NCBI GenBank assembly: GCA_903856085.1
Contig: CAIOAT010000047.1
Location: forward strand, 84,634 to 148,633
Source: Candidatus Omnitrophota bacterium
Lineage (GTDB): Bacteria; Omnitrophota; Omnitrophia; Omnitrophales; Aquincolibacteriaceae
Direction: 5' to 3'
Length of the DNA: 64,000 bases
Part shown: positions 1 through 64,000 of the stretch, in pieces
Numbering within the stretch: position 1 is the stretch's first letter
How the letters are laid out: each line of letters begins with the position of its first letter
Notes under the pieces: generated by a model
Seen by the model: the letters and a program-made list of their open reading frames with translations, nothing else
Database searches by the model: none
Told to the model about the DNA's origin: nothing
Position numbers and translations under genes: made by a program

Positions 1-1160
1 TATGGAGTGTGTCCTCAGTGAAGGTGAAGATGTCGTCTACCGATTTCAAAACACCGTACTCTTTAAAGAGAGCGATGGTCGCCGGCTTATTGCCGTCCCC
101 GAGCAGACCTTCGTCAGGATAGGCGCGGACATAGTGCCGGTAATAATCCCCGGTGATTTTATCTGCCAATTGAGGTAAAGCTTTCTGGAGCGCACCCTGG
201 CCGAACAGGACGTGCTGAATGGTCATCGCCAAAGGTATGACGATCGCTGATTTTCCGAAACCGGTCGGCGCGTAAAGGTTTTCATATTGAGCTACTACGA
301 ACCTCAGGATCGTCTGATACTGACTGACGCTTTCCTTGTCACCAAGCTTTATGTTCATAACGTTCTTGCCCTCGAAGAACCGGACGATCCCGTTCACCTT
401 GCTGGCTAATTCAATCTCATGGTTCAAGTTCCGATCGAACTCTGCCAGTTCATTCGCTGAAAGTCCGTTCCGTAGAACCTGGAGTCTTTCCGCATTCTCG
501 ACCAGAACAACCGTTTGACTGGATTGATCCCACTCCAGCCGCATACCGTCCGGCACCAGGTATTTCCGATCCGAGAAATATTCAGCCATCCCCGCAGCCC
601 CCTGGTCGATGAGCTGTTGCTTGGAAAGCGCCTTGAAGATGGAATCCGGATTGTCTGCGGCAGCCCAGGTACGGAGCCGGCTCATTTCGTTTCTCACAAA
701 CGCCTGGACCGGCAGCGGAACGTTAAAGCGTGCGGCTCTTTCTTTCATCATCCGGTCACGGATGGATGTCACAAGCCGCGTGGGTTTGGCCATCTCCTGC
801 TGGACATTTGTCAGCATGGCCCGGTAGGTATCGATCAAGCCCGTGAGCAAGCGAACCTCCGGGGGCCCGCGCGCCGGATCAACGAGTTGATCCACTTCCT
901 GCTTCAGATTGGCCGCCTGGTCCGTGACCAATCCCAACTGGATCTTCAGGCCCTCGAGTTCAGCCTCAAGCTTTTTGACATAATTTTGTTTTTGCAGGCT
1001 GCTGGGGTCGTTTGCCAGTTTTTGCTGGGCTTCGATCAACTGCAGCCGTTTATCGTTGAAACTGTTCGTGAGTTTATTTATAAAAACGTCTAAGGAGCGG
1101 CCTACCTCACTGATCGTCCAATCCAATTCCTTTCGCATGCTTTCTTCTGTGACATGAGCT
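1..1160 (-). other. SF2 (DEAD/DEAH-type) helicase-like ATPase domain, N-terminal part; the domain continues past the window start.
   Basis: Walker A / helicase motif I YAPTGFGKSAIVIPLAMT is encoded at 248-271 (minus). The flanking translation (verified 86-301 and 1256-1420) is globular-looking, e.g. ...FVVAQYENLYAPTGFGKSAIVIPLAMTIQHVLFGQGALQKALPQLADKITGDYYRHYVRAYPDEGLLGDGNK... No stop in frame through 1-1480. Confidence 0.6.
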
Positions 1161-4100
1161 ACTGCCGCAGGCGCAGCTTGGGGCGCCTGGACCAGCGTGG
1201 CCGGAGCAGTTTTCACCGCATTGGGAACCGCCGACGCTACGACCCCTGGAGTGGCGGGAGCTTTCCCGAACTTCCCTGAGAACCAAGCCATCATCCGTTC
1301 CAGAGCGGACATTCCGGGAGCATTTATTTCGATCAGCTGATCCACTTTCGCTTTTTGCGCGATGGTCAACGATCCATCGGCGACAAGTTTTGCCATGACA
1401 GCTTTGACTTCATCCACAGAGGCTGGTTTCTCCGCCGAAGGAACCCCGCCAAATCCGAAAATAGACTGCAGTGTTTTTCCTGCCGCCTGGGGTCCGCCGT
1501 TCAGGACATCGAGGTTATTTTTGACGTGCACAGCGATTTGTTCAGCGATGGCGCCGACGATACCGCTCAAGAGGCCTTTTTCAGCGCCCTGCGCGGCTTT
1601 GATCAGATCAATTCCCTGTTTTTGGGCAAACTGCCAATGGACCCCCAGGCGAGCCATTATAAATTCAAGGAACGAAGAACCAACGGGGCCGGTTGTGGAG
1701 ATCTGCAGTGCCAGCCAGCTTGCCACTGCCCCCGGTAAGTGGAACAGCGCGAAAACAGCCGCGGATAAATTGACAAGCCTTTTTGCGGCCTTCTCGCCAA
1801 GGAAGGAACCGATCGCGGCAGGTATTCCGATAATGACCGATGTTTCGAGGACGGGCATAATGTAACCGTTGATGATCCTATTCAGGACCTGTCCGATGTT
1901 TTGCCCGAAGACCTTGCTCGAAAAATTTGTCAGGCTTTCCAGGACCGATCGCACGATGCCGGCAGGCCGTGTCGTAGTCGCCAGAACAGCCGGAGCAGTG
2001 AGCGCGGTGGGCGAAACATTTGATTTTTCGATAGCGGGGATCGTCTTAAGGCCCGCCTGATCAAAGAGGAATGCCCGGTGATGTCCGTTGTCAATAGCAA
2101 TCGAACCATCCGGCAGGTGCAGGATCTCGATAGGATTTGCCTTCGTGAATTCAATCAGCTTGGCGATCGCTGCGGGGCTTGCTTTAAAGGCAGCCAACAT
2201 TTCTCCCATCGTCGCATTCCCGGGGATTTTCATCCCAAGAACATTGACCAAAAGATCGTGGATGCTCTGGATCGTGACTCCCTGGCGACCGATCTCTCCC
2301 CGAGGCGTTCTCAGGCTGTCGATCAGAATTTCTTCCGGAGCGGTGGCGGGCGTCTGGACGGTTGTTGCGGGCGCTGTCGTGCGTCCAAGAATGCGGTCAA
2401 TAATGGCACGGAACAACTCCGCGAACCCGGCGAAAACGGATTGAACCTGACCCGTTGATCTCCCGCCGATATTGGTGCCGGCAACACCGCCCTGGCCTTC
2501 CACAACGGGAGTTGTCCCCTCGGGAAGTCCCGACAGACTGACCGCCGAAATTTCCGCAAGGATGGGCAGAATGTTCGCCAAGGCGGTACCCCGGATATTT
2601 CCGAGATTGATGTCCCCGACTGTCGCAGGCTGATGTGCCAAGCTATCTCGCAAAGCCACCGCCTGGCTCGCCGTAAAATCGGCCGGCAGGGTGAACGAAA
2701 CCGTTGCAAATCCCTCTGGGATCGCCGTGATCACGGCTGTTATTTGACTATCCGTCAGATCTCGGCCAAACGTGATGGAAATATCCTGCGCTCCACCGGG
2801 TACGGTCCTCTGTATTTCCATAAAAAGATCGCGATTTAGGCTCTCCACATTCCGCCCGTTAATCTCGAGTTCGACCATCGGCGCTCTCGCCGGCGCTTCG
2901 GATTCGGTTATGCCGTGCTTCAATGCGTCGGCGGCTCGCGTCACATCGATCGGCGCCTCCTGGTGCCGGTAGGCCGCCTGATCGCGAACCACCGAGGCAC
3001 TATCAAAAGTTTCGTGAGTCGTTCTTACTTCAACACCGATCCCCGTAACCGCCCGGATGAAATCGAGAATCCCGGACGCGGGTGCTTCGTGTGTTCCCGC
3101 CTTTATTTCGCCTGGGATTTCCGTTTGCGGACGTTCGAGCTTACGCGTCGGTGCTTCCGCTCTCAAACGGGCCTGTTCGGCGGCATCATCCATGCTCTTC
3201 TGAGCAAAGCTCTCAAGGTCTAATCCTTCTTTTACTGCTTCATCCACCTTGAGCCTCATGCTTTCGCCCGCCTTGAGAACTTCGGAGACCAAGTCGGACT
3301 TGCTCAGATTTTCTCTTTGCAACTTACCGGTTCCCGAGAAAAACTCGCCGATAAGACTATCCACTCTTCCCCGAAGGGCCTCATTCGCGAGCGCACGGGT
3401 AAGCGCCGTTGCCAGAACATCGACGAGCTCATTCCCCTGGACCGCACCGATATTCGTGATCTCGCCGATCCTGAGGCCGAACTTCTCTTGAATGGCGTTG
3501 CGCAACCCTTCGGCATCCAGCGTACCGTCCGCTCTGGTAAAATTTTTGACCAGGTCTATCATTTCGAGGCGAACATTTTCCGGCACGGACGCCGTCGTGA
3601 TACTGCCCAGCATCTCTTGGATCTGCGCGTCGATACCTTCGGCACCCCCGAAGAAAAGCTTCATGGATTTCTGGAAGGCGGAGAAAACATCCCCTTCCAT
3701 CAAGGCGCGCTCCAAGGACCTGCTGTCCGCGGCCTCGATATTGTTCTGGGCCCTGACGAATGCCTCGCGGGCCCACCGGGAAGTCGGGAAGAATTCCGCA
3801 AGCCTCTGATAAGCGCCGTCCACAAACCGGCTCAAGCCTGACGACATTCCTTCCCCAAATCCTCGCATTAAAAATTCACCGCTGCCGATTGCCGTTCCTT
3901 TTTCGAGCGATACCAATTGATAGCTGAATCCCACATCGCCCTGGCGGCCCGCACGGCCACGATTCTGCATATCTGCCCGGACGGAATCGTTCACCCCGAT
4001 CCCGATTTGAACAAGACCTTGGGTCTTCAGCAGTTCTTTAAGCTTGATATCCGTTCCGCGGCCGGCGATATTGGTCGCGATTGTAATGCCTCCCTTTTCA

Positions 4101-7100
4101 CCCGCGGCTTTGATGATATCGCTTGACGCTCTCTCATTGCTCGCATCAAATGTCCGGAAGAGATCACCGTTTTTGGTATTCATGGAATCCAGGATTTTCT
4201 TGGCACGCTCGACGACCACAGGATCGAAGACAATCTCCTTGCCGGCCGCGTCTATGCCTTTACCGCTGGCGAATTCTTCGAGGATGGCTCGGACATGGAC
4301 TTCCATTTCTTTGGCGCTTTGGATAGATAACGTTGTGATCAGGAAGGAGCTTCCCGCATCCAGGAGGTGCCGCGCCAAAACACTCTTCAATCCGTTCGGC
4401 CCGTTCAGGAGGTCCGCGTCGCTCCTAAAAGTCCTCATTTCCGAGTCAACCCGTAGCTGCAGGTTGTGCGCGGGAATCTCCGCCACCTCAAGACCGTAGA
4501 GGCGCTTGAGCGTATCAGGCGTCCGGCCTTCGGTCGCAGTGCCGGTCATACCCGTAACCCTCTGAAAGAAGTTCAGAACGTCCCGTGTCTGGATACGGGC
4601 CGTGGTCACAGTCTCAGCATGAATGGCCAAACCTTCTTTAGCTTCAATAGCCTGGTGGAGCTCGTTCAAACGCTGACCGTTTTGATCGGTGCCGGTTTCA
4701 CCGCTGATCAGTACGACATTTCCTTGGTCATCAACGCGATATTGGACCCCATCATGGAAAAGGATTTCGGCCTGAACGGCCCGGTCCAAGAACTTTTGTC
4801 CTTCCGCCGTCAAAGTCAAACGGCCTGATCCGTCTGTCGCGACCTCAACAAACTGGTGGAGACCCTCGGCTTGCAGTAAACGCGCGGCCAGTTCACGCCC
4901 GGCATCGGTTGCATGGGCAAAACGTCCCGCTTGATCGAAAACCACCTCAAATTCTCCGGCCACTCCCTCAGGTCCCTTCACGCCGCTCCTGAAAACTTCG
5001 GTCCCTATCTTGGTGCGTTTCAGCTCACTTACTATTTTCGCAAACGCCGTCAAGATGTCCCGCTGTCCATTCCCAACAAGCTTTCCGGATCCCGAAGAGA
5101 TAATGAGAGGTGTTTTCGCGAGCGTGATCAGAATGGAGTCGGCCTCGTCGATCACGAGCAGGAAGTCCCGGAAATCATGTCTGAAAATTTCCTGGCCCGG
5201 TTTTGCCTGGATATCGTTGTACACCTGATCGGCCTTCAAAGCCTCGTCGCTCACATAAACAATGCTTCGCGAATAAACATCCTGTTTTTGACCCAAGTCC
5301 ATATTGTCGTGGATATACCCGATATCCTTACCCAGGAAATCCGCAATCGCCACCACCTCTTTATAGGCGGCTTCAGCCCGCTCCGTCGTTGTAGTCTGCA
5401 TAACCGCGTGGCCACTGATCAAGGCTGTCAAAAAGCCGACATAGGTTTTTCCTTCACCGGTCAGGAGCTCGGCGATCTTTCCGCCCTCAGCCATAACCGC
5501 AGACGCCATGAGCTGTTCCCGGTGAAGCACAACGGCGGGCCTGTCCGGATTACGGGCCGTTTCGACAAATCCGATCGCAAGCGCATAAGCCGCAAAAAGC
5601 TTGTCACCCTGGGCATTATTAATTAAGTCGAGGAGCGCCTCGCGGATCCTGCCAAGATCTTCAGGATTCCGGCAGAGATCATTTAACACGGCTAACGCAT
5701 CCCGGCCTTTCAGTTCGATGCCTAAGGCTTTCACAATTTCGACCGCTATGTCCCGGCGTATCGAAATAATGCTGTTGACTCTCGCCGCGAAGGGCGCTCC
5801 GGCAATCCGGTTGGCCTTGAGAATCACCCACAGTCCAGGCGCCCTCCCCGTGAGCCAAGCAAACCACGACGACCGGCCGAACAGACCCGTCTCACCCAGC
5901 TTAAAGTTATCCCCGTTAAACCTACCAAAAAGGACGTTGATTTCATCATCAGTCATTCTGGAAAGATCCGCGTTCCTTAGAGCTTCAAGCATGGCAGGAT
6001 CAACAGATTCACCAATGCCCTCTCGCAAAGATTTCCACTCTGTCAGGTAAGACTTGCCAATGTCCGCACCGCCGCCCTCAAGGGATCCAAATACGGCTCT
6101 TTCCAGTTTCTGGAGGGCTTCGAGAGTCACCCTTCTCTCGGAAATCGAGAGCGAGCCGATCCTGCCACCAACAGTCATCCAGGTCGAATTGAACCACTCG
6201 ACCGCTTTCGAGAAAACGCTCTTGAACCGATCCCCGAAAGTCGTTGTCTGTCGATCCCGTATGGCTTTTTGAACATCGGCAAGTGATCGATTCACGTCTG
6301 CGGGCACGTTCGCAGGATCGAATGTTCCGGGAGTTTGGGTCACAGTTTCGGGAGGCGTGATCTCCGGGAGCTTTTCGAAAGGCTGGCGTCCCGCATTAAG
6401 AAGAAGGTCCGCCGAAATTTCTCCTCTCCGGATAGTTTCACGGCCCACCATCACGAAATCCCCGCGGACAGCCAGAGTCTCGCCGGAGACAATGACCAAT
6501 GTTTTTCCATTCAACGAATCCCGCAAAGCAGGGTCAGCTTCGATCAGCCCTTGCAACCGTGACAACAATTCAGGCGATTCTCCGACGCCATCCCATGTCA
6601 GTCTCAGGGTTCCGTCGCTCGCGAATTCAATCGTGATACGACCCTCGACTCTGATGCCGGCTATCCTCAAGATCGAATCGATGAGAGGATTCCTGGCCCC
6701 GGGCTGGGCAAAGGTCACGACCATGTCTATGATATCGAGTAGACCCGTTGCTAAGGCAAGCCGAGTCACATCCCCACTCGGAATGGTATCGTTACTATGG
6801 GCCCCGAAAACATCGGCCAATTTCCCGGCAAACGCTTCCCAGCTTGATACATCGGCGCCTCTAAGCTCATTCAGGGCTTGCATCATTTCAGGCGACACCC
6901 CTTCGCCTCTTACATTGGCCCGCTGCTCCAGGAATTTCACGAAAAGATCTCTTAATTGCGGCAAGTCAACAGAAACAACATCTCGGGCCAGCAAGGTGAA
7001 AATATCGCGCAGCAATTCAGCGGCGAACCGGCCATTTTCGCGAGCACCCACAGCATCGACCGTGTGCAGCTCTGTCATCGAAAACATAAGTTCCGTGTGG

Positions 7101-10100
7101 AAGATCAAATCCCTTTCCAGAGAGGTTAGATCCCTTCCGCTCATAGCTTCAAAGTCAACCATGATGCGCTCCGCCCGGGCCAAACCGACCAACACAGGCC
7201 GCATTTCCCCAAAACCTAACTCGCCCCCCCAGCGCCGGATGAGCAAGTCCCCGATGAAATTGTTTGTCCAGTGGCTCAGGTCGATCCGGTCGAGCTTCAA
7301 CCCGCTAACATCAATGCCAAGGCGCGCGAGCTCCAGGATGATCTCTGTGAAATTGCCACCGAGTTTTGCCAGGTTTGCCAAGTCCAGCTTCCCGGTTATC
7401 CTGCCCCCTCCGAGGACTACCCCGGCGGCTTGAAGTTCCGCCAGAAGCCGTATTTGATCCGGCGTCAATCTGGCTCCATTCAGTTCCCCGGTGATCTCCA
7501 GTCCGCGCATGTCGACGCGGCTGTCCAACATGGTTTTCAGATCGCGGAGCGTGGAAAGATCCCCCAATCTCGCCACGTCAAAAGTTCCGGTCATTTCGAT
7601 GCCGCTAAAATCCGCGCCTCCCACCAGATCACAAAGCCGCGCAAGGTCGGCAAGACTGGTCCTTCCAATGTCGATCATCCCGGCAAATTTGATCCCGCTC
7701 AAATCCCCGCCCAATGCCCGGAGTGTCCCAAAATATTCGAGCTGAGCGTCATTGAGTTTTAACAATTCGTTGACGGTATAGTCTCCTGAAAATTTGATCC
7801 TTCCCATGTCGAGACCCATGTTTGCAAGATCGATCAAGGCGCCGAGTATGTCACGATTTCCTTCTAGCGACCTGACATCAAACGACCTGTCTACTCCCAG
7901 CCGGTTCAACAAGCTCGCGTCCAAGGAGCCATTCTCACGCATCGCACCCAGGTCTTTGACAAAGCTCGCGAACCCGGCATCCGACCACCCGCTCATATCC
8001 AACGTCACACGGAACACGCCGTCTCTGATGGCGGTAAGGAATTCGCCCGCGAGAATATCCATGGTAGCGAGCGTTTCGCCAATCCGGAAACTGATCTCGC
8101 CCAGCCTCAGGCGGTCAATGCCGAGGCTCCCCAACGCCGTCAGTGCTTCCCTGAGGCTGACTGCCTCCGGGAGATCCAAGCTGACCCTAAGACCTGTCAG
8201 ATCCAATCCAAGCTCGCCCAATTTGCTTAAAAACTCAAGAACGTCCGTGGCTCTCAAAGTCCCGGTGGTTTTCAGATCGCCGTTCACTCTGATCCCGCTC
8301 AGGTCGACGCCTTTAACGCTCACCAAATTGATGAGATTTGAAAGCACCCCGTCCGTCACTAGTTTCACATCCAGGGTTCCCTCAATTCTCAGGTGGGTCG
8401 TGTCAACGCCGACATCTCCAAGAACTTTGAGAGCACTTGTCAGCGTATTGCCATTAAGCTTTGTCAGATCAAGCCTGCCGGATATTTCGACATTATGCAG
8501 GATCGCTCCCGCGCCTAACATGTCTGCGAGGATTTGCAGCCTTTCACCCGTCAAGGTCGCGCCATCCAGTTTTCCGGTAATGATTTGATCTCTTAAACTT
8601 GTCAGGTCGATCTTGACCCCTGCGTTTTTCATTGCGTCGACTAATTTCAGAACATCGCCGAGCGACGATTTTCCGGCGCCTTCTCCGATCAGATCCCCGG
8701 GGATCTTGACCTCAAACCCTGTCGGCGCTCCTATCAGCTTGAACTCGATCCCCACACCAAGCATCCGCAGCAATGCGTCGCGCAAGCCGATGGAATCCCC
8801 CGGCTTGAAGTTCTTGAGATCCACGGTCACTTTCGTACCCCTAGGAACATCCACCAACTGGGTAAGATCGGCAAGAGAGGTCACGCGTAACGTTCTCGTG
8901 AAGAAGTTCCGGGAGATCTGCGTTAATGACGTGACGCCAAGCATTTGTTCCAGGGCCCTTGCATCTTGCGTACTGAGTTTCTTAGTGTTACTAAACTCGA
9001 GGCCAGAAAGATCCGCGCCTAATTCTTTCAGGCCCGAAAGATCTGCGCCGGTTTTCGCGAAATCGGAAACACTGATCGTTCCGTCGAGCCGGACGCCTTT
9101 CAGGCTAAATCCGTCAGGCAGAGAATCGACCACTTTGGATAAATTTTCTTCCGTGAGACCGGTTAAAACAATATCTCCAAAACCGCTCTGGCGAAGGAGA
9201 TCCATCGTGCGACCCAAGGTCGAGTCGGCGCCAAACCCAGCTGTTTTTACGTCGATCGTGAAACGCCAACCTTCTGTACCGTCTGCCCCACGCACAAGCT
9301 CCGGTATGATCCAAACATCAGTCCCGATCTTCTCGCGAATAGCTTCCATTTTGGTTTCTATTTCGGTGTGCAGCCGATCCGGCAGGTCCTTGCCGACTCC
9401 GGAGATCACCATAGCGAGCTGAGATGCTATCTTCTCGCCGAATACCGGGGTCAACGCAATGGTCCAAGCATTCATCACGATCCCGAGATCAATAAAAGCC
9501 TGGCTGAACGCAAAACCTTCTTTGGCGAGAGCCTTAATCATGACTTCCAAGTACTTGGCGACGGAAGGATTTTTGCCAAGCGTCGCGGCCTCTTCGCCAA
9601 GAACCGCTCTTTCCACGAGAGGGAAAAGCTTGTTGAGATATTCAATGACGGATCCCACCACAGGCATCCCGTGGATCAACACCTCGACCGGGCCTATGAG
9701 GTACATCAAGGGGCCCATCGAAAGCATATTCGTAAAATTATCAAAAGCGCTCATGCTGGCAAAGTCCCAGAATCCCAAAACCCCCCGCAGGAACATGGCC
9801 GCCACCTGGACAACGAATCCGCCCTTGCCGGTTCTCAAAAACGCCTCCAGATCTTTTTCCGATTGGGCAATGGCCATCCGGAAATCGATCGATCCTCCGG
9901 TCAAGAATTGGGCGAGTGAAAGCACAACATTCTCCCCGAAATGCAGAGACACGCCGAAACGGGCCAAGCTGAATGTTTGAGCCAGCAGGAATTTCCATGC
10001 CAGCACTCCCCTCGCTCCGGGAACGAATATTTGAAGGCGTAAAGCAAGAAGTCTGGCAAATTGTGCCCAGGTACCCGTTACGCCGCCTATGGCCGTGAGC

Positions 10101-13100
10101 TTGGCGGTTTGCATGATTCTCCCGGCTATTCTTGCCAGCCCTGAAGTGAAACCTAAGAAGGCGGCTTCCGCGGCAAAGCCGATGAAATCGATGACGTTAA
10201 TTCCGAACAACTTTTTAACCAAGGTTTCATCGCTCGCCTCGGCGATAAGAGCGATCTTCTGAGAAATAATATTATTCTGGCCATCCAACTCGGCAAATCG
10301 ATTCCCCGTGACTCCGATGAGGCCGCCCAAACCATTAAAAAGCATGGCATAGGTCGCGCTTATCCTGAAAGGATCACAACCATACGCGAGAGCAATGAGC
10401 CCGCCAGTCAGCAGGACACCGGCCACGATAGCAACACCGATCCAACCGCCGGCCACAAGAAAGGTTCCGGCAGCAACAGCCGCAGAGATTTTAACGACGG
10501 CAAGTACAACCGCAATTGCACCCACAATGATCGCCACCCCGGTCGCAATGACGTTATGCTCCCCAGCAAACCCGACCCAATAGTTGGAACACATGGCATA
10601 TTGATATTGCAAATAATGGAACGATGTGCTTAATCCGTAAGAAATAAAATCATAAGCTGTGCTAAAGCCGTACCCAATGCCGCTCAAGATGCTTTGCCCC
10701 CACGCTGGCAAGATATCGTAAATATCGCTAAAATATCCGCCGACTTCGGCACGGAGTCTCGACCAGAAGCCTCTCTCGGTGAGATTTTGCATGTCCGCCA
10801 GCGAACCCTCATGCAACTCGGAGAAGAAAAAGCCTTCTTCCTGAGACCAGCAGGTGACGGCGCAGTCGAACGCTATCCCGCCAAGCGATACGCCGCTGGT
10901 GATAGTGCCGTCAGCCAGAATGTTGAGACTTCTGAATTGAAGAGCCGAGTAATTGCCAAGATTTTCCGTGAAGCCATTCTTGAACCCGTCATTCAGGCCG
11001 CGCTGGGCGACGTTGAGGAGACCGCCCTTAAATTTCCCGAAATCCCCTAGGCCGTGAAGGATCTGTGTTCCGTTCTGCAGAACTACCCGGTCGTCCAGGA
11101 CTTCAGAAAAATTCGTGTAGTCCATTTTTCCGTCAAGGATAAAACCGGCGGTCGAGAAGTCCAAGTAGCCCTTCTTTACACCCCCGTCTGAAATCTCCAC
11201 AATTTCACGCCGGAGCAAGACGCCGTCGCGGCCAAGGATATCCTTGACCGTGCTGCCATCCGCCCCGACGGTCAGGATCTCGCCGCTCACGATCCCGAAG
11301 TGATCGTAGTTCATGGTCTCGGTTATCTTGTTGGTGCCAAAACCGTAGACCACCTGCACGGAGGTCACCGAATCGATCAAACCGCCCTCGCTCGTGTATT
11401 GCGAAGTGGTGGTGACGATCTGCGTCGCGACCTTGGTCACGCCGTCCGAGAGGACCTTGACCGTGTCATCGGCGACTTTTGTCACCTGGGTCCAGGCGCC
11501 GCTCGCATCGTAGAACTTTTCCCACTGCGTCTTGACCGCCCCGCCCGTCGCTATGTACGACTCGTAGGATTTGAGGCCGTCGTCATAAAGCGTTTTTAAC
11601 TTCCCGAAACCGTCACTGGTCGTCATCTCGACCTGCATCCCGTAGAGGAAGGACATCGACTCGGCTTCCGTCGGGCTCATGAGTGTCGCATTGCCGTTGA
11701 TCTTGACCGCGACAGACTCCGCGGCGAGTTTCCTTCTCCTCTCGTCCAACTGCTTTTCGATCCCCGCCCATGTTTCCGCTTGGTAGCGACCGGTCTGGAT
11801 GATCTCGCCGCCGGCGCCGACGAAGATGTGCTCTTTAATCCGCTCTTCGATGACGTCTGTATCCGAGATTACGTCGTTGTAATACAGCAGGCTGTTGTAG
11901 GCGCGTGCGCGGCTGGCAAAATTCCCGTCCCGGTCCTGACTCAGAGCGCCGAGTTTCATGAGGCTCGAATCTGCCAGCACGGCGTTGTAGTCGTAGAGGC
12001 TGCTTGAGGCGAATTTTTCGGGATCGAATTCATAGAACTGGTAGGTCATATTCTGCGACCAGTTCTCGTAATTGCTCCGACCTCTCAGGAGCTCATCGGT
12101 GAAGATCTGGCTGAAAGAGGTCTTGTCCGATTCATAGCCGTATTCGTAGTAATCGCGGATCGGCAGCAGTGTGTTCTCCGTAAAATTAAGCACCAGCCCG
12201 CCCAGGTTCACAATGTCCGTATAGAGCCCCTTCGTGTTGCCGCCGCTCACCGAGTAATCGGAGATCAAGAAAACAGTCTGTCCGGCAGCGTTCTTTGTGC
12301 CGATGCGGAACTCCTTCAAAAGATCCGTAATGTACAATGCCTTGGCCTGTTGCAAGCCCTCGAGACCGCCGGTCCCCTTGCGATTATCATTCCCCATTTG
12401 ATAGGTTGACCCATGAAGCACGGACTGGATCACGTCCTTCATCTTGGCGTAAAGGTCGAAGAGACCTTGTTTGGGGACATTGCTTCTGTCGTTGGCCGTA
12501 GTGCCCCACAGATCATCGCCGCGAAGGTTATCGGTCAGCTGTTGGACATAGGCCACGATAGGAGGTTGGCCCGGCAGAGTCGGACCTTGTAAACGCGTAT
12601 CGTAAGCATAACGTATGAAATACGGGTTGCTTGTCTGCGCGGAAGAATTATTATTGTTGTATACGTCACCCTGGCTGATACTCGCAGTCACATCGCCGAA
12701 AATTTTCTGCAGCCGGCCGTTCGGGCCGAGCATGGAATTGGCGAAATCATCCACGATCATCTGGATGCCACCGTTAAAACTTCCCTGCGAAGGAACGTGC
12801 CCGCCGGCCTCAAAGCCCGTCGTGTTATAAGCGTTGACCAGTACGCCGTCGCTCTTCGGCTTTTGGATCGTGCGTAGATCGCGCCCGGAATCGGTGGCGA
12901 AGTCCTGGAACGCGGCACCATTCGAATCTCCGTGCAGCAGGAACTTCCGACGAATCTCTTCCATTTTCTTGGCATAAGTCCCCTTGATCGTCGCAAAAAC
13001 GGGCTGGCCGTCTTCGATCCCCACCTGGACTTTGTTGAAGCGGTTGTCCCCGATGATCGAATTTTTATAAATATCCGTGATAATGGCGAGCTTGCTGTTC

Positions 13101-16100
13101 TTGTACATGGGGATCGTTCCGTAATTGACGAACTCCTGATCCGTGATGATCCCGTTTTGGAGAAGCATGTAGAGCCCGTTTAAGAATGTGCTCGACGAAG
13201 TCATGGTCGTATCGGTCGAGTCCTTCCCTCTGAGCTCATCCAACTGTTCCTGCGCCATCGACTCATCCAGCGTGGCGCCGGTGATGCCGAGGACATTCAC
13301 CACTCTTTCGTTGAAATCCTGCTGGGATTGGAAATACTTGGGCGAATCGCCCGTGATCTCGCCCACCATGCGCACGAGCTGCTTTTCCGATTCGGTGAGC
13401 CCTAGCTCCATTTTGCTGCCGATCATCGTATCAAGGATCTTGAGACCCACTTCTTTAAAGACCGCGGCCTGTTGTGCCGGGGTGTCCGTCCCGAAGCCGT
13501 AGATATCGAACGACTTGAGGAAGAGCGCGAATGCGGCATCCAGGCTATGGCCCTCGGTACCCGTAAGCATCGGCCGCCACCAGCTCTCCGACCCCATGTC
13601 CGGAATGATGTAATTGTTGGCAAAGGTGCCGTAGAAGAGGTCGTTGAGGGCTTCCGTCAGCGCCTTGAACTGCCTGTAATAGGCCTGATCCAGCACTTCC
13701 TGGCGGGCTTCCGGAGTAAGGAAGTGGTTGTACGGACTATTGTAATCATTGTAAACCAGATACATCTGATGAAGCTCGGTGCCCAAGGCCCGCATGACAC
13801 GGAAAGCCTCTTTGACGACGCCCTCGCCCAGTTGCGCGGCAACATTCTGATAACCGGCCATCTGGCGCAGGCTCGTGATCTTGTTCTCAAGGCCTGCGGC
13901 ATCTACCATGAGCTTGTCGACTTCGCCCCTGTAAGCCACAAGCGCCGTTTTGGCCTTGGAGGTATACGTATCCCAGGCCTGCTTCTCGGCCTCGTCGAAT
14001 TTTCCGTTCACAAGATCGATGCCTGTGGTAGCCGAGGAAGTGGAGAGGACATTCTTGGATCCGGTGCCGCCGACATGCGTGTTGTAGACCCGTTCCAGAT
14101 AAGTCTCGATATTTTCCTCCGGATTCGCGCTCAAGGCCGGCATGTCTTTGGCGGTCTCGAGGTGGAAGATCGTTCCCTTGTAGATATCCACGATCTGATC
14201 GAACCACTTGTCGAACTGATCCGTCATCCAGGTCAGGCCGCGCCCCATCACGTCTGAGGATTCCTCGCCTTTTTTGTTGACGCTCACGGTGATGAACTGA
14301 CCCGGATTTTTCGGATCGGGGATACGGACGTCCTCGATCTGGTCCTTGGTCAGGTACATCGTCATATCGTGGAGGATGCCGAAATTGCCCTCGCTGATGG
14401 ACTCCAAAGGCGATGTCAAATCCAGTTCAAACGGATTGCCCCAAACCTCGGAGAAATCGCCGAGCATGTAACGCACCAGGTAATCGCGGTAAGCCTTCTT
14501 GTATTCGTTCAGCGCATAAACCGTGCTAAGGAACTCCTGCTCCCCGCTCTGACCGGCGAGAGCGCGCTTACGGGCCGCTTCCAGGAGGTACTTCGCCATC
14601 GTGGTCTCGAGGTCTTTTAATTTATCCGCCAGCAGTTTTCCTCCGGACCCGATTTCATTGACATAGTCGCGGTAATAATCCTCCTCAGTTTTCTCGAACC
14701 AATCCTGGGACGCGTCCTTGGAGGTCATATTTTCTTTAATGAGATTCGAATAGGCGCTTAATTGATCCACCTTGGTCGGATCTGTCGGAGCGTAAGCCGT
14801 AACGGACTTTTCCACCACCGTGCGGGTCGGGAGATACTTGTTGAGGATAAAATCCTTGTATTGCTTCGCGAGAGTCCCATCCTCATCCGCATTCGTGGCC
14901 AACGCGGGCATGAAGTCGGTATCAATCGCATTTTCAGGATCAAGACCGGCTTTGGCTTCATTGTTTACGAGATCGAGCACCGTCTTGGTCGCCGCATCAG
15001 TGCCCTTTGCCTTGACCGTTTCCTGATAGGAACTGTTGGCGATCTCGCGTTGAATGATGTAGCGGACCGAGGAGGCGTATTGCAGCTTCCAGGAGAGCGA
15101 GCTGTCGCTATCGAGGATCTTCAGGGCCTTGTCCCGCAGGTTCGCCACGCTGTCGTAACGGCTGGGATCCGTCCGGTTGAGCTCTTCCAACTGAACCGGC
15201 AGATTGTAGGATTCGAGTGAAGTGCGGAGATCCACCGCCAGCTCATTCGTCGAAAATTGCGTCCGGATGTTGCCGTACTCCTGGATAAAACGCTTGGCGA
15301 CATCCACATACTGATAATATTGCGTTGAAATATAGTCGAGCATGTGCATGACAGGGTCCGAATAGAAATTCGGCATGGCGCTGACGTCCGTGATGCTTGA
15401 GCCGATAAGGGTCAGAACGCTCTGGTCCCACTGGCGCTTGATCTGCGTCGCATCGAGCCCGCGGAAGATATCGTCCATCTCAAGGACCAGAGCCTTGTAG
15501 TGGTCGATATTCTCGAGCAGCGGATTCACGATCTCGTGGTTCGAAGAGTCAAAACCGCTGATGGCTTCTTTCGGGTTTTTCATCAGAGTTTCGGTGAATT
15601 GCACCAACTCAGACATGATGCTGTTCAGACGGCTGACGCCTGCCATGCTCACGTTGGCCGAATCGCCGGTATAAACCGTCGAACCCTTATCCCAGATCGG
15701 CTCGATGACGTCCATAAAGAAGGTCTGGAATCCGCTCGCGCTGATCTCCGCCGCGCTCTCGGCCGTGAACGTGTTCGTCATACCCTGGTTCTTGTTCAGC
15801 ATGCCGGCAAGGCTCTTCAAGCCGCTCACGGTGTCAAGTGTCAGGTCCGCGGTCTGCTTGATCGTGTTGTGGAAGAGCATTTCAACCTGGTAGTCGTAGC
15901 GGTCGATCTGGCCGGTGGTGTAATTGTCGGCATTGATCAGGGCATCCTTGGCTGCACTCGTCGGAACAAGGAGGTCCTCGCCTTCCGAAAGGGCCGTGAT
16001 ATCTGTCCAATTCTGGACGTCCTGCGTGAATTTGACCGAATTGGGCTGCGACGATGAGGCCAACAGGAAAGCCAGGACATCTTCCTCCGGAGCTTTTTTG

Positions 16101-19100
16101 TCGGCGAGTTCCGTGGAGCTGACCATGTACGAGGTGCGTCCGCCGACAAGCCGATCGTTCTGGATCGCTGCATTCCGCGTCGAGATCTCCTTGCGAAGTT
16201 CCGCGTCCTTGGCCTGCTCCGTGATGTAGGTCTCGTATTCGGTTCGGGCGATCTCAATCCAGTTCTTGTCAGCGTTGTCGGAATACAACTGACCCGACTG
16301 ATTGTCCTTCGTCGCAAGACCGTTTTGAACCTTGCCCATCAGCTCAGTGTATAAAGTCTTTTTGGCCGTAAAGTACTGGGCTTCCTGGGCAATCATGTTG
16401 TTCATCAACGTGACCAGTTGTCCGCCCGCATGCGCACCGGTGGTTGTGGATGTATACTCGACGCGCTGGATATAATTGTCGTCTTTCACGCCCTTGCTAC
16501 TCACATTGGTATTCCAGTTAACACCATTCGTATTAAGCGATGCCGCTGCCGACAGGGAACCAACGCCTGAAACAGCACCGGAATTCCCCTTAGGTCCAAA
16601 GGCTGTGTAATCCCAACTAAAGAGTTCACTGATAAGCGATGTGTCATTCTTGTAATTGATCTGCATCCGCGGGAATTCTTCGAGGAAGAGATTGCGGACC
16701 GACTTCCCCGCCACGGGCGTCAGGTAATCCCCCGTACCGCAAGCTCCCGTGCTTCCGGAGCCATTGGTGCACTCGTTCAAATACTTTGTCATGAAATCAT
16801 CTACGCTGAGGGTCCCGGTAAAAGCGGGATCGCGCTCCCGAACCTGAACATACCGCTGGATCTCATGCGTCAGGCTGTCATCCAGACTCACAGCGAGATT
16901 GGTCTGCGCGTCCCCGGAGCCTAGCGCAAGAGCCGTCGTCTGATCGTCCGGGTTGAAACTATTCAGCGGGTTGTCGTCCTTGAACATCACCCCCGAGAGA
17001 TCATTCAGGAAGCTCTGGAAATACGAGACCGAGACTTTCCCCGTCGAATCCACGGCGCCGCCTGAAGTAAAGGTCAAATTCCCTACGCTAAAAGTGTCGG
17101 TCTTATCAAAATACGATGAGCCCGGCGTCAGGATCGGGAAATCGAGGCCGTACTCAGACGCCGTATTCTGGGGATTGTTTATAGTATCAACGGCAGCTAT
17201 ACCTCCGGCGACAGCACCCGCAACAGTTCCAGTAGAACCGCCTGAAAGCAAGCTCGCCATCCCGAGCAATGTGGCCAAATAGCCGGCGGTGTTGGTGTAG
17301 TTGCCATCGAGCGGAATTTTCCTGGAGTACCAATCCATGAGGGCACGCGTATTCCCGTTAAACTGAGCCTCACTTGAGACAAGATACTGACCGCCAACCT
17401 TAATGCCCGCGACATCTTGAATCAGCGACCATTGATAGAACTGAGCCTGCAGGGTTTTCATGGAAGTCATGATCGACGTATCCGCCGTCGCGCGGTTCGC
17501 ATCCATTGCCGTGGTAAAATTTGAGAAGGCGGTTTCGATATCCGCCATGGCGGCCTTGAGCGGTGACGCGTCGCGGGCCACAACGCCGGATGAATAGACC
17601 AGACCATCGAGCTGCGGACTTTGGTTCGAAACAATGTCGTAAATATCCCCGTTGATGATGTGATTCGTGTTGTCCCCGCCGGTGGCGCGCGTCACGCTCA
17701 CAAGAGGACTGACCGTCGTGTTCGCCGTAAAACCGTTCTTTCCGAGGTCCCCGGACCCGCCAAGGATGAAATCGAGACGCTCGCGGTATTCCGAGAAATA
17801 CTTTGAGCGAAGTGTCGTCGGCGCAAGCGGATAAGAGGACATGTCTTGCGGGATAAAGGCGAGCGTGGATTTATTCACCAGCGCGGTCGCGTCATAGCTG
17901 GCACCCAGCTGGTAAACACGCGCCTCGATCGACGACGAATCGAACACCTTGGTCAGCGTGATCTTCTTCGTCAGAGAGTCATCACTCAGATCGTTCCCAT
18001 CGGTGATGTTGACCCAGGTATTCCCCACTTTCTTTTGCGGGCGGTAGATCATCGTGGTTCCGGAATATCCCGCCACATCTTGCTTGTTGTAGACCTGGAC
18101 CTTGTAATAGTAGCCGTCTGCATCCTTTTGGACCGTGGACTGATAATCAAAATTCCCGATCGAATCGCTCGTAAGTCCGGTCGCATTCCCGGCAAGACTC
18201 ACGATCGAGCCCGTCTTGGAATCGAATTCAAAGCGGACGGCGCGGCTGGACTGGAAGGCAGCGCTCAGGCCCGCGAGCTGGTCCGCGCTCTCGGTGGTCT
18301 CGTCGTTATGGAGCAGCTCGAGTACCCCGTCGGAGCGGCGGCGCAAGTGGCTGTATTTGGTATAATCGCTGTACTTGGTCGGGATCGTCTGGTTGTAATA
18401 TTCCTCGGCATCTTCCGCGATAAAAACGCCTTGTTCATAGACGAGGACATGCCGCGTATCCTTGAACGGGAGTCCGACCTCGGTCACCCCGAATTGCGGG
18501 GTCAGGTGCTCGATGTAAGTTTCCTTCATCTTCATCGGAACACCGTATTCGTCGCGGATCACCCAGGAATTACGCAAATCAACAGCATTCAGGGGCACAT
18601 CGGCCGAGACGTTTCTCCCCTCCGCTCCGTTCATGGGAACGATATACCGGTCATACGTGTAGGCGCGCACCGTCGCGAACGCCGACCGGTCATCGATACC
18701 TGTTCCACCGCTCAAGAAGGATTGCCTGACAGCGTCGTAGAGGCTGGCATTCTCTGTGCTGAGACCCGCGCCCGGCGCGGAATCGAAGGCGATGTCGTAG
18801 AGCTTTTCGTTTTCACGGCCCATGACTGAGATATTCCCGTCGGAATGAAGGATATAAGTCTCGATCGGCTTGCCCGTGGAGTCTTTCATGATATTGCCGC
18901 TTGTGTCACGCATGTAAGAGTACCGCTCCACATTTCCGGTTCTGTCCACGGTCAGGAGCGTCATCCCCTCGGCATCGGTAATGACTGAAGTGTGGTCCGA
19001 AGTCGCATTGTACAAAGGATTGTTCGTCACCTTCTGCAACTCATCACTGCCGATGGTTGAGCTGAATATCTGACTGACCCACGAACCGTCACCGTTTTTG

Positions 19101-22100
19101 ATCTTGCTGGGGTCGGTATGGGCGATCGTCAAGACCGGTCCGTTCGTGCTGCTCTGGTAATAGTCGTAGTAGTGAGTGACGCCGTCAGATTCCACGGTCC
19201 GGTCGATCCTCTCCTGGCCGCGGGGACCGCTATAATACGTGAAGGTGATCTGACTTTGCTCGACGCCGGTTTGCGGATAAGCCACCGCCGTGGTCTGGAC
19301 CAGCCGGTCATTTGCATCGCGATAATAAGTCGTGTAGGAATAGATCTCGTTCTGGAGGCTATAGCCGGTGATGTTCCCGGAGGCATCGCGCGTCGGACGG
19401 GCCGCCTGGCGGTACTGCTCCGTCGCCTTGATGAGTTCAAAGCCCTTGGATCCCGTGTACTCCTGGACCACGAGGATCGGTGTGGCCTCGCTCGCCTCAA
19501 GATGTTTGATCATCGGATCCTGACCCGAGAGCAGTTGAATCAGCGTTGTGTTCTCAAGGGAGAGTGTCACCACCTCAGTGATCGCGCCGTAAGAATCGTA
19601 ATGATAGATATCCACAGATTCCACGTCTGCGACGCTGTCGGCCCGGAGCTTCACGGCACGGTAGACTTTCTCCTTGCCCTGGTCGCCGGCGTAGAAAATA
19701 TAGGTGTGCTGGAAGGATCCGCTCGAGTAATACGTCGTCTGCAGCACGAAATCCATGTCACCCGCATCGCTCGCCCCGTCCTTGTCCATATCGAATAGTT
19801 TGAGATCAAGACCCGTCGTGCTCTCGCTGCCGCCGGCCTCTGCGCCGTATTGATAGGCATTATTCTGATTCGAGGTCTGGGCGGAATTCGGCGGAGGAAG
19901 ATCTAGCGCGGTTCTCCGGCCACGCGCCAGGCTATCCTGTACATTGATCAGCTGGCGATCGCCCGTGACCGATACGGCATGCTCATAATCTTTCTCACCT
20001 TCATAAATCGTTTCGACCATGGTTTTCTTCAAGGTCGTACCGTCGGGAGTTTCCATCGGCTCAAACGCGATCAGTTGTGTCTTCCTCAACGCCCCCGTCT
20101 GCGGATCGTAGAAATTGAAGATGCGCTGTTTGGGATACCGGTCGGTTCCAGTAATGGCATCCGCTTCTTTGAGATCCGCGGTGTACAAAGGCGCAAGGGC
20201 ATTCGCGTCACTTCCCATGTCCAGATATTCATCCGTGGTCAGAAGGACTTCTTTCCCGCTCGACCCTTCATAGATCGCCTGACCGGTGATCTGGTAGCTG
20301 TCCTTTCTCATGTAATCCACGCGCTGCAAAGCGCCGTCGGTTCCATACCACGAATAGTTCGTCGTCAGGACGGAGCCGTCCGGAGCGTAATTCGTGACCT
20401 TCGAGGTTTTTTCCGCGTCTTTTTCGCCAAAATAATCGATAACGGTGGAGACATAGTATTGAGGCTCACCTTTTTCAGCTTCATTGGAGTAGGTCACGAT
20501 CCTCGTTTGGGCGCCCAAGGATTGGCCGTACTGGGTTGCCTGGGACGAAACATAATTGGCTACTTGGGAACCGCTCGTTGCCGCCTGAAGCGCGACTGTC
20601 GCAATATTCGCCATGCTTTGCAGTTTTACAATGCTTGGATAATCGCTCGTGAGCTTTTGCAACGCATTGACATTCGTCGTGATGCCGGCTTTCAATTTTG
20701 TGATTGTTGCGTTCAGAGTGCTGATATCCGAATTGACGTTGGCTTGGCGCAAGACGCTCAAAAGCTGGTCGATGGTCGTCGAATCCGAAAGAACCTGGTT
20801 CTTGAGCCGGATGCCATCGGAAAGGGCGACGCTATTCTGCAAAATGCTCGTCGGACCTGTAGCGGCCAACTGCGGCAGCATGTTGTCGATCTCCTGGATC
20901 TGTTCGTCGATTCCCGCGATTTTTGTTTCCAGAACATGCCGCGATAAGGCGACCGTCGAATCAACCAGTGGAGAGTGAAGAGTAGCATTAAGCGCATCCC
21001 TCTCGGCCTGCAATGCAGGTTTCGCTTTTGTGGCGGCGTCGCGCGCCGTTTCGACAAAACCCGGGATATTGCTCAGCGCATTCGCGAAATAGCCGCTGTC
21101 GTCTTTTTGCTCGGCTGACTGGAAAGTCGACGATGCGAGGCTGAAGTAAGACTCGGCGAGATTGATGTAGGCGACCGTCAGGTGGATCTTGTTATTTTCC
21201 GTCTCCGGCCTGGCCTTGGCGATGATCGGATCGATCATCGTATGAATGTCCGCAACCCCCTGATCAATCGTGATCCACTGGGGATTAATATCTTTCTTTG
21301 TTTCATCGTAGTAATTCTTCATGGAAGTGGCAGTCTGGAGAGCCTCCGCAATGATCGTTTGATTATCGGTGACAGGCGCGCCGGCGATCCGCTTATAGTC
21401 CCGGGCCATCTCGATCGAGGATAACAGCTGAGCGTTCTCATCCTGCAGGGACTCGAGCTTCGTGATCGTGTTGGAAAGAGTCTGGGCCGTGTACTGAACC
21501 TTGCCGGCCTGAATACTCGCTTTTTCCTTCAGCTGATCCGCCTGATCCCCAAGCCCACGAACTGCCTGCGCCACATACATAGGCACATCGCCGTATTTAT
21601 TGCCATCCCCGACCCCTTCCTGCCCCGAATCGATCGTGTCCCAGAGTTTTTTCGCCGCAGTGGCGATGCCGAGTTTCTTTGCGCCCTCGATCTCCAGGAT
21701 CCTCATGTCGCTCTTGGCCTGGATCATATCCGTAAATTGCTGCGCCATCTCGGCCACAAGTCCGATAGCTCCCGGGTTCGACCCTCCCGCTTTGATCGCC
21801 TCAGACATTTGCGTAGCCTGCTTTCCTTTCGCCTGGGCGGAATCATACGCCTCTTTCATGGCTTTTCTTGCAAGCACCATGGCCTCATACAGAACCTTCG
21901 CCTTCGTTTTTGCCATGACGGGATTCCCGTCCTTATCAAGCAGCCCGGTATCGGTAAATTCCGCCTGCGGATCGCCGAACGTCACGGTCTCGTCCCACGA
22001 AACATCGGTGGTAGGGATCAGATTCGCGGATCCCGACGAAGCGGTGATCTTGGCGGCCTTATCGGCTTTTACATAATCGATCTTCGCAAGATCGGCCCAC

Positions 22101-25100
22101 TCGCGCAGTCTCACAAGCTTGTCTTTTTCCTGCTGAAGGGCGGTTTCTTTTTCGGTCTCTTGAGCTTGAAGATCCGACAGAATCCGGTTCTGATTAAGAA
22201 GATCCGCCTGCTGTGCAGCGATCAGCTGATCAAAATCATTCACGGCTTGAATCTTCGCCATATATTCCGTAATGGCGGTTTCCAGAGCAGCTTTACGAGC
22301 GTCCGTCGGAGATTGAGCAAATTCCTTTTGGAGCTTCCGCATCAGGGCATCAGCATCCGCCGCCTGCTTTTCCGCCTCCGTCTTGAGCGTTTTGAGCAAG
22401 TTGATCTGCGTTTCGATCCCGGACACCTTGTATTCCTGAGGGGTGAGTTTTTCGCGCTTAAAAGTATCCAACGCCGTTTGAAAAACAGCCACGGTCGACG
22501 TCTGATCATTCCATTGCCCCTCGACTGAATCCCACTGGCTCTTTTTCACGTCCCTGTCGGAATTAAGACTCGCGACTTCCGTCAGAAATTTCCGGCGGGC
22601 ATCGAGGAAAGTCGAGATCCACTGGCTCTGCTGGTCGAGCGCCAGCTTGTACTGGTCAAAGATCTGGTAAAGGGCCGCATTCTTCGGATCGACGCGCGAG
22701 AACGCGGACTCCAAAAGGGCCCCGCCGAGATTCGCTCCGGCCTCGGTAAAGAGGACCGCCGGCAGAAGATCATTGATCTGTCCAATCTTTTCGGCCCCGA
22801 TGTTGATCAGATCCGAGAGCACGCGCGATGGAACCGCGGACTCGAGGGCTTGGTCTTCGAGCATCATGCTGGCAAGTCGGTTCACGACATCCGAGAATCC
22901 TTTGGATTTATCGAATAAGTACTGGATATCCTGCTCGACTGAGGAAAGCTGGCCGAACTGCTTTTTAAGCGCCTCGGCATTCGTGCCGCCGATATCCCTG
23001 AAGACCGACGCCTGCTGGGACGCACGGTCCGAGGCCCCTTGCATGGCGGTCTGTTCCTTAAGATCATTCATAAAACCGGCAAGCATGTCCCGGCCCTCGT
23101 TCCCGCCCATCCGGATGCCGTTGAGCTCGCCCTGGACGATATCCCCGAAATCGGCCACGCGCTTGGAGAAATCATAGAGCCTGCTGAGGTTGGACAGATT
23201 GAGCACCTGGTTTCTCCAGACGAGATCGGGGAAAAGCATCGCGTTCAGATTGACCGGCGAATGGACCATATCCGCATACCGGCTGGCGTGATCCTCGGCG
23301 GTGATCAGCGCATACTTGCTGGCTTCCAAATTGCCGTCGGCCGTATCGACCGCCGTTTGCTTTGTTGCAAGGTCTGTCGCGGCCTGGGCCTTCTTGACCT
23401 GATATGCGTCAATTTGTGCGTAGACTCCGGTCGCAACCGTTGCAGGAGTTCCGCCCGCTGCCGGGGTTGCGGGAACTCCCAGTTTATCGGTCAATTCCTT
23501 CATTTGAGCCTTCACAAGATCCAACTGCGCCTGCAAAGCCGCCACAGTATTCGTCTTGGAGTCCACTTCGGCCGTCGCGTCCGCGATCTTTGCCTTCAGA
23601 TCCTGGTATTCCGCGTAGTGAGGATCGTTGACGGGAGGCGGAATAACCGTAAGTCCCAGCGAATTCAATTTGGCTTCAAATGTCGCTTTCTTGCTCTTGG
23701 CGATATCAAGCTGATAACCGGCCAGTCTCTTCTGGTCCGTATATTTCGTCTGATTCAGCATCTTGATATCGACCTGATCGCTCAGGCTCGTCTTAAGCGT
23801 CGTATAATAATCCAGCAGCTCTGCTGCGCGTTCCTTAACGACCTCGGCATCCTTCGCAGCCTTGTTCGCAGCTTCAACAGCATTTTCCTTCTCATTCACC
23901 GCTTGCTGTTTATCTCTGACACCCGCCCAGTCGATCGTTGCGTTTGGGGCGTCGGTCCCATTCAAAAAGCGGTAAGCCTCCGCCGTCATACGTTTGTTGT
24001 AGGCAGCAATGCGACTCGAATCGAGGGTGGTCTTGGCCGTTGTAAACTCTGAGTACGCCGCATCCATGGCGGCTTTCGCCTCATTATAGAAAGTCTGCAC
24101 GTTTTTAAAAGCGGTCGCTGTCATCAGATCGTTCTGAACGTTATATTCCGGGCTCCCTCCGGCGGTGGTATTCAGCTTCCATTCTCCCTCATCAAAAACA
24201 CCGTCCCCGTTTGCGTCGTCCCAGTAACCGTTAGCCTCGCTGCGGGCACGTTGAACGGTTTGCAGTGCTACATACGCCTCGGCCTCCTGCTGGCTGAGAA
24301 GCTCATATTTCGATTTCGCCTGATCAACCTTCTTCTGATTTGCATCCGCCGTGTACTGGGCGTTGTAATAATCCACCCACAATTGGCGCCATGCCGCCTG
24401 GGTGTGGTTGGCAGCAGCGGCCTCCTCAGGAGTTGCCTCCACATAAGCGGTGGTTTGGGTGGGATGTGGTTTGAGGAACGGGAATTCGGCTTTGTAATAA
24501 GCATTCGCCTCGGCGGCGGTCGCAGTCGATGAATTAAAATCACCGCCCACTTTATTCCTATCACCTTTCACCTGATTGTAATAGGCGTCAATCGCTGCCG
24601 TTCTGTTTTGGAGCGCAGCAGCCGCATTCGCGTTCGCTGTCGCGATCTTCGTGTTGAGAGACGTGATCAAGTTGGGGATTTCGACATAAGATTTAGCATT
24701 CAGTTTCGTCAGCTGGTCATTCAGCTGATCGCTGAGTTTCTTTTGTTCCTGCCAAGATGTTTTCGCAGACTGGGTCATCGGATGACTTTCTCCGTAGTCA
24801 GGAGATGCCACCAATTGATCATAGGTCGCTTTGGCATTAACCTCTTTTTCGCTCTGGGCGTCGTATTGGGCCTGGAGAGACGGGATATCGACATTGTCGA
24901 GGATCAGCTTTTCACGCTCGAGTCCCATGATCCTGAGCTGGTTATCAAAAGCACCTTGTTTCTCCAGATCCGCGGTATCGAACACCCCCTGACGGTCGTT
25001 CCCCACCCTCTGCAGCAGCGAAATAGTTCCGCCCAAGCTCTGCGTCCCGGTGATCTGGACCTCAAAGCTGAGCTGCGCTCCGGTGGTGGGATCACTCCAG

Positions 25101-28100
25101 ACGAACTGATCGCTCGACGTGATCGTCTGCCTCGTGCCGTTGGCATTCGCGTAATAGAACTGGCCCTTCGAGGTATCAAATTTGAACTTCACGCTTTGAG
25201 CCGCAACGCCTGGTAGTGCTATCGTCACATCTCCGTTCGTAAGGTTCGGAGGATACGTCGCCGCGGTTTTGACGCCGTCGGTGGTGTAACCGAGCCAGTA
25301 CAAATATTCGTCGTAATACGTGTCGGAGACCTGTGTGTTCGCAGCCGCAGTCTTTTCCTTCCGTTGGGCGGCCTCATAAGCCTCTTTGACCTCGGACTTG
25401 AGCTGGCCGGTCAGGGTATTGGCATCGTCTTCGATCGTGGCCGACAAGCGGTCGATGGCCAAAACGACCCGCGACAACTGCGCTTCCGACTGGTCCAGAA
25501 CGCCCTGGAGCGACGACATATTGGTGATGAATGTCTTCTGGAGCGTCAGGCCGACCTGGATATCGAAATTTTCCTCCCGGCGACGATCGTAGAGATATTC
25601 GCTCATCTTCTGCTGGCTCACAAAGACATCCTCGTCGGCTTTCGCCTGGATGCCGGCGACCTGGAGGGTCCCGACCTGGCTTGTGACCGTCGTCGCCAGC
25701 GCGTCGTACTTCTTCAATTCAGTGTCTTTTTCAGCAAGTAAAGCTCGCATGCTTTTCCCATCCGGATTCTTAGTGGTCTTGACGCCATCTTTATCGAGAT
25801 CCTTGTCAAGTTTGTCAGCAACCTTGTTGAACCGGTCCACAAAAGCCGTGAACGCTGCGTGGGCATCGCTGGCAAGGGCGCGCTTCTGATCCGCCACGTG
25901 TCCGGCAGCTGACAAATACGTTTCCGTCGTGTCACCATCACCGTCATAGTCGTTGGTGTCGGGTTGCTGCGAGAGCCCTAGATTGTCGTAGTAGTTTTGG
26001 GCCTGCGCGGCATCCGCTTCCGCATTCTTCCACGCCGAGCGCAGATCCTCTTTCTGGGTGATAATCTGAGTGTCCGCCTTGGCCAGCTGCAACGCCTTCA
26101 AATCCACTTCCTTGTTATCAAGCGCCGCTTGATACTCGGCCTCGGCCTTGTCAAAATTTTTCAGGATCTGATCGTACCCGATGGCTTCCCAGGTACCGGC
26201 CGTCGCGTTACTATCACCGGAATGTAACGCTTCGAGTTGTTTCTGGAGATCGCTCAGCGTCTTCTCGGCTCCTACCACGGCCGTCGCGGTTGACGTGGCC
26301 GCCGCGCCGTGGAGTTCGCCGTTCGCCTTGGTCTTCGCGTCCTGAGCCAGCTTAAGATCGGCATTGAGCTTATCCGACTCCGCTTGCAACTGCGTCACCC
26401 TGTCGCTCAGGCCCGTGTAATAGGTTTTCTGATCGATGAATTTCGTCAGAACGCTCTCATTCGAAGCGTTCAAGGTGAAAATCGGCTTTTCGATCTCATC
26501 CTGGGGATCATTCGCCGGGTCGAGCGTGCCATCGCCGATCAAATCCGTCACCGTACCGATCGCTCCGTCATAGCTCTTGAAACGGAATCTCTGCAGGAGC
26601 GGAGTGCTTTCATCCGGTTTGCTCATTTCGAGCTTGAATCCATAGGGTGGACGCGCGTCATCCGCCTTTGCCGGGATCGTGATGAACGATCCGTCGATGA
26701 TCGTCCGAGGCGGATCAAAACGCATGACCCGATCCGAAAAGATTGTTGCATTGATCCCGATCGTCTTCTGCATGGCTGCAACCGCATCGGCCCGGACCTT
26801 GGCGTTTGCGCTTTGGAGAAGGGCCGCGGCATTTGCCTTTTCAAGATCGGTTGTGGCATTATTCGAACTCACAATCGTCAGATCCTTCTTCAATTGCGAA
26901 TCCGCTTGCGTCACCGTATCAACGAATTTCTGGTACGCATCCTTCTGTTGAGACGAAGGCATATACGGCAATTTAATCTCCGTGATCACCCATCGACCGA
27001 GCGGTTCGGTTTGGCCTTCGACCGTGGTCTGATCTCCCGCACCGATCCACTGAACCTTCACCTCAACCTCATTTTTCACAAACACCGGCGAGCTCGTCGT
27101 ACGGATAATTTTATCGAGCGGGCATGCCGCCAACGAAACACCGGAAACGCTGCACCCGGCAGCGCTCGAGTAAGTCACATAGCCGGACGACAGCGGAGTT
27201 TCATTCCCGTCGATGACGCCGTTCCCGCAAGTAGATGGATTTCCGCAAACTTGTTGGGCGTTCACAGAATTGGCAGCTTCATCGCCCAGGAGCGCCATAT
27301 CTCCCACGAATGAGTAACCGAGCGTGATCGTCTTCACATCGGAAGTACCCGTCGGGCTGATCGGAAGCGTCAGATACCCGGTCGGCGGAAATGCCGCTTC
27401 CGTAGCGCCCGTTCCCATAGTATTCCTCGAGATCGCTGCTTCCAGATTATCGATGATCTGATAAGCGCTGGTGCCAAGGTCAGGATCAAAAGTGGCAAGA
27501 AGATCGATCATGGATTTGTATTCGTCGAGATAATGCGTGTTCGTCGGCACCCGGGTCGCGTTATGGATCGCCGTTCCGTAACAAGCGGTCGCCGTACCGG
27601 CCGAGGGGCAATCGGGGAACATCGCATCCACCAGCTTCCCGCTTGGTATCTTGAAAGGATTGAATTTTGGATCGCTGATCTTACGCGCGACCGCGACACC
27701 GTTCTCGGTCCCTTGCGGGATCCACTCGTCGCTCGCCCAGATCTGTCCGGCAATGGTTCGGATCTCCTGGCCCAGAACTCCGCCGGCCTTGAGGGTCGCA
27801 TTGGTCGAGCTGGGATCTCCCACCAGTTTCTTGAGCCGGGTCAGCAGATTATTCAGGAGAGCCTTCATTTCCGTGGCGGCCGCAAGTCTTTCCTTGGCCA
27901 TCTCAAGCTCGCGGGTTTTCACGAAGGCCGAGCGTTCCAGAGCATCCACCTTGGATTCCGCGGCGACAAGTTCCGCCTTCTTCGTGTCGTAAGCGGCCTG
28001 GGCATCGGCAAGTTTTTTCTCAAGCGAAGTATCTTTGTAGGTGCCGTCAGCATTCAGTGCGCGCCAGGCATCGCTTGCTTCTTTAAGCATTGCGCTTACG

Positions 28101-31100
28101 GTCTGATACTTAGCGGCCTTGGCATCCAGATTGGTTTGCGCCAAGTCATAGGCCGTTTGGGCCGTCTGCGGTTGGTTCGGCGTGACAACACGATCCATCC
28201 CGTTGCCGCCGGATCCGCCAAGTTCGCGGAGAACATCGATGATCAGCTGGGCCGATTCGACGCCGATTCCCGTGGGAAGCGCGGCATCCGCGACAAGGGT
28301 GTTCAAAGGATCGGCGTTTTCTAAAATCTTGGTAAGATCGAAAACATAACTCGAAGTCGCGGGCGGCATCGACACCATCGTTCCATCGTTGGCCGTCACA
28401 AGCGTGGTTCCCTGCGTCACGGAGAGCTGCTTCGCGGTCAGATCCAGATTGAACGCGCCGGCGCTTCCCTGTAGCTGATAGAAATCGCCGCGGATGCCTC
28501 CGGTGCCACTCGCAGGATTGGTGGAATTCCCGCCCGTTCTCCACGCGGAACCAAAAAGCTTATCCGCGATGGCGGCATAGGCCCTTTCGGCCTCAGGCAA
28601 GGAGTCGAGCTGCGACACAAGTTCCAGCTGATCGTCAGTCGCAAGCTTCGGCAGGGTATCCTTCAAGGGATCGCCCACTTCGGTGGTAACGCCCGTGAAC
28701 GGGTCCCAACGCTTGAAAGTCGTCACCACGCTACCCGTTTTATCCGTCGTTGGCAGGGTCACGACTGTTTTGATGGTGATGCACTCGTAAGTGCCGCACT
28801 CGTCCGGATAATCCGGACTTTTCGTAGCGCCCGTGTTGGTATTTTGGATCTCCGTCTTGAAAGTAATCGTTTTGGTGATCACATCCTGACCACCCACGGT
28901 GGTCTTTGCTCCCGGAACATTCACGAGATCGTTCAACCGGGTCAGCACGGCCAGTTTATGCTGGGCATCGCGTAACGATGCGACGGGAGCAGTGACGATA
29001 CTGCCTGCCGCAAGGAGCTGGATGCCGATATCCCCGGTCATGTATTTCACGAGATCCACCAGCTGGTTCTTGTTCGCGGTAAGGACGGTCGTGCCGTTGG
29101 CGCTTTGCAACGCCTCCGATTCCTGAATGAGGCTCACGATCTCCGTCAAGCGCGCCTGAACATGTTTCGCTTCGGTGACCGCGCTCTGCTGCTGGCTCGA
29201 GGCCTCCTCGCTGGCCTTGATGAACATCTCATACAGGGCCGCGGTTGCGCCCTCATCCTTCTCATCCTTGAGCATTGACACGAGCGTCTTCTGGACCTCA
29301 ATGGCCTCCGTCGCTGCATCCCGGTATGCCAGCGACTTATAATAGGAAATGATTGTGTCCCCGAGGCCGATCGCGAGGCGCCCGATATCGATGGCGTCCT
29401 GGACGCTGCCTTTCACAAGATCGATCTCGGATTTCATGAAAGCATTGTCGGGATACCGTGCGGACAAGGCCTTGGCATCGTCATAGAGCGCTTCCAGGCC
29501 CTTAAAGTTCTCGGACTCGCTTCCATATATGTAGCGCTGCAGCGCCTCGATCGTCGCGGTGGCCTGCGCGGAAATCTCGCTGTCCGACATGGTCTTGGAA
29601 CTACCGGTGAGGTTCGTACGGAACGCCGTAAAGAAGCTGAGGTCGCTCAAGATCTGATTGATCACGTCCGCATTGAAGACCGCCGCGGTGACTCGGTCCT
29701 TGACGATCTTTTCGGCATTACTGACCTCGACAAGCTTATCCTGCTCGGCAGCCAAGAGTCTGATCCGCGCCTCGGTCTCGAGCTTCGCCTCGCGGGCCTG
29801 CTGTTCCGCCGTATTCATCGCGTTAGCCGCGGTCTGATAGGTGTCGCTGAAGCTGGCAAGGACGGGGTTCGCATCGATACTCTTCTTCAACTGGGAGGAT
29901 TCAAAACTGTCATTGGCCAGCTGCCAGTTGGATTTTGTTTCCGAATCGCGCAGGATCTGATCTTCCATTTGGGACAGGGGCTTTTGCACCTCATTCGCGA
30001 TCAAGTTCCGCAGGTTCCCCATCTCGGTTTGAACGCTGAGGAGCTGATTTTTGAGAACACTTTGCCCCAGCGACGAAGAGGTTTGATAGGCATCGTTCAA
30101 CGAGGCCTCTTCTTTCGAGAGATCAAAATAGATATCGTTCAGAGTTGAGAGTTTCTGGCGATAGGCCTCTGCCATTGCGGGATAAGTCATGTCCTTCCAC
30201 AACTGATCCGACGAGGATTCCAGGGCCGTGTGGGTCGCGGTAAGTTGCGCCGTCACGGTGGACACATCGATCGCAACTCCCGAGCTCTTCATCGTGGTCA
30301 GCTTACTCACAACTTTGGTGTATTCCCTGCTCACATCGTTCACGAACGCCGTAAGCGCATTGGCATCAAACACCGTTCCGGCCGGCAGGGCCAGCGAATC
30401 GATCGCCATCGTTTTTAATGCATTCTCGAGACTGGTCAGCTTCCCGCTAATATCAAAGGGACCTCCCGAGTTCACGGCCGCCGCAATATCCTTGATCATT
30501 TGTGACTTAAAGGCGGTAACAACGTACAAGGGATTGAGCATATCCTGCCACAATTGCTCGGCTGAGGATTCCAAGGCCGCATTCGCGGTCGCAAGCTGTG
30601 CAGCTGCTACGGACGCATCGACCGTTCCGGCCGCGCCCTTCATGGCGCTCAATTGTTTGGTCACCTCCCCGTAGGACTGGACCACGGCAGTCCGGAACGT
30701 CTCGATCGAAGCGTCAAAAACCGAGCCTTCGATGGATGAACCGCCCGGCGCGGAAGCCATTTGCGCGAGAGCTTTGGCCTTCAGATCGTTCGTAAGGATT
30801 GTGATCTGCGATTGGATATCCAAGGACATCCCCGTGTTCACAGCCGCCGTAACCGCCGAGGCCGCCTGAGATTTAAAAGCATTGGCCGGCGCCTGGAGAT
30901 TCGGCTGATCCGCAAGAGTCCCGACCGTTTTTAAGCCGGCCCCGAGGTTCTGAATCTCCGACTGGTAATACTCCAGAGGAATCGTGGTCGCCTGGCTCAA
31001 AACATCAGCCGCTGAAATTATGTCGACCAGCTTTTGCTGAAGCTTCTGCGCTCCGGTCTCCACGTACTTCACGGCATCCAGTTTTCTCGCAAGTTCGGTC

Positions 31101-34100
31101 ATCAGTGATGCTGTGGAGAAGATCGCATCATTACGAAGAATTTTCATCTCCGCCGCTTGGGCCTCGTTCTGAAGCGCTATCAGTTTTACTGGATCTGTGA
31201 GCATCTGCTCAGCCTGTTGAGAAGTAACGCTGCTTAAATCCACGGCCATTAAAACGTTATACTGGTCGGACAGATCTTGCGTTTGGTTGATCGTCTCATT
31301 AAGAACTTGGTCTTCCACGTCGGCTAGGACAAGGGTCCCGGCATCGATCTTGGCCTGAAGATCCGTTTTCATCTTTTCCGCATAGATTCCGTTAGCTCTC
31401 GACAGATAAGCCGTCATGGCCGTCTGGATCCCGGTAACACTAAACCGATCGCTTAAGACGGAGCGAGAATTTTCCGGAAGGATTGCGTAGAGTTTCTGGA
31501 AATCGACCATGTCGCCACGCAGGCTAGCAGACGTCACAAGCAGTTCTGCGAACTTAGTCTGAACATCCGTCAAGGTCGCTCCCGGAAGGCTTATCGCGTC
31601 AGCGGTCGCCTGCGCGTCGTCGAGCTCCGCAAAGACGCGGGTACGGATAGCTTCAACATCACGGATCGCAACATTCGTCTTGAGAACCTCGGTCATGGCA
31701 GCGGTCATATCCTCGATCAAGCCGAGCTTTGTCGACGCGGCCTGATACGTTTGACCGAGCGAATCCTTGGTCTCAATCGACGCGTTCATCCCCAACCGCT
31801 CGAGCTCGCTCAGTTTGAGATTCGCCTGTTTTTGGAGATCTTCGGCCTGATTCAAACGATTCGTGAGCTCGGTCACCGAGAGAGTAATATTGGTAGGATC
31901 TGTCAAACTTTGTTTCTGAAGACCATCCACGGCTACCTGTGCGGCGCTGACAGCATTAAGATCCGCAGTGGACGCGGCCAAGGCGGCTGTGTTCGCGGCC
32001 TCATGTTGCGTCTGCACCAGCAAGGACAATCTCGCGGTGTCGGCCTTCAGGGTCTCATATTGCTTGACCAGATCATTCGTCTGATAGTAGCCCGCGTACG
32101 AGCCGTCTGTAGGAGCAGCTTCGGTTCCCGTTGCACCGAATCGGAACTGGTTGAATTTCGCGAGAGTCAGAGCTTCGAGATTTTCGGCGCGTGCGACATT
32201 CACGAGGGCTTGACCAATCACTCCCGCATGAATATAGAAGAGTGGCTGGCCCGGAATGGTGATCGTAGCATTCCCGCTTGCATCCACCGTTGACGTAATA
32301 ATGTCTGAAATTAAAGTGCTCAGAGTTTTCGTCGCGGGGTCGTATTTGATGAACTGGAATTTTCCGTCTGCGGTGCCATGGATCTCGTAATAGGTCCCGG
32401 TCGTTGCTGGAGCAGGATCCGCAAAATAGATCCGGACTTCCCCGGTGTTCTGCAGCCTGGCGTATGCCTGATTGGCGCTCGTGAGCCACGCGTCAGCGCT
32501 CGGATTGTCGAACGTGCCGGCCGTAGAGTCCGTAAAGCTTGCCGAAGAAACGTCCTGGATACTAACGTTGGTTTGCTCACTGTCGAAATCAGGCCCGCGG
32601 TTATCGAGATAGAAGGTGGAGGATGCAAAAAGACCGGTGGCTTCCGCGGTGGAACCGGCAGCATGCATCTGATCGACCACGTTCTGCAGCTGATCTTTCG
32701 CGATTTCCACTTCCTTCTGGACCGATACCTGAAAAACGTCGTTCAGCTTCTTCGTGACATTTTCTAGCTTATCCATTTCGTCAAGCAACGCCGGGGTAAA
32801 AACATTAAGGCGATTTTGGGTATCCGTGAGGGTGTTTTGCACATCCGCCAAGGTCACGTTCCCCATGGCATTGAGGTCCTTCAGATCAAGAGGGAAAGAC
32901 CGCACCATCTCGAGCGCAGCGGCATTTTTCTCGGCAACCGTCGCCGCCCCGAATCGGTCGTTGATCGCATCCACGATATTCTTTAAAAGATTCTTCTGCT
33001 GGGTCAGCATCGATCGCCAGCTTTCCAGGCCGAGGAAAACGGTCTGAGCCATGAAAATGCCGCGCGGCGGGACGTCGGTACCGACATTCCCCATGAAATA
33101 ATCGACAAAGCGGCTGCCATCTGCCGTGGTCGGCGCCGATTTCATGATCTCGTCCGTGACCTGCTTAATGATCCTGAGATAATCGGCGCTAGAAGCGCTG
33201 GTCAGATCCGCGCTAAGTCCCGTAAGCGTCCCAAAATCTTGCAGGATCAGAACCAGGTCTTTTTCATTGATCTTGCCATCGCCATTCTTGTCCAGGTAGT
33301 CATTACCCAAACTCGTCTTCAGTTTCTCTGCCTCATCGAGCACCTTCTGCAGTTTGGCTACTTCCGCAGGCGACGTCGTGGGATCTGCAATCCGGTTCCT
33401 GACGCTCGTCTCGAGATCGCTCAGGCCGAACGCAAAGATGCTGACCGCGTTCACGAGCTCCGCCTTCTGCCATTGGGAGATCATATCGTTCGTGAACTTA
33501 AGAACAGCTTGATCGCGGGCGATCGCCTGATGCGCGATCCCTTCCAGTTTGAGGACAAAGCTATCAAAGGTTTTGAAGCTCATCAGATCGATGTCGTAAT
33601 TCGACTTGACCAGATCCATGGCGTTTTTCGCGTTCTGGTAATCCACCGTTGCCTGAACGACCGAGGCGTCACCCGGCGCGAGTTCGCCGGCGCTGACTTT
33701 TTCCATCAGAGTCTGCAAGTCCGTGGTCGCGGTCGACCACACATCACGCGCCGCAAGGTAGCTCTGTTCCTCAGCATTGAGCGTGACCTTCCGCGCCGCA
33801 AGTTCCTGTTGCTTCTGGATCAGGATTGCGAAAAGCTCCGCGGATGTTTCGCTCTTGCCGTCGGGTTGCAAAGTAACTTCACTGCCCGTGATCGTCACCT
33901 GATCAAGACCCATCAAGGCTCCGTTCGAGATCTCCAGCGCGAGATCCTTCAAAGCGGCCAGTGTTTCGACCTGATTGGTATCCGATGCCGTGGCGAGGAT
34001 CGCCTGCACCCTGTCATGGAAGCCTGTGAGGAAATCAGGCAGCACGTCTTCGGGCAGGTCTTTAAGAATGGCCGGATCGAGTTTGTTGAGGAAGGCCTGG

Positions 34101-37100
34101 AATGTCTGTTCGAGATTCGTCTCGCCCGGTTTATCCGGAGTCGGAACAGTTTCGGCCTCCGGGTTCCCTGAATTATAGTATTCATGGACCTGGATGGATT
34201 CGACATCCCCGTAGATATAGGCGTTCTTACCGATCAAGTCTTTGACGAAATTGACATCCGCTTCATTGACGAAACCATCCCCGTTCACATCGCGGTAATA
34301 CTGGAGCCTGTCCTGCATGAGCGTGTAATCCGCACCATCGACCTTGCCGTCTTTGTTGATATCGGCCAATTCGGCGGTGCCCTTGTTCTGCAGATCAAGC
34401 AAACCGATCAGCGGGAACATCTTCTCGAAGATGGCCTTATCCAGCATGTCAACCTTGCCGTCCAGATTGACGTCAATCATCCGGCTAATGGCGTTCGTCA
34501 GGGCGCTCACATCTTTGCCGTTCACAAGCTTGTCGAAATTGACGTCCGCGCGCGTCATGAGATCCTTACTGGTCGCACTGTCGATTTTGAACTTGTTCTG
34601 GAACACCTCAAGCCGCCTCATGGAATCCGAGGCTTGCAAGAAATAATCGCCCGCGGTATCCAGTTCGTTCTTGAGGGTGGTATTGCTCGGATTCGCCTCG
34701 CTCAGGGTGTTCAATGCCTTCAAATTTGCCGTGAGCGAGTTCAGGGCACTCTGAGCGCCGCCCGCTAGTGCAGTAATCGCGCTGGCAGTCGTAGCCGAAG
34801 GAGCTTTGGATTCGGCCCTCTGAATGATGCCAAGCGAGGTCAGAATCTCGTTGAGCTTAGTCGCTGCATCCGTCTCGGCCATCTTCATTTTCGCGACAAG
34901 CGCCAGAGCATCGGTATGGAGCTTGTCGTAATTCGCCTTGACCTGCGCGGCGTCGTCCGCAAGGCCTTTGAGCTGGCTATTTTTCGGATTGGCCGCGGCC
35001 TTTTGAGCCACTTCGTTGCTCTTGGCAGTCAACGTGACGCCGGCGGCTTCCAGTTCCCTCAGGATCTTTTCGGCAAGCATCGCGGACGAAGCCGATCCGA
35101 TCGAGGTGTTCAGACGCGAGATCTGCATCGCGAACGCCGAAACCGCGTTCGAAGACAACTGTGCATCGGCCTCCACCTGGGCCATCGCAGCATAAGTCGC
35201 GCCGATCTGCGTGTTCAAGCCGGCGATGACGTCACGAGCCGCTTTCGCAGAGACCCAGTTCGCGTGGATTGACGTGTCGGACTGATTAAGGGATGCCAGC
35301 GTAGCCACATGGCGATCGGCCTCAGCGAGCGCGTCTGCCATCGAGCTCTTGTAGAGCCCGACAATCTTGGAATTTGCCGCAACAATCGCCTGCTCGTTAT
35401 AAAGGACCGCCTGAGCCTTGAGCGCGTCGACTCTCAGTGCCAGATTCGAACCGTGTGTTTCGGCAAGCTCAAGCGTATCCTCGCGTTCCTTGACCGCTTC
35501 TGCCGCCTGATTGATGTCCACTACCTTCGAAGAGGCATCGGAAAGTTTGCTTTGCAGATCACTGTCGCTGAGGTTCGTCTGGAATGCGGTCCGCATCTGG
35601 TCGAGAATTTTCTGGGCAAGCGACCGGTTCAGCTCGGCCGAATCCTGACGAGCCTTCGCTTCGGCTGCCGTCGTCACCTGATTCAAACCGCCCAACAAAG
35701 CGCTGGCGGAATATTGCCGCAGGCCTTCGATCAAAGACAGCGCCGCCGTCCCGTGATCCGCAAGAATCCACTGGGTTGCGGCAGTATCGGCAAACCGGTC
35801 GCGGAGCGCAGCAACGTCCGTCATATTCGAAAAATCAGAAACCGCTCCAATGAAGTCCGCCAAGGACTGAACCGTCTCATCGGCCCGGTAAACGGTAAGA
35901 GCGCTTTCGGGATGAGTGCCGTATCCTGCCATGATCTGAACAAGCCCGTTCAAGTAATTACGGACGGCCGCCTCATCATGCCCCGTGCTGACCCAACCGG
36001 CGATGGCGGCACTCAGTCCGGCCATCACAGTCGCCGTGCCGGAAGTGACCGACAGGACTCCGCTCTTGTTGTAACGGATCACACCGCTCGGGGTCATCAC
36101 GTATTCGTCGACACTACTTGCATGCGCGATATCCACATCGCTCACGCTGAGGTCGGAAGCAGGATGCGTGTGCGCAACAAAATCAGCCGATTGAAGGATA
36201 TAAGCCACCGACTCCGGCAGACTGATAAGCGACTCTTCCCCGCTCGTGAAAAGGACTGTTTTCCCGTAGATCACCGCGATCCCGACTTCTTTATTAAGCG
36301 TCATAAGCTCCGCAAGGTTCGCCTCCGTAAGGGAATCCACGATCTGCGCCGTCGCGACATGGTCTTGTTTGAGAAGGTCGAGGGTATAAGCAAAAGTACG
36401 GGTCGCCGCATTGTCGTACGTGTACTGCGCGTTGAACGTCTGCGCGGGCAGCAGATAGCCCAAGGATTGAGCGAACGAAGCCAGCGAGTAATTGCCGGCA
36501 AACGCCGCCTGCTCAACCGACTTCTGAGCAAGGCTGATCGCATAATCCTGAATCATGTCAATCTGACGGTTGAGCGTCTCGACATAGATCGCGGAAGAAT
36601 CGGCAGTGACCTCCCCCGAGATCAGGCGGGCATAATTCGCCGCAGTGCGAATATTGACCGTCGTTTCGGCAGGCTGATCAGCCCGTTTCATAAGCGACGC
36701 ATAGCGGTCCGCCGCTTCCTTTTTGGCAAAACCGGCCTTCGTCAGGAGCGTGGCAACATTGGTGCGGTAACCGTTCATATCAGTATTTTCCGATAACCCG
36801 GTAAAGCGGGCCGCGACATCGGAAAGCTCTTTCTGCAGTTTTTCGATCTCACCCAGGAAGCTCGCGGCCATTCCGTTGGATTCTGTGCTCCGGATCACGG
36901 TCAAATAGGTCTGGATCTGCTTGTCGAGCGTAGTGGCAAGGTCGCTCAGGTTCTCGCCGTTAACCCCCGAGGCTAGCGCCTGTTCCAGGTCGATCTTCTC
37001 GGTCCAATAGGTGTGATCAATGCTATCGATCTGCAAGCGGTTGGCGTCGGCTTTCGCCTGGACGCCCGCGTCCGTGATGAGCCCGGTTGCAATACGCAAG

Positions 37101-40100
37101 ATACTTTCTTGTTCTGTGCGCCCAAATTTCCCGATAAGTCCAATCAAACTCAGATAGCCATTCTTGCCGTCGATCCCGACCCCGGAGATCCTCGCGGCAA
37201 ATACGTCAGCAAGTGCCGCGAAGGAGGACAGATCGGCGACTGAGTGCGTTTCTGAAGCCCTCATCTCAGCGGCTTGATCTTTCACGGATTCCGTCACCTT
37301 CTGAAACTGTTGATACTCATCTGCGGCCGCCTCACTCTGAGTCCTCAGATCGCCGTTCGTATACTCCGCAGCAGAATCCTGATGGATGCGGAACGCAAGG
37401 CCGCGCGCCTGATCATCCACGGACCCGGCCATCAGTTCAAACTCCGCCATATCGGAAAGGCTCAACGCATCCTGCGCTTTGACTTTCACAAGATCCGCCA
37501 CGGCTTTCAGACCTTCGAATTCATCGAAGGACGAGAGATCCATGGACGCAACGTCATATTTTCCTGAGGACTTCAGTCTCGCGGCCGCGGCATCAAGTTC
37601 CGTTTTAAGATACGTCCTATCGGCAGCGATTGCTCCCAGAACTGACGTCGCTCCGGGCAGAGCGGCCTGCGCCTCGACTCCATAAGCGTCAACTTTCGCG
37701 AGCATTGCCGCAGCCAGTTGGTAGGCTGCTTCGCTGGCGTGGATCGCCGCGGGGGTATTGTCCTTCGCAAGATCCTCGGCCATGGTCAAAAGGGCCTTCG
37801 CCGCCTGAACGGTGGTCTCAACCTCCGTCTTGATTGACGCACCCGAGGTCTTTAGCATCATCAGTCGGCGCGATTCCTTCTCGATCGAAGCGGCCGAGGC
37901 CAGAGCAGCTTCATAGGCCGCATCGGCCACCGCGACCTCCGGTGTGCCGGCGATCGAAGCATAACTACTTTCGGTATAAGCCTGCGCCTGATGAGCCGCT
38001 TCATAGGCGGCCGCAACCATCTGATCTGCGAGTTTCACCAGGGCTTCACTGTAGTTCGCATCCATGCCGCCCGCTGCCATCAGGGACAAGAGCTGACTCA
38101 TCTGCGATGCGAGGGCAGAATTGGATACATTTTCGGTTCTCTGGGCGTTCAATCTCCATTCGGCCTGAACGGCCTCATCTTTGAGATTCGCGATCTGATC
38201 GAGGGTCGCAAGAAGCGGCTGGTAGGCCGATTTAAAGGACGGATTTCCCGCATACTGGCTGAGGATCCACGCGGCCTGACGGTTGAGATCGAGGCTCTCG
38301 ACGGACAGACGGTTGACAACTTCCATCGAGCTGTCCAGTTCAAGCTGTGTAAGGGCGCCCTTCACTCCGTTCACCGCGATCTGCAAGCTGCTCTGGATAT
38401 TGACCATTTGACGAGACAACGCGCCCATAACCTTGAGGTCTGCCTGCTCGCGGATCGAAGTAAAAGTCGTTTCGGCCGTAGCGGCCATCGCACGGATCTT
38501 GTCCATACTGGCCGTCCAGGTCACATCGTTGACATTCAGAAGAGCCTGCACCTGAGCCGCGGCATCAAGCGACCGGACGCGGACCATCACTTTTTCAGCA
38601 AGCGTTGCGGCCGTGAGCGCGATCTTGGCATCGGTGGTCTCGTTCACATCCTGCGCATAAGCGGCTAAGACCGACGCGAGATCATCCACTTTCGTGACGT
38701 ACGACTCCCCCTTGGTCTGGAGCCCGAGTTTTTCGGAAACCGTTAATTCCAGCCCTGTCAGGATATCGTCGATACCGGACGCATTGGACAGCACCACCGA
38801 CAAGTTCGTCTGGAGGGCTTGCGTCATCGCCGCGGAGCGATAGAGTTCCAACACGGTTGCATAGAGGCCCTGCAATTCCTCGCGGCGTGCCCCGACAAAT
38901 GCGTCGAGAGACGAAAGCATCGAGCTCTGCGCTCCCGTCCACTGAGATTCCTGCCGCAGCATCTGATCCTTCATCTGGACCGATTGATCTATCAGGCTTG
39001 CACCCTGACTCAGAACAGCCTGCCGATAAGCGACATCCATTTCGATTGTCTTGTAATCGCTTGTGAGGGACGCCAGCTGTGTGCTCGCTTCCTGGATCTG
39101 CGCCAAAACCTCAGGACTGTTCAAATGACCGTAAGTCATCGTAAGGATGCTGCCGAAAAAGTCCGACATCTTGGACTGGCCGTCGCGCAGGACCGCCATC
39201 ATCCCGTTGATCGCGGCCGTATCGTCCGTGTTGCGGATCGCCTCACGGATCGACGCCATCTGGCCGCGTAGAACATCGATCTGGTTGCTCAAAAGGTTGA
39301 TCTGGACAAGACTCGAATCCAGGTTCTTGACGCCGTCGGTAACGGTATTCTTCATCGCAGCCATTTTCTGAGCGAGGTCCGTGACCGTCTGATAGGACGC
39401 GGTGATGTCGGCCTGGGTGATATTCTGAACATCCTTCAGGAAACTATAAGCCGCCTTCGCCTGCGTCAATTCCCGGTCAAAAGAATCCCAGAGCACGGCC
39501 ATAGCTTTCAGTTTTGAAACATCCATGCCGGCGGTCATCTCGGCAAGGATCTGTCCGGCCACATCGCTGGAGGCCTGCAATCCTGCGGTCAAGCCCGCGC
39601 CGGCATCGGCAAAGAGAGATCCGCTCTGGTAATAAAGATCCAGATCGGCAAAATTCTGCTCATTGGTTTTCGCCGCCTGCAAAATATCAGAAATAGATTT
39701 TAGGGAATCCGCGTTGATCTTGCCCAAAGAGACCTGGTAGGCAGCCATCAGATTCCGAACGGACGCATCGGCTGCATCCGTGGCCAACGTATGCGCTGCC
39801 GTAACCACACTCAGGGGCTGACCTTTGTAGATGGCAAGATACTGCAGCAACGCATTTTCGGAGCGGACCGCCTTCATGCGATCCGTGAGCGCCGATTCAT
39901 TCTGCGTCGCGGTAGCGAGAAGAGCTTCCGCTTGTTTTGAGAGATCCTGGAGTGAGGCCGCCACATCCTGCAGGAATGTGATCTGGCTCTCAACGTTCGT
40001 CGGAAATTGAGACTGGCTCATCTCTGCCTGCTTCTTCTTGATCTCCTGCGCGACATAAAGCCCAGCTGCTTCGAGGGTCCGCTGCGCCTGAGTCACGGCT

Positions 40101-43100
40101 GACTTCGATTTTTCCTTTTGAGCGACCCCGAACGCATCGCGCGCTACCTGAGCGATCGATTCGATCTCGAATCCCGCCCCGGCCGTCTGCGCCTGAATCT
40201 TGGCTGTCACCAGGTTCACATAGGCGATCGCCTTACCTTCATACTCGTTATATTTCTCCACATTCACGGCGATCATAATGTTCGTCGGATCGTTCTTGGC
40301 CAGAGCCGCGAGGGCATCCTTGTCGGCGCTTACTTTCAGGAGCTCATCCTTACCGAGTTTCTCAATTAATTTCAGGGCCTCGGTATTGTCGGTGGTTCCG
40401 CTTGCCTTGAGCAAGCCTTCCAGATAGGCGAGAGTGCCCGCGGTTGGATGAACGATCGAATCCCCATCCGTCTTTTCCGCATCCCTTGCGGCAATGGACG
40501 AGCGCATATCCGTAGCGGCCGCCGTAAGCGCCGCCAGATCCGAAGCGCTTCCGAGATTGGCGGCATAGTTCAGCGCCGCGTCGATCAGCTTGTTGCCCGA
40601 CAGGAGGAAAGCCTCAGTCCGGTCCGTCGCGGTAAAATACGCCTTCGCATCCGTGATGAAGTTCTTCAAGCCGCTGATCTGAGTCGCAGGAGCGATCACA
40701 GTCCCCAGCGAAATACCGGCATTGGCGGCAAGAGTCACCACCGATTGATACAGATCGTTGATCGCCACGAGCTTTTGCGCGACCTGAGTGCGATTCGCCA
40801 CAAGCGTCGTGTTATCCAGATGCTGCGCCGCATAGGCGCTCAGTTGCGCATCAAGATCGGCCGCGGATTGCCCGATCCCCTTCAATAATTCTGCGGCAAG
40901 GCGGAGCGGCGTCCCCGTAAGGTGATCGGCGGCATACTGGGAAATATACTGGGAGGCCGATTCGAATTGCGCCATCTGATCGAGCGCACTCTTGCCGGCC
41001 GTCGAGGCAAACACATCGGCGGAAAGGGCTTGTTCCATCTCAGCGAGCGCGGCTTGCATATCGGCAATCTTGCCCGAAGTCGCGGAGGCAATATCGGAAA
41101 CAGATTGGACCCCGGGATAAACGCCGAGGCGCGACTGGATATTGTCAGATACGAGCTTAGCGCTATCAATGATCGCGCCAGCATCTTCGAGCAGCTTCTC
41201 TTTTGTAGAAACCAGGCCCTGGCTCGCCGCCGCACGGAGATTATTGAAAAGAGTCTGATAAGAATCGATCTCGGCCTGCTGAGCGTACATACCCGCGATA
41301 TCTGAGATCTTGGCACTCGCCTGTTCATAGTGGCTTGAGAATTGGGCCATCTGAGCCTGGAACGCGGCATTCCCTGTGTAGCCCTTGGCCAACTCATCCG
41401 CCATGGATTTCAGCACGGCAAGCGTAGCCTGACGCGCGAGAATATCCGCCTGAGTTCTGCCCTGCAGGGCACTTGTGACCAACCCGCCCAAAGCGGCTTC
41501 GATGGAACCCAACTTCAGCGAATCCTCCGCCGCCTTGTCCTGCTGAACCGCCTGCCTATCCTGCGCAGAAACTTCCAGGTCAAAAACGCCATCGATCCCC
41601 TCGATCTGAGTTTGCCAGCCGGAGATTAAAATCTGGTTACTGAGCACGCGAGCCCGGCTCGCGGAAACATCCGTATTCCCCGCCATCGTATTCAGCTTGC
41701 CGGCATCAAGGGCCAGCAAGCCGGATATTTCCGCCAAGCGGTCCTGCGCCTTCTGGATCATATCCGCGAGGGAGAGATCGTTCGCGCCGACAAGATCTGA
41801 AACGAGAACTGCAGGATCCATGCCGGAAGCCTGAAATACCGACTTGTACTGATCAAACAAATTCCCGCGCATCACCGCACCCGGCCGGTTGGCGCCGGTA
41901 TCCGGCGTGATGCCGCTCAGGGCATCAAACAACGCTTCACGAGTTTCTTGATGATTGCCGAGCTGAGTCAAATGAGTCGTTTTATCCGCAACGCTGATCT
42001 GGCGACCGAGAAGCGTAACCAGCGTGTTCAGGAATTCCTGATCCCCCATGGCCGCTTGTTTAGAATCCGCGGCAAAGACGATCTGCTTCAGGAAAGTCGT
42101 CGGCGAGACACCCGTGCTGACTGCTTTGACTATATCTCGCAGTTGCGAATCGCTCAGGGTCCTGCCAAGGAAAACCGTTGCGACGGCATCCATCGAGGAT
42201 CGGGTGGAGACGACTGCCCCGAGCGCCACCACCATACTGAAAAGCATGGCAGCTTCGTGGGCGAATGCATCGCTTTCCTGCGCCGCGCTCACGCCGCCAG
42301 TCTCCGTCATCTTCTGATCACGCAGCCGCAAATTAATATGTGCCGTTTGAGTCTCAAGCGAGGTCAGCGCTGTAGAGATCGCAGCCTCCGCAGCTTTGAT
42401 GTTCGTATTCGCCGGGTAACTGCCCAGCGCCCCAATCACCTCCAGGTAGTTCTCCTGCAGGGATTGCTTGAGCAGATCCGCCTGGCGCGCAAGCGACTCG
42501 ATCACCGAGGAAGACTGGACGCTGTCGGCAAACTGCGAAAGATCCAGGGCCGCAGCCGAGATATTGCCCGCACGGTCTTTCAACTCGAGGGCACGGGTTT
42601 CGACCGTCTGCATCGCGACATTCAAGGCAGCCAAAGAAGTCAGGATCGATTGAATCTCGGCCAGATAGCCCGCCGCGTTCGCTTTTTCGATCACCTGAGC
42701 CGCCGAGGCCGGGGCCTGGTCGATCTGCGCGATGATCACCTGGGCATCACTCAGGATACCCTCCAGCACATCGATGCGCGATTGCACATCTCCGGAGTTC
42801 GTCGCATTCAAAACATCCGCCGACGCGAGTTTCGCAGTCGAGAGCATCTGCTGCAGCTTCGCGATGGGACTCACTTCAGCCGCGGCGAGACCTTCTCTCT
42901 GCGCGATAAGCGCCTCGATCGCCGCAATATCTTGATCGATCGAATCGGAGACCTTCGTCGTCGCAGCCACGAGCGCCACTGAATCGAGATTGCTCTTCAG
43001 CATTTTGGCAAGCTTCTGGACGATCTTTGCGGTCTCGTCATTATTGGCCTTGATCTCGAGCATGGCGGCTTCAATAGCGTGTACCTGCGAAAGATCCTGC

Positions 43101-46100
43101 TCGGCCTGGGCCTGCGCGGCGAGATCCTTTACCATTTGCGCATTGCTTTGGAGGAGGTCCAGAGGATCCACGCCCCAAGCGGCAAAGAGAGCGCGAAGGT
43201 CCGTCAAATTAACCATCCCGTCGCCCGTGATATCGAACTCATTGACTTTCGAAACCATTTCTTCGATGCCTTGGATATCGCCGGCATCGATCACGCCATC
43301 GCCGTTGCGATCCACCGAAATGATGTCTTCGGAAGTCATGCCGTTTTTAACGGCCTCTACGATCTTTGTGAGCTTTTGAACATCCTCCCCATTGACCACC
43401 GAATTCCTCGTCTGGTCGGCCTTGGCCCAACTCGCGATGCTCTTCGCCAGATTAAGGGCATCCTGAGCATCGATCTTGCCGTCTTTATTGACGTCGGCTT
43501 TTTCCACCTGCGCCGTCGGGAGACTCCGCTTGTAATAATCCTGCATACGTTCAAAATCGGCCGCGGTAATCTTGTTGTCGGCATTGACGTCCACGCTGTT
43601 AAAATACGAGTTATTGATAAGCTGCTGGTCATAACGCGTGACTTTGCCGTCGGCATCAATATCCGCCAGTTTCGCCCGGGCGATGATATCGGTCCGGGAC
43701 TTTGCAATATCAGTGGCAATACGCATCACAAGATCCCGCACCTTCTCACCGGCCACTGCCGTCACAACGACGCGCCCCGCAACAAGTTTCGCATTGAGAT
43801 CCGCAACCTTGGCGGACGCCACGGTCAGAGAATCATTGATCCCGGCCACGAAGGTACGCGCCGCAAGCTCCAATACCTTCAGACTGTTGAGTGAGCCCTC
43901 GTCGATCTTCAGGGCATCCTCAAGAGGATTTAGACTTGCGTCGGAATAAGTCGTCACGCTCGACGCCAATTCTTTCGCGAGCTGCCCAAGTGCTTCCCAG
44001 ATCGCCATGCCCTTGGTCACGCGGAATGCGATCGCCGGCGATATCGCCGCAAGCTTCGCGTTGATGCCGGCCACTTCTTCTTCCGCGACGAATCTCAAGC
44101 CCGCCAGCTGTTTGGCCCGGTCCATACCCGCAAGCACCTTCGCAACCGCCTGGACCACCACATTGGCATTGACGCCAAGCAAAGGTTCGATGTCATTGAT
44201 CTGCAGGTCCGTGATGGGGATCAGGCTGTCATAGACCGTCTTGGCGGAAGTGACGATCGCGACATCCTTTTGATCGACCTTGCCATCTCCGTTCACGTCG
44301 ATAATATCGTTGATGACGTTCGCGAACGCGTCCACATCCGCTTGATCGAACTTGCCGTCATGATTCACATCAGCCCGAACAAACGCGTCTGTCTTTGTTC
44401 CCGCGTTCGACAAAGTCGAGATGGCCTGCCCCAGCTGCTGATAACGTTTGGCTTCCTCGACGAGCGCGATATCCTTTTCATCCACCACGCCGTCATTATT
44501 CACATCCTGGATCATGTAATTGGCGACGGCTTTCTTAAGCGCGATCCAGTCGCTCTCGTCGATTTGAGGCTTGAAAGGCAGCGTAAGCGCTGACGCCGTC
44601 GCAACTCCGTCCAGAAATTCGGGCGTTTTTGTGGAATCGACCAGGACACTCGAGTTCAACTGATCGGCCGGGACTTCAAAAACGGCGCGATCGAGATTCT
44701 CTTTGCCTTTAGTCAGCTGAGAATAGATCTCCGCTCGGGTTCCGTCGGACAGCATGTACGTGTCGGCGCGGATTCCCTTCGCAGCATCGTAGACATACTT
44801 CACAAGACCCGCCACCGCGGTTCCCGTAAGGAGGACCGTATAGATCGGCTGCTTGGAGGTGTTGAGCGAAGTGCGCTTGGTCCACTGGCTCGAGGTAATG
44901 CCGCTCACAAGAGCGGCGATCTCGCCGCTAATATTGAGACTGGTCTGCTGGGCCGGCGTAAGCGTATAGGTGTCCACAAGCGCAGAACCATCCGTCTCTA
45001 TGGCGTAGCGATGGAAGAGCGTCGGCTTTGTGCCGAGGGCGTCGCCCGTATGATTAAACTCGACGGAATACAAAGGATTGCGTTCGGAATCGAGATAGAC
45101 GCGTGCGGTCCGGGCGCTCGTCGCAAGCAAAGACAAACTTGTGCGTAACGCCGCCGCATCACCAAGGTTCTGCGTGAACGCTGCCTTCTGGTCCGCCGAC
45201 AAGACGAACTGATCGGCGGCAATGATCGCGCTCGTCGGGTCCGCGGCATCTTTCCGGATGAACTTATAGGCCGAGACGATCGATCGGTCGGTGCTCGACA
45301 GAACGAGCGAGTACTGGAGGTTGCCGCTCGCGTCATTGACAAACAGACTCGAATCCTTATTGATGTCATAAATAGGATTCAGGAGATCGGCTTTGGTGAA
45401 ACCCGTCTCCTTGCTTTCCATGATATCCGCTATGCGAACGACATCGGCATTATCGATCTTGCCGTCGCCGTTGACATCTCGGACTGACGTAAAGGTCGGG
45501 ACCCCGTTTGCGATCGTGATCTGGTATTGACCCGCGCCGATGCCGGCGATGGTCCCCGAGGCCACTTGGCCCGCGATCACCGTCCCGTTCAGCGCCACAT
45601 TCTTCAGGTTCGTGCCATCCACAGTGTAGGTCACTGTCCCGTCTGGGATCGTCGCTGTGGTGGTAGTTCCGGTCACGGGCGCAGCGACTTGGATCTTCGC
45701 CAGAGCCGCCGCAAGCATATCGCGATCGGAGAGCGTCACACCGCCGGTCTGATCGATATTCGCCTTGGCTATTTCGCCGGGCTCGGGAATCTTGAGCAGA
45801 TTGGCCGGATTTGCGTTGTATGCTTGGATGTAATCGATCACAGCCTGAACTCTCAGAAGATCCGCCTGACCCAGCTCATTTCCACCGGCAAGATTCAGAG
45901 ACTGAGGATTCTGATAAATGCTCCGGTAGAGATTGAAGTCGTCGTTATTCACCTGCCCGTCGCCGTTAAAATCAAGCATTGCCTTAAGTCCGGTGGTACC
46001 GTCCGCGCCGTAAAGGACGGTACCCCAATCATTGATGCTCGAAACCCCCGTGAGGCTTTCCGGGTGCAACAGATCGACCGCATCTTTCATGGCCTGCAGG

Positions 46101-49100
46101 CGGTCGACATCCTTCTGGTCGATCCAGTTGTCCCCATTTATGTCCATCTTATTGCTCAAACCTTGGACATAGGAACTCACATCGTGCGGCTCAACCAACA
46201 TCACGGACCCGTCAGTGGATAAGCGCACCTCGTAGACCACTGTTCCGAGGGTCACTCGCTGGATGCCGTCGGCGCCAATCTGCGACTTCGTACCGTTGAA
46301 GGAGTACGTGCCGTCGTCATTCTTGGCATAAGTGTAATTAGTGCTGTTCAATGCAAGGACCGTCGGGCTGACCACGGTGCTCTCGGCATGCTGCTGGGTC
46401 AGCGTGACACGCCCCCATGTATCCACGGCCAAAAGATAGATCTTACCGCCGATCGTGACATGCTTATCGCCCAACGTATTTTTAGATTCTTCCGGAACGC
46501 CGGAGAGTTTGGACTCGGTAAATGTGTAAACTCCCTGATTATCATCAGAAATGGTGAATTCGCGGCCGTCCACGATGAACTTCGCGGGGTTGAGGAGCGC
46601 CTCATAATTCTTGAGATCGGCCTCATCGACGATGCCGTCCTTATTGGTATCCGCTTTGAGATAATCCTGCAGGGTGAAGCTCGTCCCGAGAGCGAAGTAC
46701 TGGGTGAGCTTTTCGGCCTGAGCGACATCCGCCTCGTTGACCACGCCATCATTATTCAGGTCATACTCATAGAGCTTGTTGGCTGTCGCGAGAAGCATGG
46801 CCTTGTCCGTATCGTCGACCTTGCCGTCTTTATTCACATCAGCCAGGGCGAGATCCTCGGGGGTAATATTGAGGCTGAAGTATTGCTGCATGTCATTGGC
46901 GAGGCTGAGATCGAGCGAATCAAAAACCCCGTCCCCGTTCAGATCGCGATCGGCCATCGCCGCGATCGACGCCTCCAGAGCATCAACATCTTGACCGTTT
47001 ACCTCATTGTCACCATTAACATCAGCGCGATTGTAATCTTGCGGCTGGATCACTTCGCCGCGACCGGCCGCATCCTTGACCGATTGGACCTTGGCAAGCA
47101 GCGCCGTCAACGCAGCGGGAGTCAGATCGGCTGTGGTGATCTGAGCACCCGCGTTTTCGGGCTTTTGATTATAATTCGCCACATAGCCCTTAAGCGCAGC
47201 CAAGCCATCGTTCAGCTTTGTCAGGTCATCGCCAGTGACCGTTCCGCTGCCGTCCAGATCCGCCACGGCCCCTTCGTAATATTGTTTTTTGTTTAGATCG
47301 TACACTTCGCCGCCGATCGTGACGCGGAGAGGCGCTGGATTACGCGTGGTGGTTTCGACTTTGAGATTATCGAACTTCGCGGTCGTTTCGGTCGCCAGAA
47401 GCGCGATGCGCCCGGAGGTGAGAGCCGTATCGGTCACCGAGGCCACCTTCTTTCCGTTCACCCACACGTTGATCTTGCCGCTGTCATACTCGATCCGGAC
47501 CTTGGCCGTCTGGTCTTTCGCCCACGTGAAGCCGAGCGGGACCTGGACCGAAGAGTTCACCGGCATATCCTGGACATTTCCGGCGACTTTCTTACTGAGC
47601 GAAAGCATGCCGGTTTGGCCATTGATGGAAAGCTGGTAATAATTGTTGGCGTCCTGGTCATTGAACCGGATCTGGACCTGGTCGCTTCCTTCGGTCGTCA
47701 CGACATCCGTCTCGAACGCGAAAGCGCCCTGCGTCACAAGGGACGTCAGAAGCTCGGTCGATTCCCCGGCCGTGGTCGTCTTGATCGTTTTGAGCACGTT
47801 GTTGGAAACCACCCAGAGGCCCGACTTGATAACCCAGTCCGGAGGCATGACATTGGAGTCGAAATTGGTATTCACGACCGACGTCAAGATCTCCGGGTTC
47901 GTCGTGTAGGTCACGGACGGATTCGTGGCAAGAACGAAAGTGTAAGTCGAATCGGCGTTCTTCCGTATCCAGTATTCCTTGCCGTCCAGGAGAATGCTTT
48001 CATCATACTTGTGAGCGCTCACGTTGTCGTACTGCTCGACCAGCTTGATCGTTCCGGTAAAGCTGTCGCGCAACACGTTATAGATCTTGTTCTTGATCTC
48101 CACCCGGTTGGAGGTGGCGTTCGTGGTAAAGGTTTTGTAGCCGTCAAAAAGCAGGTAACTTCCGTCGCCGCGGTCGGTCACCCGGTAATCAACACCCTCA
48201 AGACTGATGAGCTGGTCAGCCGCGGTCACCGACGTCTCGAATTTCTGGATAAGCGACAGTCTGCCTTTGTCACGGTCGAAACGGACGAGATATGTTTTAC
48301 CGTCGAGCGTGATCTCGTTGGACTTCGGATCGCTTATCTGCCCGTTGATCACATAATTGCCGGCGACGTTGATACTCCAAGTGAACTTAATCTTGGCTTC
48401 TTTGTTGTCAGCGGAACAATTATCGCTCGGCGGATCGCAGATGGTGCCATTCATAGCCTGAGGACCGCCGTCCGCTGAGGAGTAATTCTTGTGCGGCTCC
48501 ACAAGCTGGATCCCGATCTTCCGCGTAAGATCATTTTGGATCTGGTACGAAACATTATCCAATGTGATAAAGCGAGATGCCGCATCTCCCTTGACCGCCA
48601 CCTTGGTGTCTTTGTCGGTAAAGGTGAGAGAACCGTCACGGTTTTCCGTCACGTAGTAAGTGCGGCCCCCTATCTCAAGGACCTGATCCGCCAGCGTTTC
48701 GCTTACGAGATGACGTTCGATGAGACTCACGAAGCCGGTGAAAGGATCCTGCGCGATATCATAGAGGATGCCGTCGAGCTCCACGCTCGGCTCAGTGTCA
48801 TAACTCTTCACCTCGGGTTGGCCGCCTAACACAAAACCAAACTTCATGTTCCCGTGATCGATGACGCCGTAAGTCTTGCCCTTAACTTCGATCACCTGAT
48901 CAAAGCGGTGCTGGCTCGCCTTGGTCGCTTCGACCAGCGTGACCACGCCGGTATCTTTATCCACCTGGATCTGGAACACCGTGCCGCGGATCTCGACCGT
49001 CATGTCCGCATTGCTTGTGGCGCTCTCGGTTCCGGATTTAAATGTGTAAAGATTCCCAACAGGAACCACATCCCAGGTGGCGCCAAGCAATTTCAGGACA

Positions 49101-52100
49101 TAGCCTTCTTTGCGAACACTCGTGTCAAACGGCGCGATCAGCTTCACTTCACCCGATCCCGAGATTTGCAGGTCATAGAGCACGTTATTGATCGTGACCT
49201 GTTGCTTGCCGCCGGCCACCACGCTCGAGCTTGCGCTGTGAACGCCGTCGGTGAAGGTATAAATGTTCCCGACCTTCAGATACGAATACTCCGTGACGAG
49301 AACTCCGCCTGTCACAGGATTGACTCCCTGAAGATCGATCTTGGTGGCAGTCACTCGTTCGCTTTCCGAATGGCGCTCGACTAGCTTGTCGAGCTTCTGC
49401 GATCCGTCAAAATAGAGGTCGTAGATCTTGTCGCCGATCTTGACAAAGTTGACGCCCAGGAAGCTCCGGTATTCGCTGTCCGCGTTGTAGAAGGTGTAAG
49501 TCCCGTTGTCGTTCTTGCGGGTCAGATATTCAGTGCCTCCGATGATCATCTTGTCGGTCCCGACCCACTCGCTGCGAAGCGCCGTAGTGCCCACCAAGGA
49601 CAACCTCTCGCTCGTCACGACGTTGAGCTGCTGGAATTTCATCACATCCGTGATCAATTGGACATCCGCATCATTGACCACACCGTCGCCGTTGAGGTCC
49701 TTCTTGAGGGCGAGGGCCGATTCGATCAATTTATAATCCATTTCCGTTATAAGGCCGTCGCCATTCACGTCGATCTGCGCAAGTTCCGACGGTGACAAGG
49801 AGCCGGTGGCTTGCATCTGCTGGACCGTCTGCTGAAGCGCGATGGCATCGTCATAATTGACCTGCCCATCCCCCAGATAGTCCGCCTCGACCAGAAGCGA
49901 CGCGTAATTTGTGAGCGAATCATTAAGATTCGCCACATCATCCGCGGTGATCTTCTTATCGCCGTTCACATCGGCCCGAGCCAACTCATCCGCAGTGATA
50001 TTCTCCTTCAGGCCGTCAATGATCGCACCGAGCCTGGTGACATCCGCCGTATCCCCAACGCCGCCCCGTCCGTCGATATTAAAGGTCGTGTTCAAAACCT
50101 TCTTCATATCCTCGACGTCATTCTGGTCGACTTTGCCGTCCCCATTGATATCGGCCGCCTTGAGTTCCTTGGGCTGTTTTGCCTGCCCCAGCTTGAGAGC
50201 TTTCAGGATGTCGTCCATCGTGGCAAGATCGCCGTCGTCAAATTTCCCGTCGCCATTGAGATCGTACTTGCTGCTGGCGGTTACATATTCCCTGAGCGCA
50301 TTCGCGTCATTGTAATCGACTTTTCCGTCATGATTGACGTCGGCAATCGTCACTTTTTCAGCGGTGACTTTTCCCGGCTGCTGATCGAGCGTCCACCCGT
50401 CGATCGGGTTGTCGATCAGATCCTGAACCGTGTGCTTCACGCCATCGATCGTGATGACGTTTTCACCGGTCGTGCGGTCGATCTCACTTGTGATCTTCTC
50501 GGTTCCGTTCGATATGGCGTATGAGGCGTTCTGAAGATCGAGAATGGTCCAAAGACTATCGACGTCCAACTGGTCCACCAATCCGTCGCCGTTCACGTCC
50601 TGATAGTTCCTGGCAAGACGGCGCAGCTCGGCGCGGTCGGCGTCATCGAATGTACCGTCTTTATTGACATCCGCACGGGCGAGATCGCGCGGCTGCGGCA
50701 GATGGAGGTTCATGACGTCCTTGAGGCTGTAAACCTTGCCGTTCACCATGATGACGGGCACCGGTCTCTTCACCCGGCTCGAAAGCGTATAACCCGTCAA
50801 GAGGGTCGGATCATCGGTCAGGTCGATCACTGAGTACGTCTTCCCGTTGACCGTGATGATGTCCTCGCCGGTCACGGCATCGATCTCGCTGTCGATGCGC
50901 TCGGTGGTGCCATCCTTCGTCACGAAATAGGAAAAATCATTGCTGTAATAATAGGTTGTTCCGTCGAAGAGTGTGTACCCCTCTTCATTCTGCGTCACTT
51001 TATATTTGACGCCGCCCAGCGTGATCATGTTCTCCTCGGATTGCGCTTCTGACACCCATTCGACCAACTGGATGCCCTGCGCCACGCCTTCATCCAGGAT
51101 CTTGAAGAGCACTCCGTTGAGAGTGACCGTTGGCACCAGGATCGACCCGTCGGATTTCAGCTCGCTTGTTATTGCGGCGCTGTCGTTCTCTCCCCGGATC
51201 TCATAGCGGTCACTGCCCAGGCGCAGGATCATGTACTTTTTCCCCTGCAACTGAACCACGGAATCCGCCTTCTTGACGCTCACCACATTGGGGATATCCA
51301 GGCGGATGTGCCCGGTGACCTCGTCTTTGACGACCAGCGAGGTGATCCCGTTGATCACGATAAGCCCGGACACCTTGTCGCTCGTATACCGGTTCAGCCC
51401 GTCAAACAAACTGTAGGAGCCGTCCCCGTTATCCGTGGTCTGATAGAGATCGCCGTTCAACTCAATCACAGAGCCCGTAACGTCGGTGGTGCTTGCGACC
51501 CCCTCCACAACAGCTACCTTCGTGGCCTTGAGCAGGCCATTGGGGAAAGAAACGTTATAGACAATATTTCCGATCGTGACCTTGTTGTCCGCGACCTGGA
51601 AAACTTCACCGACATCGTTTGTCAGGGCCCACTTCCCGGCGGACAGGGTCACAAGATATTTTTTATCATTTAAAAGAATGAGCTGCTTGGCGACTTCGGC
51701 GAGCGGCTGAACCGAACCTGCCAACGAGATGCGTCCGCCTTCGAGAGCGACAATATCGAAATCAGACCCGTTCACAGTAATCAGAGTCCCGTCGGCATTT
51801 CCTACAAAGCTCGCGCCGGAGAGAAGGTCCTTCATCTGATAGGCTCCGGTAACCAATTTTGAAACGGAATATTCGCGGCCCTGGAGCTTCAAGATTTGAA
51901 TAAATTCAGGCCGCGCTTCCGTCAGAGAAAAACCGCTCGTGGCATTGATCGCGTAGAGGACGTTCCGGATCGAGATGGTCTTGCCGTCCGCAGAGCTCCA
52001 GTAAGTCTCTGTTCCGTCTGACAATTTGAATCCATCGCCGACAGTCTCCACCGTGTAATACTTATTCCCAAGAAGAAGTGCGTCCTTCAGCCCCAGAACT

Positions 52101-55100
52101 CCCTCGGCATGCTTCTCGACCAGTTGGATGCCTTCGGGAGCTTGCTTGATGTCATAGAGCACACCGTCGATTAGCACCGTGCGGCCGTCGGCATCGCTCT
52201 GGTAAGTCGCACGGAGACCGGGTTTGTACCTGTCTTCACGCGAGAAGGTATAAGTCCCGTCGTAATTGGCAAGCACCCAGATCTTCTCCCAGGAGTTTTG
52301 GCCTGTTTGACCCGCGCCCCGGTCAAAGAAGACGACCTGATTCGCCTTCACGACATTTCTTTCGACGAACACCAGCGCTCCGCCGGAAGACACGATCTCG
52401 AAGGGCTTCCCTTTAATCTCGATCACATCCCCCACGCGACCCGAAACAGTGCGCACATGCGTCGTATCGGTCGCCGCTATCGTTTCATCGGTGAGATAGA
52501 TCTCCCCGTCGTCCTTTTCCTCGATCGTCAGGAGCGTTTTGTTCAGCGTCACCTTGCGCGCCGAAGTCGCGGATTGAGTCCATGTCACTGAGACGTCAAA
52601 GACATCGCTGCCCTGGACATCGTAGACAACGCCGTCAAAAAGCGTTTCGGAATTGAACTTCGTATCAAAAGGATTTTGACCGTTATCGAGCGTCACGTAG
52701 TCGGGTGATCCGGAGGTTGCGCGCACCGCCCAAAGATCCCCGCCGACTTTCACGACTGGATCCGTGATCCAGACAAAATCGCCCGCGGCCAAGACCTTGT
52801 TCGTGATCGTATTCACTCCGTCCGTCAGATCATACGTGCCGCCTGAATCACGCGTCACCGAATAAATATTATTCTGCCACTTGATCATTTTTCCGGAGGC
52901 CGCCCGGACGCTCGAGCGTTCGGTCTGGAAGTGCACGGTGCCGGAACCATCGATGGAGACCTGATACTTGATACCACCCACTGTGATCAAATTCTTCGCC
53001 GACGTAATATCCGGAAGACCCGGAGCCGGCGACAAAAGCTTCACTTCCCCGCCCGCGATCTTATCGATCCGGTAAGTCGTCCCACCGAACGCGATCTCCT
53101 GGAAGTCGGTATAAGCCGTATCGCTGTTGGCGGTCGACAGGGTCACCGTCCCCGTCATTTCATCGACCGTTCCGGTATATTTGACACATCCGGAGGCAGA
53201 ACACAGTTCCAACTCATGACCCGCAAGCGGCGGGACATAAAGCACATCGGCGTGACCCGTTTTGGGATCAGTAATGTCAAAAACCTGATAACCGGCGACA
53301 ACCGTCGCAGAGGGCGTGATGCGGTATTCCGTCCCGGCCAGCACGATCGTTTGCAGACCGTCCGCCAATTTCACCGCGGTCTTGTGGGTCACAAGCTGCG
53401 GACCTCCTTGCTGGATCACAACCAAATTCGTCTCGGGATTGAAAAGCCCGATCTGCGATTCGATCGACTCTTGCCCGTTGTCAAAATAGTAGGTGTCGGC
53501 GCTCTTGGTCCTCACTTCGTAGATATCCTGTCCGGACTTCACAAATGTCTTCGCGGCGTCGTATTTCAAAACCGTGTTAAGAAGCGTCGGGCTGTCAATG
53601 GCTCCCGAGGCCGACTTGAGGGTCAGTTGCTCGGTGCCGTCCCGGCGCAACGGATCCGGCTCAACCGTAAGACCGGTGACGACAAATGTAAAGCCGGTCG
53701 GCTTCCCTGCGGAAGAGGTGACGCTGAAGTTATATTTGTATTTGCCAATGATGATGGGTCGGTTGGTAAGCGGCAGGCCTGCAAAAGAAAACTGCATAGG
53801 ATTCGAGCTCGGGTCATACACGACATCCCCATTGGCATCGCGAATTTCTGCGTACCAATCGGCATTATCAATCTGGGTCCGATCCTTTACGGAAACGTTG
53901 TACGTCGTTCCGTCCAACACAAAACTGGATGCAAAACTAATTTCAGTTTCCACGAATTTGAAAGCGGTCGGCTTCCCCTCGGAAGTGGAAACGCTAAAAT
54001 TATAAGTGTGGCCGTCCATCGTCACAGATTTGTCGACGAAGTCCGTTAGCGTGGACGATGTAAAATGAGTAACCTCAGCTTCCGAAGCATCATAAATGCC
54101 GACATACCAGGTGCCAGAGCCATCGTAATTTTCCTTGATGGAAGCAGAATAGTCCTTTCCGGCCAAGGCAAAGGCGGAGGTTTGATACTTGGAGTCCGAG
54201 GCAACCAAGTTGAATCCGCTGGGTTTCCCGCTGACAACATTCGTAGTAACGCTAAGTTTATAGTAGTGATATTCTCCATCCGCGCCTATAAGACTGATCT
54301 GTTGACCATTAGGAACATAGTCATAATCATAATACGTCCTGTCGTAAGACCCCGCGTCATCGTAGATCCGGACATGATCTTCCGCTACCGTAACGTGATA
54401 GTCCGTTTTATCCGCCGCTGTAAAAGTTGATTCGTAAGTATAATCAGTGGCGACGAATTTAAACTTCAGGGGGCTGAGACTCGAAACGTTAAAATCAAAG
54501 GCATGATAGTTCGAGTCGGAACCGTAGAGGCTTATGGATGTTGTAGTCGGAGGATTGGCTGATGACATCCCAAGCTCACTAAGGTCAGCAGGATAGTATT
54601 GAAGGTCAGTGTTATCGTTATAAATCCTGACAAACCAGGTGCCAGAAACATCGCCCGTATCAGGGTCCGTAGAACGCTGATCTTCCACATAAATATTACA
54701 AACCGTTTCTTTCGAGGTTCCTGCATAAAAAGTTTTACTTGCTGTATAAATGCCGTCAGAAGGATTGGTAGTTGATACAACGCTCGTCAAACCCCAGGTC
54801 GAAATAGTCTTCGGAATGGTCTCCGCTGTCGCGCCCCAACTGGGTATATCCAAGTTGATACTCTGGCCCCAACTCGGTATCTCCACCGTGGTTTGAGGAA
54901 TGCTCGCAGGATCAAAGGCCGGCAGGAGAAGGTTGCCCGTCGCCAGGAACTTGTAACCCGACAGCACGATCTCATTACTCCCCGGCGTTATCGAGAGAGG
55001 CCACACTACATCTTGACCAGGATACCAGGATTTTATTTCCTCCACACTGTACCCGTACTGGATGTAAGGAAAGACAGAAGAATCGACCAAAACCAGTCCG

Positions 55101-58100
55101 TTCGAAGCCGTGTCATAAGCCCAGTTATATGTTTTGCCGAGCACGCTGATCGAGTACGAACCATTCAAAGGACTTTGAATCGTCACAGCTTCCAGTGTCG
55201 GGTTGGCGGCCGTTCCTTTGAGTTCATACAACCGGGAATCGATCTCAACGATCGTTTTACCGCTCGGCACCCAGGCCGGTGGGGCCGCGACAAACTTGAA
55301 TTTGAAGGGCACGTCATCTTGAACCAGGACGCTAAAATCACAACTGACATTTCCAAGCGTTATCGGGCTGTTCACCGTGGAAAGCGGATAGATATAATCC
55401 TGCCAGACCACAGCACCATCAGCCGTATGAATGCGGCCATACCAGTAATTTTCCCCATAAACGTCCCAGTCAATGTTGTACGTTGTTCCGAGCAATGAAA
55501 AGGTCGTCGAGAAACTGTCGGTCGGGATATTCACCTCTGCGCTCGAAACGCGATCCGTGAAAAAGTGGATGGGCGTGCCGTCGCCGTTCGTGATGACGAT
55601 CTTTCCGGCCACATCCTTCATCTCGTAATAATTGTCACCACTCTTGACGACCCGTGAAGTCAGATCCTGAGTCACCGGTCTCACAAGGGTCGCCTCGACA
55701 ATTCCCGAGGCATTCTTTGTGATCGTGAAGGTCGAACCGGACAAATCGATCGTGCCGTTTTGCAGAATCGTCTGGGTACTGCCATCCGGCATCTTGAAGC
55801 CCATGCTCCCGTTGACATTCATCGTAATTTCGTACCGCGTGCCGTTATAAAACAGGTCTTCTTTGGGCAGAGACATGGTCGCCACAACGCTTTGAACAAG
55901 ACTGAGCGACCCGTCCCCGGCCGTCTGGATCCCATAGAGAGTACTCGGGAATTGGACCGACTGACCCGCCGCATCTGACGTGATGGGAGCAACTCCCGCG
56001 GCAAGCGGCGTAAAAACATAGTGCGTCGAGACCTTCGTAACGCGGTACACCACCCCGTCGACCTTGATCTCGTAAGCCGAAGTCATGTGGGCCGAGACGT
56101 CATCGGATTGGATGCTGATCTGACCCTCGGGGCTTTGCTGGATCGAGAACTTCACGTTCGACAGCGTAATCTTGCCATCCGGCGAATAGATCTCGGCCCC
56201 CGTCGCCTTGTTCACGAACCTGTAACGCGTGTCCGGCTTATCAATCTGATACGTGATGCCCTCGAACTGCAATTCCTGAATAATGGCTGTCACATGTGCG
56301 CTCTTGCGGACCGTGCGGATCTCGATATACCCGTCGGTGGTCGTTTCCACTTCATAAACCGCCCCTCCAAGTGACACCGTACCGTCAGTCGTGAGAACCG
56401 GCTCCTGGCCCTGAACCGTGAAGGCGTAGTTACCGCCGCCGAGATCACTGACCATATAGGAAACGCCCTCGAGCCGTATCTCTTGATCATTAAGAACCTC
56501 GGCGATCTCAGGCAGAGCATCGACCTGGATCATGTTCAGGATCGGATTGTAAGTCACGGCAAACGGGGTCAAACCAGGAATGGTGAGACTAGTAATGTTA
56601 TTGCTGGTGACGGTGGTGTAAATCTTGCTCGTGTCACTTACCGGCGAAAAGCTCCACTCGCCATCCCACACGCCGTTAGTGAGTTCCTTGACCACCAGAT
56701 AATCCTGACCATTCACGGTGGTAACGAATTGGGCCGCCTGAACGCTTGTTTCATAATCTTGCTTAACCTGAAGATCGTTCAAGGTCGTTCCCGTAACGAG
56801 GAAAAGCTTTCCGTTCAATGTCACGGTGTGGCCCGATGCGGAAGTCTCACTCGTAAAAGTATGCGTACCGTCGCTAAACACAAATTCGCCGCCGACAAGG
56901 GTCACGGCATAATTCACTCCGCCGGCGCTCAGCACGGTTTGGGAAGCAGCTGTGGCGGATTCCGGGTTCTTCGAAAGGTCCACGATCTCATACGTCACGG
57001 GCTTGGGAACGATCGAGATCGCACCGGTCGAAGGATTCTTCGACACGCGATAAACGGTATCATTCATAATCAATTCCTGGTTCTCCGTGCTCGTGAAAGT
57101 GCCCACCGGCGAGTGGAAGCGATAAGTCCCGTCCCCGAGATCCGTCACGGTATAAAGCCTGCCGCTGACAAGGATCGCGTCGGACTTGGCCGCCGTTGCA
57201 GTTTCGGGCGAACGTTCAATGACCTTTCCGATCTCTTGCGGGAAATAAGCCTCCAACAGGCTCTTATTGAGTCTCATGAGTTCCGACACGGACATGTCGT
57301 TGGTCGTAGTCTTCGCTTTTGTCAAAAGAGCCTTGGCTACGTCATCGAGTTTGTCGGTGATTGTCGTACTGGCGCCGGCGGCCTGATAATCCGAATCCCG
57401 CATCCTAACTTTCAGAATGGCATTCACAGCATCTACCCATTCGGTCTTGGCAACGGTTGTCGGAGGCACGGCATTAAGTTTCGCCCTGATCGCCGCAAGT
57501 CCGATCGCAGTACCGTCCGCTCCTTTATCCCATCCTTCGGCCAAACCATTCCCCTTCAGGGAGTTGGAATTCAAATTCCCCTTCAGGTCACTCGTGGTTA
57601 ACCTCAGGGAACCCATTTCGATATTAAAAATCTGGGAATCCTCGCCGTCGATCTTCCCATCGCCATTCAGGTCGGCACGAGCATCCACAATCGCGCTTCT
57701 CAGGAATATGCCGCGCACTTCAAGCTGAGAACCGTAGGAACTCGGATAACCGGAGAACGGCTGCGTCCCGTTGCTTGTGAGCGGCTTGCCATCGCCGTAG
57801 AAGTCCGACACGGCAAAACGGATCACGTGGTGGCCTCCGGTCAGATGGAGAGTCGTGCTCACTTCATTGAAGTTCTGTCTCAGGGCTGAAAGGTTCATCA
57901 CGGTGCGCGGCTGAGCCTCGCCGTCCACGAACACGCTGATCTCAATCGTGGAATCATACCCATCGGGGAACTTCAACGCATTTTTCGCATTGAATCCGAC
58001 CACATAATCCCCAGCATTCTCCACATCAAAACCGTAGCTGAATTTCTTGTCCTTCCGCTGAACGATGAGACTTTCCCCGTCCATCACAAATGCCGGTGAC

Positions 58101-61100
58101 GAAGTGTCGCTCGCCGCATAGATGTCGTTGGGGTTGACAGTCGACTTGTAATAATCGCCGGTCAAAAGAAGACCGGTCGACGGCACACGGCTGAACGCGC
58201 TGCCATCTTTAAGCGCCAGCGCCATAACCGCCTGATCGTCGGCGTTCACTTTTCCGTCCAAGTTGAAATCGCCGATCTTCTGTTCCTTCAGGGTCAGCGC
58301 TCCGCTGCTGTTTTTCCCAACCACGTAATGGCGACCGTGGAGCGTCAACTCACCGATCCCGTGGGAAATGAGCCCGGTATCTTCATAGGCATAGATCTCA
58401 CCGCTGGCAGTCTCCTTAAGGTAAACCGCGACCGGGGTAGTGTCCTTGAGAATCATAACTTTTTGGAGGTCGGACGTGCTGACCAGACGGTTCATGAGCA
58501 CCTCGACGTCCCTCGAATCGATCACGCCTTCTCCGTCGGAGCTGATATCAAGCGATGGGTCGTAATGCGCATCGCGGAAAAAGACGTTACTCACCGAGAT
58601 CCCGGTCCCAACGATAGGATTTTTCCAAACGAATTTGATGTCCCGTTTCGGCAAGTATGGCAAGCTCACCTTGAGGCTACCCTCAGTGGATAAGCCGCTG
58701 GCAGGAACATAGAATTGTCCGTAGGAAACGCCGCCGATCTGGACCTCGATGAGATATTGATAATCCGCCGGCATTGCCGCTAATTCAGTCGACGTCATAT
58801 CGGCCTTCGCCTGGAGGCCTATTTCATAAAGTCCCGAAACGGTCGCAGGGATTGGAACGTTGTCATAGGTAAGAGAGCTTTCACTGCACGGAGCCACATA
58901 GCAATGAGCGCGAACATCTTTGTAACCATTCGCAAAGCCGCTGCGATCGGACGTCCCCGCAAGAGACAGATCGCCGATCTTGCCCGATCCGACCGCCGAT
59001 TCCAAACGGGCGAGGTCCGCATCGTTAATGACACCGTCGTTATTTAGGTCATAGGGCAGATGTTCGACAAGCGTCACGCGCCCAGCGGCCGCCTTCACGA
59101 CCTCAAAATCCTTCCCTTCAACAGAGATTAACCCGTTAAGTTTCTGCGTGAAGACCTGGTCTCCTGCCCTGAGCTCCAAGCCACTTGCTGGGTACGCACG
59201 CAAGAAAACATTATCCAGTTTAAAGTTCTCCGGATAAGAATCGTTGTAAAGTCTGAGGGAATGAACGCCTTTTGTTAAATAGAACGGGACCGTCTTCCCC
59301 GCCGCATCACCCTGATTGATTGTGAACGAGCTGATCAATTTCGGATCATTGATAACCTCATTAGAATCTTTACCCTGGTAGGCTTCCATCACGAACGAGG
59401 CGCTCGAAACACCCGTCGCACCAAACTCATAAAAGCCGTCCGCAGGAACATCGATAGAGTAGCTAACGTCTATCCTGGAACCCTTGAAGACAAGACTCGA
59501 GTCTTCAGTCACAGGCACTGGATATACTTGCCAAGGCATCCCCGCGGATGGGGACAGATCTAACTCCTGAGTTCCCTGCTGACTGACCACGTAGGTCTTG
59601 TCGCCGATCTGGACAATCGTCTGGACCATGCTCTCCGAGGTTACCGGCATCTTGACCACCGACAAATGTCCGGACTCGTCGGCTTTGACTTGATACTTGA
59701 CCCCACCGAGCTCAAACGTATGATCCGCGCCCGCGACGATGCGGTCTTTTTCGAGCCGAACCGCCCCGGTCCGGGCATCTTTATAGACAGCGTACTCGAT
59801 TCCTCCCAAGACCACCGTGGAGCGAAGAAGCTCCCTACTGACCGCGCCCTGCCCGGCCACAAGTTGGCTCGTGACCCGCGGAACGTTGACCTCGCGCAAG
59901 AAAACCTGATCCAATCCAAAAGACGGCGTTTCAACCATCGGATCTTTAGGCGTCGCGGAAACCCTGATCGAATGAGACCCTTTTTCCAAGGAAAAGGAAC
60001 TCATCGTTTTCACTTCTTGATCCCCTGGATTGTAGTCGAACGACCCCACATCGATGCCGTCAATCGAGATAGAGACGCGATACGCGTCGCTCGGCTGGGC
60101 CTTGAGCCCAAATTCGTATGAACCGGCGTAGCTGACAGAAAAAGAATAATTTTCTCCATCGGATGCAGGCTGAGCAAATTCCTGGCGTTCCTGATCCGAG
60201 AACGCATAAGTCCCGTCCGCCTTCTGGGTCACTTCAAATGTCTTGTCTCCGATCTTGAGCAATCCGCCGGTCACATAAAGCACTTGGCCGCCGTCAAGCT
60301 TCATGACCTCATAACTGCCGTCTTCGAGCGTTGAAACGGAATATTTCGAGCCGTCGATCTGAACGATCGTGGAAGACAGGTTCTGGCTCTCGGCATGGCT
60401 TTGGCCCAGGGTCATGTGGCCAGTCGCGTCTTTCCCTAGGATCAGCTGGAGACCTCCGAAGTCCGAAAGCACAACTTTTTGATCCGAGACACGGCTTGTC
60501 GCCACCGCGCTGGTGGTGAATTCCTGCAGATCAAAACCGCCACCCTGCTTTTCGGAAACGCTGTATTCATGCCCTGCGACTTTCAGAGTATTGGCCGCGA
60601 CCGGCATGCTGATAAACTTTTCATAGATAGCAAGATCTGCCGCATCCACGCGCTTATCGTGATTGAGGTCCAGTTTTGGATCAGCTCCCTTGAGAGAGAG
60701 ACCCTTGATCCTGACATCAGCAACCTGCTCGCCCTGCGAGACATTAAAATTGTTTACCCACTTGACCAAAAAGCTTTCGGCCCCGGTATTCAGGACTCCG
60801 GGAATATTCGCCAGAACCGTCTGATACCCGCCATTCTTCCACGGCACAACGATCGTCGTATCAACTCCGTCCCCCGTCACACTAAAAACGAGATCTTCCT
60901 TCGGGAACCCGTTGTCCCAACCAAGCGGGTAATCGACGCTGATATCAAAACCCAGAGAATATTGGCCGGGATCCAGGACGTTGAAAGTAGGTGCAAAAGT
61001 GACGCCGCTGTTCGTAAAGTGGGATATATCCCCTGCCTGAGCTATCGTCGTAGAGGCATCTCCATTCCAATACTCATCCCAGAGCATCAATCCAACAGCT

Positions 61101-64000
61101 CTTTCCGAATCACTGGTAATGCCGTCTCCGTTCAGATCGTAACCGCTATAATAATCAGGCGTTAATAAGCTAGCCGCAGTCAATGCCGAAGATCTCAAGG
61201 CCTGATCAAAATAATCCCGGTCCAACGAGTCGACGACGCCGTCACCGTTCAGGTCCAGGGAGAAATCCTTGAGATTGGCGTCGATGTCCACATAGACATC
61301 ATTAAGTCCGGAGAATTTTCCGTCCTGAGTCAGGACCTTATACTTCGTGCCGCCCAAAATGACAGAGTTTGTCGCAGGATCGCTCGGAACAGGCGCCGAA
61401 GCATCACCTTGCTTCGAAAAGCTGAAGCCCCCGCCCGGGGTCTTCGAGACAAAATAGGTCTGGCCATCGACCGTGAGATAAGTCGTATCCTGTTCGCTGG
61501 CATAGGCTGTCTTTAAATCCTTCTCATAGGCAATCACATCAGCTTGGGTGATCACTTTGTTGGCATCGCGGTCAAAAGCACCGTTCCAATTTGCGCTTTG
61601 AATAGTGACGTTTTTCATGGCGAAACTGGCGTTATAGACCTTATTGACCCATTCGATCCGGACCGTGTGCTGGCCGGCGGACATCGGCATGACGATCGAA
61701 GCCGAATTCCAAGAGGTAGAACTGGCGGGCACCGTAATCACACCTGAGGCATTCTGCATATCATCGATAAAAACAGCAAATTCGTAGTGATCAAAACCGG
61801 CCGGCAGCGTCCGGAAACTTCCATAATAAACACTGCTGGCATCAAAGTTTAATTGGTACTGTCCACCCTGAGGAGCATTGAATCCGAAGTCTGAATAATA
61901 CTCGGAGGTATAGTCGTTCGAATAAACCTGGCTATCCCTTGCCCCGCTATTTTCGAACATATTTGATTGGGCTTCGAATTGCGGGGTGAATTGTCCGGCG
62001 CCGACGCTGGCCGCGAGATCCGTCAGATCCTTCTGATTGATCTTGCCGTCGCCGTTCAGGTCGAGACCGGCCGGAGCACCGACGCGGGAAATATTCATCA
62101 CTTCCTTGCCATCCACCGTCGCAGGGATAAGCTCATAGGTGAATCCGCCGATGTCGTATTGCATGGTACCTGCGTTGGGCGAATATTCCGTCCCGTCTTT
62201 TAGCAGCTTGTAAGTACCGCCTTCCGCGGGCACGATAACGAAATCAGAACCGTTGATCTCCACGACCCGTGCGCCGCCAACCGTGATCTGGTGCGGCTTT
62301 TCTTGGGAGATCTCAAGCGACCCGGTCGCGGGATCGCGGAAAACGTAATAGTCCACGCCGGCGATCTTGAACTTACCAGTGCTATCCACCGCCACCGAAC
62401 CATAGCTGCTTCCGAGCGAGTAAGTGCCGTCGCCATTGTCCTGCACAAGATAATTATGAGAAACACCGTTGACCGTCACTTGATAGACATTGTCATTCAC
62501 CCGTGTGAGCGCCACTGGGGCTTCATTCAACTGCAGAGTCCCGTTCTTGAAATCAACTCCATACGGGATCCCCGCGATCACGGTCTGCGCGGCTGAGGGC
62601 TTGATATCATAAACATTTCCGCCGCCGTCCATCAACTGGATCATGGATTCATCCACACCCGCTGTCGCCGGATTGTCCGGCAATACCTGATAGAAATAGA
62701 CCTGGCCGTTCAACTCAAACGACTTCTCCTCAATAACTGAGCTATCATTGAGCTGTTCCGTAATCGTGACCCAACCGGTGCCGCTCTCGATCGGATCGAT
62801 GATATACACGTGCCCGTCAAGGAACACCTTTTTGGCAAAGCCGTCGGTCGTCACCGATTTGTCGCCGCTGGTAAACGTGACCCGGCGCGCGTCATCAACT
62901 TTGACCACATATTCTTTGCCGTTCACCTGGATGATCTGGCTTTCGGCCAAGGTGCTTTTGCTTGCGAGTTCCTTCAGCTTGTAAATCTTTGCGGAAGGAA
63001 TATTCGCAAGAAGATACCGTTTATCCTGGACCATCACATATTCGTGTCCGTCCGAGGCATCCTTGTAGGATTCGTACTGACCGGAAGGATCGACCACAAG
63101 ATAATGATCCCCGGATTTCCGTATGGAAAATTCGTGGCCGTCTACGGTGATCTTCTGGAACGGGCTTCCGAATGACGGCGATCCGGCGACGGCTTCCCCG
63201 GCGGCCAATGCTCCGACAGCGTAGCGCGTATTACCAATGACGACTTGGTCATTGAAATACACATATTCATTAAGAGTGTCGTCATACGCGGAACTCCGCT
63301 CAGCCGGCGGCAGAGCACTGCTTTGATAAGTGTTTACCCCATCGGTCAGAATATAGCGGGTAATACTGTTCTCAACGACCTGGCGGATCTGGTAAGTCGC
63401 GTCCCCGATACGGATCGAGTTCGAACCCCAATCCGCGGGATCGCTTTCTTTGGGTGTTTCGTTCGCCCCGATGACCTCGGAATCAAAAATCGCTTGATCT
63501 TTTTCGTCGACCGTATAATCCCCGTTCAGATCGGCCGCCAGCATATTGTGCTCCGCCATGAACACATCCTTCACGGAGATGCCCGGAAGACCATAGATCT
63601 CGTCTGGGCTGTACTCCTTGGCGAATTTCCAGACGAGCTTCAGGTCATGATCGCCCGCGGCCAGATTGACCGTGAGGAAACCTTTTTCGGGCGTACCCAA
63701 CGAGTCGGGCCGGATCGCGAAATTGCCGTAGAGTTTTCCGTCGACATAGACATCAAACTGGTAATCGAGTTCAAGCAGCTGACTGGACTTGGCAGTAACG
63801 TCAGCCTTTTCGCCGAACATCGCCTTCGACATATCCGCAAAAGTTTCCGCCGAGACTCCGACGTCGTAGAGACCGCCCTTGGCAAGATTCATGGTGTAAT
63901 TCAACTGGTTGACGGTCTTGGCGTCATAGCCCGCGGGATTCGCCCGGTTATCGCCGCGGAGACTCGGCACCGTGAACACGGAATCGCCCTGAGCGTAAAA
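1..64000 (-). CDS. Giant multidomain protein, partial at both ends: at least 21,333 codons in the window, with no start or stop codon inside it. Codon phase is lowest codon coordinate = 2 mod 3 on the minus strand.
   Basis: Hand translation of the minus strand at about 20 sites gives protein-like sequence in this one phase. Sites: 1-1480, 2072, 3932, 4043, 4535, 5138, 5441, 7646, 10382-10558, 12815, 14041, 16556, 18850, 19346, 20072, 20341, 24416, 28800, 30056, 35041, 42541, 43469, 44273, 45452, 53000, 57650, 61232, 61500-64000. Codon-by-codon scans of 1-1480 and 61500-64000 found no tta/cta/tca triplet in this phase, so no minus-strand stop. The ORF track has 56 minus ORFs, all in phases 0 or 1 and none in phase 2, consistent with phase 2 being occupied throughout. 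The long plus-strand ORFs (17846, 19979, 23039, 26309, 33239, 35309, 41948, 46388, 47615, 52931, 56483) are all plus phase 2, the in-phase antisense shadow. I did not scan every codon of 1480-61500, so a single ORF rather than several same-phase ORFs is probable but not proven. Confidence 0.72.
2030..2130 (-). other. Possible ParB/Srx-fold (ParB-like nuclease) motif segment.
   Basis: The translation LHLPDGSIAIDNGHHRAFLFDQAGLKTIPA is encoded around 2075-2092. The D-x-G-H-H-R pattern resembles the ParB/sulfiredoxin-superfamily active-site motif. This rests on one motif only, so confidence is low. Confidence 0.3.
3930..5650 (-). other. SecA-like DEAD motor ATPase domain (NBD1, PPXD-like insert, NBD2) embedded in the giant ORF.
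   Basis: Four SecA hallmark motifs are present in SecA order and spacing. Motif I is AELLTGEGKTY at 5441-5467 (SecA: MKTGEGKTL). Motif II is VIDEADSILITLAKTPLIISSGSG with DEAD at 5138-5149 (SecA: DEVDSILIDEARTPLIISG). Motif III is GMTGTA at 4535-4552 (identical to SecA). Motif VI is ATNIAGRGTDIK at 4043-4075 (SecA: TNMAGRGTDIKL). Further down is RGRAGRQGDVG at 3932-3961 (SecA: RGRSGRQGDPG). Spacings are about 103 aa from I to II, about 200 aa from II to III, and about 157 aa from III to VI. The 200-aa gap matches a PPXD-like insertion. Confidence 0.8.
6400..9350 (-). repeat. Coding tandem leucine-rich repeats of about 33 aa (LRR-like or pentapeptide-like solenoid).
   Basis: The verified translation at 8290-8480 is ISGRLDLTKLNGNTLTSALKVLGDVGVDTTHLRIEGTLDVKLVTDGVLSNLINLV. 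The translation at 7510-7666 is GRTSLADLARLCDLVGGADFSGIEMTGTFDVARLGDLSTLRDLKTMLDSRVDMRG. Both show periodic L/I/V spacing with G and D at fixed positions. The plus-strand shadow ORFs at 6357-9422 are correspondingly Ser/Arg/Leu-rich and repetitive. Confidence 0.55.
9400..10700 (-). other. Hydrophobic membrane region with at least one clear transmembrane hairpin at 10382-10552.
   Basis: The verified translation at 10382-10558 is HNVIATGVAIIVGAIAVVLAVVKISAAVAAGTFLVAGGWIGVAIVAGVLLTGGLIALAY. This is two hydrophobic stretches of roughly 20+ residues separated by KIS. A further hydrophobic segment, VIDFIGFAAEAAFLGFTS, is verified at 10150-10230. Additional candidate helices lie between 9400 and 10150 but were not all verified. 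Confidence 0.6.
10700..18300 (-). other. Large non-repetitive region of unknown function, about 2,500 aa.
   Basis: Protein-like in-frame translations were sampled at 12815 (GFEAGGHVPSQGSFNGGIQMIVDDFANSM), 13981-14100 (YLERVYNTHVGGTGSKNVLSTSSATTGIDLVNGKFDEAEK) and 16556 (SLSAAASLNTNGVNWNTNV). I recognised no family-specific motif. Confidence 0.4.
18300..20500 (-). repeat. YD/RHS-like repeat region (coding).
   Basis: Verified translations are LLTVDRTGNVERYSYMRDTSGNIMKDSTGKPIETYILHS at 18850-18960, EIYSYTTYYRDANDRLVQTTAVAYPQTGV at 19265-19350, and VTNYAPDGSVLTTNYSWYGTDGALQRVDYMRKDSYQITGQ at 20281-20400. All three fit the YD-repeat pattern x-Y-x-Y-D-x-x-G-R/N-L/I. Confidence 0.55.
20500..29000 (-). 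other. Mixed region: coiled-coil-like A/Q/K/L-rich segments plus small Cys-containing and beta segments.
   Basis: Verified samples are AAANHTQAAWRQLWVDYYN at 24416 and PDYPDECGTYECITI at about 28770-28815. The intervening translation is alanine/lysine/glutamine-rich. Confidence 0.4.
29000..43200 (-). other. Very long alpha-helical low-complexity region (A/L/Q/S/T/K-rich), about 4,700 aa; a putative stalk or fibre.
   Basis: Verified in-frame samples are VLKNQLLSVQTEMGNLRNLIANEVQKPLSQMED at 29960-30060, GSASSAMLAEKILRELEAA at 35041-35100, and TRALELKDRAGNISAAALD at 42541-42600. Nucleotide composition is dominated by gcc/gcg/ctg/cag codons on the minus strand. Confidence 0.5.
43210..44510 (-). 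repeat. Cluster of dockerin/EF-hand-like Ca-binding loops (D-x-N-x-D-G-x-I/V-D).
   Basis: The loops are FDITGDGMV (43211-43237), VDRNGDGVI (43289-43315), DVNKDGKID (43469-43495), VDVNADNKI (about 43570-43600), ADIDADGKV (about 43640-43670), IDVNGDGKVD (44273-44302), ADVNHDGKF (about 44347-44375), and QDVNNDGVV (44481-44510). Confidence 0.7.
45450..46150 (-). repeat. Ca-binding loop cluster.
   Basis: The loops are DVNGDGKID (45452-45478), LDFNGDGQV (45950-45976), and MDINGDNW (46124-46148). Confidence 0.6.
46620..47265 (-). repeat. Ca-binding loop cluster in dockerin-like pairs.
   Basis: The loops are ADTNKDGIV (46627-46653), YDLNNDGVV (46738-46765), ADVNKDGKV (46818-46844), RDLNGDGVF (46923-46949), ADVNGDNE (47004-47030), and ADLDGSGTV (47236-47262). 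Confidence 0.65.
49680..50690 (-). repeat. Dense cluster of at least 10 Ca-binding loops (dockerin-like tandem pairs).
   Basis: The loops are DLNGDGVVNDADV (49678-49716), QIDVNGDGLITEMD (about 49745-49786), DYLGDGQV (about 49861-49885), ADVNGDK (about 49945-49965), ADINGDGK (about 50135-50158), YDLNGDGKF (about 50228-50255), ADVNHDGKV (about 50315-50340), QDVNGDGLV (about 50565-50592), and ADVNKDGT (50651-50674). Confidence 0.7.
50700..64000 (-). repeat. Tandem beta-rich modules with a recurring hairpin motif and single Ca-binding loops between modules; the region 47300-49650 has the same character.
   Basis: A verified module at 52990-53110 is ANSDTAYTDFQEIAFGGTTYRIDKIAGGEVKLLSPAPG. The recurring motif is h-G-G-x-x-Y-x-V/I-x-x-x-x-D-G-x-x-x-F. 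Single Ca loops are ADLNGDGKI (57650-57676), GDFNLDGKV (58246-58272), YDLNNDGVI (about 59019-59048), GYDLNGDGI (about 61114-61140), LDLNGDGVV (61232-61258), LDLNGDGKI (62038-62064, out of frame, see the frameshift entry), and ADLNGDYTVDEKD (63503-63541). The contiguous verified translation of 61500-61981 and 62102-64000 is beta-strand-like (Y/T/V/S-rich). Confidence 0.55.
61982..62090 (-). other. Compensated +1/-1 frameshift segment inside the giant ORF; one Ca-binding repeat is read out of frame.
   Basis: In the ORF phase, this segment translates as GDEYFPRRCSGRSRPERRRQDQSEGSDGSRGQRRRRTIHP, which is Arg-rich and unlike any flank. The adjacent phase (lowest coordinate = 1 mod 3) translates as VMNISRVGAPAGLDLNGDGKINQKDLTDLAASVGAGQFTP, a canonical copy of the window's Ca-loop motif. 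The upstream flank ...YELIPATVDGKE and the downstream flank EFEAQSNMFENSG... are in the ORF phase. The two junctions sit at plus-strand homopolymers: ggg/aaa at 62085-62090 and gggg at 61982-61985. The ORF phase contains no stop across the segment, so the ORF stays open. Confidence 0.6.

Follow-up and report, generated by a model that had tools for sequence, protein, structure and literature searches.

A 64-kb stop-free window lies within one giant gene, probably of the dockerin-type surface proteins of Omnitrophota, with a SecA-like motor behind a predicted membrane anchor

The stretch of DNA analysed here (the window, 64,000 nt) is the inside of one real, continuous protein-coding gene. Its 21,333 in-window codons are a lower bound, as the start and the stop both lie beyond the window. 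We assign this gene, with a probability of about 0.8, to the dockerin-type giant surface proteins of Omnitrophota, a class described as 'Dockerin-type giant proteins' (West-Roberts et al. 2023, bioRxiv 10.1101/2023.11.21.568195) and, more recently, as class 3, 'Dockerin-bearing' (Nielsen & Lui 2026, bioRxiv 10.64898/2026.06.07.730766). Giant genes in very small, host-dependent bacteria pose the question of how such cells produce a multi-megadalton chain, export it and put it to use. The class has already been described and the window leaves knowledge of it unchanged; what the window adds is a well-resolved, non-repetitive example, contiguous over ~21,000 residues, in which the full junction between presumed extracellular part, membrane anchor and SecA-like motor can be seen.

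Frame 0 of the minus strand, whose first codon is plus 63998-64000, is free of stop codons across the full 64,000 nt, positions 1480-61500 included, as proposed in the initial annotation. The remaining frames contain 936 and 899 stops on the minus strand and 1,087, 200 and 869 on the plus strand. With a per-codon stop probability of 0.042 (from base composition) or 0.043 (from the off-frames), the log10 probability of meeting no stop in 21,333 codons is approximately -397 to -407. Coding periodicity was alike in every 500-codon bin (GC1 ~0.55-0.62, GC2 ~0.35-0.47, GC3 ~0.55-0.75), and the ORF therefore looks coding over its full length; each off-frame had 10-37 stops per 500-codon bin. The in-window translation has a pI of 4.7 and a computed mass of 2.305 MDa, matching the ~2.3 MDa estimated earlier before the missing ends. 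Rfam and tRNA scans of the 64-kb window found nothing. Protein coordinates were converted such that residue i corresponds to plus 64000-3i+1 .. 64000-3(i-1) (Table 1).

Table 1. Features of the in-window protein and their positions in the window
Feature	Residues (aa)	Window positions (nt)	Strand	Basis or remark
Single ORF of 21,333 codons, running off both window edges		2..64000	-	Stop count per frame
Distal, beta-leaning, acidic region, presumed extracellular	1-7,100	42701..64000	-	Dockerin_1 and EF-hand matches
Densest dockerin/EF-hand 'ladder'	4,429-6,940	43181..50716	-	Dockerin_1 (E 1.8e-56), Ca-loops
3-keto-disaccharide hydrolase / DUF1080 (concanavalin-like)	5,388-5,548	47357..47839	-	PF06439
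A/L/Q/K/E-rich, helix-leaning region, ~7,400 aa	7,101-14,480	20561..42700	-	Composition
Block colinear with the O. fodinae giant ORF	11,298-17,577	11270..30109	-	Alignment to L001
Conserved beta-rich module	14,481-15,415	17756..20560	-	No Pfam match; few YD-like hairpin motifs, e.g. VDRTGNVERYSYMRDTSGN
Best-conserved segment, adjoining the membrane anchor on its outer side	15,979-17,600	11201..16066	-	Identity to relatives
Transmembrane (TM) cluster	17,817-18,119	9644..10552	-	Kyte-Doolittle
L/G/D-rich region, repeat of ~45-50 aa	18,280-18,930	7211..9163	-	Composition, pattern visible by eye
SecA-like motor, NBD1-PPXD-NBD2	19,476-20,060	3821..5575	-	Pfam, PDB, AF2
Predicted 42-residue helix directly after NBD2	20,075-20,116	3653..3778	-	AF2 model residues 675-716
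Moderately hydrophobic segment	20,702-20,844	1469..1897	-	Hydropathy and conservation with L003
APTGFGKS, second Walker-A-like motif	21,244-21,251	248..271	-	Read in sequence

The giant ORF is missing from the ORF listing because ORFs open at both ends go unlisted. All 18 listed ORFs of at least 250 aa are on the plus strand, and the long plus-strand ORFs had been interpreted as in-phase antisense shadows. By start coordinates this is correct for 15 of the 18; the other three (plus 6357-9422) occupy the other antisense frame, over the compositionally biased L/G/D-rich stretch. The 200 stops of the in-phase antisense frame are the sum of the rare sense codons TTA (69), CTA (32) and TCA (99).

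A real ORF of this length could nevertheless give rise to several smaller polypeptides, through proteolysis of a precursor or through internal translation starts. C39 and S8 peptidase domains are present in some giant proteins and might cleave them (West-Roberts et al. 2023), and the modules of the window are very heterogeneous. However, the Pfam tiles contained no peptidase domain in the window, and only one in-frame ATG in the 21,333 codons (aa 14,374) follows a strong Shine-Dalgarno-like sequence. That no stop has accumulated in 64 kb of this frame, nor in 22.5 kb and 15.9 kb of the corresponding frames of relatives, speaks for selection on uninterrupted translation, and we consider a set of smaller products quite unlikely.

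The adhesin-like part predicted by the initial annotation materialised as dockerin/EF-hand modules and a DUF1080 domain, presumably extracellular. Dockerin/EF-hand modules are both scattered and clustered within aa 1-7,100, together with divergent internal domain repeats that share only 22-54% protein identity. The Dockerin_1 profile matched in 5 of 10 tiles of 2,500 aa, with E-values from 7.7e-17 to 1.8e-56; the best of these matches, in the ladder of aa 4,429-6,940, comprises seven stretches. EF-hand families were also matched by Pfam. Ca-binding loop motifs number 32, all between aa 647 and 13,273 and none beyond the TM cluster. By a crude measure, beta propensity equals or exceeds alpha propensity in the bins of aa 1-6,000. 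The DUF1080 match (E 5.5e-10; 40 bits against a cut-off of 26.8) spans positions 13-186 of the 187 in the profile.

In the helix-leaning region that follows, Pfam recognised no family save Dockerin_1 near aa 9,843-9,899, and isolated dockerin loops are found at aa 9,843-9,915, 10,237, 12,684 and 13,262. At the level of composition, helix formers make up 44-54% of this region and alpha propensity exceeds beta propensity. Approximately 92% of the in-window protein is without a Pfam match, no cohesin domain, the partner of dockerins in cellulosomes, was found in the window (Pfam tiles), and PDB sequence searches along the entire in-window protein returned SecA only. A ParB-like 'DGHHR' motif was spotted by eye, with neither Pfam nor PDB support.

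We compared the window with sequence databases and with individual genomes to place the gene. The best database matches to the dockerin ladder came from MAGs of Candidatus Omnitrophica/Omnitrophota, as incomplete ORFs that each fill a whole contig (E 2.5e-141 for P0121); they aligned at 25-31% identity in several repeat registers. The conserved beta-rich module had only 8 matches among 1.84 billion representatives; these include P0133 and P0134, which are colinear, the Omnitrophota MAG fragments P0135 and P0139, and two weaker matches labelled Babeliales and Leptospiraceae. Conserved motifs are evident in the alignment of the module homologues.

Two-sequence alignment of this module located a giant ORF in the single-cell genome of Candidatus Omnitrophus fodinae SCGC AAA011-A17 (L001), and the comparison covers 22.5 kb of its 54,023-nt contig ASOC01000002.1. 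The O. fodinae ORF has no stop in 22,529 nt and is colinear with the window over ~6,300 aa, with 30% identity over 1,929 aa and 34.8% over 4,800 aa, rising to 46% over ~700 aa of the juxtamembrane segment; its GC content (52.1%) is near that of the window (54.6%). Giant ORFs of more than 20 kb have been reported in 20 of 23 Omnitrophia genomes, O. fodinae included, and a role in adhesion was proposed (Seymour et al. 2023, PMC10066038). The suggested likeness to Omnitrophota giant genes is supported by this colinear, stop-free ORF. O. fodinae, of class Omnitrophia, carries the closest relative found, but the two are different genes, of roughly one-third identity, so the window derives from another species. 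Two metagenome contigs also aligned with the juxtamembrane segment, L002 at 43% identity over 1,698 aa and L003 at 41% over 1,547 aa. The membrane-proximal module that they and O. fodinae have in common (aa 11,300-17,600) could seed family-wide comparisons.

These relatives bear on whether the gene came from a bacterium outside Omnitrophota, such as a PVC-group planctomycete or verrucomicrobium (Planctomycetota/Verrucomicrobiota), or was acquired horizontally. Other PVC lineages, too, commonly have dockerin and DUF1080 domains and large genes, and the GC content of the window and the Babeliales and Leptospiraceae labels would fit such an origin. The C-terminal 5,000 aa, moreover, had no close relative among GTDB species representatives or JGI metagenome contigs. 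Against an outside origin, the sole genome match is the colinear ORF of O. fodinae, similar in GC content, and Omnitrophota MAG fragments account for 6 of the 8 best dockerin-region matches as well as two module matches. The window has no marker genes, and its probable placement in Omnitrophota follows from homologues of 30-46% identity; a source other than Omnitrophota, or horizontal acquisition, is improbable. When the TM anchor and tail (aa 17,751-18,950) were searched against the protein databases, nothing matched; negative protein-database searches are weak evidence, because the O. fodinae giant ORF (35% over 4,800 aa) is also absent there.

The conserved module is also the region that the initial annotation had called RHS/YD repeats, an identity that we rejected. 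If it were correct, the protein would resemble Tc or polymorphic toxins and the beta-rich module would be an Rhs cage delivering a toxin. A few YD-like hairpin motifs do occur, at aa 14,500-15,100 and 17,560-17,600, but RHS/YD profiles found no match on aa 14,401-16,000 even at permissive thresholds (Pfam E<=10; NCBIfam E<=1), and the six module homologues were likewise without a Pfam match, RHS/YD included. The 'Y.YD..G' motif occurs once in 21,333 aa, and neither an Rhs core nor a PAAR or toxin domain turned up in any in-window tile (Pfam, NCBIfam). We regard an RHS/YD giant protein as very improbable. Structure prediction for 333 aa of the YD-like module without an alignment was uninformative (pLDDT 38).

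An assembly or sequence artefact, in which a chimera or collapsed repeat mimics a giant gene, is barely credible even though giant repetitive genes are known as difficult to assemble and the relative contig L002 looks partly chimeric: the window contains no tandem repeats and no long near-identical DNA repeats (copies of the ~40-nt dockerin Ca-loop motif, 62-83% identical, make up its sole DNA repeat family), and repeat-driven misassembly is therefore unlikely; composition and codon periodicity are uniform along the window; 21,333 stop-free codons are beyond chance; and the same colinear order is found over thousands of residues in independent assemblies.

A hydropathy scan located the membrane anchor that had been proposed. 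The TM cluster comprises two strong helices (aa 17,817-17,835 and 17,854-17,872) followed by a weaker pair (17,931 and 18,101), with Kyte-Doolittle 19-residue means of 2.87, 2.43, 1.71 and 1.69. The ~17,800 aa N-terminal to the cluster are without a strongly predicted TM helix; before aa 17,817 the scan, a simple method and not DeepTMHMM, gave just two weak peaks. A weak hydrophobic peak is found at aa 7,246, slightly past the distal beta-leaning region. TM clusters occupy an equivalent relative position in L001, L002 and L003, and the tail beyond the cluster is at least 3,200 aa long. This arrangement suggests that the N-terminal part lies outside the cytoplasmic membrane, that the TM cluster anchors it, and that the tail is cytoplasmic. 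On simple hydropathy, the two strong helices alone would return the tail to the outside.

The first part of the tail is rich in leucine (15.8%) and glycine (11.6%) and had no Pfam match over aa 18,280-18,930; by eye it is LRR-like, and it is presumably cytoplasmic. Further along lies a SecA-like ATPase, as the initial annotation had stated, now identified by Pfam, PDB, alignment and AF2 structural matches. The motor motifs are present: Walker A TGEGKT (aa 19,514-19,519), the DEAD-like VIDEADS (aa 19,616-19,622), GMTGTA, AGRGTDI and RGRAGRQGD. Pfam returned SecA_DEAD (3e-33), SecA_PP_bind (3.5e-6) and P-loop_SecA (1.7e-14), and PDB SecA chains matched with an E-value of 6.7e-35. The motor aligned with residues 81-560 (of 836) of Bacillus SecA at 29% identity, with the catalytic columns invariant, and the AF2 model of the region matched SecA structures (6itc_A, E 4.4e-35, TM-score 0.67 on target). 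Searched against a protein database, the SecA-like region recovered ordinary SecAs only, at 27-33% identity, and no giant protein; the names of the top matches carry no taxonomic signal.

Canonical SecA shares with the window domain the NBD1/PPXD/NBD2 order and the Walker A, DEAD, TGT, GRGTD and RGRxGRQGD motifs, and the AF2 model superposes on SecA structures that include SecY-engaged SecA. Canonical SecA, however, is a free-standing, soluble protein of ~800-1,000 aa, whereas the window domain sits near residue 19,500 in a chain of 21,333 residues or more, behind a TM cluster. Its SecA-like region also has no Pfam match to the scaffold/wing (SecA_SW, PF07516), no convincing alignment to the two-helix-finger signature and no C-terminal zinc finger. 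The predicted helix directly after NBD2 has a pLDDT of ~59-66; from the canonical scaffold start, 'AQKKVE', it keeps the Q and E (VRAQNNIEAAD), and the NCBIfam SecA envelope reaches profile position 723 of 814. These features hint that the helix may be what is left of the SecA scaffold helix.

The helicase ATPases that had been listed in addition to SecA did not hold up, the SecA DEAD motor being the only ATPase with profile support. The candidate second helicase-like P-loop, APTGFGKS, lies 82 residues short of the window edge; as neither Pfam nor PDB backed it, we rejected it as a domain and record it just as a motif.

We then considered how closely the protein follows the published class, for which West-Roberts et al. 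(2023) describe dockerin/EF-hand modules, bacterial thrombospondin type 3 repeats (TSP3), DUF1080, an N-terminal part mostly free of TM helices and, behind a TM anchor near the C-terminus, SecA domains without scaffold/wing. The window has many Dockerin_1/EF-hand modules and a DUF1080 domain, an N-terminal part in which hydropathy peaks just twice, and weakly, a TM anchor towards the C-terminus and, after the anchor, SecA_DEAD and preprotein-binding domains without scaffold/wing. Like its counterparts, the protein is mostly unannotated, and its internal repeats are old and divergent, not recent tandems. It differs in that TSP3 (PF18884) had no match at E<=0.01 in any in-window tile and that discoidin, GNAT and C39 domains were not detected in the window (Pfam tiles); in addition, its SecA-like domain is ~30% identical to ordinary SecA, keeps all catalytic motifs and may still have the first part of the scaffold helix. 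The Archaeovorin type (Velamenicoccus archaeovorus LiM, 39,678 aa) is similar in being a giant, membrane-associated Omnitrophota ORF with a SecA-like domain and a proposed role in cell contact. Archaeovorins, however, lack dockerins and combine dozens of TM helices with numerous enzyme domains, among them glycosyltransferases, methyltransferases and NUDIX. The window ORF has dockerins and a single TM cluster; it is nearly devoid of enzyme domains, and the Pfam tiles showed none of the archaeovorin kinds.

With proteins of at least 10,000 aa termed 'large' and those of at least 30,000 aa 'giant' (West-Roberts et al. 2023), the window ORF, of at least 21,333 aa with both ends beyond the window, is above the 'large' threshold. 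Its earlier ranking with the largest known bacterial proteins has been overtaken: the literature now holds a protein of 85,804 aa (West-Roberts et al. 2023) and others of up to 147,155 aa, with 3,650 proteins reaching 10,000 aa or more and 348 reaching 30,000 aa or more (Nielsen & Lui 2026).

As a dockerin-type surface protein, the N-terminal part would form a Ca-stabilised adhesive fibre or coat outside the cytoplasmic membrane and might bind glycans or protein partners on another cell, while the C-terminal TM cluster would anchor the fibre and leave the tail in the cytoplasm. The SecA-like motor is translated last and therefore cannot aid the co-translational export of its own N-terminal 1.9 MDa. 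It might instead be a membrane-tethered translocation ATPase that acts in trans, on new copies of the giant protein or on partners at SecYEG; such a role is the more likely one, but is speculative. A fuller proposal would make the tail a membrane-tethered export engine, composed of the LRR-like module, a catalytically intact SecA paralogue with part of the scaffold helix, a second membrane-associated segment and, at the window edge, the beginning of another P-loop ATPase, working in trans through SecYEG on fibre copies or partners. This engine would be a modular add-on, which L003 does without, in an Omnitrophia lineage that has no close relative in the searched collections. We regard this combination as unlikely.

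Pfam found nothing in the tails of L001-L003. In L003, nothing corresponding to the LRR-like and SecA-like block separates the TM cluster from the conserved hydrophobic segment, and the motor is therefore probably not constant in this giant-protein family. The hydrophobic segment itself, with hydropathy peaks of 1.6-1.73 at aa 20,714-20,767, aligns with residues 4,849-4,963 of the L003 protein (L003p) at 26% identity (E 9e-8 to 2e-7) and is possibly membrane-associated.

The minus-strand frame that begins at plus 63998-64000 contained no stop codon in 64,000 nt (21,333 codons). The remaining frames of the same 64,000 nt carried 936 and 899 stops on the minus strand, and 1,087, 200 and 869 on the plus strand; at a stop probability of 0.042-0.043 per codon, a stop-free run of this length has a chance expectation of ~1e-400. 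The codon-position GC pattern was alike in all 500-codon bins, each with 10-37 stops per off-frame, so the frame is coding over its full length and not merely open. These data bear out the proposal of the initial annotation that the whole window is the inside of one giant gene. Its translation amounts to 2.305 MDa, with a pI of 4.7 and only 0.11% Cys. Within the 64 kb we found no tandem repeats, no long similar DNA repeats except a ~40-nt dockerin-loop motif (62-83% identity), and no matches in tRNA and Rfam scans; internal repeats at the protein level were only 22-54% identical. Nothing in the window suggests an assembly artefact.

Pfam searches over tiles of the whole window protein left an estimated ~92% of it without a match. 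The adhesin-like part that had been anticipated was substantiated by Dockerin_1/EF-hand modules, a DUF1080 domain and, in a motif scan, 32 dockerin-type Ca-binding loops, every one N-terminal to aa 13,273. A crude reading of composition would divide the presumed extracellular part into a beta-leaning distal section and a helix-leaning section. RHS/YD repeats had also been claimed and were not recovered: even with permissive cut-offs no profile matched the window or its homologues, and 'Y.YD..G' occurs once. The region in question does hold a few YD-like hairpins, within a conserved module that lacks Pfam matches; it may correspond to the RHS-reminiscent beta-helix predicted by West-Roberts et al. 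2023 (bioRxiv 10.1101/2023.11.21.568195).

Features of the window protein and of the opposite strand
Feature	Position	Strand	Basis or remark
Distal beta-leaning region	aa 1 to ~7,100	-	Composition only, crude
Dockerin_1/EF-hand modules	~aa 650-10,250, densest aa 4,429-6,940	-	Pfam tiling
DUF1080 / 3-keto-disaccharide hydrolase domain	aa 5,388-5,548	-	Pfam tiling
Helix-leaning region	aa 7,100 to ~14,480	-	Composition only, crude
Two strong TM helices	aa 17,817-17,835 and 17,854-17,872	-	Hydropathy scan
Weaker TM helices after the strong pair	up to aa 18,119	-	Hydropathy scan
L/G/D-rich repeat region, LRR-like by eye	aa 18,280-18,930	-	First element behind the anchor
SecA_DEAD, SecA_PP_bind, P-loop_SecA	aa 19,476-20,060	-	Pfam tiling
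Small beta-alpha repeat, compact run of four units	aa 20,376-20,489 (window 2534-2875)	-	AlphaFold2 model, pLDDT 64-82
Moderately hydrophobic segment	aa 20,702-20,844	-
Second Walker-A-like motif, APTGFGKS	aa 21,244-21,251 (window 248-271)	-	82 residues from window edge
Three ORFs of 358, 264 and 269 aa	6357-9422	+	Out-of-phase antisense frame, opposite minus-strand aa 18,192-19,214

The predicted membrane anchor was likewise present, as a TM cluster at aa 17,817-18,119 in a simple hydropathy scan, on which the topology is based; two weak peaks lie upstream of aa 17,817. Behind the LRR-like region, which has no Pfam match, the tail runs from the SecA-like motor through a predicted long helix, the beta-alpha repeat unit and the hydrophobic segment to the second Walker-A-like motif. 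The motif 'DNGHHRA' (aa 20,637-20,643, window 2072-2092, minus strand), inside 'ILHLPDGSIAIDNGHHRAFLFDQAGLKTIPAI', resembles the ParB/sulfiredoxin-fold signature; neither Pfam nor PDB supported it at E<=10.

The SecA-like ATPase noted at the outset was recovered by Pfam, by a PDB sequence search (SecA chains, E 6.7e-35) and by structural modelling. The module is 29% identical to residues 81-560 of Bacillus SecA and conserves Walker A (TGEGKT), a DEAD-like box, GMTGTA, AGRGTDI and RGRAGRQGD. An AlphaFold2 model that drew on 37 canonical SecAs averaged a pLDDT of 61.7, with NBD1/PPXD reaching 70-90; its best structural match was SecY-engaged B. subtilis SecA (6itc_A, E 4.4e-35, TM-score 0.67 on target), and SF2 helicases appeared only as distant secondary matches. 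Because all catalytic motifs and the preprotein-binding domain are present, the motor is probably an active ATPase. The module lacks both the scaffold/wing domain of Pfam and a C-terminal zinc finger. The beginning of the scaffold helix may have been retained, on weak evidence: the model places a 42-residue helix immediately behind NBD2, the Q and E of the 'AQKKVE' motif are kept, and the NCBIfam SecA envelope extends to profile position 723 of 814. Of the helicase ATPases that had been listed, the SecA DEAD motor stands, and nothing further was found except the P-loop motif at the window edge, which lacks Pfam or PDB support, as do the last 176 aa as a whole. This motif could be the start of a further SF2/SecA-like ATPase domain running off-window.

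The dockerin-ladder region matched partial ORFs that span whole short contigs of Candidatus Omnitrophica/Omnitrophota MAGs (database proteins P0121, E 2.5e-141, P0122-P0124, P0127 and P0128). These matches fall in several repeat registers at 25-31% identity, which points to a common modular architecture rather than orthology. For aa 14,481-15,680, an exhaustive HMMER search of 1.84 billion representatives returned just 8 proteins, among them P0133 and P0134, both colinear fragments, and two fragments from Omnitrophota MAGs; none of these homologues had Pfam matches. The window-P0133 alignment, used as a probe, yielded one genome locus, in Candidatus Omnitrophus fodinae SCGC AAA011-A17 (contig ASOC01000002.1, 6947-29475; GC 52.1%), where the whole 22,529 nt retrieved are free of stops. 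Colinearity of this locus with the window covers aa 11,298-13,042 (30% identity) and aa 13,066-17,577 (34.8% over 4,800 aa), and a TM cluster occupies the corresponding place. The best-conserved part of the window protein is the juxtamembrane segment (46% identity to O. fodinae), which as a probe retrieved two JGI metagenome contigs, Ga0080064_1008675 (L002; GC 54.1%, 43% identity over 1,698 aa) and Ga0156133_175 (L003; GC 47.4%, no stops in 15,881 nt, colinear with window aa 13,961-17,641). In both, TM clusters follow the conserved module. These relatives make the window gene a diverged member of a giant-ORF family anchored in Omnitrophota. Searches of GTDB genomes and JGI metagenomes with the C-terminal 5,000 aa did not recover the genome of the window itself.

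The LRR-like and SecA-like block seems to be a variable module within this family, absent or relocated in L003, since L003 has only ~590 residues between its TM cluster and the part that matches window aa 20,702-20,844 (~2,580 in the window) and its locus showed no SecA similarity. The O. fodinae giant ORF, 35% identical over 4,800 aa, was missing from the results for both large protein databases. These thus seem to under-represent giant or end-truncated ORFs, and absent protein matches for such genes are weak evidence, not a sign of rarity.

L002 has an in-frame TAG (nt 1929-1931) at the exact site of a Trp codon in the window, which is due to a nonsense mutation or to a sequencing error. The ORF of L002 stops ~1,280 aa past the match to the juxtamembrane segment, and its last ~60 residues (nt 8600-8822) resemble the C-terminus of an NAD-dependent sugar epimerase, as would be expected if the contig is chimeric or two genes have fused.

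The Dockerin-type class combines dockerin/EF-hand and TSP3 repeats, DUF1080, an N-terminal part mostly without TM helices, and, at the C-terminal end, a TM anchor with SecA domains behind it that lack scaffold/wing (West-Roberts et al. 2023, bioRxiv 10.1101/2023.11.21.568195). The window protein shares all of these except TSP3 repeats, which were not found in it; the class threshold for 'giant' is 30,000 aa, and the window holds 21,333 codons with both gene ends beyond it. Of 23 Omnitrophia genomes, 20 contain giant ORFs >20 kb, that of O. fodinae included, and dockerin-bearing ones are putative adhesins (Seymour et al. 2023, PMC10066038). The catalogue of Nielsen & Lui 2026 (bioRxiv 10.64898/2026.06.07.730766) holds 3,650 proteins that reach 10,000 aa or more and 348 that reach 30,000 aa or more, the longest having 147,155 aa; its authors also describe a class that bears dockerins and a cluster with SecA_DEAD architecture. 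The window gene is therefore neither a size record nor a new architecture, and belongs to an already described class.

With domain order and conservation pattern established directly, we infer the following cellular roles. All Ca-binding dockerins precede the TM cluster on its N-terminal side, and this N-terminal part is acidic, so the first ~17,800 residues probably lie outside the cytoplasmic membrane. They would make up a fibre or coat stabilised by Ca, whose glycan-binding (DUF1080) and protein-docking (dockerin) elements would serve contact with another cell, as already proposed for the dockerin giant class (West-Roberts et al. 2023; Seymour et al. 2023). The TM cluster would anchor the protein and the tail would be cytoplasmic. 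Since the SecA-like motor is translated last, it cannot help co-translational export of its own N-terminus; we speculate that it acts in trans, membrane-tethered, as the more coherent reading.

The coding frame has as its exact antisense the plus frame in which 200 stops were counted, a total equal to the summed occurrences of TTA, CTA and TCA, all rare sense codons. Long plus-strand ORFs had been described as in-phase shadows, which holds for 15 of the 18 of at least 250 aa (assigned by start coordinate) and fails for three in another antisense frame. Across these three, stops in that frame number only 3-6 per 2 kb versus ~30 elsewhere; their translations are rich in S/P/R, and the sense protein opposite is L/G/D-rich, with a ~45-50 aa repeat and an LRR-like look. 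They are most likely compositional shadows, not genes. At 6001-12000, the stretch coding for the TM cluster and LRR-like tail, GC skew falls to its lowest values (-0.09 to -0.16) and AT skew becomes positive, which reflects a local change of amino-acid composition inside the same ORF.

What the first reader, a model, noticed from the sequence alone, without database searches (positions are those of the whole stretch)
3930..5650. A SecA-like DEAD motor ATPase domain is embedded in-frame inside the giant protein
Four near-identical SecA signature motifs occur with SecA-like order and spacing, including a roughly 200-aa PPXD-sized insertion: TGEGKT, DEAD-SIL...KTPLIIS, GMTGTA and TNIAGRGTDI, followed by RGRAGRQGD. 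The domain has no start or stop of its own. It is flanked in the same phase by leucine-rich repeats upstream and further domains downstream. A SecA-type translocation motor fused into a giant membrane-anchored surface-type protein is not a described architecture. It could act as a cis-acting, self-dedicated export or extrusion ATPase, or as a mechanoenzyme.
Basis: partly seen in the sequence, partly recalled or inferred. Interest (0 to 1): 0.85.

Follow-up and report, generated by a model that had tools for sequence, protein, structure and literature searches.

The report
SecA-like motor inside giant surface protein
A SecA-type protein-export ATPase really is fused in-frame near the C-terminal end of a giant (>21,000 aa) dockerin-bearing membrane protein, but this architecture was already described in 2023 for giant proteins of Omnitrophota bacteria, so this is a new, divergent example of a known and still uncharacterised oddity.

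Summary
The whole 64-kb window is one minus-strand ORF of 21,333 codons, open at both ends. Window 3134-5527 (aa 19492-20289) encodes a SecA-like module. Pfam finds SecA_DEAD (E 7e-33), SecA_PP_bind and P-loop_SecA. All 25 PDB sequence hits are SecA or SecA2, as are the top 36 fold hits of two models. Every ATPase motif is intact.

The novelty claim is wrong. West-Roberts et al. 2023 (bioRxiv 10.1101/2023.11.21.568195) describe SecA_DEAD plus preprotein-binding domains after C-terminal membrane anchors in 'Dockerin-type' and 'Archaeovorin' giant proteins. They already propose self-export. The window fits the Dockerin type: dockerins, EF-hands, DUF1080, then a TM hairpin, then SecA. The closest modules (30-36% identity) lie in Omnitrophota and Elusimicrobiota proteins, several of them contig-truncated fragments.

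One point is new. That preprint says scaffold and wing are absent, but profile-profile comparison shows a divergent SecA scaffold helix and wing region after NBD2 (Prob 93%; shuffles at most 0.23%). No two-helix finger, N-terminal lipid-binding helix or zinc-finger tail is detectable.

Most likely it is a membrane-tethered, cytoplasmic, catalytically competent SecA paralogue dedicated to handling the giant protein. That function is inferred, not shown. It is a new member of a known kind, of moderate interest.

The parts
2..64000 (-). Single giant ORF: 21,333 codons with no stop, open at both window ends. Residue n starts at window nt 64000-3(n-1).
   Evidence: The plus-strand ORFs that overlap it have no Pfam hits. 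Internal repeats are only weak, 26-46% identity, so it is not a repeat-assembly artefact.
43436..61255 (-). Extracellular-type region. It holds multiple Dockerin_1 domains (for example aa 916-963, 4579-4637, 6804-6855), EF-hand-like sites and one 3keto-disac_hyd/DUF1080 domain (aa 5388-5548, window 47357-47839).
   Evidence: Dockerin_1 E 4.5e-45, 6e-34 and 1.6e-10; 3keto-disac_hyd E 9e-10.
10385..10552 (-). Strong transmembrane hairpin: aa 17817-17835 and 17854-17872, with Kyte-Doolittle 19-residue means of 2.87 and 2.43.
   Evidence: hydropathy only; no dedicated TM predictor was available.
9404..10210 (-). Further moderately hydrophobic segments (aa 17931-18199). They are possible extra membrane helices, so the number of membrane crossings is not resolved.
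   Evidence: KD means 1.1-1.7.
7271..9043 (-). Leucine-rich region with a recurring unit of about 33 aa of the form '..L..LG..G.DLSGI.f.G.ld' (aa 18320-18910).
   Evidence: Leu 17.8% against 9.4% overall; motif spacing 31-35 aa. No Pfam match and no homologue in the word-index database.
3134..5527 (-). Whole conserved SecA-like module (aa 19492-20289), shared with long Omnitrophota and Elusimicrobiota proteins.
   Evidence: BLASTP to P0121 covers aa 19492-20289, E 5e-95; exhaustive HMMER; family alignment A2.
5081..5527 (-). NBD1, first half. It carries the Q-like HREQL (5510-5524), Walker A TGEGKT (5444-5461), Walker B VIDEADSIL (5129-5155) and KTPLIIS (5096-5116).
   Evidence: (columns invariant with 37 canonical SecAs).
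4643..5056 (-). PPXD-like insertion (preprotein cross-linking domain), aa 19649-19786.
   Evidence: SecA_PP_bind E 1.7e-6, 29 bits, above the 23.5-bit cut-off.
4496..4660 (-). NBD1, second half: LHQAIEAKEG (4631-4660) and motif III GMTGTA (4535-4552).
3896..4495 (-). NBD2 (IRA2). It carries motif V TNIAGRGTDI (4046-4075) and motif VI RGRAGRQGD (3935-3961), and has an insertion of about 45 aa (aa ~19898-19950) relative to canonical SecA.
   Evidence: P-loop_SecA E 2.8e-15; alignments.
3416..3883 (-). Divergent SecA scaffold/wing-like region (aa 20040-20195). It contains LMRGFG (3854-3871), the long-helix motif AQNNIE (3734-3751) and the wing-like LDAEGLRNAIQEKFGL (3473-3520).
   Evidence: hhalign of the family profile against the canonical SecA C-terminal profile gives Prob 93%, E 2.6e-7; the sub-regions align in register, P 6e-5 and 3e-4; 15 shuffles give Prob <=0.23%; collinear BLASTP; long helix at pLDDT 65-86. 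Pfam SecA_SW is not detected.
3134..3415 (-). Helical tail of the module (aa 20196-20289). It is conserved within the giant-protein family and occupies the place of the SecA two-helix finger, but has no detectable similarity to it.
   Evidence: family conservation; helices H721-760, H765-788, H793-813; hhalign not significant, P 0.12, out of register.
1700..1852 (-). Weaker hydrophobic pair downstream of the module (aa 20717-20767). It may be a further membrane segment.
   Evidence: KD 1.67-1.74.

Best explanation
Window 3134-5527 (minus strand) encodes a divergent SecA paralogue that is permanently fused into the cytoplasmic, C-terminal part of a 'Dockerin-type' giant membrane protein. The source is most probably an Omnitrophota-like bacterium.

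Shown:
- The module has NBD1, PPXD, NBD2, a divergent scaffold helix and a wing-like region.
- All residues needed for ATP binding and hydrolysis are kept, both here and across a family that is only about 32% identical.
- The module lies about 1,600 aa after a strong transmembrane hairpin. That hairpin follows about 17,800 aa of extracellular-type sequence (dockerins, EF-hands, DUF1080).

Inferred:
- Because it needs ATP, the module sits on the cytoplasmic face.
- The covalent membrane anchor replaces the amphipathic N-terminal helix that tethers ordinary SecA to lipids.
- The motor binds unfolded polypeptide in its PPXD clamp and uses ATP to feed giant-protein chains through SecYEG. Because it is translated last, it most plausibly acts in trans on the next copies, or on late segments and partner proteins. 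It would then be a private, cargo-linked counterpart of accessory SecA2 ATPases.
- Since no two-helix finger is recognisable, it may push substrate differently from SecA, or only hold and unfold it.
For: Identity as a SecA-type motor:
- Pfam finds SecA_DEAD at 7e-33, PP_bind at 1.7e-6 and P-loop_SecA at 2.8e-15.
- All 25 PDB sequence hits are SecA or SecA2.
- In Foldseek, the top 36 hits for both models are SecA or SecA2 (E 1e-32 to 1e-10). Other SF2 helicases score E>=8e-9.
- The second model was built from 10 family sequences only and reaches pLDDT 72.

Catalytic competence:
- Walker A, Walker B, motif III, motif V and the motif VI arginines are invariant against 37 canonical SecAs.
- They are invariant or nearly so within the embedded family.

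Scaffold and wing.

Embedded architecture and topology order. GC content is homogeneous across the junctions.

The family is made of long membrane proteins of Omnitrophota and Elusimicrobiota. At least two (P0121, P0124) run to the start of their contigs and so are truncated fragments of longer genes.

Literature:
- The same architecture and the same hypothesis are in West-Roberts 2023. That study also reports that such genomes carry a separate normal SecA and SecYEG.
- SecA lacking its N-terminal 20 residues is rescued by an artificial membrane tether (PMC9418451).
Against: - There is no experimental evidence for any function.
- The motor is C-terminal to the exported region, so strictly cis, co-translational self-export is implausible.
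- The two-helix finger that drives substrate into SecY is not detectable.
- Pfam SecA_SW is not detected, and a canonical C-terminal HMM against this sequence alone is not significant.
- The number of membrane crossings between the extracellular part and the module is unresolved. The cytoplasmic location therefore rests on the ATP requirement.
- The first 3D model was built on a canonical SecA alignment and is biased towards SecA. Its C-terminal third has pLDDT below 50.
- The source genome is unknown, so the presence of a housekeeping secA or secYEG could not be checked.
Confidence: 0.5

Rival explanations
1. The SecA-derived motor has been co-opted for a job other than protein export through SecYEG. 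Examples are a cytoplasmic unfoldase or holdase, a force-generating 'winch' acting on the giant protein's own tail, or part of a nucleic-acid-handling or effector-loading cassette in the long cytoplasmic tail.
For: - No two-helix finger is detectable.
- The N-terminal ~55 residues and the zinc-finger tail of SecA are absent.
- Motifs that are near-invariant in canonical SecA are changed here: IDEAR becomes ITLAK, and GFDYLRDNM becomes ALKADQVYND.
- A second helicase-type Walker A (APTGFGKS, window 248-271) and a DNGHHR motif (2072-2092) lie downstream in the same tail.
- The motor is translated after its supposed cargo.
Against: - The PPXD, which is specific to polypeptide clamping in SecA, is retained above the Pfam cut-off.
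- The scaffold helix and wing are retained.
- The nearest structures are all translocases.
- The downstream motifs have no Pfam or PDB support.
- The module always occurs in membrane-anchored giant proteins next to TM segments.
Confidence: 0.25
2. The module is released from the giant precursor, by proteolysis or by internal translation initiation. It then works as a free, SecA2-like accessory ATPase.
For: West-Roberts 2023 note C39 and S8 peptidase domains in many giant proteins that could cut them into pieces. One relative, P0122, is annotated as C39-domain-containing.
Against: - No peptidase domain was found in this window.
- No stop codon follows the module.
- No SD-like motif precedes any in-frame start near its N-terminus.
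- A freed module would lack SecA's lipid-binding N-terminal helix.
Confidence: 0.15
3. The module is a decaying relic: an inactive pseudo-ATPase kept only as a structural spacer.
For: Long branches and rapid evolution are reported for these domains. Identity to any SecA is only about 30%.
Against: Every catalytic motif is intact here. The motifs are invariant or near-invariant across family members that share only about 32% identity. This is the signature of selection on ATPase function.
Confidence: 0.05
4. The finding is an artefact: an ordinary stand-alone secA gene whose boundaries were missed, or a chimeric assembly.
For: None found.
Against: - There are 21,333 codons without a stop.
- GC content is homogeneous across the junctions.
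- There is no strong internal repetition.
- Independent relatives in other assemblies have the same embedded arrangement.
- The module lacks the SecA N- and C-termini.
Confidence: 0.02

Closest known systems
SecA-like domains embedded in giant Omnitrophota proteins ('Dockerin-type' and 'Archaeovorin' giant proteins; West-Roberts et al. 2023, bioRxiv 10.1101/2023.11.21.568195)
   Same: - A giant ORF with a long N-terminal part that has dockerin/EF-hand and DUF1080 domains and lacks strongly hydrophobic, TM-like segments (only two weak hydropathy peaks, KD 1.7-1.84, before the hairpin).
[quoted passage not shown]
- No Pfam SecA_SW hit.
- The nearest module relatives are in Omnitrophota proteins.
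   Different: - The module is only 30-36% identical to the nearest relatives.
- The flanking 1,670 aa (TM plus Leu-rich region) have no detectable homologue.
- No TSP3, discoidin, GNAT or C39 domains are found in the 21,333 aa seen.
- This copy keeps the canonical KTPLIIS, whereas relatives have T(S/N/K)FI(R/I).
- Profile-profile analysis here shows that a divergent scaffold helix and wing are present, which the preprint reports as lacking.
Canonical SecA (housekeeping preprotein translocase ATPase; for example B. subtilis 1tf2/6itc, E. coli 2fsf)
   Same: - NBD1 with PPXD inserted, and NBD2.
- All ATPase motifs.
- The LMRxFG linker, the 'AQxxxE' long scaffold helix and the 'WDxxGL...FG' wing motif (here LDAEGL...FG).
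- The order and spacing of these elements.
   Different: - It is not a free ~100-kDa protein but an internal segment of a >21,000-aa chain.
- The first ~55 residues (lipid-binding helix) and the C-terminal linker with zinc finger are absent.
- The two-helix finger is not recognisable.
- NBD2 has an insertion of about 45 aa.
- IDEAR and GFDYLRDNM are altered.
- Identity is about 27-32%.
Accessory SecA2 ATPases (for example C. difficile 6t4h, M. tuberculosis 4uaq; aSec systems exporting serine-rich-repeat adhesins, PMC6973325)
   Same: A second, divergent SecA alongside the housekeeping one, apparently dedicated to an unusual, very large surface protein. SecA2 structures are among the top fold hits.
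   Different: SecA2 is a separate soluble protein that works with SecY2/Asp partners or the general SecYEG. Here the ATPase is covalently part of the presumed cargo. No specific sequence affinity to SecA2 over SecA1 was seen.
Generic DEAD-box and other SF2 helicases
   Same: The RecA-like twin-domain motor with Walker A, DEAD, and motifs III, V and VI.
   Different: Foldseek E-values are 18-20 orders of magnitude worse than for SecA. No helicase Pfam family is hit. The PPXD insertion and the SecA-specific motif wording (GMTGTA, TNxAGRGTDI, RGRxGRQGD) are present.

Membership tests
SecA (preprotein translocase ATPase) | NBD1 DEAD-like domain with Walker A (GEGKT) and Walker B (DExD) | tested here: met
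   PF07517 E 7.2e-33. The motifs are invariant in an alignment with 37 SecAs.
SecA (preprotein translocase ATPase) | Preprotein cross-linking domain (PPXD) inserted into NBD1 | tested here: met
   PF01043 E 1.7e-6, 29 bits, above the 23.5-bit cut-off. The models show a β-rich insertion at the expected place.
SecA (preprotein translocase ATPase) | NBD2/IRA2 with motifs V (AGRGTDI) and VI (RGRxGRQGD, arginine fingers) | tested here: met
   PF21090 E 2.8e-15 and alignments.
SecA (preprotein translocase ATPase) | Helical scaffold and wing domains (Pfam SecA_SW) | tested here: inconclusive
   Against: Pfam SecA_SW is not hit even at E<=10, and a single-sequence HMM search is not significant. For: the family profile against the SecA C-terminal profile gives Prob 93%, E 2.6e-7. 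The long helix and wing sub-regions align in register at P 6e-5 and 3e-4. Shuffled controls give <=0.23%.
SecA (preprotein translocase ATPase) | Two-helix finger (IRA1) with conserved tip (LRxYxQxDPL) | tested here: not met
   hhalign of aa 20196-20300 is not significant and out of register. MAFFT/BLAST (tip at VKEGLDLESFAQK) and hhalign (tip at KLQRENL) place the tip at different positions. Helical hairpins are predicted there, so a structural analogue is not excluded.
SecA (preprotein translocase ATPase) | Free-standing protein with an N-terminal amphipathic lipid-binding helix; often a C-terminal zinc-finger (SEC-C) tail | tested here: not met
   It has no start or stop of its own. The Pfam match starts at model position 78 and BLAST at SecA residue ~83. 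There is no PF02810 hit.
SecA (preprotein translocase ATPase) | ATP-driven translocation of preproteins through SecYEG | not testable with these tools
   This needs biochemistry or genetics. The source genome is not available, so even the presence of secYEG or secA could not be checked.
Dockerin-type giant protein of Omnitrophota (West-Roberts 2023) | Giant ORF (tens of thousands of aa) | tested here: met
   >=21,333 aa and still open at both ends.
Dockerin-type giant protein of Omnitrophota (West-Roberts 2023) | Many dockerin/EF-hand repeats and glycan-related domains such as DUF1080 in a long N-terminal part without strongly hydrophobic, TM-like segments | tested here: met
   Dockerin_1 E 4.5e-45, 6e-34 and 1.6e-10, EF-hand families, and 3keto-disac_hyd (DUF1080) 9e-10. 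Before aa 17817 there are only two weak hydropathy peaks, KD 1.84 and 1.70 at aa 7246-7264 and 11658-11676, against 2.87 and 2.43 for the hairpin.
Dockerin-type giant protein of Omnitrophota (West-Roberts 2023) | Bacterial thrombospondin type 3 repeats and discoidin repeats | tested here: not met
   No PF18884 or F5_F8_type_C hit in the 21,333 aa of the window. The part of the protein N-terminal to the window was not seen.
Dockerin-type giant protein of Omnitrophota (West-Roberts 2023) | [quoted passage not shown] | tested here: met
   TM hairpin at aa 17817-17872, then the SecA module at aa 19492-20289.
Dockerin-type giant protein of Omnitrophota (West-Roberts 2023) | Encoded in an Omnitrophota genome | not testable with these tools
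   The source contig was not found in GTDB representatives or JGI metagenomes. The assignment is inferred only from the nearest module relatives, 6 of 7 named ones being Omnitrophota.
Accessory SecA2 | Separate secA2 gene, usually with secY2/asp or dedicated substrates nearby | tested here: not met
   The module is not a separate gene. No other gene is present in the window.
Generic DEAD-box helicase | Best sequence and fold matches to RNA/DNA helicases, with no PPXD | tested here: not met
   No helicase Pfam hit. PDB sequence hits are SecA only. Helicase folds score E>=8e-9 against 1e-28 to 1e-32 for SecA.

The most novel reading that the evidence does not exclude
The embedded module is a near-complete SecA: motor, clamp, scaffold helix, wing and a remodelled finger. 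It is hard-wired to the membrane by its own cargo. Resident giant-protein molecules would then act as dedicated, self-encoded translocation stations. They would thread the next multi-megadalton copies, or dockerin-binding partner enzymes, through SecYEG or a private pore formed by the adjacent hydrophobic segments. That would be a cargo-encoded export motor with a pushing element unlike the canonical two-helix finger.
Probability: 0.25. Interest if true: 0.75.

Novelty: new member of a known kind. Interest (0 to 1): 0.4.

Why it matters
How bacteria export and anchor single polypeptides of 20,000-150,000 residues is unknown. A SecA-derived ATPase built into the cargo itself is the most concrete clue to that process. 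This example adds a divergent, catalytically intact copy. It also shows that more of SecA is retained than the published description states: the scaffold helix and wing are present, while the recognisable two-helix finger and the lipid-binding N-terminus are gone. That narrows the mechanistic hypotheses and defines a roughly 830-aa construct (aa 19470-20300) that could be expressed and tested. It does not establish a new class of system. The architecture and the self-export idea are already in the literature.

Full report
**1. What is in the window**

Translating the minus strand in the frame whose codons start at 64000, 63997 and so on gives 21,333 codons without a single stop. The frame is open at both ends of the window. 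No other frame stays open for more than 507 codons. I number residues so that residue n starts at window nt 64000-3(n-1).

Plus-strand ORFs overlapping the region (up to 495 aa) have no Pfam hits and look like antisense noise. Internal protein repeats are only weak, at 26-46% identity. GC content is even, 0.52-0.57, across the first 12 kb. Nothing points to a repeat-collapse or chimeric assembly.

**2. The observation**

- HREQL at 5510-5524
- TGEGKT at 5444-5461
- VIDEADSIL at 5129-5155
- KTPLIIS at 5096-5116
- LHQAIEAKEG at 4631-4660
- GMTGTA at 4535-4552
- TNIAGRGTDI at 4046-4075
- RGRAGRQGD at 3935-3961

Pfam scans of the whole 21,333 aa gave, for this region, SecA_DEAD (E 7.2e-33), SecA_PP_bind (E 1.7e-6, above the curated cut-off) and P-loop_SecA (E 2.8e-15). 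A phmmer search of all PDB sequences returned 25 hits. Every one is SecA or SecA2, and the best is B. subtilis SecA at E 2e-45.

I made two AlphaFold models. The first used an alignment with 37 canonical SecAs (pLDDT 59.5). The second used only nine embedded-family sequences plus the query (pLDDT 72.4). With Foldseek against the PDB, the top 36 hits for both models were exclusively SecA or SecA2 structures (E 1e-32 to 1e-10). The next folds were XPD, Hel308, Brr2 and UvrB-type helicases at E>=8e-9.

There is a strong SecA HMM hit. The fold is SecA and not a generic DEAD-box helicase. No gene boundary isolates the module: there is no stop in the frame, and no SD-like motif precedes any in-frame start between aa 19250 and 19500.

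One detail is only partly right. The 'leucine-rich repeats' are a Leu-rich stretch (17.8% Leu) with a unit of about 33 aa at window 7271-9043. That is about 580 aa upstream of the module, and it matches no Pfam LRR model.

**3. Anatomy of the host protein**

- Residues ~900-6900 carry several Dockerin_1 domains (E down to 4.5e-45), EF-hand-like sites and a 3-keto-disaccharide hydrolase/DUF1080 domain.
- Residues ~6,900-17,800 have almost no recognisable domain.
- By hydropathy, the first clearly membrane-like segments in the 21,333 aa are a strongly hydrophobic hairpin at aa 17817-17835 and 17854-17872 (window 10385-10552). Before it there are only two weak peaks, KD 1.84 at aa 7246-7264 and 1.70 at aa 11658-11676. 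After it come weaker hydrophobic segments up to aa ~18200.
- Then come the Leu-rich repeats and about 580 aa without matches.
- The SecA-like module follows at aa 19492-20289.
- After it lie another ~1,040 aa still in frame. They include a weak hydrophobic pair (aa 20717-20767) and, at the very edge of the window, a helicase-type Walker A (APTGFGKS, window 248-271).

**4. How much of SecA is there**

An alignment with 37 canonical SecAs shows the following columns identical in all 38 sequences: the Walker A lysine and threonine, the DExD box, TPLIIS, LHQAIEAKE, GMTGTA, TNxAGRGxDI, and the arginines of motif VI including the equivalent of E. coli R566. The residue numbering of E. coli SecA is from my own knowledge.

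The differences from canonical SecA are these:
- Similarity starts only at about SecA residue 60-83, so the N-terminal amphipathic helix is missing.
- IDEAR is ITLAK, and GFDYLRDNM is ALKADQVYND.
- NBD2 has an insertion of about 45 aa.
- There is no SEC-C zinc finger.

Downstream of motif VI, Pfam SecA_SW is not detected even at E<=10. An HMM of canonical C-terminal domains does not match this single sequence significantly.

However, homology with the embedded relatives continues about 265 aa past motif VI. I aligned eight family members over that stretch and compared the profile with a profile of 37 canonical SecA C-terminal regions. hhalign gave Prob 93%, E 2.6e-7 over 207 columns. Fifteen column-shuffled controls gave scores of 10-16 and Prob <=0.23%, against a real score of 58.5.

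Splitting the region shows where the signal lies:
- The linker plus long scaffold helix (aa 20023-20125; LMRGFG ... AQNNIE) aligns in register, P 6e-5.
- The wing-like part (aa 20126-20195; LDAEGLRNAIQEKFGL against the canonical WDxxGL...FG) aligns in register, P 3e-4.
- The final ~100 aa, where the two-helix finger should be, does not align (P 0.12, out of register).

A pairwise BLASTP to one canonical SecA is collinear across the whole length: query 24-826 against subject 83-817, E 3e-46. The family-only model predicts a helix of about 60 residues followed by helical hairpins at pLDDT 65-86. In Foldseek, full-length SecA scores better (2.4e-28) than the C-terminally truncated N68 (7.6e-21) or the bare DEAD motor (1.5e-10).

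My conclusion is that motor, clamp, scaffold helix and a wing remnant are retained. A canonical two-helix finger is not demonstrable.

**5. Relatives**

The word-index database and the GTDB genome scan returned only ordinary SecAs at ~30% identity, because the shared words are the universal motifs.

The exhaustive HMMER search of 1.84 billion representatives put long proteins on top:
- P0121 (2,804 aa, E 1e-84)
- P0122 (7,130 aa, 6e-79)
- P0123 (5,528 aa, 6e-55)
- P0124 (4,183 aa, 5e-49)
- P0125, P0166, P0201, P0218 and P0138

Canonical SecAs begin only at about 1e-42.

Source names identify six of the seven named relatives as Candidatus Omnitrophota/Omnitrophica. One of these is KJJ84089.1, 'membrane protein containing SecA DEAD-like domain protein'. 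The seventh is Elusimicrobiota and is annotated as C39-peptidase-containing.

P0121 and P0124 run to the start of their contigs, so they are C-terminal fragments of longer genes. Outside the module, nothing in the window's last 3,600 aa matches these relatives. The TM plus Leu-rich region has no homologue at all. The source contig itself was not found. Attribution to Omnitrophota is therefore an inference.

**6. Comparison with what is known**

West-Roberts et al. 2023 (bioRxiv 10.1101/2023.11.21.568195) make the following statements:
[quoted passage not shown] - These genomes also hold normal SecA, SecYEG, SecB and SecD.

A 2026 preprint (10.64898/2026.06.07.730766) lists a 20-protein PF07517 architecture cluster among long Omnitrophota proteins.

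The window fits the Dockerin type on four of five features: giant ORF, dockerin/EF-hand/DUF1080 content, an N-terminal part without strongly hydrophobic TM-like segments, and a C-terminal TM anchor followed by SecA. TSP3 and discoidin repeats were not found in the part visible here.

The one point where my analysis departs from that paper is its statement that the scaffold and wing domain are lacking. They are undetectable with Pfam. A divergent version is nevertheless supported by profile-profile comparison and by the models.

**7. Mechanism**

Shown: an intact, selected ATPase core with a polypeptide clamp, placed after a membrane anchor in a protein whose N-terminal ~17,800 aa look extracellular.

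Inferred:
- *(a) Location.* The module is cytoplasmic, because it needs ATP. The parity of membrane crossings is unresolved.
- *(b) Tether.* The covalent anchor substitutes for SecA's N-terminal amphipathic helix. This is consistent with the report that SecA ΔN20 is rescued by a His-tag/Ni-NTA-lipid tether (PMC9418451).
- *(c) Role.* It engages unfolded polypeptide and SecYEG to assist export or membrane integration of giant-protein chains. The motor is synthesised after its presumed cargo. At typical bacterial elongation rates (my own estimate) a chain of this length takes tens of minutes to make. Action in trans, on subsequent copies, late segments or dockerin-binding partners, is therefore more plausible than true cis self-export. 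Functionally this resembles accessory SecA2 systems dedicated to very large adhesins (PMC6973325), but with the ATPase fused to the cargo.

The missing two-helix finger leaves room for a different pushing mechanism, or for a non-export role as unfoldase, holdase or winch. I rate the export-motor reading at about 0.5, a co-opted non-export motor at about 0.25, release as a free SecA2-like protein at about 0.15, and relic or artefact at <=0.05 each.

**8. Verdict**

The feature is real and correctly located. Its identity as a SecA-type motor embedded in a giant surface protein is firmly supported. It is a new, divergent member of an architecture already described, though never tested experimentally. 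It is not a new kind of system.

Interest is moderate at 0.4. The biology is striking and unsolved, and this copy offers a clean construct for testing. The central claim of novelty does not hold.

Noticed in passing
window 2-64000 (minus strand): The entire 64-kb window is one ORF of 21,333 codons, open at both ends, so the gene is longer than the window. About 11,000 aa (roughly aa 6,900-17,800; window ~10,600-43,300) have no Pfam match apart from an EF-hand-like site near aa 10236.
   Followed up: partly
window 248-271 (minus strand; aa 21244-21251): A helicase-type Walker A motif ('YENLYAPTGFGKSAIVIPL') begins just before the low end of the window. It may mark a second P-loop/SF2 motor domain in the cytoplasmic tail, cut off by the window edge. 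There is no Pfam hit at E<=10 and no PDB hit at E<=1.
   Followed up: partly
window 2072-2092 (minus strand; aa 20637-20643): The sequence 'LHLPDGSIAIDNGHHRAFLFD' resembles the ParB/sulfiredoxin DGHHR motif. Pfam (E<=10) and PDB (E<=1) do not support it, so this may be chance.
   Followed up: partly
window 7271-9043 (minus strand; aa 18320-18910): A leucine-rich region (17.8% Leu) has a recurring unit of about 33 aa ('L..LG..G.DLSGI.f.G') between the membrane anchor and the SecA-like module. It has no Pfam LRR match and no homologue. Its structure was not predicted.
   Followed up: partly
window 5651-10663 (minus strand; aa 17780-19450): The 1,671 aa that contain the TM hairpin, the further hydrophobic segments and the Leu-rich repeats have no homologue at E<=1e-3 in the 5.8-billion-protein word-index search. 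Only the SecA-like module links this protein to anything known.
   Followed up: yes
window ~4150-4310 (minus strand; aa ~19898-19950): NBD2 carries an insertion of about 45 aa ('EVHVRAILEEFASGKGIDAAGKEIVFDPVVVERAKKILDSMNTKNG') relative to canonical SecA. Other embedded-family members have insertions of varying length at the same place, up to more than 100 aa in P0123, P0166 and P0138.
   Followed up: partly
L081:8752-13151 and L083:12662-17058: In two Omnitrophota relatives (P0121, P0124) the giant-gene fragment is followed directly by clusters of toxin-antitoxin genes (PIN, PhdYeFM, ParE/YoeB).
   Followed up: no
L082:26-21882: In Ca. Omnitrophus (JYNY01000405.1) the SecA-containing 3,856-aa ORF abuts an 850-aa ORF upstream and overlaps a 2,582-aa TPR-rich ORF downstream, all on one strand. 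They may be pieces of one larger gene split by frameshifts in a draft assembly.
   Followed up: no
window 35309-36796, 6357-7433, 4913-5626 (plus strand): Long antisense ORFs of 495, 358 and 237 aa lie opposite the giant gene. None has a Pfam hit, so they are most likely non-coding shadows of the minus-strand frame.
   Followed up: yes
window 1700-1852 (minus strand; aa 20717-20767): A weak hydrophobic pair ('VLETSVIIGIPAAIGSFLG', 'AAVFALFHLPGAVASWLAL') lies downstream of the SecA-like module. Relatives (P0122, P0123, P0166, P0201) also have hydrophobic, TM-like stretches (read by eye in their sequences) after their modules, so the motor may sit in a cytoplasmic loop between membrane segments.
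   Followed up: partly

Follow-up and report, generated by a model that had tools for sequence, protein, structure and literature searches.

The hydrophobic stretch at positions 10373..10561 of the window (the whole 64,000-nucleotide stretch of DNA that was analysed) probably anchors a dockerin-type giant surface protein in the membrane. The protein is a representative of an already described kind, in which an N-terminal bulk without transmembrane (TM) helices is followed by a C-terminal-proximal TM anchor and then by SecA domains (West-Roberts et al. 2023, bioRxiv 10.1101/2023.11.21.568195). As the same layout and predicted topology were published in that study, the original prediction overstated the case in calling the arrangement unusual.

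The window is one single gene, organized as a long N-terminal region with Ca-binding modules, a hydrophobic block, and a tail of more than 3,400 aa; the features up to and including the block are as follows.

2..64000, minus strand: open reading frame of the giant gene, with 21,333 codons, zero stops, and open at both window ends
34304..61255 (aa ~916-9899), minus strand: dockerin type I/EF-hand Ca-binding modules (Pfam)
47357-47839 (aa ~5388-5548), minus strand: DUF1080, a 3-keto-disaccharide hydrolase (Pfam)
10373..10561 (aa 17814-17876), minus strand: hydrophobic block, the sole convincing transmembrane segment of the protein

Amino acid i occupies window positions 64000-3i+1 to 64000-3(i-1). 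The frame continues past the window, such that the protein is at least 21,333 aa long and its true N-terminus is outside the window. There are ~900 stops in each of the two remaining minus-strand frames and none in the giant frame, GC content is uniform along the open reading frame at ~54%, and codon usage is similar on either side of the hydrophobic block (RSCU correlation, 0.83).

The region upstream of the block had been described as Ca-binding and RHS-containing. The first label is borne out by Pfam Dockerin_1 matches (E values of 4e-61, 4e-12, and 8e-17) and a match to EF-hand_7, whereas the second is not, with no RHS profile match at E<=0.01 across the window and nothing at E<=10 beside the block, in aa 16667-17813 (Pfam and NCBIfam). 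DUF1080 is matched by 3keto-disac_hyd (E value of 9e-10). All of the DxDxDG motifs (34/34) lie N-terminal of ~aa 15,000, and hence before the block; the dockerin, EF-hand, and DUF1080 domains are found solely N-terminal of it, and the SecA-like ATPase solely C-terminal. The membrane segment does therefore separate a Ca-binding giant region from an ATPase-bearing tail, as had been proposed. Dockerin and EF-hand modules require the Ca2+ levels of the extracellular milieu, and DUF1080 domains usually occur in exported proteins. Along the whole protein, the compositional change point with the strongest signal is at aa 17,566, ~250 aa ahead of the block, with a log-likelihood ratio (LLR) of 183 versus a block-shuffle maximum of 48; C-terminal of this point Arg is 2-fold more frequent, Tyr is at 0.3-fold, and N/Q/S/T are depleted. 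These shifts are in the direction expected for cytoplasmic versus exported proteins.

The peptide reported at 10382-10558 agrees exactly with the minus-strand translation, HNVIATGVAIIVGAIAVVLAVVKISAAVAAGTFLVAGGWIGVAIVAGVLLTGGLIALAY. It falls in the only strong hydrophobic segment of the protein (KD-19 peak of 2.87 at aa 17814-17876), which is Ala/Gly/Val-rich and very hydrophobic, with a single charge within the 57 residues of the block. Mean hydropathy over these 57 aa is 2.19, a value reached in 0 of 1,000 shuffles, for which the maximum averages 1.24 +/- 0.15. Insertion free energies, which are approximate here, are negative for just two segments across 21,333 aa, and both are in the block (aa 17817-17875). 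The block is composed of three parts.

10493..10552 (aa 17817-17836), minus strand: first helix core, VIATGVAIIVGAIAVVLAVV, with a Hessa sum of -2.26 and an approximate dG of -1.3 to -2.0
10445..10489 (aa 17838-17852), minus strand: middle segment, ISAAVAAGTFLVAGG, with an approximate dG of +1.5 as a 17-mer
10382..10444 (aa 17853-17873), minus strand: last block helix, WIGVAIVAGVLLTGGLIALAY, with a Hessa sum of -1.0 and an approximate dG of -0.7 to -3.3, depending on length

K17837 (10490-10492), directly after the first helix core, is the single charged residue. The AF2 model draws the first helix at 17814-17835 and breaks the block at VVKISAA, not at GGW. It is the middle segment that decides the parity of the block: it may cross the membrane as a short third span, form a turn, or extend two long helices.

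Parity matters in that the original prediction combined a two-helix hairpin with an N-out/C-in topology, which is self-contradictory: a hairpin leaves both flanks on one side. The N-out/C-in topology itself is favoured because of the domain content and the compositional change point near the block, and it is plausible as the most sensible arrangement biologically; it is the odd number of spans that the block does not readily supply, as the two-helix split is preferred. Energy-based segmentation gives -5.2 kcal/mol for two long helices (28 and 29 aa) and about -0.8 kcal/mol for three short ones, placing the two-helix split ahead by about 4.5 kcal/mol, and the low-confidence AlphaFold model likewise has two helices in the block. 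To arrive at an odd count, the block would have to break into three short helices, at K17837 and at G17851-G17852, or else one of the marginal helices downstream would have to be added to the two long ones. The helix count had been put forward as the decisive check, and over the wider region even and odd models come out nearly level, the best of each lying only 0.3 kcal/mol apart. A crude positive-inside model places the C flank inside, and the top score in a crude topology calculation is N-in/C-in. The block and its surroundings are orphan sequence, without homologues in the databases searched.

The segmentation, the AF2 helices, and the N-in/C-in score are all consistent with a true two-helix hairpin of even count, in which both flanks would be cytoplasmic and the giant protein would be intracellular and membrane-tethered. 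This 'TM-only' class is frequent, being predicted for 46% of long Omnitrophota proteins, and the position at which a signal peptide would be sought falls outside the window. We nonetheless regard this arrangement as unlikely, given that the dockerin/EF-hand and DUF1080 modules are all N-terminal of the block, that composition shifts abruptly near it, and that, for the published Dockerin-type proteins, everything ahead of the anchor is predicted to lie outside the cell.

The block is followed by a second region of note, which bears both on parity and on the extent of the membrane module.

10307..10363 (aa 17880-17898), minus strand: marginal extra helix, ISATYAMLFNGLGGLIGVT, with an approximate dG of +2.3 and a Hessa sum of +4.2
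9323..10372 (aa 17877-18226), minus strand: hydrophobic, low-charge, all-helical region (GRAVY and AF2 secondary structure)

The marginal helix is uncharged and, if membrane-spanning, would alter the parity. Over aa 17900-18199, GRAVY is +0.64, compared with a protein mean of -0.19 (standard deviation, 0.25), and the charged fraction is 0.157, compared with a mean of 0.216. AF2 predicts helix throughout aa 17877-18226 at a pLDDT of only 40.6, the helices are amphipathic with Arg/Lys, and there are 0 homologues among 1.84 billion representative proteins. The further hydrophobic helices originally noted at 9400-10230 are thus present as regional hydrophobicity, although no individual helix passes the TM threshold and most are charged. 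The region is a candidate membrane-embedded or membrane-face domain, and with ~330 aa of unusually hydrophobic sequence downstream, the membrane module may be larger than a hairpin.

Taken further, the block could open a polytopic membrane domain of greater size (aa ~17814-18226, perhaps with 6 to 10 helices) that does more than anchor the protein and has a function of its own, such as a channel or a docking platform for the SecA-like motor. The GRAVY value is within the integral membrane protein range, the charged fraction is low, the prediction is all-helical, and the approximate dG values of several helices, +0.3 to +2.2, resemble those of marginal helices in multi-span proteins. However, the downstream helices are all charged, or short and amphipathic, none has a negative dG, AF2 confidence is poor, and neither a family nor a homologue is known, such that a polytopic domain seems quite unlikely.

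Further along, up to the end of the window, the tail has the following features.

7301..9133 (aa ~18290-18900), minus strand: beta-strand/alpha-helix repeats, claimed as LRR, with a period of ~35-45 aa
3911..5527 (aa ~19492-20030), minus strand: SecA-like motor with NBD1, preprotein cross-linking domain, and NBD2 (Pfam, NCBIfam, and PDB)
1700..1855 (aa 20716-20767), minus strand: second, weaker hydrophobic pair with an EKAAKR loop, KD-19 of 1.67-1.74, and an approximate dG of +0.3 to +1.6
248..271 (aa 21244-21251), minus strand: P-loop APTGFGKS (motif scan), 83 aa before the window end

Of the three labels attached to this part, the SecA-like one stands, with Pfam matches to SecA_DEAD (7e-33), P-loop_SecA (3e-15), and SecA_PP_bind (2e-6), and with PDB SecA matches in agreement. 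The LRR label finds no Pfam match in aa 18290-18900, where a structural model has beta/alpha repeats with weak, mixed fold matches to TIM barrels and NLR-type LRRs. The helicase label has the P-loop only: APTGFGKS resembles SF2 helicase motif I, motif II onward would fall beyond the window, and there is no Pfam or PDB match to a second helicase at the window end. One of the 'two different motor ATPases' is consequently well founded, and the second rests solely on this P-loop. Homologues of the TM-proximal region and of most of the tail are undetectable in any database searched.

The SecA-like motor resembles canonical SecA in having NBD1, PPXD, and NBD2 at ~30% identity and all of the ATPase motifs conserved; GEGKT, IDEAD, GMTGTA, NIAGRGTDI, and RGRAGRQGD are invariant in an alignment with three SecA proteins. 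Because it retains motifs I, II, III, V, and VI, it presumably requires cytoplasmic ATP. It differs in being tethered in cis by a TM module rather than free-standing, and in its lack of the N-terminal amphipathic lipid-binding helix, the helical wing, and the C-terminal scaffold domains. NCBIfam SecA models are covered only at positions ~81-542, the best scoring 219.6 bits where the cut-off is 814, and beyond position ~542 the HSD, HWD, and C-terminal domain of SecA are without a match.

With the block as a membrane anchor, the giant N-terminal part would be exported and located outside the cytoplasmic membrane, and the block would serve as its stop-transfer anchor, crossing the membrane an odd number of times. 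The Arg/Lys-bearing hydrophobic helices of aa 17877-18226 would lie in or on the cytoplasmic leaflet, and the tail, with its beta/alpha repeats, SecA-like motor, and possible further P-loop domain, would be cytoplasmic. The block and adjoining helices may tether the motor to the membrane, substituting for its lost membrane-binding elements. Being translated last, the motor comes too late to power co-translational export of the chain to which it belongs; its substrates would instead be other copies of the protein or partner proteins. A bolder proposal, which we consider distinctly unlikely, is that the block, the ~330-aa hydrophobic helical region, and the motor constitute a self-contained, cis-encoded membrane machine without homologues, either a translocase dedicated to additional giant-protein copies or a device that uses ATP to pull on or remodel the extracellular fibre from within the cell.

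The block also resembles in some respects the hairpins with which toxins insert or translocate, such as those of pore-forming colicins and the diphtheria toxin T domain, being an Ala/Gly/Val-rich, very hydrophobic hairpin flanked on both sides by amphipathic helices. Such a hairpin would stay buried among these helices until the secreted giant protein reached the membrane of a prey cell, and would at that point bring the C-terminal ATPase region into the prey. Giant proteins are associated with predation and elsewhere, in another system, with cell-to-cell transfer. This role is nevertheless improbable: colicin and toxin translocation families are unmatched even at E<=10, the SecA-like domain belongs to a housekeeping type of export motor, and the cargo of more than 3,400 aa far exceeds, to our knowledge, any known translocated effector. 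It is highly improbable that the stretch forms a buried core within a soluble domain or reflects an assembly or frame artefact. The poor quality of the AF2 model leaves room for a bundle, but the evidence against these readings is 57 residues with one charge, mean hydropathy far beyond shuffles, negative insertion dG, and a 64 kb open frame with GC and codon use uniform across the site.

Returning to the anchor, the protein shares with the Dockerin-type giant proteins of Candidatus Omnitrophota the giant open reading frame, the dockerin/EF-hand Ca-binding repeats, and DUF1080, as well as an N-terminal bulk without TM helices, a C-terminal-proximal anchor, and a predicted intracellular tail in which SecA_DEAD and preprotein-binding domains follow the anchor with scaffold and wing absent. 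The length expected of these proteins is at least 30,000 aa, and the open frame here gives a lower bound of 21,333 aa. It differs in that TSP3/discoidin repeats are undetected in this window (no PF18884 [bacterial TSP3] or F5_F8_type_C [discoidin] match at E<=0.01 in five pieces spanning it, with the gene continuing beyond), and in the length of its tail, which exceeds 3,400 aa and ends with a further P-loop. Archaeovorin-type giant proteins, from Velamenicoccus archaeovorus and relatives, are similarly giant and membrane-associated, with a divergent SecA_DEAD after TM regions, but have many TM helices along the protein and many enzyme domains, in contrast to the one hydrophobic module and no such set of domains here. 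[quoted passage not shown]

This example leaves what has been published on Dockerin-type giant proteins unchanged. For the question of how bacteria export and retain proteins of tens of thousands of residues, a C-terminal anchor together with a SecA-like motor is the most concrete handle, and the protein described here is a clean case, in that more than 21,000 aa contain one hydrophobic module, the ATPase motifs are intact, and the hydrophobic domain next to the module is without relatives, which would make topology mapping and ATPase assays simple to design.

The minus strand of the window consists of a single stop-free frame of 21,333 codons that is open at both window ends (frame scan), and each of the two other minus-strand frames contains ∼900 stops; a single giant gene thus spans the entire window. 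The gene extends past both window ends, and the encoded protein is at least 21,333 amino acids (aa) long; aa numbering follows this frame, with residue i at window 64000-3i+1 to 64000-3(i-1). The plus-strand open reading frames listed are at most 495 aa long and are antisense shadows, and neither Rfam nor a tRNA scan detects an RNA gene in the window. GC content is ∼54% and flat across the site of a hydrophobic block, and codon usage is correlated between its N-terminal and C-terminal sides (r = 0.83); neither hints at a chimera. GC3 is 0.67 in the N-terminal part and 0.61 in the C-terminal part. The protein nearly lacks cysteine (23 of 21,333 aa), and its N-terminal 17,800 aa contain more lysine than arginine and more aspartate than glutamate, with both ratios shifting in the tail (aa 17877-21333, window 2-10372), the part C-terminal of the block. 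The block, the proposed membrane anchor, and two features of the tail are as follows:

Aa 17814-17876 (window 10373-10561), minus strand: hydrophobic block, the only Kyte-Doolittle 19-residue mean far above 1.6 (peak 2.87)
Aa 19492-20030 (window 3911-5527), minus strand: SecA-like motor (Pfam SecA_DEAD, 7e-33; P-loop_SecA, 3e-15; PP_bind, 2e-6)
Aa 21244-21251 (window 248-271), minus strand: P-loop APTGFGKS, resembling SF2 helicase motif I, preceded by a hydrophobic strand

All remaining Kyte-Doolittle 19-residue peaks in the protein lie between 1.6 and 1.84. By the Hessa biological scale, the sum is negative for just two 19-mers protein-wide, 17818-17836 (-2.26) and 17854-17872 (-1.01), and a re-implementation of the Hessa 2007 dG function agrees, its parameters being approximate and its values indicative only. 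Mean hydropathy of the 57-residue block is 2.19, compared with shuffle maxima that average 1.24 ± 0.15 and never exceed 1.85 (1,000 shuffles); its 57 hydrophobic residues are broken solely by K17837, and a GG pair is present at 17851-17852. Translation of 10382-10558 (minus strand) gives exactly the peptide of the original prediction, and the hydropathy peak, insertion sums, and shuffles agree that the hydrophobic block is real and located there. A TopPred-like GES scan was dropped because it does not discriminate on a protein rich in Ala, Gly, Ser, and Thr; it made 29 "certain" calls, one of them a SecA beta-strand.

Dynamic-programming segmentation with the approximate dG prefers two long helices in the block, 17817-17844 and 17847-17875 (-5.2 kcal/mol in total), to three short ones (about -0.8 kcal/mol). 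AF2, run on the transmembrane (TM) region without an alignment and used for secondary structure only at a pLDDT of 40.6, likewise predicts two helices (17814-17835 and 17843-17872). When the surrounding sequence is included, the best odd model gains a helix at 17981-18006 and trails the best even one by only 0.3 kcal/mol (approximate dG), and an uncharged marginal helix at 17880-17898 could likewise flip the parity; with so small a gap and such marginal helices, sequence energetics do not settle whether the span count is odd or even. With a positive-inside term, the best models place the C flank inside and do not fix the N flank. The block had been described both as a hairpin and as the membrane segment of an N-out/C-in protein, statements that conflict because N-out/C-in requires an odd number of spans. 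The orientation itself is plausible from domain placement and a compositional shift, but the number of helices falls short of showing it.

The placement of domains and the compositional change favor location of the two flanks in different compartments. Calcium-binding and glycan-related domains are strictly N-terminal of the block and the ATPase is strictly C-terminal. On the N-terminal side, Pfam matches Dockerin_1 in three separate pieces (E values of 4e-61, over six stretches, 4e-12, and 8e-17), as well as EF-hand_7 and a DUF1080/3-keto-disaccharide hydrolase domain, and all 34 DxDxDG loops are N-terminal of about aa 15,000. Protein-wide, the strongest single change point in composition falls at aa 17,566, some 250 aa ahead of the block (LLR of 183, versus a block-shuffle maximum of 48), and beyond it Arg is 2-fold higher, Tyr falls to 0.3-fold, and N, Q, S, and T are lower. 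Such a shift, toward more Arg and less Tyr, N, Q, S, and T, is what cytoplasmic as opposed to exported proteins should show. Further change points are nearly as strong (e.g., aa 6,247, with an LLR of 163), so the compositional evidence is supportive, not decisive. A true hairpin, with the entire protein on the cytoplasmic face, agrees with the two-helix segmentation but places dockerin domains and ATPase in one compartment, and is unlikely. An RHS region had also been assigned upstream, but RHS has no profile match anywhere in the window, nor at E≤10 in the 1,147 aa leading up to the block (Pfam and NCBIfam). YD-repeat-like motifs are seen by eye at window ∼11000-11400 (aa ∼17540-17660): MNYDHFGIVSGEI, ILGRDGVLLRREI, and GYLDFSTAGFILDGKMDY.

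Immediately after the block, aa 17877-18226 are predicted to be all helical (AF2, pLDDT of only 40.6), and this is the most hydrophobic 300 aa outside the block (GRAVY of +0.64; protein mean, -0.19 ± 0.25). Charged residues make up a fraction of 0.157 here and 0.216 protein-wide. A larger polytopic domain with its own function would accommodate this hydrophobicity, but these helices are mostly amphipathic, bear Arg and Lys, and have positive approximate dG, and such a domain is slightly less likely still than the hairpin.

The SecA-like motor has every ATPase motif intact and ∼30% identity to ordinary SecA proteins, but its match to full-length SecA models is confined to positions ∼81-542 and scores far below their cut-offs, and it lacks the N-terminal lipid-binding helix and C-terminal domains of canonical SecA. 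After NBD2, at window ∼3700-3900 (aa ∼20040-20100), REAFVRAQNNIEAADSRSLERALMEGDVFSAFQKSM is by eye like the start of the SecA long scaffold helix, AQKKVEGxNFDxRKxLLEYDDV, and from this likeness some of the helical scaffold may persist beyond profile reach. Two motor ATPases had been proposed, of which only the SecA-like one is verified, as the helicase has a motif-I-like P-loop only; APTGFGKS has no Pfam or PDB support, and the remainder of any such domain is beyond the window. The stretch from the SecA-like domain to the terminal P-loop also holds a weaker hydrophobic pair, PVLETSVIIGIPAAIGSFLG-EKAAKR-LVNLSAAVFALFHLPGAVASWLALQI (window 1700-1855, aa 20716-20767; approximate dG of +0.3 to +1.6), possibly another membrane hairpin or else a buried element. 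Nearby, ILHLPDGSIAIDNGHHRAFLFDQAGLKTIPA (window ∼2030-2120, aa ∼20627-20657) is by eye like a ParB/sulfiredoxin-type DGxHR signature, with no Pfam match even at E≤10.

Pfam (E≤10), NCBIfam, and PHROGs searches of the TM region, tail, ParB-like motif, P-loop end, and pre-block segment give insignificant matches only (a phage holin at E 0.33, DUF6825, and SHOCT). The LRR proposed for the tail is not confirmed. A homologous-protein search with aa 17650-18300 found none, and aa 17500-18290 (791 aa, the block and its flanks) have no match among 1.84 billion representative proteins searched exhaustively with HMMER. The tail minus its SecA part (∼2,900 aa) has no detectable homologue in a 5.8-billion-cluster protein database, nothing was found for aa 20030-21333 in genome and metagenome contigs, and the SecA-like domain as a query of genome and metagenome collections recovers canonical SecA only (27 to 32% identity) and no related locus. 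So much sequence without detectable relatives is, at the sequence level, an unusually complete orphan status. A toxin-like insertion hairpin is improbable; a hydrophobic core buried in a soluble domain, or an artefact, set against the hydropathy, insertion sums, and shuffles, is scarcely credible.

The overall picture is probably that of a giant dockerin-type adhesin that is exported, held by an odd-span stop-transfer anchor, and equipped with a cytoplasmic tail carrying a motor. The block would be the stop-transfer anchor, with the Arg/Lys-bearing hydrophobic helices that follow embedded in the cytoplasmic leaflet or lying on it, and this cis-encoded membrane module would hold the SecA-like motor at the membrane, standing in for the lost SecA elements. 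Being translated last, the motor comes too late to drive co-translational export of the chain that carries it, and its targets would therefore have to be other copies or partner proteins. A dedicated cis-encoded machine made up of the orphan hydrophobic domain and the SecA-like motor is doubtful.

"Dockerin-type" giant proteins of Omnitrophota have been described, and those with complete C termini have a predicted intracellular region, although their TM predictions are considered unreliable by the authors (West-Roberts et al. 2023, 10.1101/2023.11.21.568195). A 2026 preprint reports TM helices or a signal peptide in 94% of 916 long Omnitrophota proteins, and the clusters it recovers include one for dockerin and one for SecA_DEAD. 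The window protein shares with the Dockerin-type proteins the dockerin domains, DUF1080, TM placement, and a truncated SecA, but their TSP3 and discoidin repeats are not found within the window. The sequence itself is an orphan, and its architecture is one already in the literature, that of the Dockerin-type giant proteins.

Follow-up and report, generated by a model that had tools for sequence, protein, structure and literature searches.

What are the loops that recur through one end of a giant Omnitrophota gene, and what could they do in the protein that carries them? The 64,000-nucleotide stretch of DNA analysed here (the window) contains, between nucleotides 43210 and 64000, a repeated acidic motif that a sequence-only reading had attributed to dockerin- or EF-hand-like Ca-binding loops. 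As that reading had proposed, the motif recurs on the minus strand, where it lies in the frame of a single giant ORF (Table 1). Residues are numbered so that residue i ends at nucleotide 64000-3(i-1), and the range 43210-64000 corresponds to aa 1-6931, the N-terminal part of the ORF within the window.

The giant reading frame and its topology

The internal repeats of the giant protein are at most 46% identical and the bulk of the protein is non-repetitive; a repeat-driven assembly artefact is therefore unlikely. Cysteine accounts for 0.11% of residues. An NCBIfam scan of aa 1-7000 matched no family.

The only TM segment (aa 17817-17872) has the ~17,800 loop-bearing aa on its N-terminal side and the remainder of the protein on its C-terminal side. 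No TM helix was predicted upstream of aa 17817, where one weak hydrophobic peak was noted (aa 7246, score of 1.84). All of the loops lie on the same side of the TM segment, and this predicted topology is consistent with the extracellular location of the loop-bearing part that had been suggested earlier. In the C-terminal part, the SecA-like module showed no match to the SecA scaffold/wing (SecA_SW) within aa 19492-19988. Comparison of this region with a genome collection returned genuine SecA genes only, from many phyla, at 28-30% identity. Judged by these matches, the module is SecA-related yet distant.

Table 1. Coordinates of the features identified in the window.
Feature	Nucleotides	Strand	Residues (aa)	Remarks
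Stop-free single ORF, 21,333 codons, part of a giant gene	2..64000	(-)		Only long open frame; both ends open
Split-dockerin C-terminal part: CBM6/35-like beta-sandwich, loop and helix at aa 157 DLNGDYTVDEKD	63449..64000	(-)	1-184	
Split unit: loop 647, beta-sandwich, degenerate loop 810 DRDANKVITQAD	61481..62095	(-)	636-840	
Loop pair 916/955, spacing 39	61076..61261	(-)	914-975	Pfam Dockerin_1 stretch
Split unit: loop 955, beta-sandwich, loop 1111	60581..61168	(-)	945-1140	
Split unit: loop 1651, beta-sandwich, degenerate loop 1817 with 2-residue insertion	58466..59083	(-)	1640-1845	
Split unit: loop 1911, CBM6/35-like beta-sandwich, loop 2110	57581..58303	(-)	1900-2140	AF2-modelled
Ten loop-and-helix segments, tandem dockerins	49601..50695	(-)	4436-4800	Five Dockerin_1 stretches, 113 bits
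3keto-disac_hyd (formerly DUF1080) jelly-roll domain	47357..47839	(-)	5388-5548	Between clusters
Six loops (aa 5581, 5660, 5686, 5721, 5747, 5784)	46571..47293	(-)	5570-5810	Dockerin_1
Loose group: loops 5953, 6010, 6092 (degenerate), 6175	45401..46168	(-)	5945-6200	
Nine loops around an Ala-rich helical stretch	43181..44533	(-)	6490-6940	Five Dockerin_1 stretches, 98 bits
Loops 9819, 9843, 9880, 9904, tandem dockerins	34211..34573	(-)	9810-9930	Beyond the range first reported; Dockerin_1, 56 bits
Isolated loop and helix DKNGDGKINEKD	33230..33298	(-)	10235-10257	
Isolated loop DANGDGVFDEGE	24152..24223	(-)	13260-13283	Without a clear following helix
Two to three predicted TM helices	10385..10552	(-)	17817-17872	Sole strongly hydrophobic segment
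SecA-like module: SecA_DEAD, SecA_PP_bind, P-loop_SecA	4037..5527	(-)	19492-19988	Domain matches

Loops, tandem arrays and split units

The loop consensus comprises 12 residues, D1-x-N3-x-D5-G6-x-[VI]8-[DN]9-x-x-D12, and runs into a helix. Within aa 1-6931, 33 clear loop-and-helix segments were identified (PSSM score of at least 8), compared with 0.2 per shuffled protein. About six degenerate loops (aa 810, 1817, 4642, 6092, 6866 and 6923) were recognised in the same region by eye or by alignment, for a total of about 39. Six more loops lie outside 43210-64000 (aa 9819, 9843, 9880, 9904, 10237 and 13262), and the clear loops number 39 over the whole window. The earlier count of more than 45 loops in the region was therefore too high, since about 45 is reached only when the six outside the range are added. 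The pattern D.[DN].[DNS]...[DNTS]..[DE] was matched 40 times in the whole protein against 1.5 times in shuffled sequence, and the strict motif as first written had only 12 matches in the region. The shuffles ruled out chance or low complexity as the source of the loops.

The Ca-ligand positions were well preserved across the 39 segments. Aspartate was present at position 1 in 39/39 and at position 5 in 38/39; position 3 was asparagine in 36/39, and asparagine or aspartate in 38/39. Glycine occupied position 6 in 32/39, one of D/N/T/S occupied position 9 in 39/39, and position 12 was aspartate in 37/39 and glutamate in only 2/39. Positions 10 and 11 were the most variable. The short helix that had been expected after each loop was observed after every loop in both AlphaFold2 (AF2) models (aa 1900-2140 and aa 5652-5810).

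The four clusters were located where they had been placed from sequence, at aa 6499-6935 (nt ~43196-44506), aa 5953-6186 (nt ~45443-46144), aa 5581-5795 (nt ~46616-47260) and aa 4444-4779 (nt ~49664-50671). However, the description "dense" did not suit the second of these, with three clear loops and one degenerate loop in 230 aa. Isolated loops were found as far along as aa 157 (nt ~63530), again as described. The stretch aa 2140-4440 is free of loops, and aa 7000-17800 contains very few of them.

The Pfam model Dockerin_1 (PF00404), to which an HMM search had been recommended, gave significant matches; EF-hand models scored lower and Excalibur was unmatched. Per cluster, Dockerin_1 scored 113.2, 68.3, 98.2 and 56.0 bits (cut-off of 22.9), with the best stretches covering profile positions 2-57, 3-52, 3-56 and 3-56 of 57, and an E-value of 5.8e-65 over aa 3401-7000. 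EF-hand models fell below Dockerin_1 on all of the clusters (for example, 36 versus 113 bits). In the PDB, the type I dockerin 1ohz_B aligned to both loops 5686 and 5721, the type I dockerin 4fl4_A was matched by profile at 5.6e-10, and the Clostridium thermocellum double-dockerin (8x39/8x3a) was matched over four consecutive loops (E-value of 9.8e-9). The AF2 model of aa 5652-5810 (pLDDT 74.9, pTM 0.35) showed a repeated order of short helix, loop, 15-residue helix, loop and 15-residue helix. A Foldseek search with this model returned dockerins and EF-hand proteins alone, none of them significant (best E-value of 0.19); 1ohz_B aligned to the model, which lacks ions, with a probability of 0.77, a TM-score of 0.51, an rmsd of 13.8 Å and an E-value of 0.68. 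Together with the preserved ligand positions, the Dockerin_1 scores bear out the dockerin-type assignment, and the identification of the loops as putative dockerin-type ("F-hand") Ca-binding loops is supported by the sequence.

The segments resemble type I dockerins (PF00404; C. thermocellum XynY, 1OHZ_B, and GH9, 4FL4_A) in their two 22-residue loop-and-helix segments, Ca-ligand pattern and Asp12, in the 35-37 residues between the two loops, and in full-length profile matches above the Pfam cut-off. Several differences from cellulosomal type I dockerins were noted. Those are a single C-terminal module of an enzyme, whereas here there are dozens of chain-internal copies, either abutting or split by a domain, without the conserved recognition pair at positions 10 and 11; furthermore, no cohesin was found in the 21,333 aa, and the host is no cellulolytic Firmicute.

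Loop spacing was bimodal, at 24-26 and 35-37 residues, both in the giant protein and in its Omnitrophota homologues, and the Pfam Dockerin_1 stretches took the 35-37 phase every time. The arrays are organised as type-I-dockerin-like domains of ~61 aa, each with a loop and helix, then a short helix and a second loop and helix. The domains are placed head to tail without linkers, and the spacings accordingly alternate, with 35-37 inside a domain and 24-26 between domains. The loops of the cluster at aa 4436-4800 begin at 4444, 4468, 4554, 4580, 4617, 4642 (degenerate), 4677, 4707, 4744 and 4768. In aa 6490-6940, loops 6499, 6544 and 6568 precede the Ala-rich helical stretch and loops 6780, 6804, 6836, 6866, 6897 and 6923 follow it, with 6866 and 6923 degenerate. 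Dockerins directly in tandem are also known elsewhere: the C. thermocellum dDoc_0689 of an S8 protease (PDB 8X39/8X3A) is a double dockerin, and triple to septuple dockerins occur in other bacteria (PMC12484212). In these known multi-dockerins, two to seven domains lie at one end of the protein and have scaffoldin cohesins as their partners (PMC12484212), whereas the arrays here reach about five domains and recur internally.

The loops that had been described as single and inter-modular proved to occur as pairs around a CBM6/35-like beta-sandwich, and each pair can thus be read as a split dockerin. Five such units in the giant protein align as loop, beta-sandwich and loop, as do units in the homologues P0001, P0002, P0007, P0008 and P0012, with a beta-sandwich of 120-170 aa inserted between the first and second loop-and-helix segments. 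In the unit at aa 1-184 the first half lies past the window edge or is absent, and loop 955 doubles as the first half of the unit at aa 945-1140. When the halves of the unit at aa 1900-2140 were joined in silico, a single Dockerin_1 match was obtained (profile positions 2-51/57, 32.3 bits). The prediction of one module with its flanking loops, which had been proposed, was confident for the beta core of this unit (pLDDT 80-90) but only moderately so for the flanking helices (pLDDT just 62-75). In Foldseek, the core matched CBM6/35/36 structures with an E-value of about 5e-5 and a TM-score of about 0.5 on the target. The inserted module therefore resembles the CBM6/CBM35/CBM36/CBM60 jelly-rolls in fold; it differs from them in sitting inside a dockerin and in falling below the Pfam CBM cut-offs. 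None of the window's own copies reached such a cut-off (best CBM60, E-value of 0.019), while relatives that have the beta-sandwich without flanking loops match Pfam CBM_6/CBM60.

A hairpin motif, hh-x-[NDG]-G-x-x-[YF]-x-[VIL], was present 44 times in the region against about 1.8 expected there (5.4 per whole 21,333-aa protein in the shuffles), so that the hairpin motif noted earlier is real. However, the motif is arranged in runs, such as aa 2276-4417 with zero loops, and does not alternate one-for-one with the loops as had been claimed. The hairpin motif was also considered as a degenerate dockerin loop on account of its "VNGK.Y" strings; this was rejected, as the strings are one residue out of register and the ligands are absent.

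Relatives and the described Omnitrophota class

With few exceptions, the relatives of the giant protein are incomplete proteins encoded in Candidatus Omnitrophota metagenome-assembled genomes (MAGs). The best homologues and 15/17 named relatives come from Omnitrophota MAGs, one relative is from Candidatus Uhrbacteria, and identity to any database protein did not exceed 32%. A scan of metagenome contigs with aa 1-330 found no relative, and the window itself was recovered neither there nor from the genome collection. In the collinear relative P0027 (27% identity), the loops of two clusters align one-to-one (16/16, including two degenerate loops). Positions 1, 3, 5, 6 and 12 were conserved in 11-15/16 of these pairs; the cohesin-contact positions 10, 11, 17 and 18 were conserved in only 1-4/16. 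Constraint thus seems to act loop by loop on the Ca ligands; at an overall identity of 27%, the low conservation of the cohesin-contact face is weak evidence.

"Dockerin-type giant proteins" have been described in Candidatus Omnitrophota (West-Roberts et al. 2023, 10.1101/2023.11.21.568195), and a dockerin-bearing class is likewise listed in 10.64898/2026.06.07.730766. West-Roberts et al. predicted a repeating subunit with a CBM35-like beta barrel, whose flanking helices come together in a dockerin-like fold (10.1101/2023.11.21.568195). By sequence, the giant protein fits this already known class as a new example. It shares with the class a giant ORF (here at least 21,333 aa) with many dockerin/EF-hand repeats and a long TM-free N-terminal part, a DUF1080 domain, and a TM anchor with, C-terminal to it, the SecA DEAD and preprotein-binding domains but no scaffold/wing. 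The CBM35-like beta barrel with dockerin-forming flanks also appears to be shared, in five units predicted here from sequence, and in sequence the protein comes closest to those of Omnitrophota MAGs. The published class is reported to carry bacterial thrombospondin type 3 and discoidin repeats (10.1101/2023.11.21.568195). In contrast, neither TSP3 nor F5_F8_type_C (discoidin) was matched at E<=0.01 across the 21,333-aa window, although the gene extends past both ends; the giant protein thus differs from the class in lacking these repeats within the 21,333 aa examined. The loop density is also lower than in homologues such as P0001, which has 68 loops in 2,796 aa. The number of loops, which had been called unusual, is therefore so only in relative terms, given far denser Omnitrophota homologues and a class that has already been described.

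Possible functions of the loops

The reading that we consider most likely, and moderately probable, is that a membrane-anchored Omnitrophota giant protein has an extracellular stalk that binds glycans, in which the loops serve as connectors and clamps stabilised by Ca. Each loop would bind one Ca2+, which would fold and stiffen small helical modules outside the cell, and the stiffened modules would act as rigid connectors linking the beta-rich modules. In the split form, a Ca-dependent clamp would join both ends of each carbohydrate-binding-like module. Together, these modules would make up a stiff stalk that binds glycans and through which attachment to a polymer or another cell could take place. 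We infer Ca2+ binding and rigidity from the sequence features, and the attachment role likewise.

The same loops could instead be working dockerins that bind cohesins of the same cell, a partner or prey, forming a cellulosome-like surface complex or associating with themselves. The strong Dockerin_1 homology speaks for this, the closest PDB counterparts are type I dockerins that bind cohesin, and tandem double-dockerins of C. thermocellum, matched here over four loops (8x39/8x3a), bind cohesin (PMC12484212). The one-to-one conservation of loops across a long divergence also indicates that every module matters. However, a search of all 21,333 aa at E<=0.01 matched no cohesin family, and in the split form the dockerin is interrupted by another domain. 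Among C. thermocellum type I dockerins, those that share one scaffoldin keep their cohesin-contact positions, whereas here positions 10 and 11 are the most variable among the 39 segments and positions 10, 11, 17 and 18 are the least conserved between orthologous loops. Cohesin docking is thus mildly disfavoured, and we regard working dockerins as an unlikely, if still credible, account. The case for canonical EF-hand Ca2+ sensors or buffers, or for another Ca-repeat (thrombospondin type 3, FG-GAP, RTX or Excalibur), is very slight indeed. EF-hand_1/6/7 and FG-GAP gave secondary matches on the same loops and EF-hand proteins were among the PDB profile matches, but for each of the clusters the Dockerin_1 score was two- to threefold that of any EF-hand model. 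Canonical EF-hands have a bidentate glutamate at loop position 12, where aspartate stands in 37/39 loops. The FG-GAP identity was rejected because its match spans only 15 of 37 profile positions, and thrombospondin type 3, RTX and Excalibur were rejected on account of the lack of matches, the near absence of cysteine and the presence of a helix after every loop.

An RTX-like role in export would be a further alternative, in which Ca2+-triggered folding acts as a ratchet that blocks the back-sliding of more than 21,000 residues. The loops would be unfolded in the low-Ca cytoplasm and would fold once outside, and a later structural role would be compatible with this. The folding of dockerins depends on Ca, the loops, which all lie to the same side of the TM anchor, extend over about 13,000 aa, and the protein has its own SecA-like module, for which West-Roberts et al. 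propose a part in exporting the giant protein itself (10.1101/2023.11.21.568195). On the other hand, the loops are clustered and uneven, being absent from aa 2140-4440 and very sparse in aa 7000-17800, so that a ratchet would cover just part of the chain; we consider it improbable. We hold in similarly low regard the combined proposal that the dockerin fold was taken over here not for docking but as a folding ratchet and a clasp that Ca2+ operates. Split dockerins would then close around their beta modules only on reaching the Ca-rich outside, and runs of hairpins or jelly-rolls may separate an orphan first-half loop from a distant second-half loop (for example, aa 4768 from 5581, or aa 4468 from 4554 around one hairpin). 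If so, the whole N-terminal third would consist of dockerins with other domains nested inside them, and the proposal would explain how a chain exceeding 21,000 residues leaves the cell, is kept from sliding back and becomes stiff in the manner of a ladder.

The Omnitrophota are ultra-small and probably live as predators or episymbionts; their giant proteins rank with the largest so far predicted and, to our knowledge, have yet to be characterised by experiment. The dockerin-bearing type is the rarer one, and its published examples were broken up in assembly; the window provides a long uninterrupted one (64 kb with zero stops and low internal repetitiveness). The overall picture of the Dockerin-type class is unchanged. 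What is added is sequence-level detail on a class previously known mostly from AF2 models: a head-to-tail dockerin period of 61 aa; CBM6/35-like inserts that appear to split dockerins, whose halves give a significant Pfam dockerin match once they are joined in silico; and loop-by-loop conservation at 27% identity in which the Ca ligands, and not the cohesin-contact face, seem to be constrained. Two small expressible fragments, aa 5652-5810 and aa 1900-2140, are thereby offered for distinguishing Ca-dependent folding from cohesin docking in these proteins.

Reading frame and domain organisation of the giant protein

A single stop-free frame of 21,333 codons runs along the minus strand from nt 2 to 64000 and is open at either end. 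As neither a start nor a stop is present within this frame, the gene must be longer than 64 kb. The longest open stretch in any other frame was 507 codons; three plus-strand open frames opposite the giant ORF (35273-36793, 52847-54046 and 56375-57598; 400-507 codons) are most likely non-coding shadow frames. Because amino acid i ends at nt 64000-3(i-1), nt 43210-64000 correspond to aa 1-6931, the N-terminal third of the protein visible in the window. Ala, Leu, Thr and Asp are abundant and Cys is scarce (0.11%). Self-comparison placed the internal repeats mostly within aa 4000-5950, with an identity of no more than 46%, which makes an assembly artefact through collapsed repeats unlikely. Elsewhere, a tandem pair of ~120 aa (36% identical) was observed at aa 11041-11307 (nt 30080-30880, minus strand).

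The hydrophobicity scan identified one strong segment in the 21,333 aa, comprised of two or three closely spaced transmembrane (TM) helices; the peak at aa 7246 is weak (score of 1.84) and probably not a TM helix. C-terminal to the TM segment, repeats of ~110-250 aa with 25-30% identity were noted (aa 18287-19012; nt 6960-9140, minus strand). The SecA-like module further downstream shares 28-30% identity with genuine SecA of many phyla, and its matches include no scaffold or wing domain. Within aa 7000-17800 (nt ~10600-43000, minus strand), ~10,000 residues had no Pfam match, apart from a tandem-dockerin group at aa 9810-9930 and two isolated loops. This stretch is Ala/Leu-rich and mostly helical in appearance.

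Features of the giant protein in the window
Feature	aa	nt	Strand	Evidence
Split unit 1	(1)-184		minus	alignment
Split unit 2	636-840		minus	alignment
Split unit 3	945-1140		minus	alignment
Split unit 4	1640-1845		minus	alignment
Split unit 5	1900-2140		minus	alignment
Beta-hairpin repeats	280-5850	~46450-63150	minus	~44 motifs, runs of ~35-40-aa repeats
Loop cluster 4	4444-4779	49680-50690	minus	loop scans
3keto-disac_hyd (formerly DUF1080) domain	5388-5548		minus	domain match
Loop cluster 3	5581-5795	46620-47265	minus	loop scans
Loop cluster 2		45450-46150	minus	loop scans
Loop cluster 1		43210-44510	minus	loop scans
TM segment	17817-17872	10385-10552	minus	hydrophobicity scan
SecA-like module	19492-19988	4037-5527	minus	SecA_DEAD (E 7e-33), SecA_PP_bind, P-loop_SecA; downstream of TM segment

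Dockerin-type loops and their tandem arrangement

The literal motif D-x-[ND]-x-D-G-x-[IVL]-D occurs 14 times in the protein, including 12 times in aa 1-6931. A loop+helix profile (hmmsearch) found 37-38 segments; in 20 shuffles, no segment reached a score above 0. A PSSM scan (score ≥8) found 39, compared to 0.2 in shuffled proteins. Thirty-three of the latter lie in aa 1-6931, and sequence reading and alignments added ~6 degenerate loops (aa 810, 1817, 4642, 6092, 6866 and 6923). The sequence-only reading had counted more than 45 in this region, which is an overstatement given 33 clear loops, or ~39 including the degenerate ones; its four clusters and its outermost loop near nt 63,530 were placed correctly. 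Six clear loops lie beyond the range it reported (aa 9819, 9843, 9880, 9904, 10237 and 13262). Relative to the membrane anchor, all of the loops lie on the same side.

The proposed dockerin identity was supported by Pfam Dockerin_1 (PF00404), with E-values of 5.8e-65 for aa 3401-7000, 3e-16 for aa 1-3500 and 3.8e-13 for aa 6901-11800. Cluster by cluster, the model scored 113, 68, 30, 98 and 56 bits in 5, 3, 1, 5 and 3 separate stretches, respectively, the best of which span almost all 57 profile positions; EF-hand models scored far below it on every cluster. Thrombospondin type 3, RTX, Excalibur and cohesin families gave no matches in the 21,333 aa (E ≤ 0.01). Across the 39 segments, the Ca ligands are almost invariant: the consensus is D1 (39/39), [VL], N3 (36/39), G, D5 (38/39), G6 (32/39), K, [VIF]8 (38/39), [DNTS]9 (39/39), x, x, D12 (37/39), followed by hydrophobic residues at segment positions 13, 16 and 20. 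Position 12 is Glu in only two segments. The dockerin "F-hand" differs from a canonical EF-hand in having Asp rather than Glu at this position and a loop that continues directly into the helix. By sequence, the nearest solved structures were cellulosomal type I dockerins; 1ohz_B aligned with both loops of one domain, and the array profile matched 4fl4_A at 5.6e-10.

Within the clusters, successive loops are either 24-26 or 35-37 residues apart, as they are in the Omnitrophota homologues P0001, P0002, P0004 and P0008. Pfam Dockerin_1 stretches invariably follow the 35-37 phase. A loop behaves as the second of a domain when "xAD" and a short helix precede it, and as the first when it comes after Tyr, Lys or Ile, then Asp. 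Together, the spacing, the phase and these contexts indicate that the clusters are dockerin domains of ~61 aa, arranged head to tail without linkers. An AlphaFold2 (AF2) model of aa 5652-5810, made from 12 in-phase rows of the window and its homologues, showed a repeating short helix, loop, 15-residue helix, loop and 15-residue helix (mean pLDDT of 74.9, pTM of only 0.35). Foldseek matches to this low-pTM model were all EF-hand proteins or dockerins and none was significant (best E 0.19), including 1ohz_B (probability 0.77, TM 0.51). Consecutive tandem loops are also seen in the double-dockerin of a C. thermocellum S8 protease (8x39/8x3a), with which the array profile aligned over four consecutive loops (9.8e-9). 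Up to seven tandem dockerin copies have been recorded (PMC12484212).

Two JGI proteins annotated as "Ca2+-binding EF-hand superfamily protein" (P0005/P0006; ~2,150 aa, contigs of up to 105 kb) are of a different type: unrelated domains at the N- and C-terminal ends enclose ~30 highly regular loops that resemble those of dockerins (DFNGDGKIDxADL ... DSNGDGKVDGxDL).

Split dockerins and beta-hairpin repeats

The loops of aa 1-2140 had been read as single. Alignment of their surroundings contradicted this, showing paired loops around a beta-sandwich in five copies of a split unit: loop and helix, a beta-sandwich of 120-170 aa, then loop and helix. The unit is also present in the homologues P0001, P0002, P0007, P0008 and P0012. 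When the halves of the aa 1900-2140 unit were joined in silico, they formed one Dockerin_1 stretch above the cut-off (profile positions 2-51, 32.3 bits), and we infer that the two halves pack against each other. The AF2 model of this unit was confident for the beta core (pLDDT 80-90) and less so for the flanking helices (62-75). Foldseek matched the core to the jelly rolls of CBM6, CBM35, CBM36 and CBM4 (E ~5e-5, TM ~0.5 on the target), and proteins with a match limited to the beta part bear Pfam CBM_6 and CBM60.

A split-unit profile search of 1.84 billion representatives identified 1,968 proteins at E ≤ 1e-3, of which 276 reached E ≤ 1e-10; both loops were covered in 39 of the best 150 matches. 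Seventeen of the 20 best representatives containing the unit were named, 15 as Omnitrophota, one as Candidatus Uhrbacteria and one with an incomplete name. A protein attributed to a Patescibacteria/CPR MAG (P0026, Candidatus Uhrbacteria, KKW34662.1) carries a full-length unit at aa 646-823; the unit is thus not strictly confined to Omnitrophota, unless that contig is mis-binned.

The string hh-x-[NDG]-G-x-x-[YF]-x-[VIL] occurs 21 times, compared to 0.9 in shuffles, and a looser motif 44 times in the region against ~1.8 expected. The beta-hairpin motif of the sequence-only reading is therefore real; its regular alternation with the loops is not, as it is grouped in runs, such as the loop-free aa 2276-4417. 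These repeats matched nothing in Pfam or NCBIfam and are shared by the homologue P0003.

Conservation, class membership and proposed role

Candidatus Omnitrophota MAGs supplied the top homologues of aa 4301-5900, which were partial proteins sharing no more than 32% identity. Collinearity was seen between a Candidatus Omnitrophica fragment of 5,283 aa (P0027, HYZ84_00795) and two stretches of the window protein, aa 3743-5822 (27% identity, 2,190 columns) and aa 6777-7299. The fragment shares its MAG with P0001 (HYZ84_07375), and the two are probably pieces of a single fragmented giant gene. Clusters 4 and 3 contain 16 loops, each of which pairs one-to-one with a loop of P0027, and the two that are degenerate in the window are likewise degenerate there. 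Across the 16 pairs, positions 1, 3, 5, 6 and 12 share the same residue in 11-15 cases, and positions 10, 11, 17 and 18, through which cellulosomal dockerins contact cohesins, in only 1-4.

Docking of the modules to cohesins is mildly disfavoured, given a contact face without constraint and the lack of cohesin matches in the 21,333 aa. An export ratchet driven by Ca is also possible, though unsupported, and the loops are too clustered to serve the whole chain. We favour a structural role, in which each loop would bind a single Ca2+ ion; the small helical modules would gain their fold and stiffness only at the Ca2+ levels found outside the cell. The array modules would then act as rigid connectors, and the split-unit modules as a clasp joining both ends of each CBM-like insert.

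The "Dockerin-type giant proteins" of Omnitrophota were defined by West-Roberts et al. (bioRxiv 10.1101/2023.11.21.568195). Members of this class carry DUF1080 and numerous dockerin/EF-hand and thrombospondin type 3 repeats; their N-terminal part is long and free of TM helices, and their C-terminal TM anchors precede SecA-related domains that have neither scaffold nor wing. In the repeating subunit that the authors describe from AF2 models, a CBM35-like barrel is flanked by helices that adopt a dockerin-like fold and build a ladder. The hairpin repeats may be the "antiparallel beta-helix" predicted for this class. A 2026 preprint lists giant proteins that carry dockerins, with as many as 15 Pfam copies (10.64898/2026.06.07.730766). 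The window protein agrees with the class in all tested sequence features except the thrombospondin and discoidin repeats, none of which was detected in the visible 21,333 aa; it is thus a further long, uninterrupted example of a described class and not a distinct type. The outcome of the proposed stiffening would be a rigid, glycan-binding stalk for attachment, in agreement with the role proposed for the published class.
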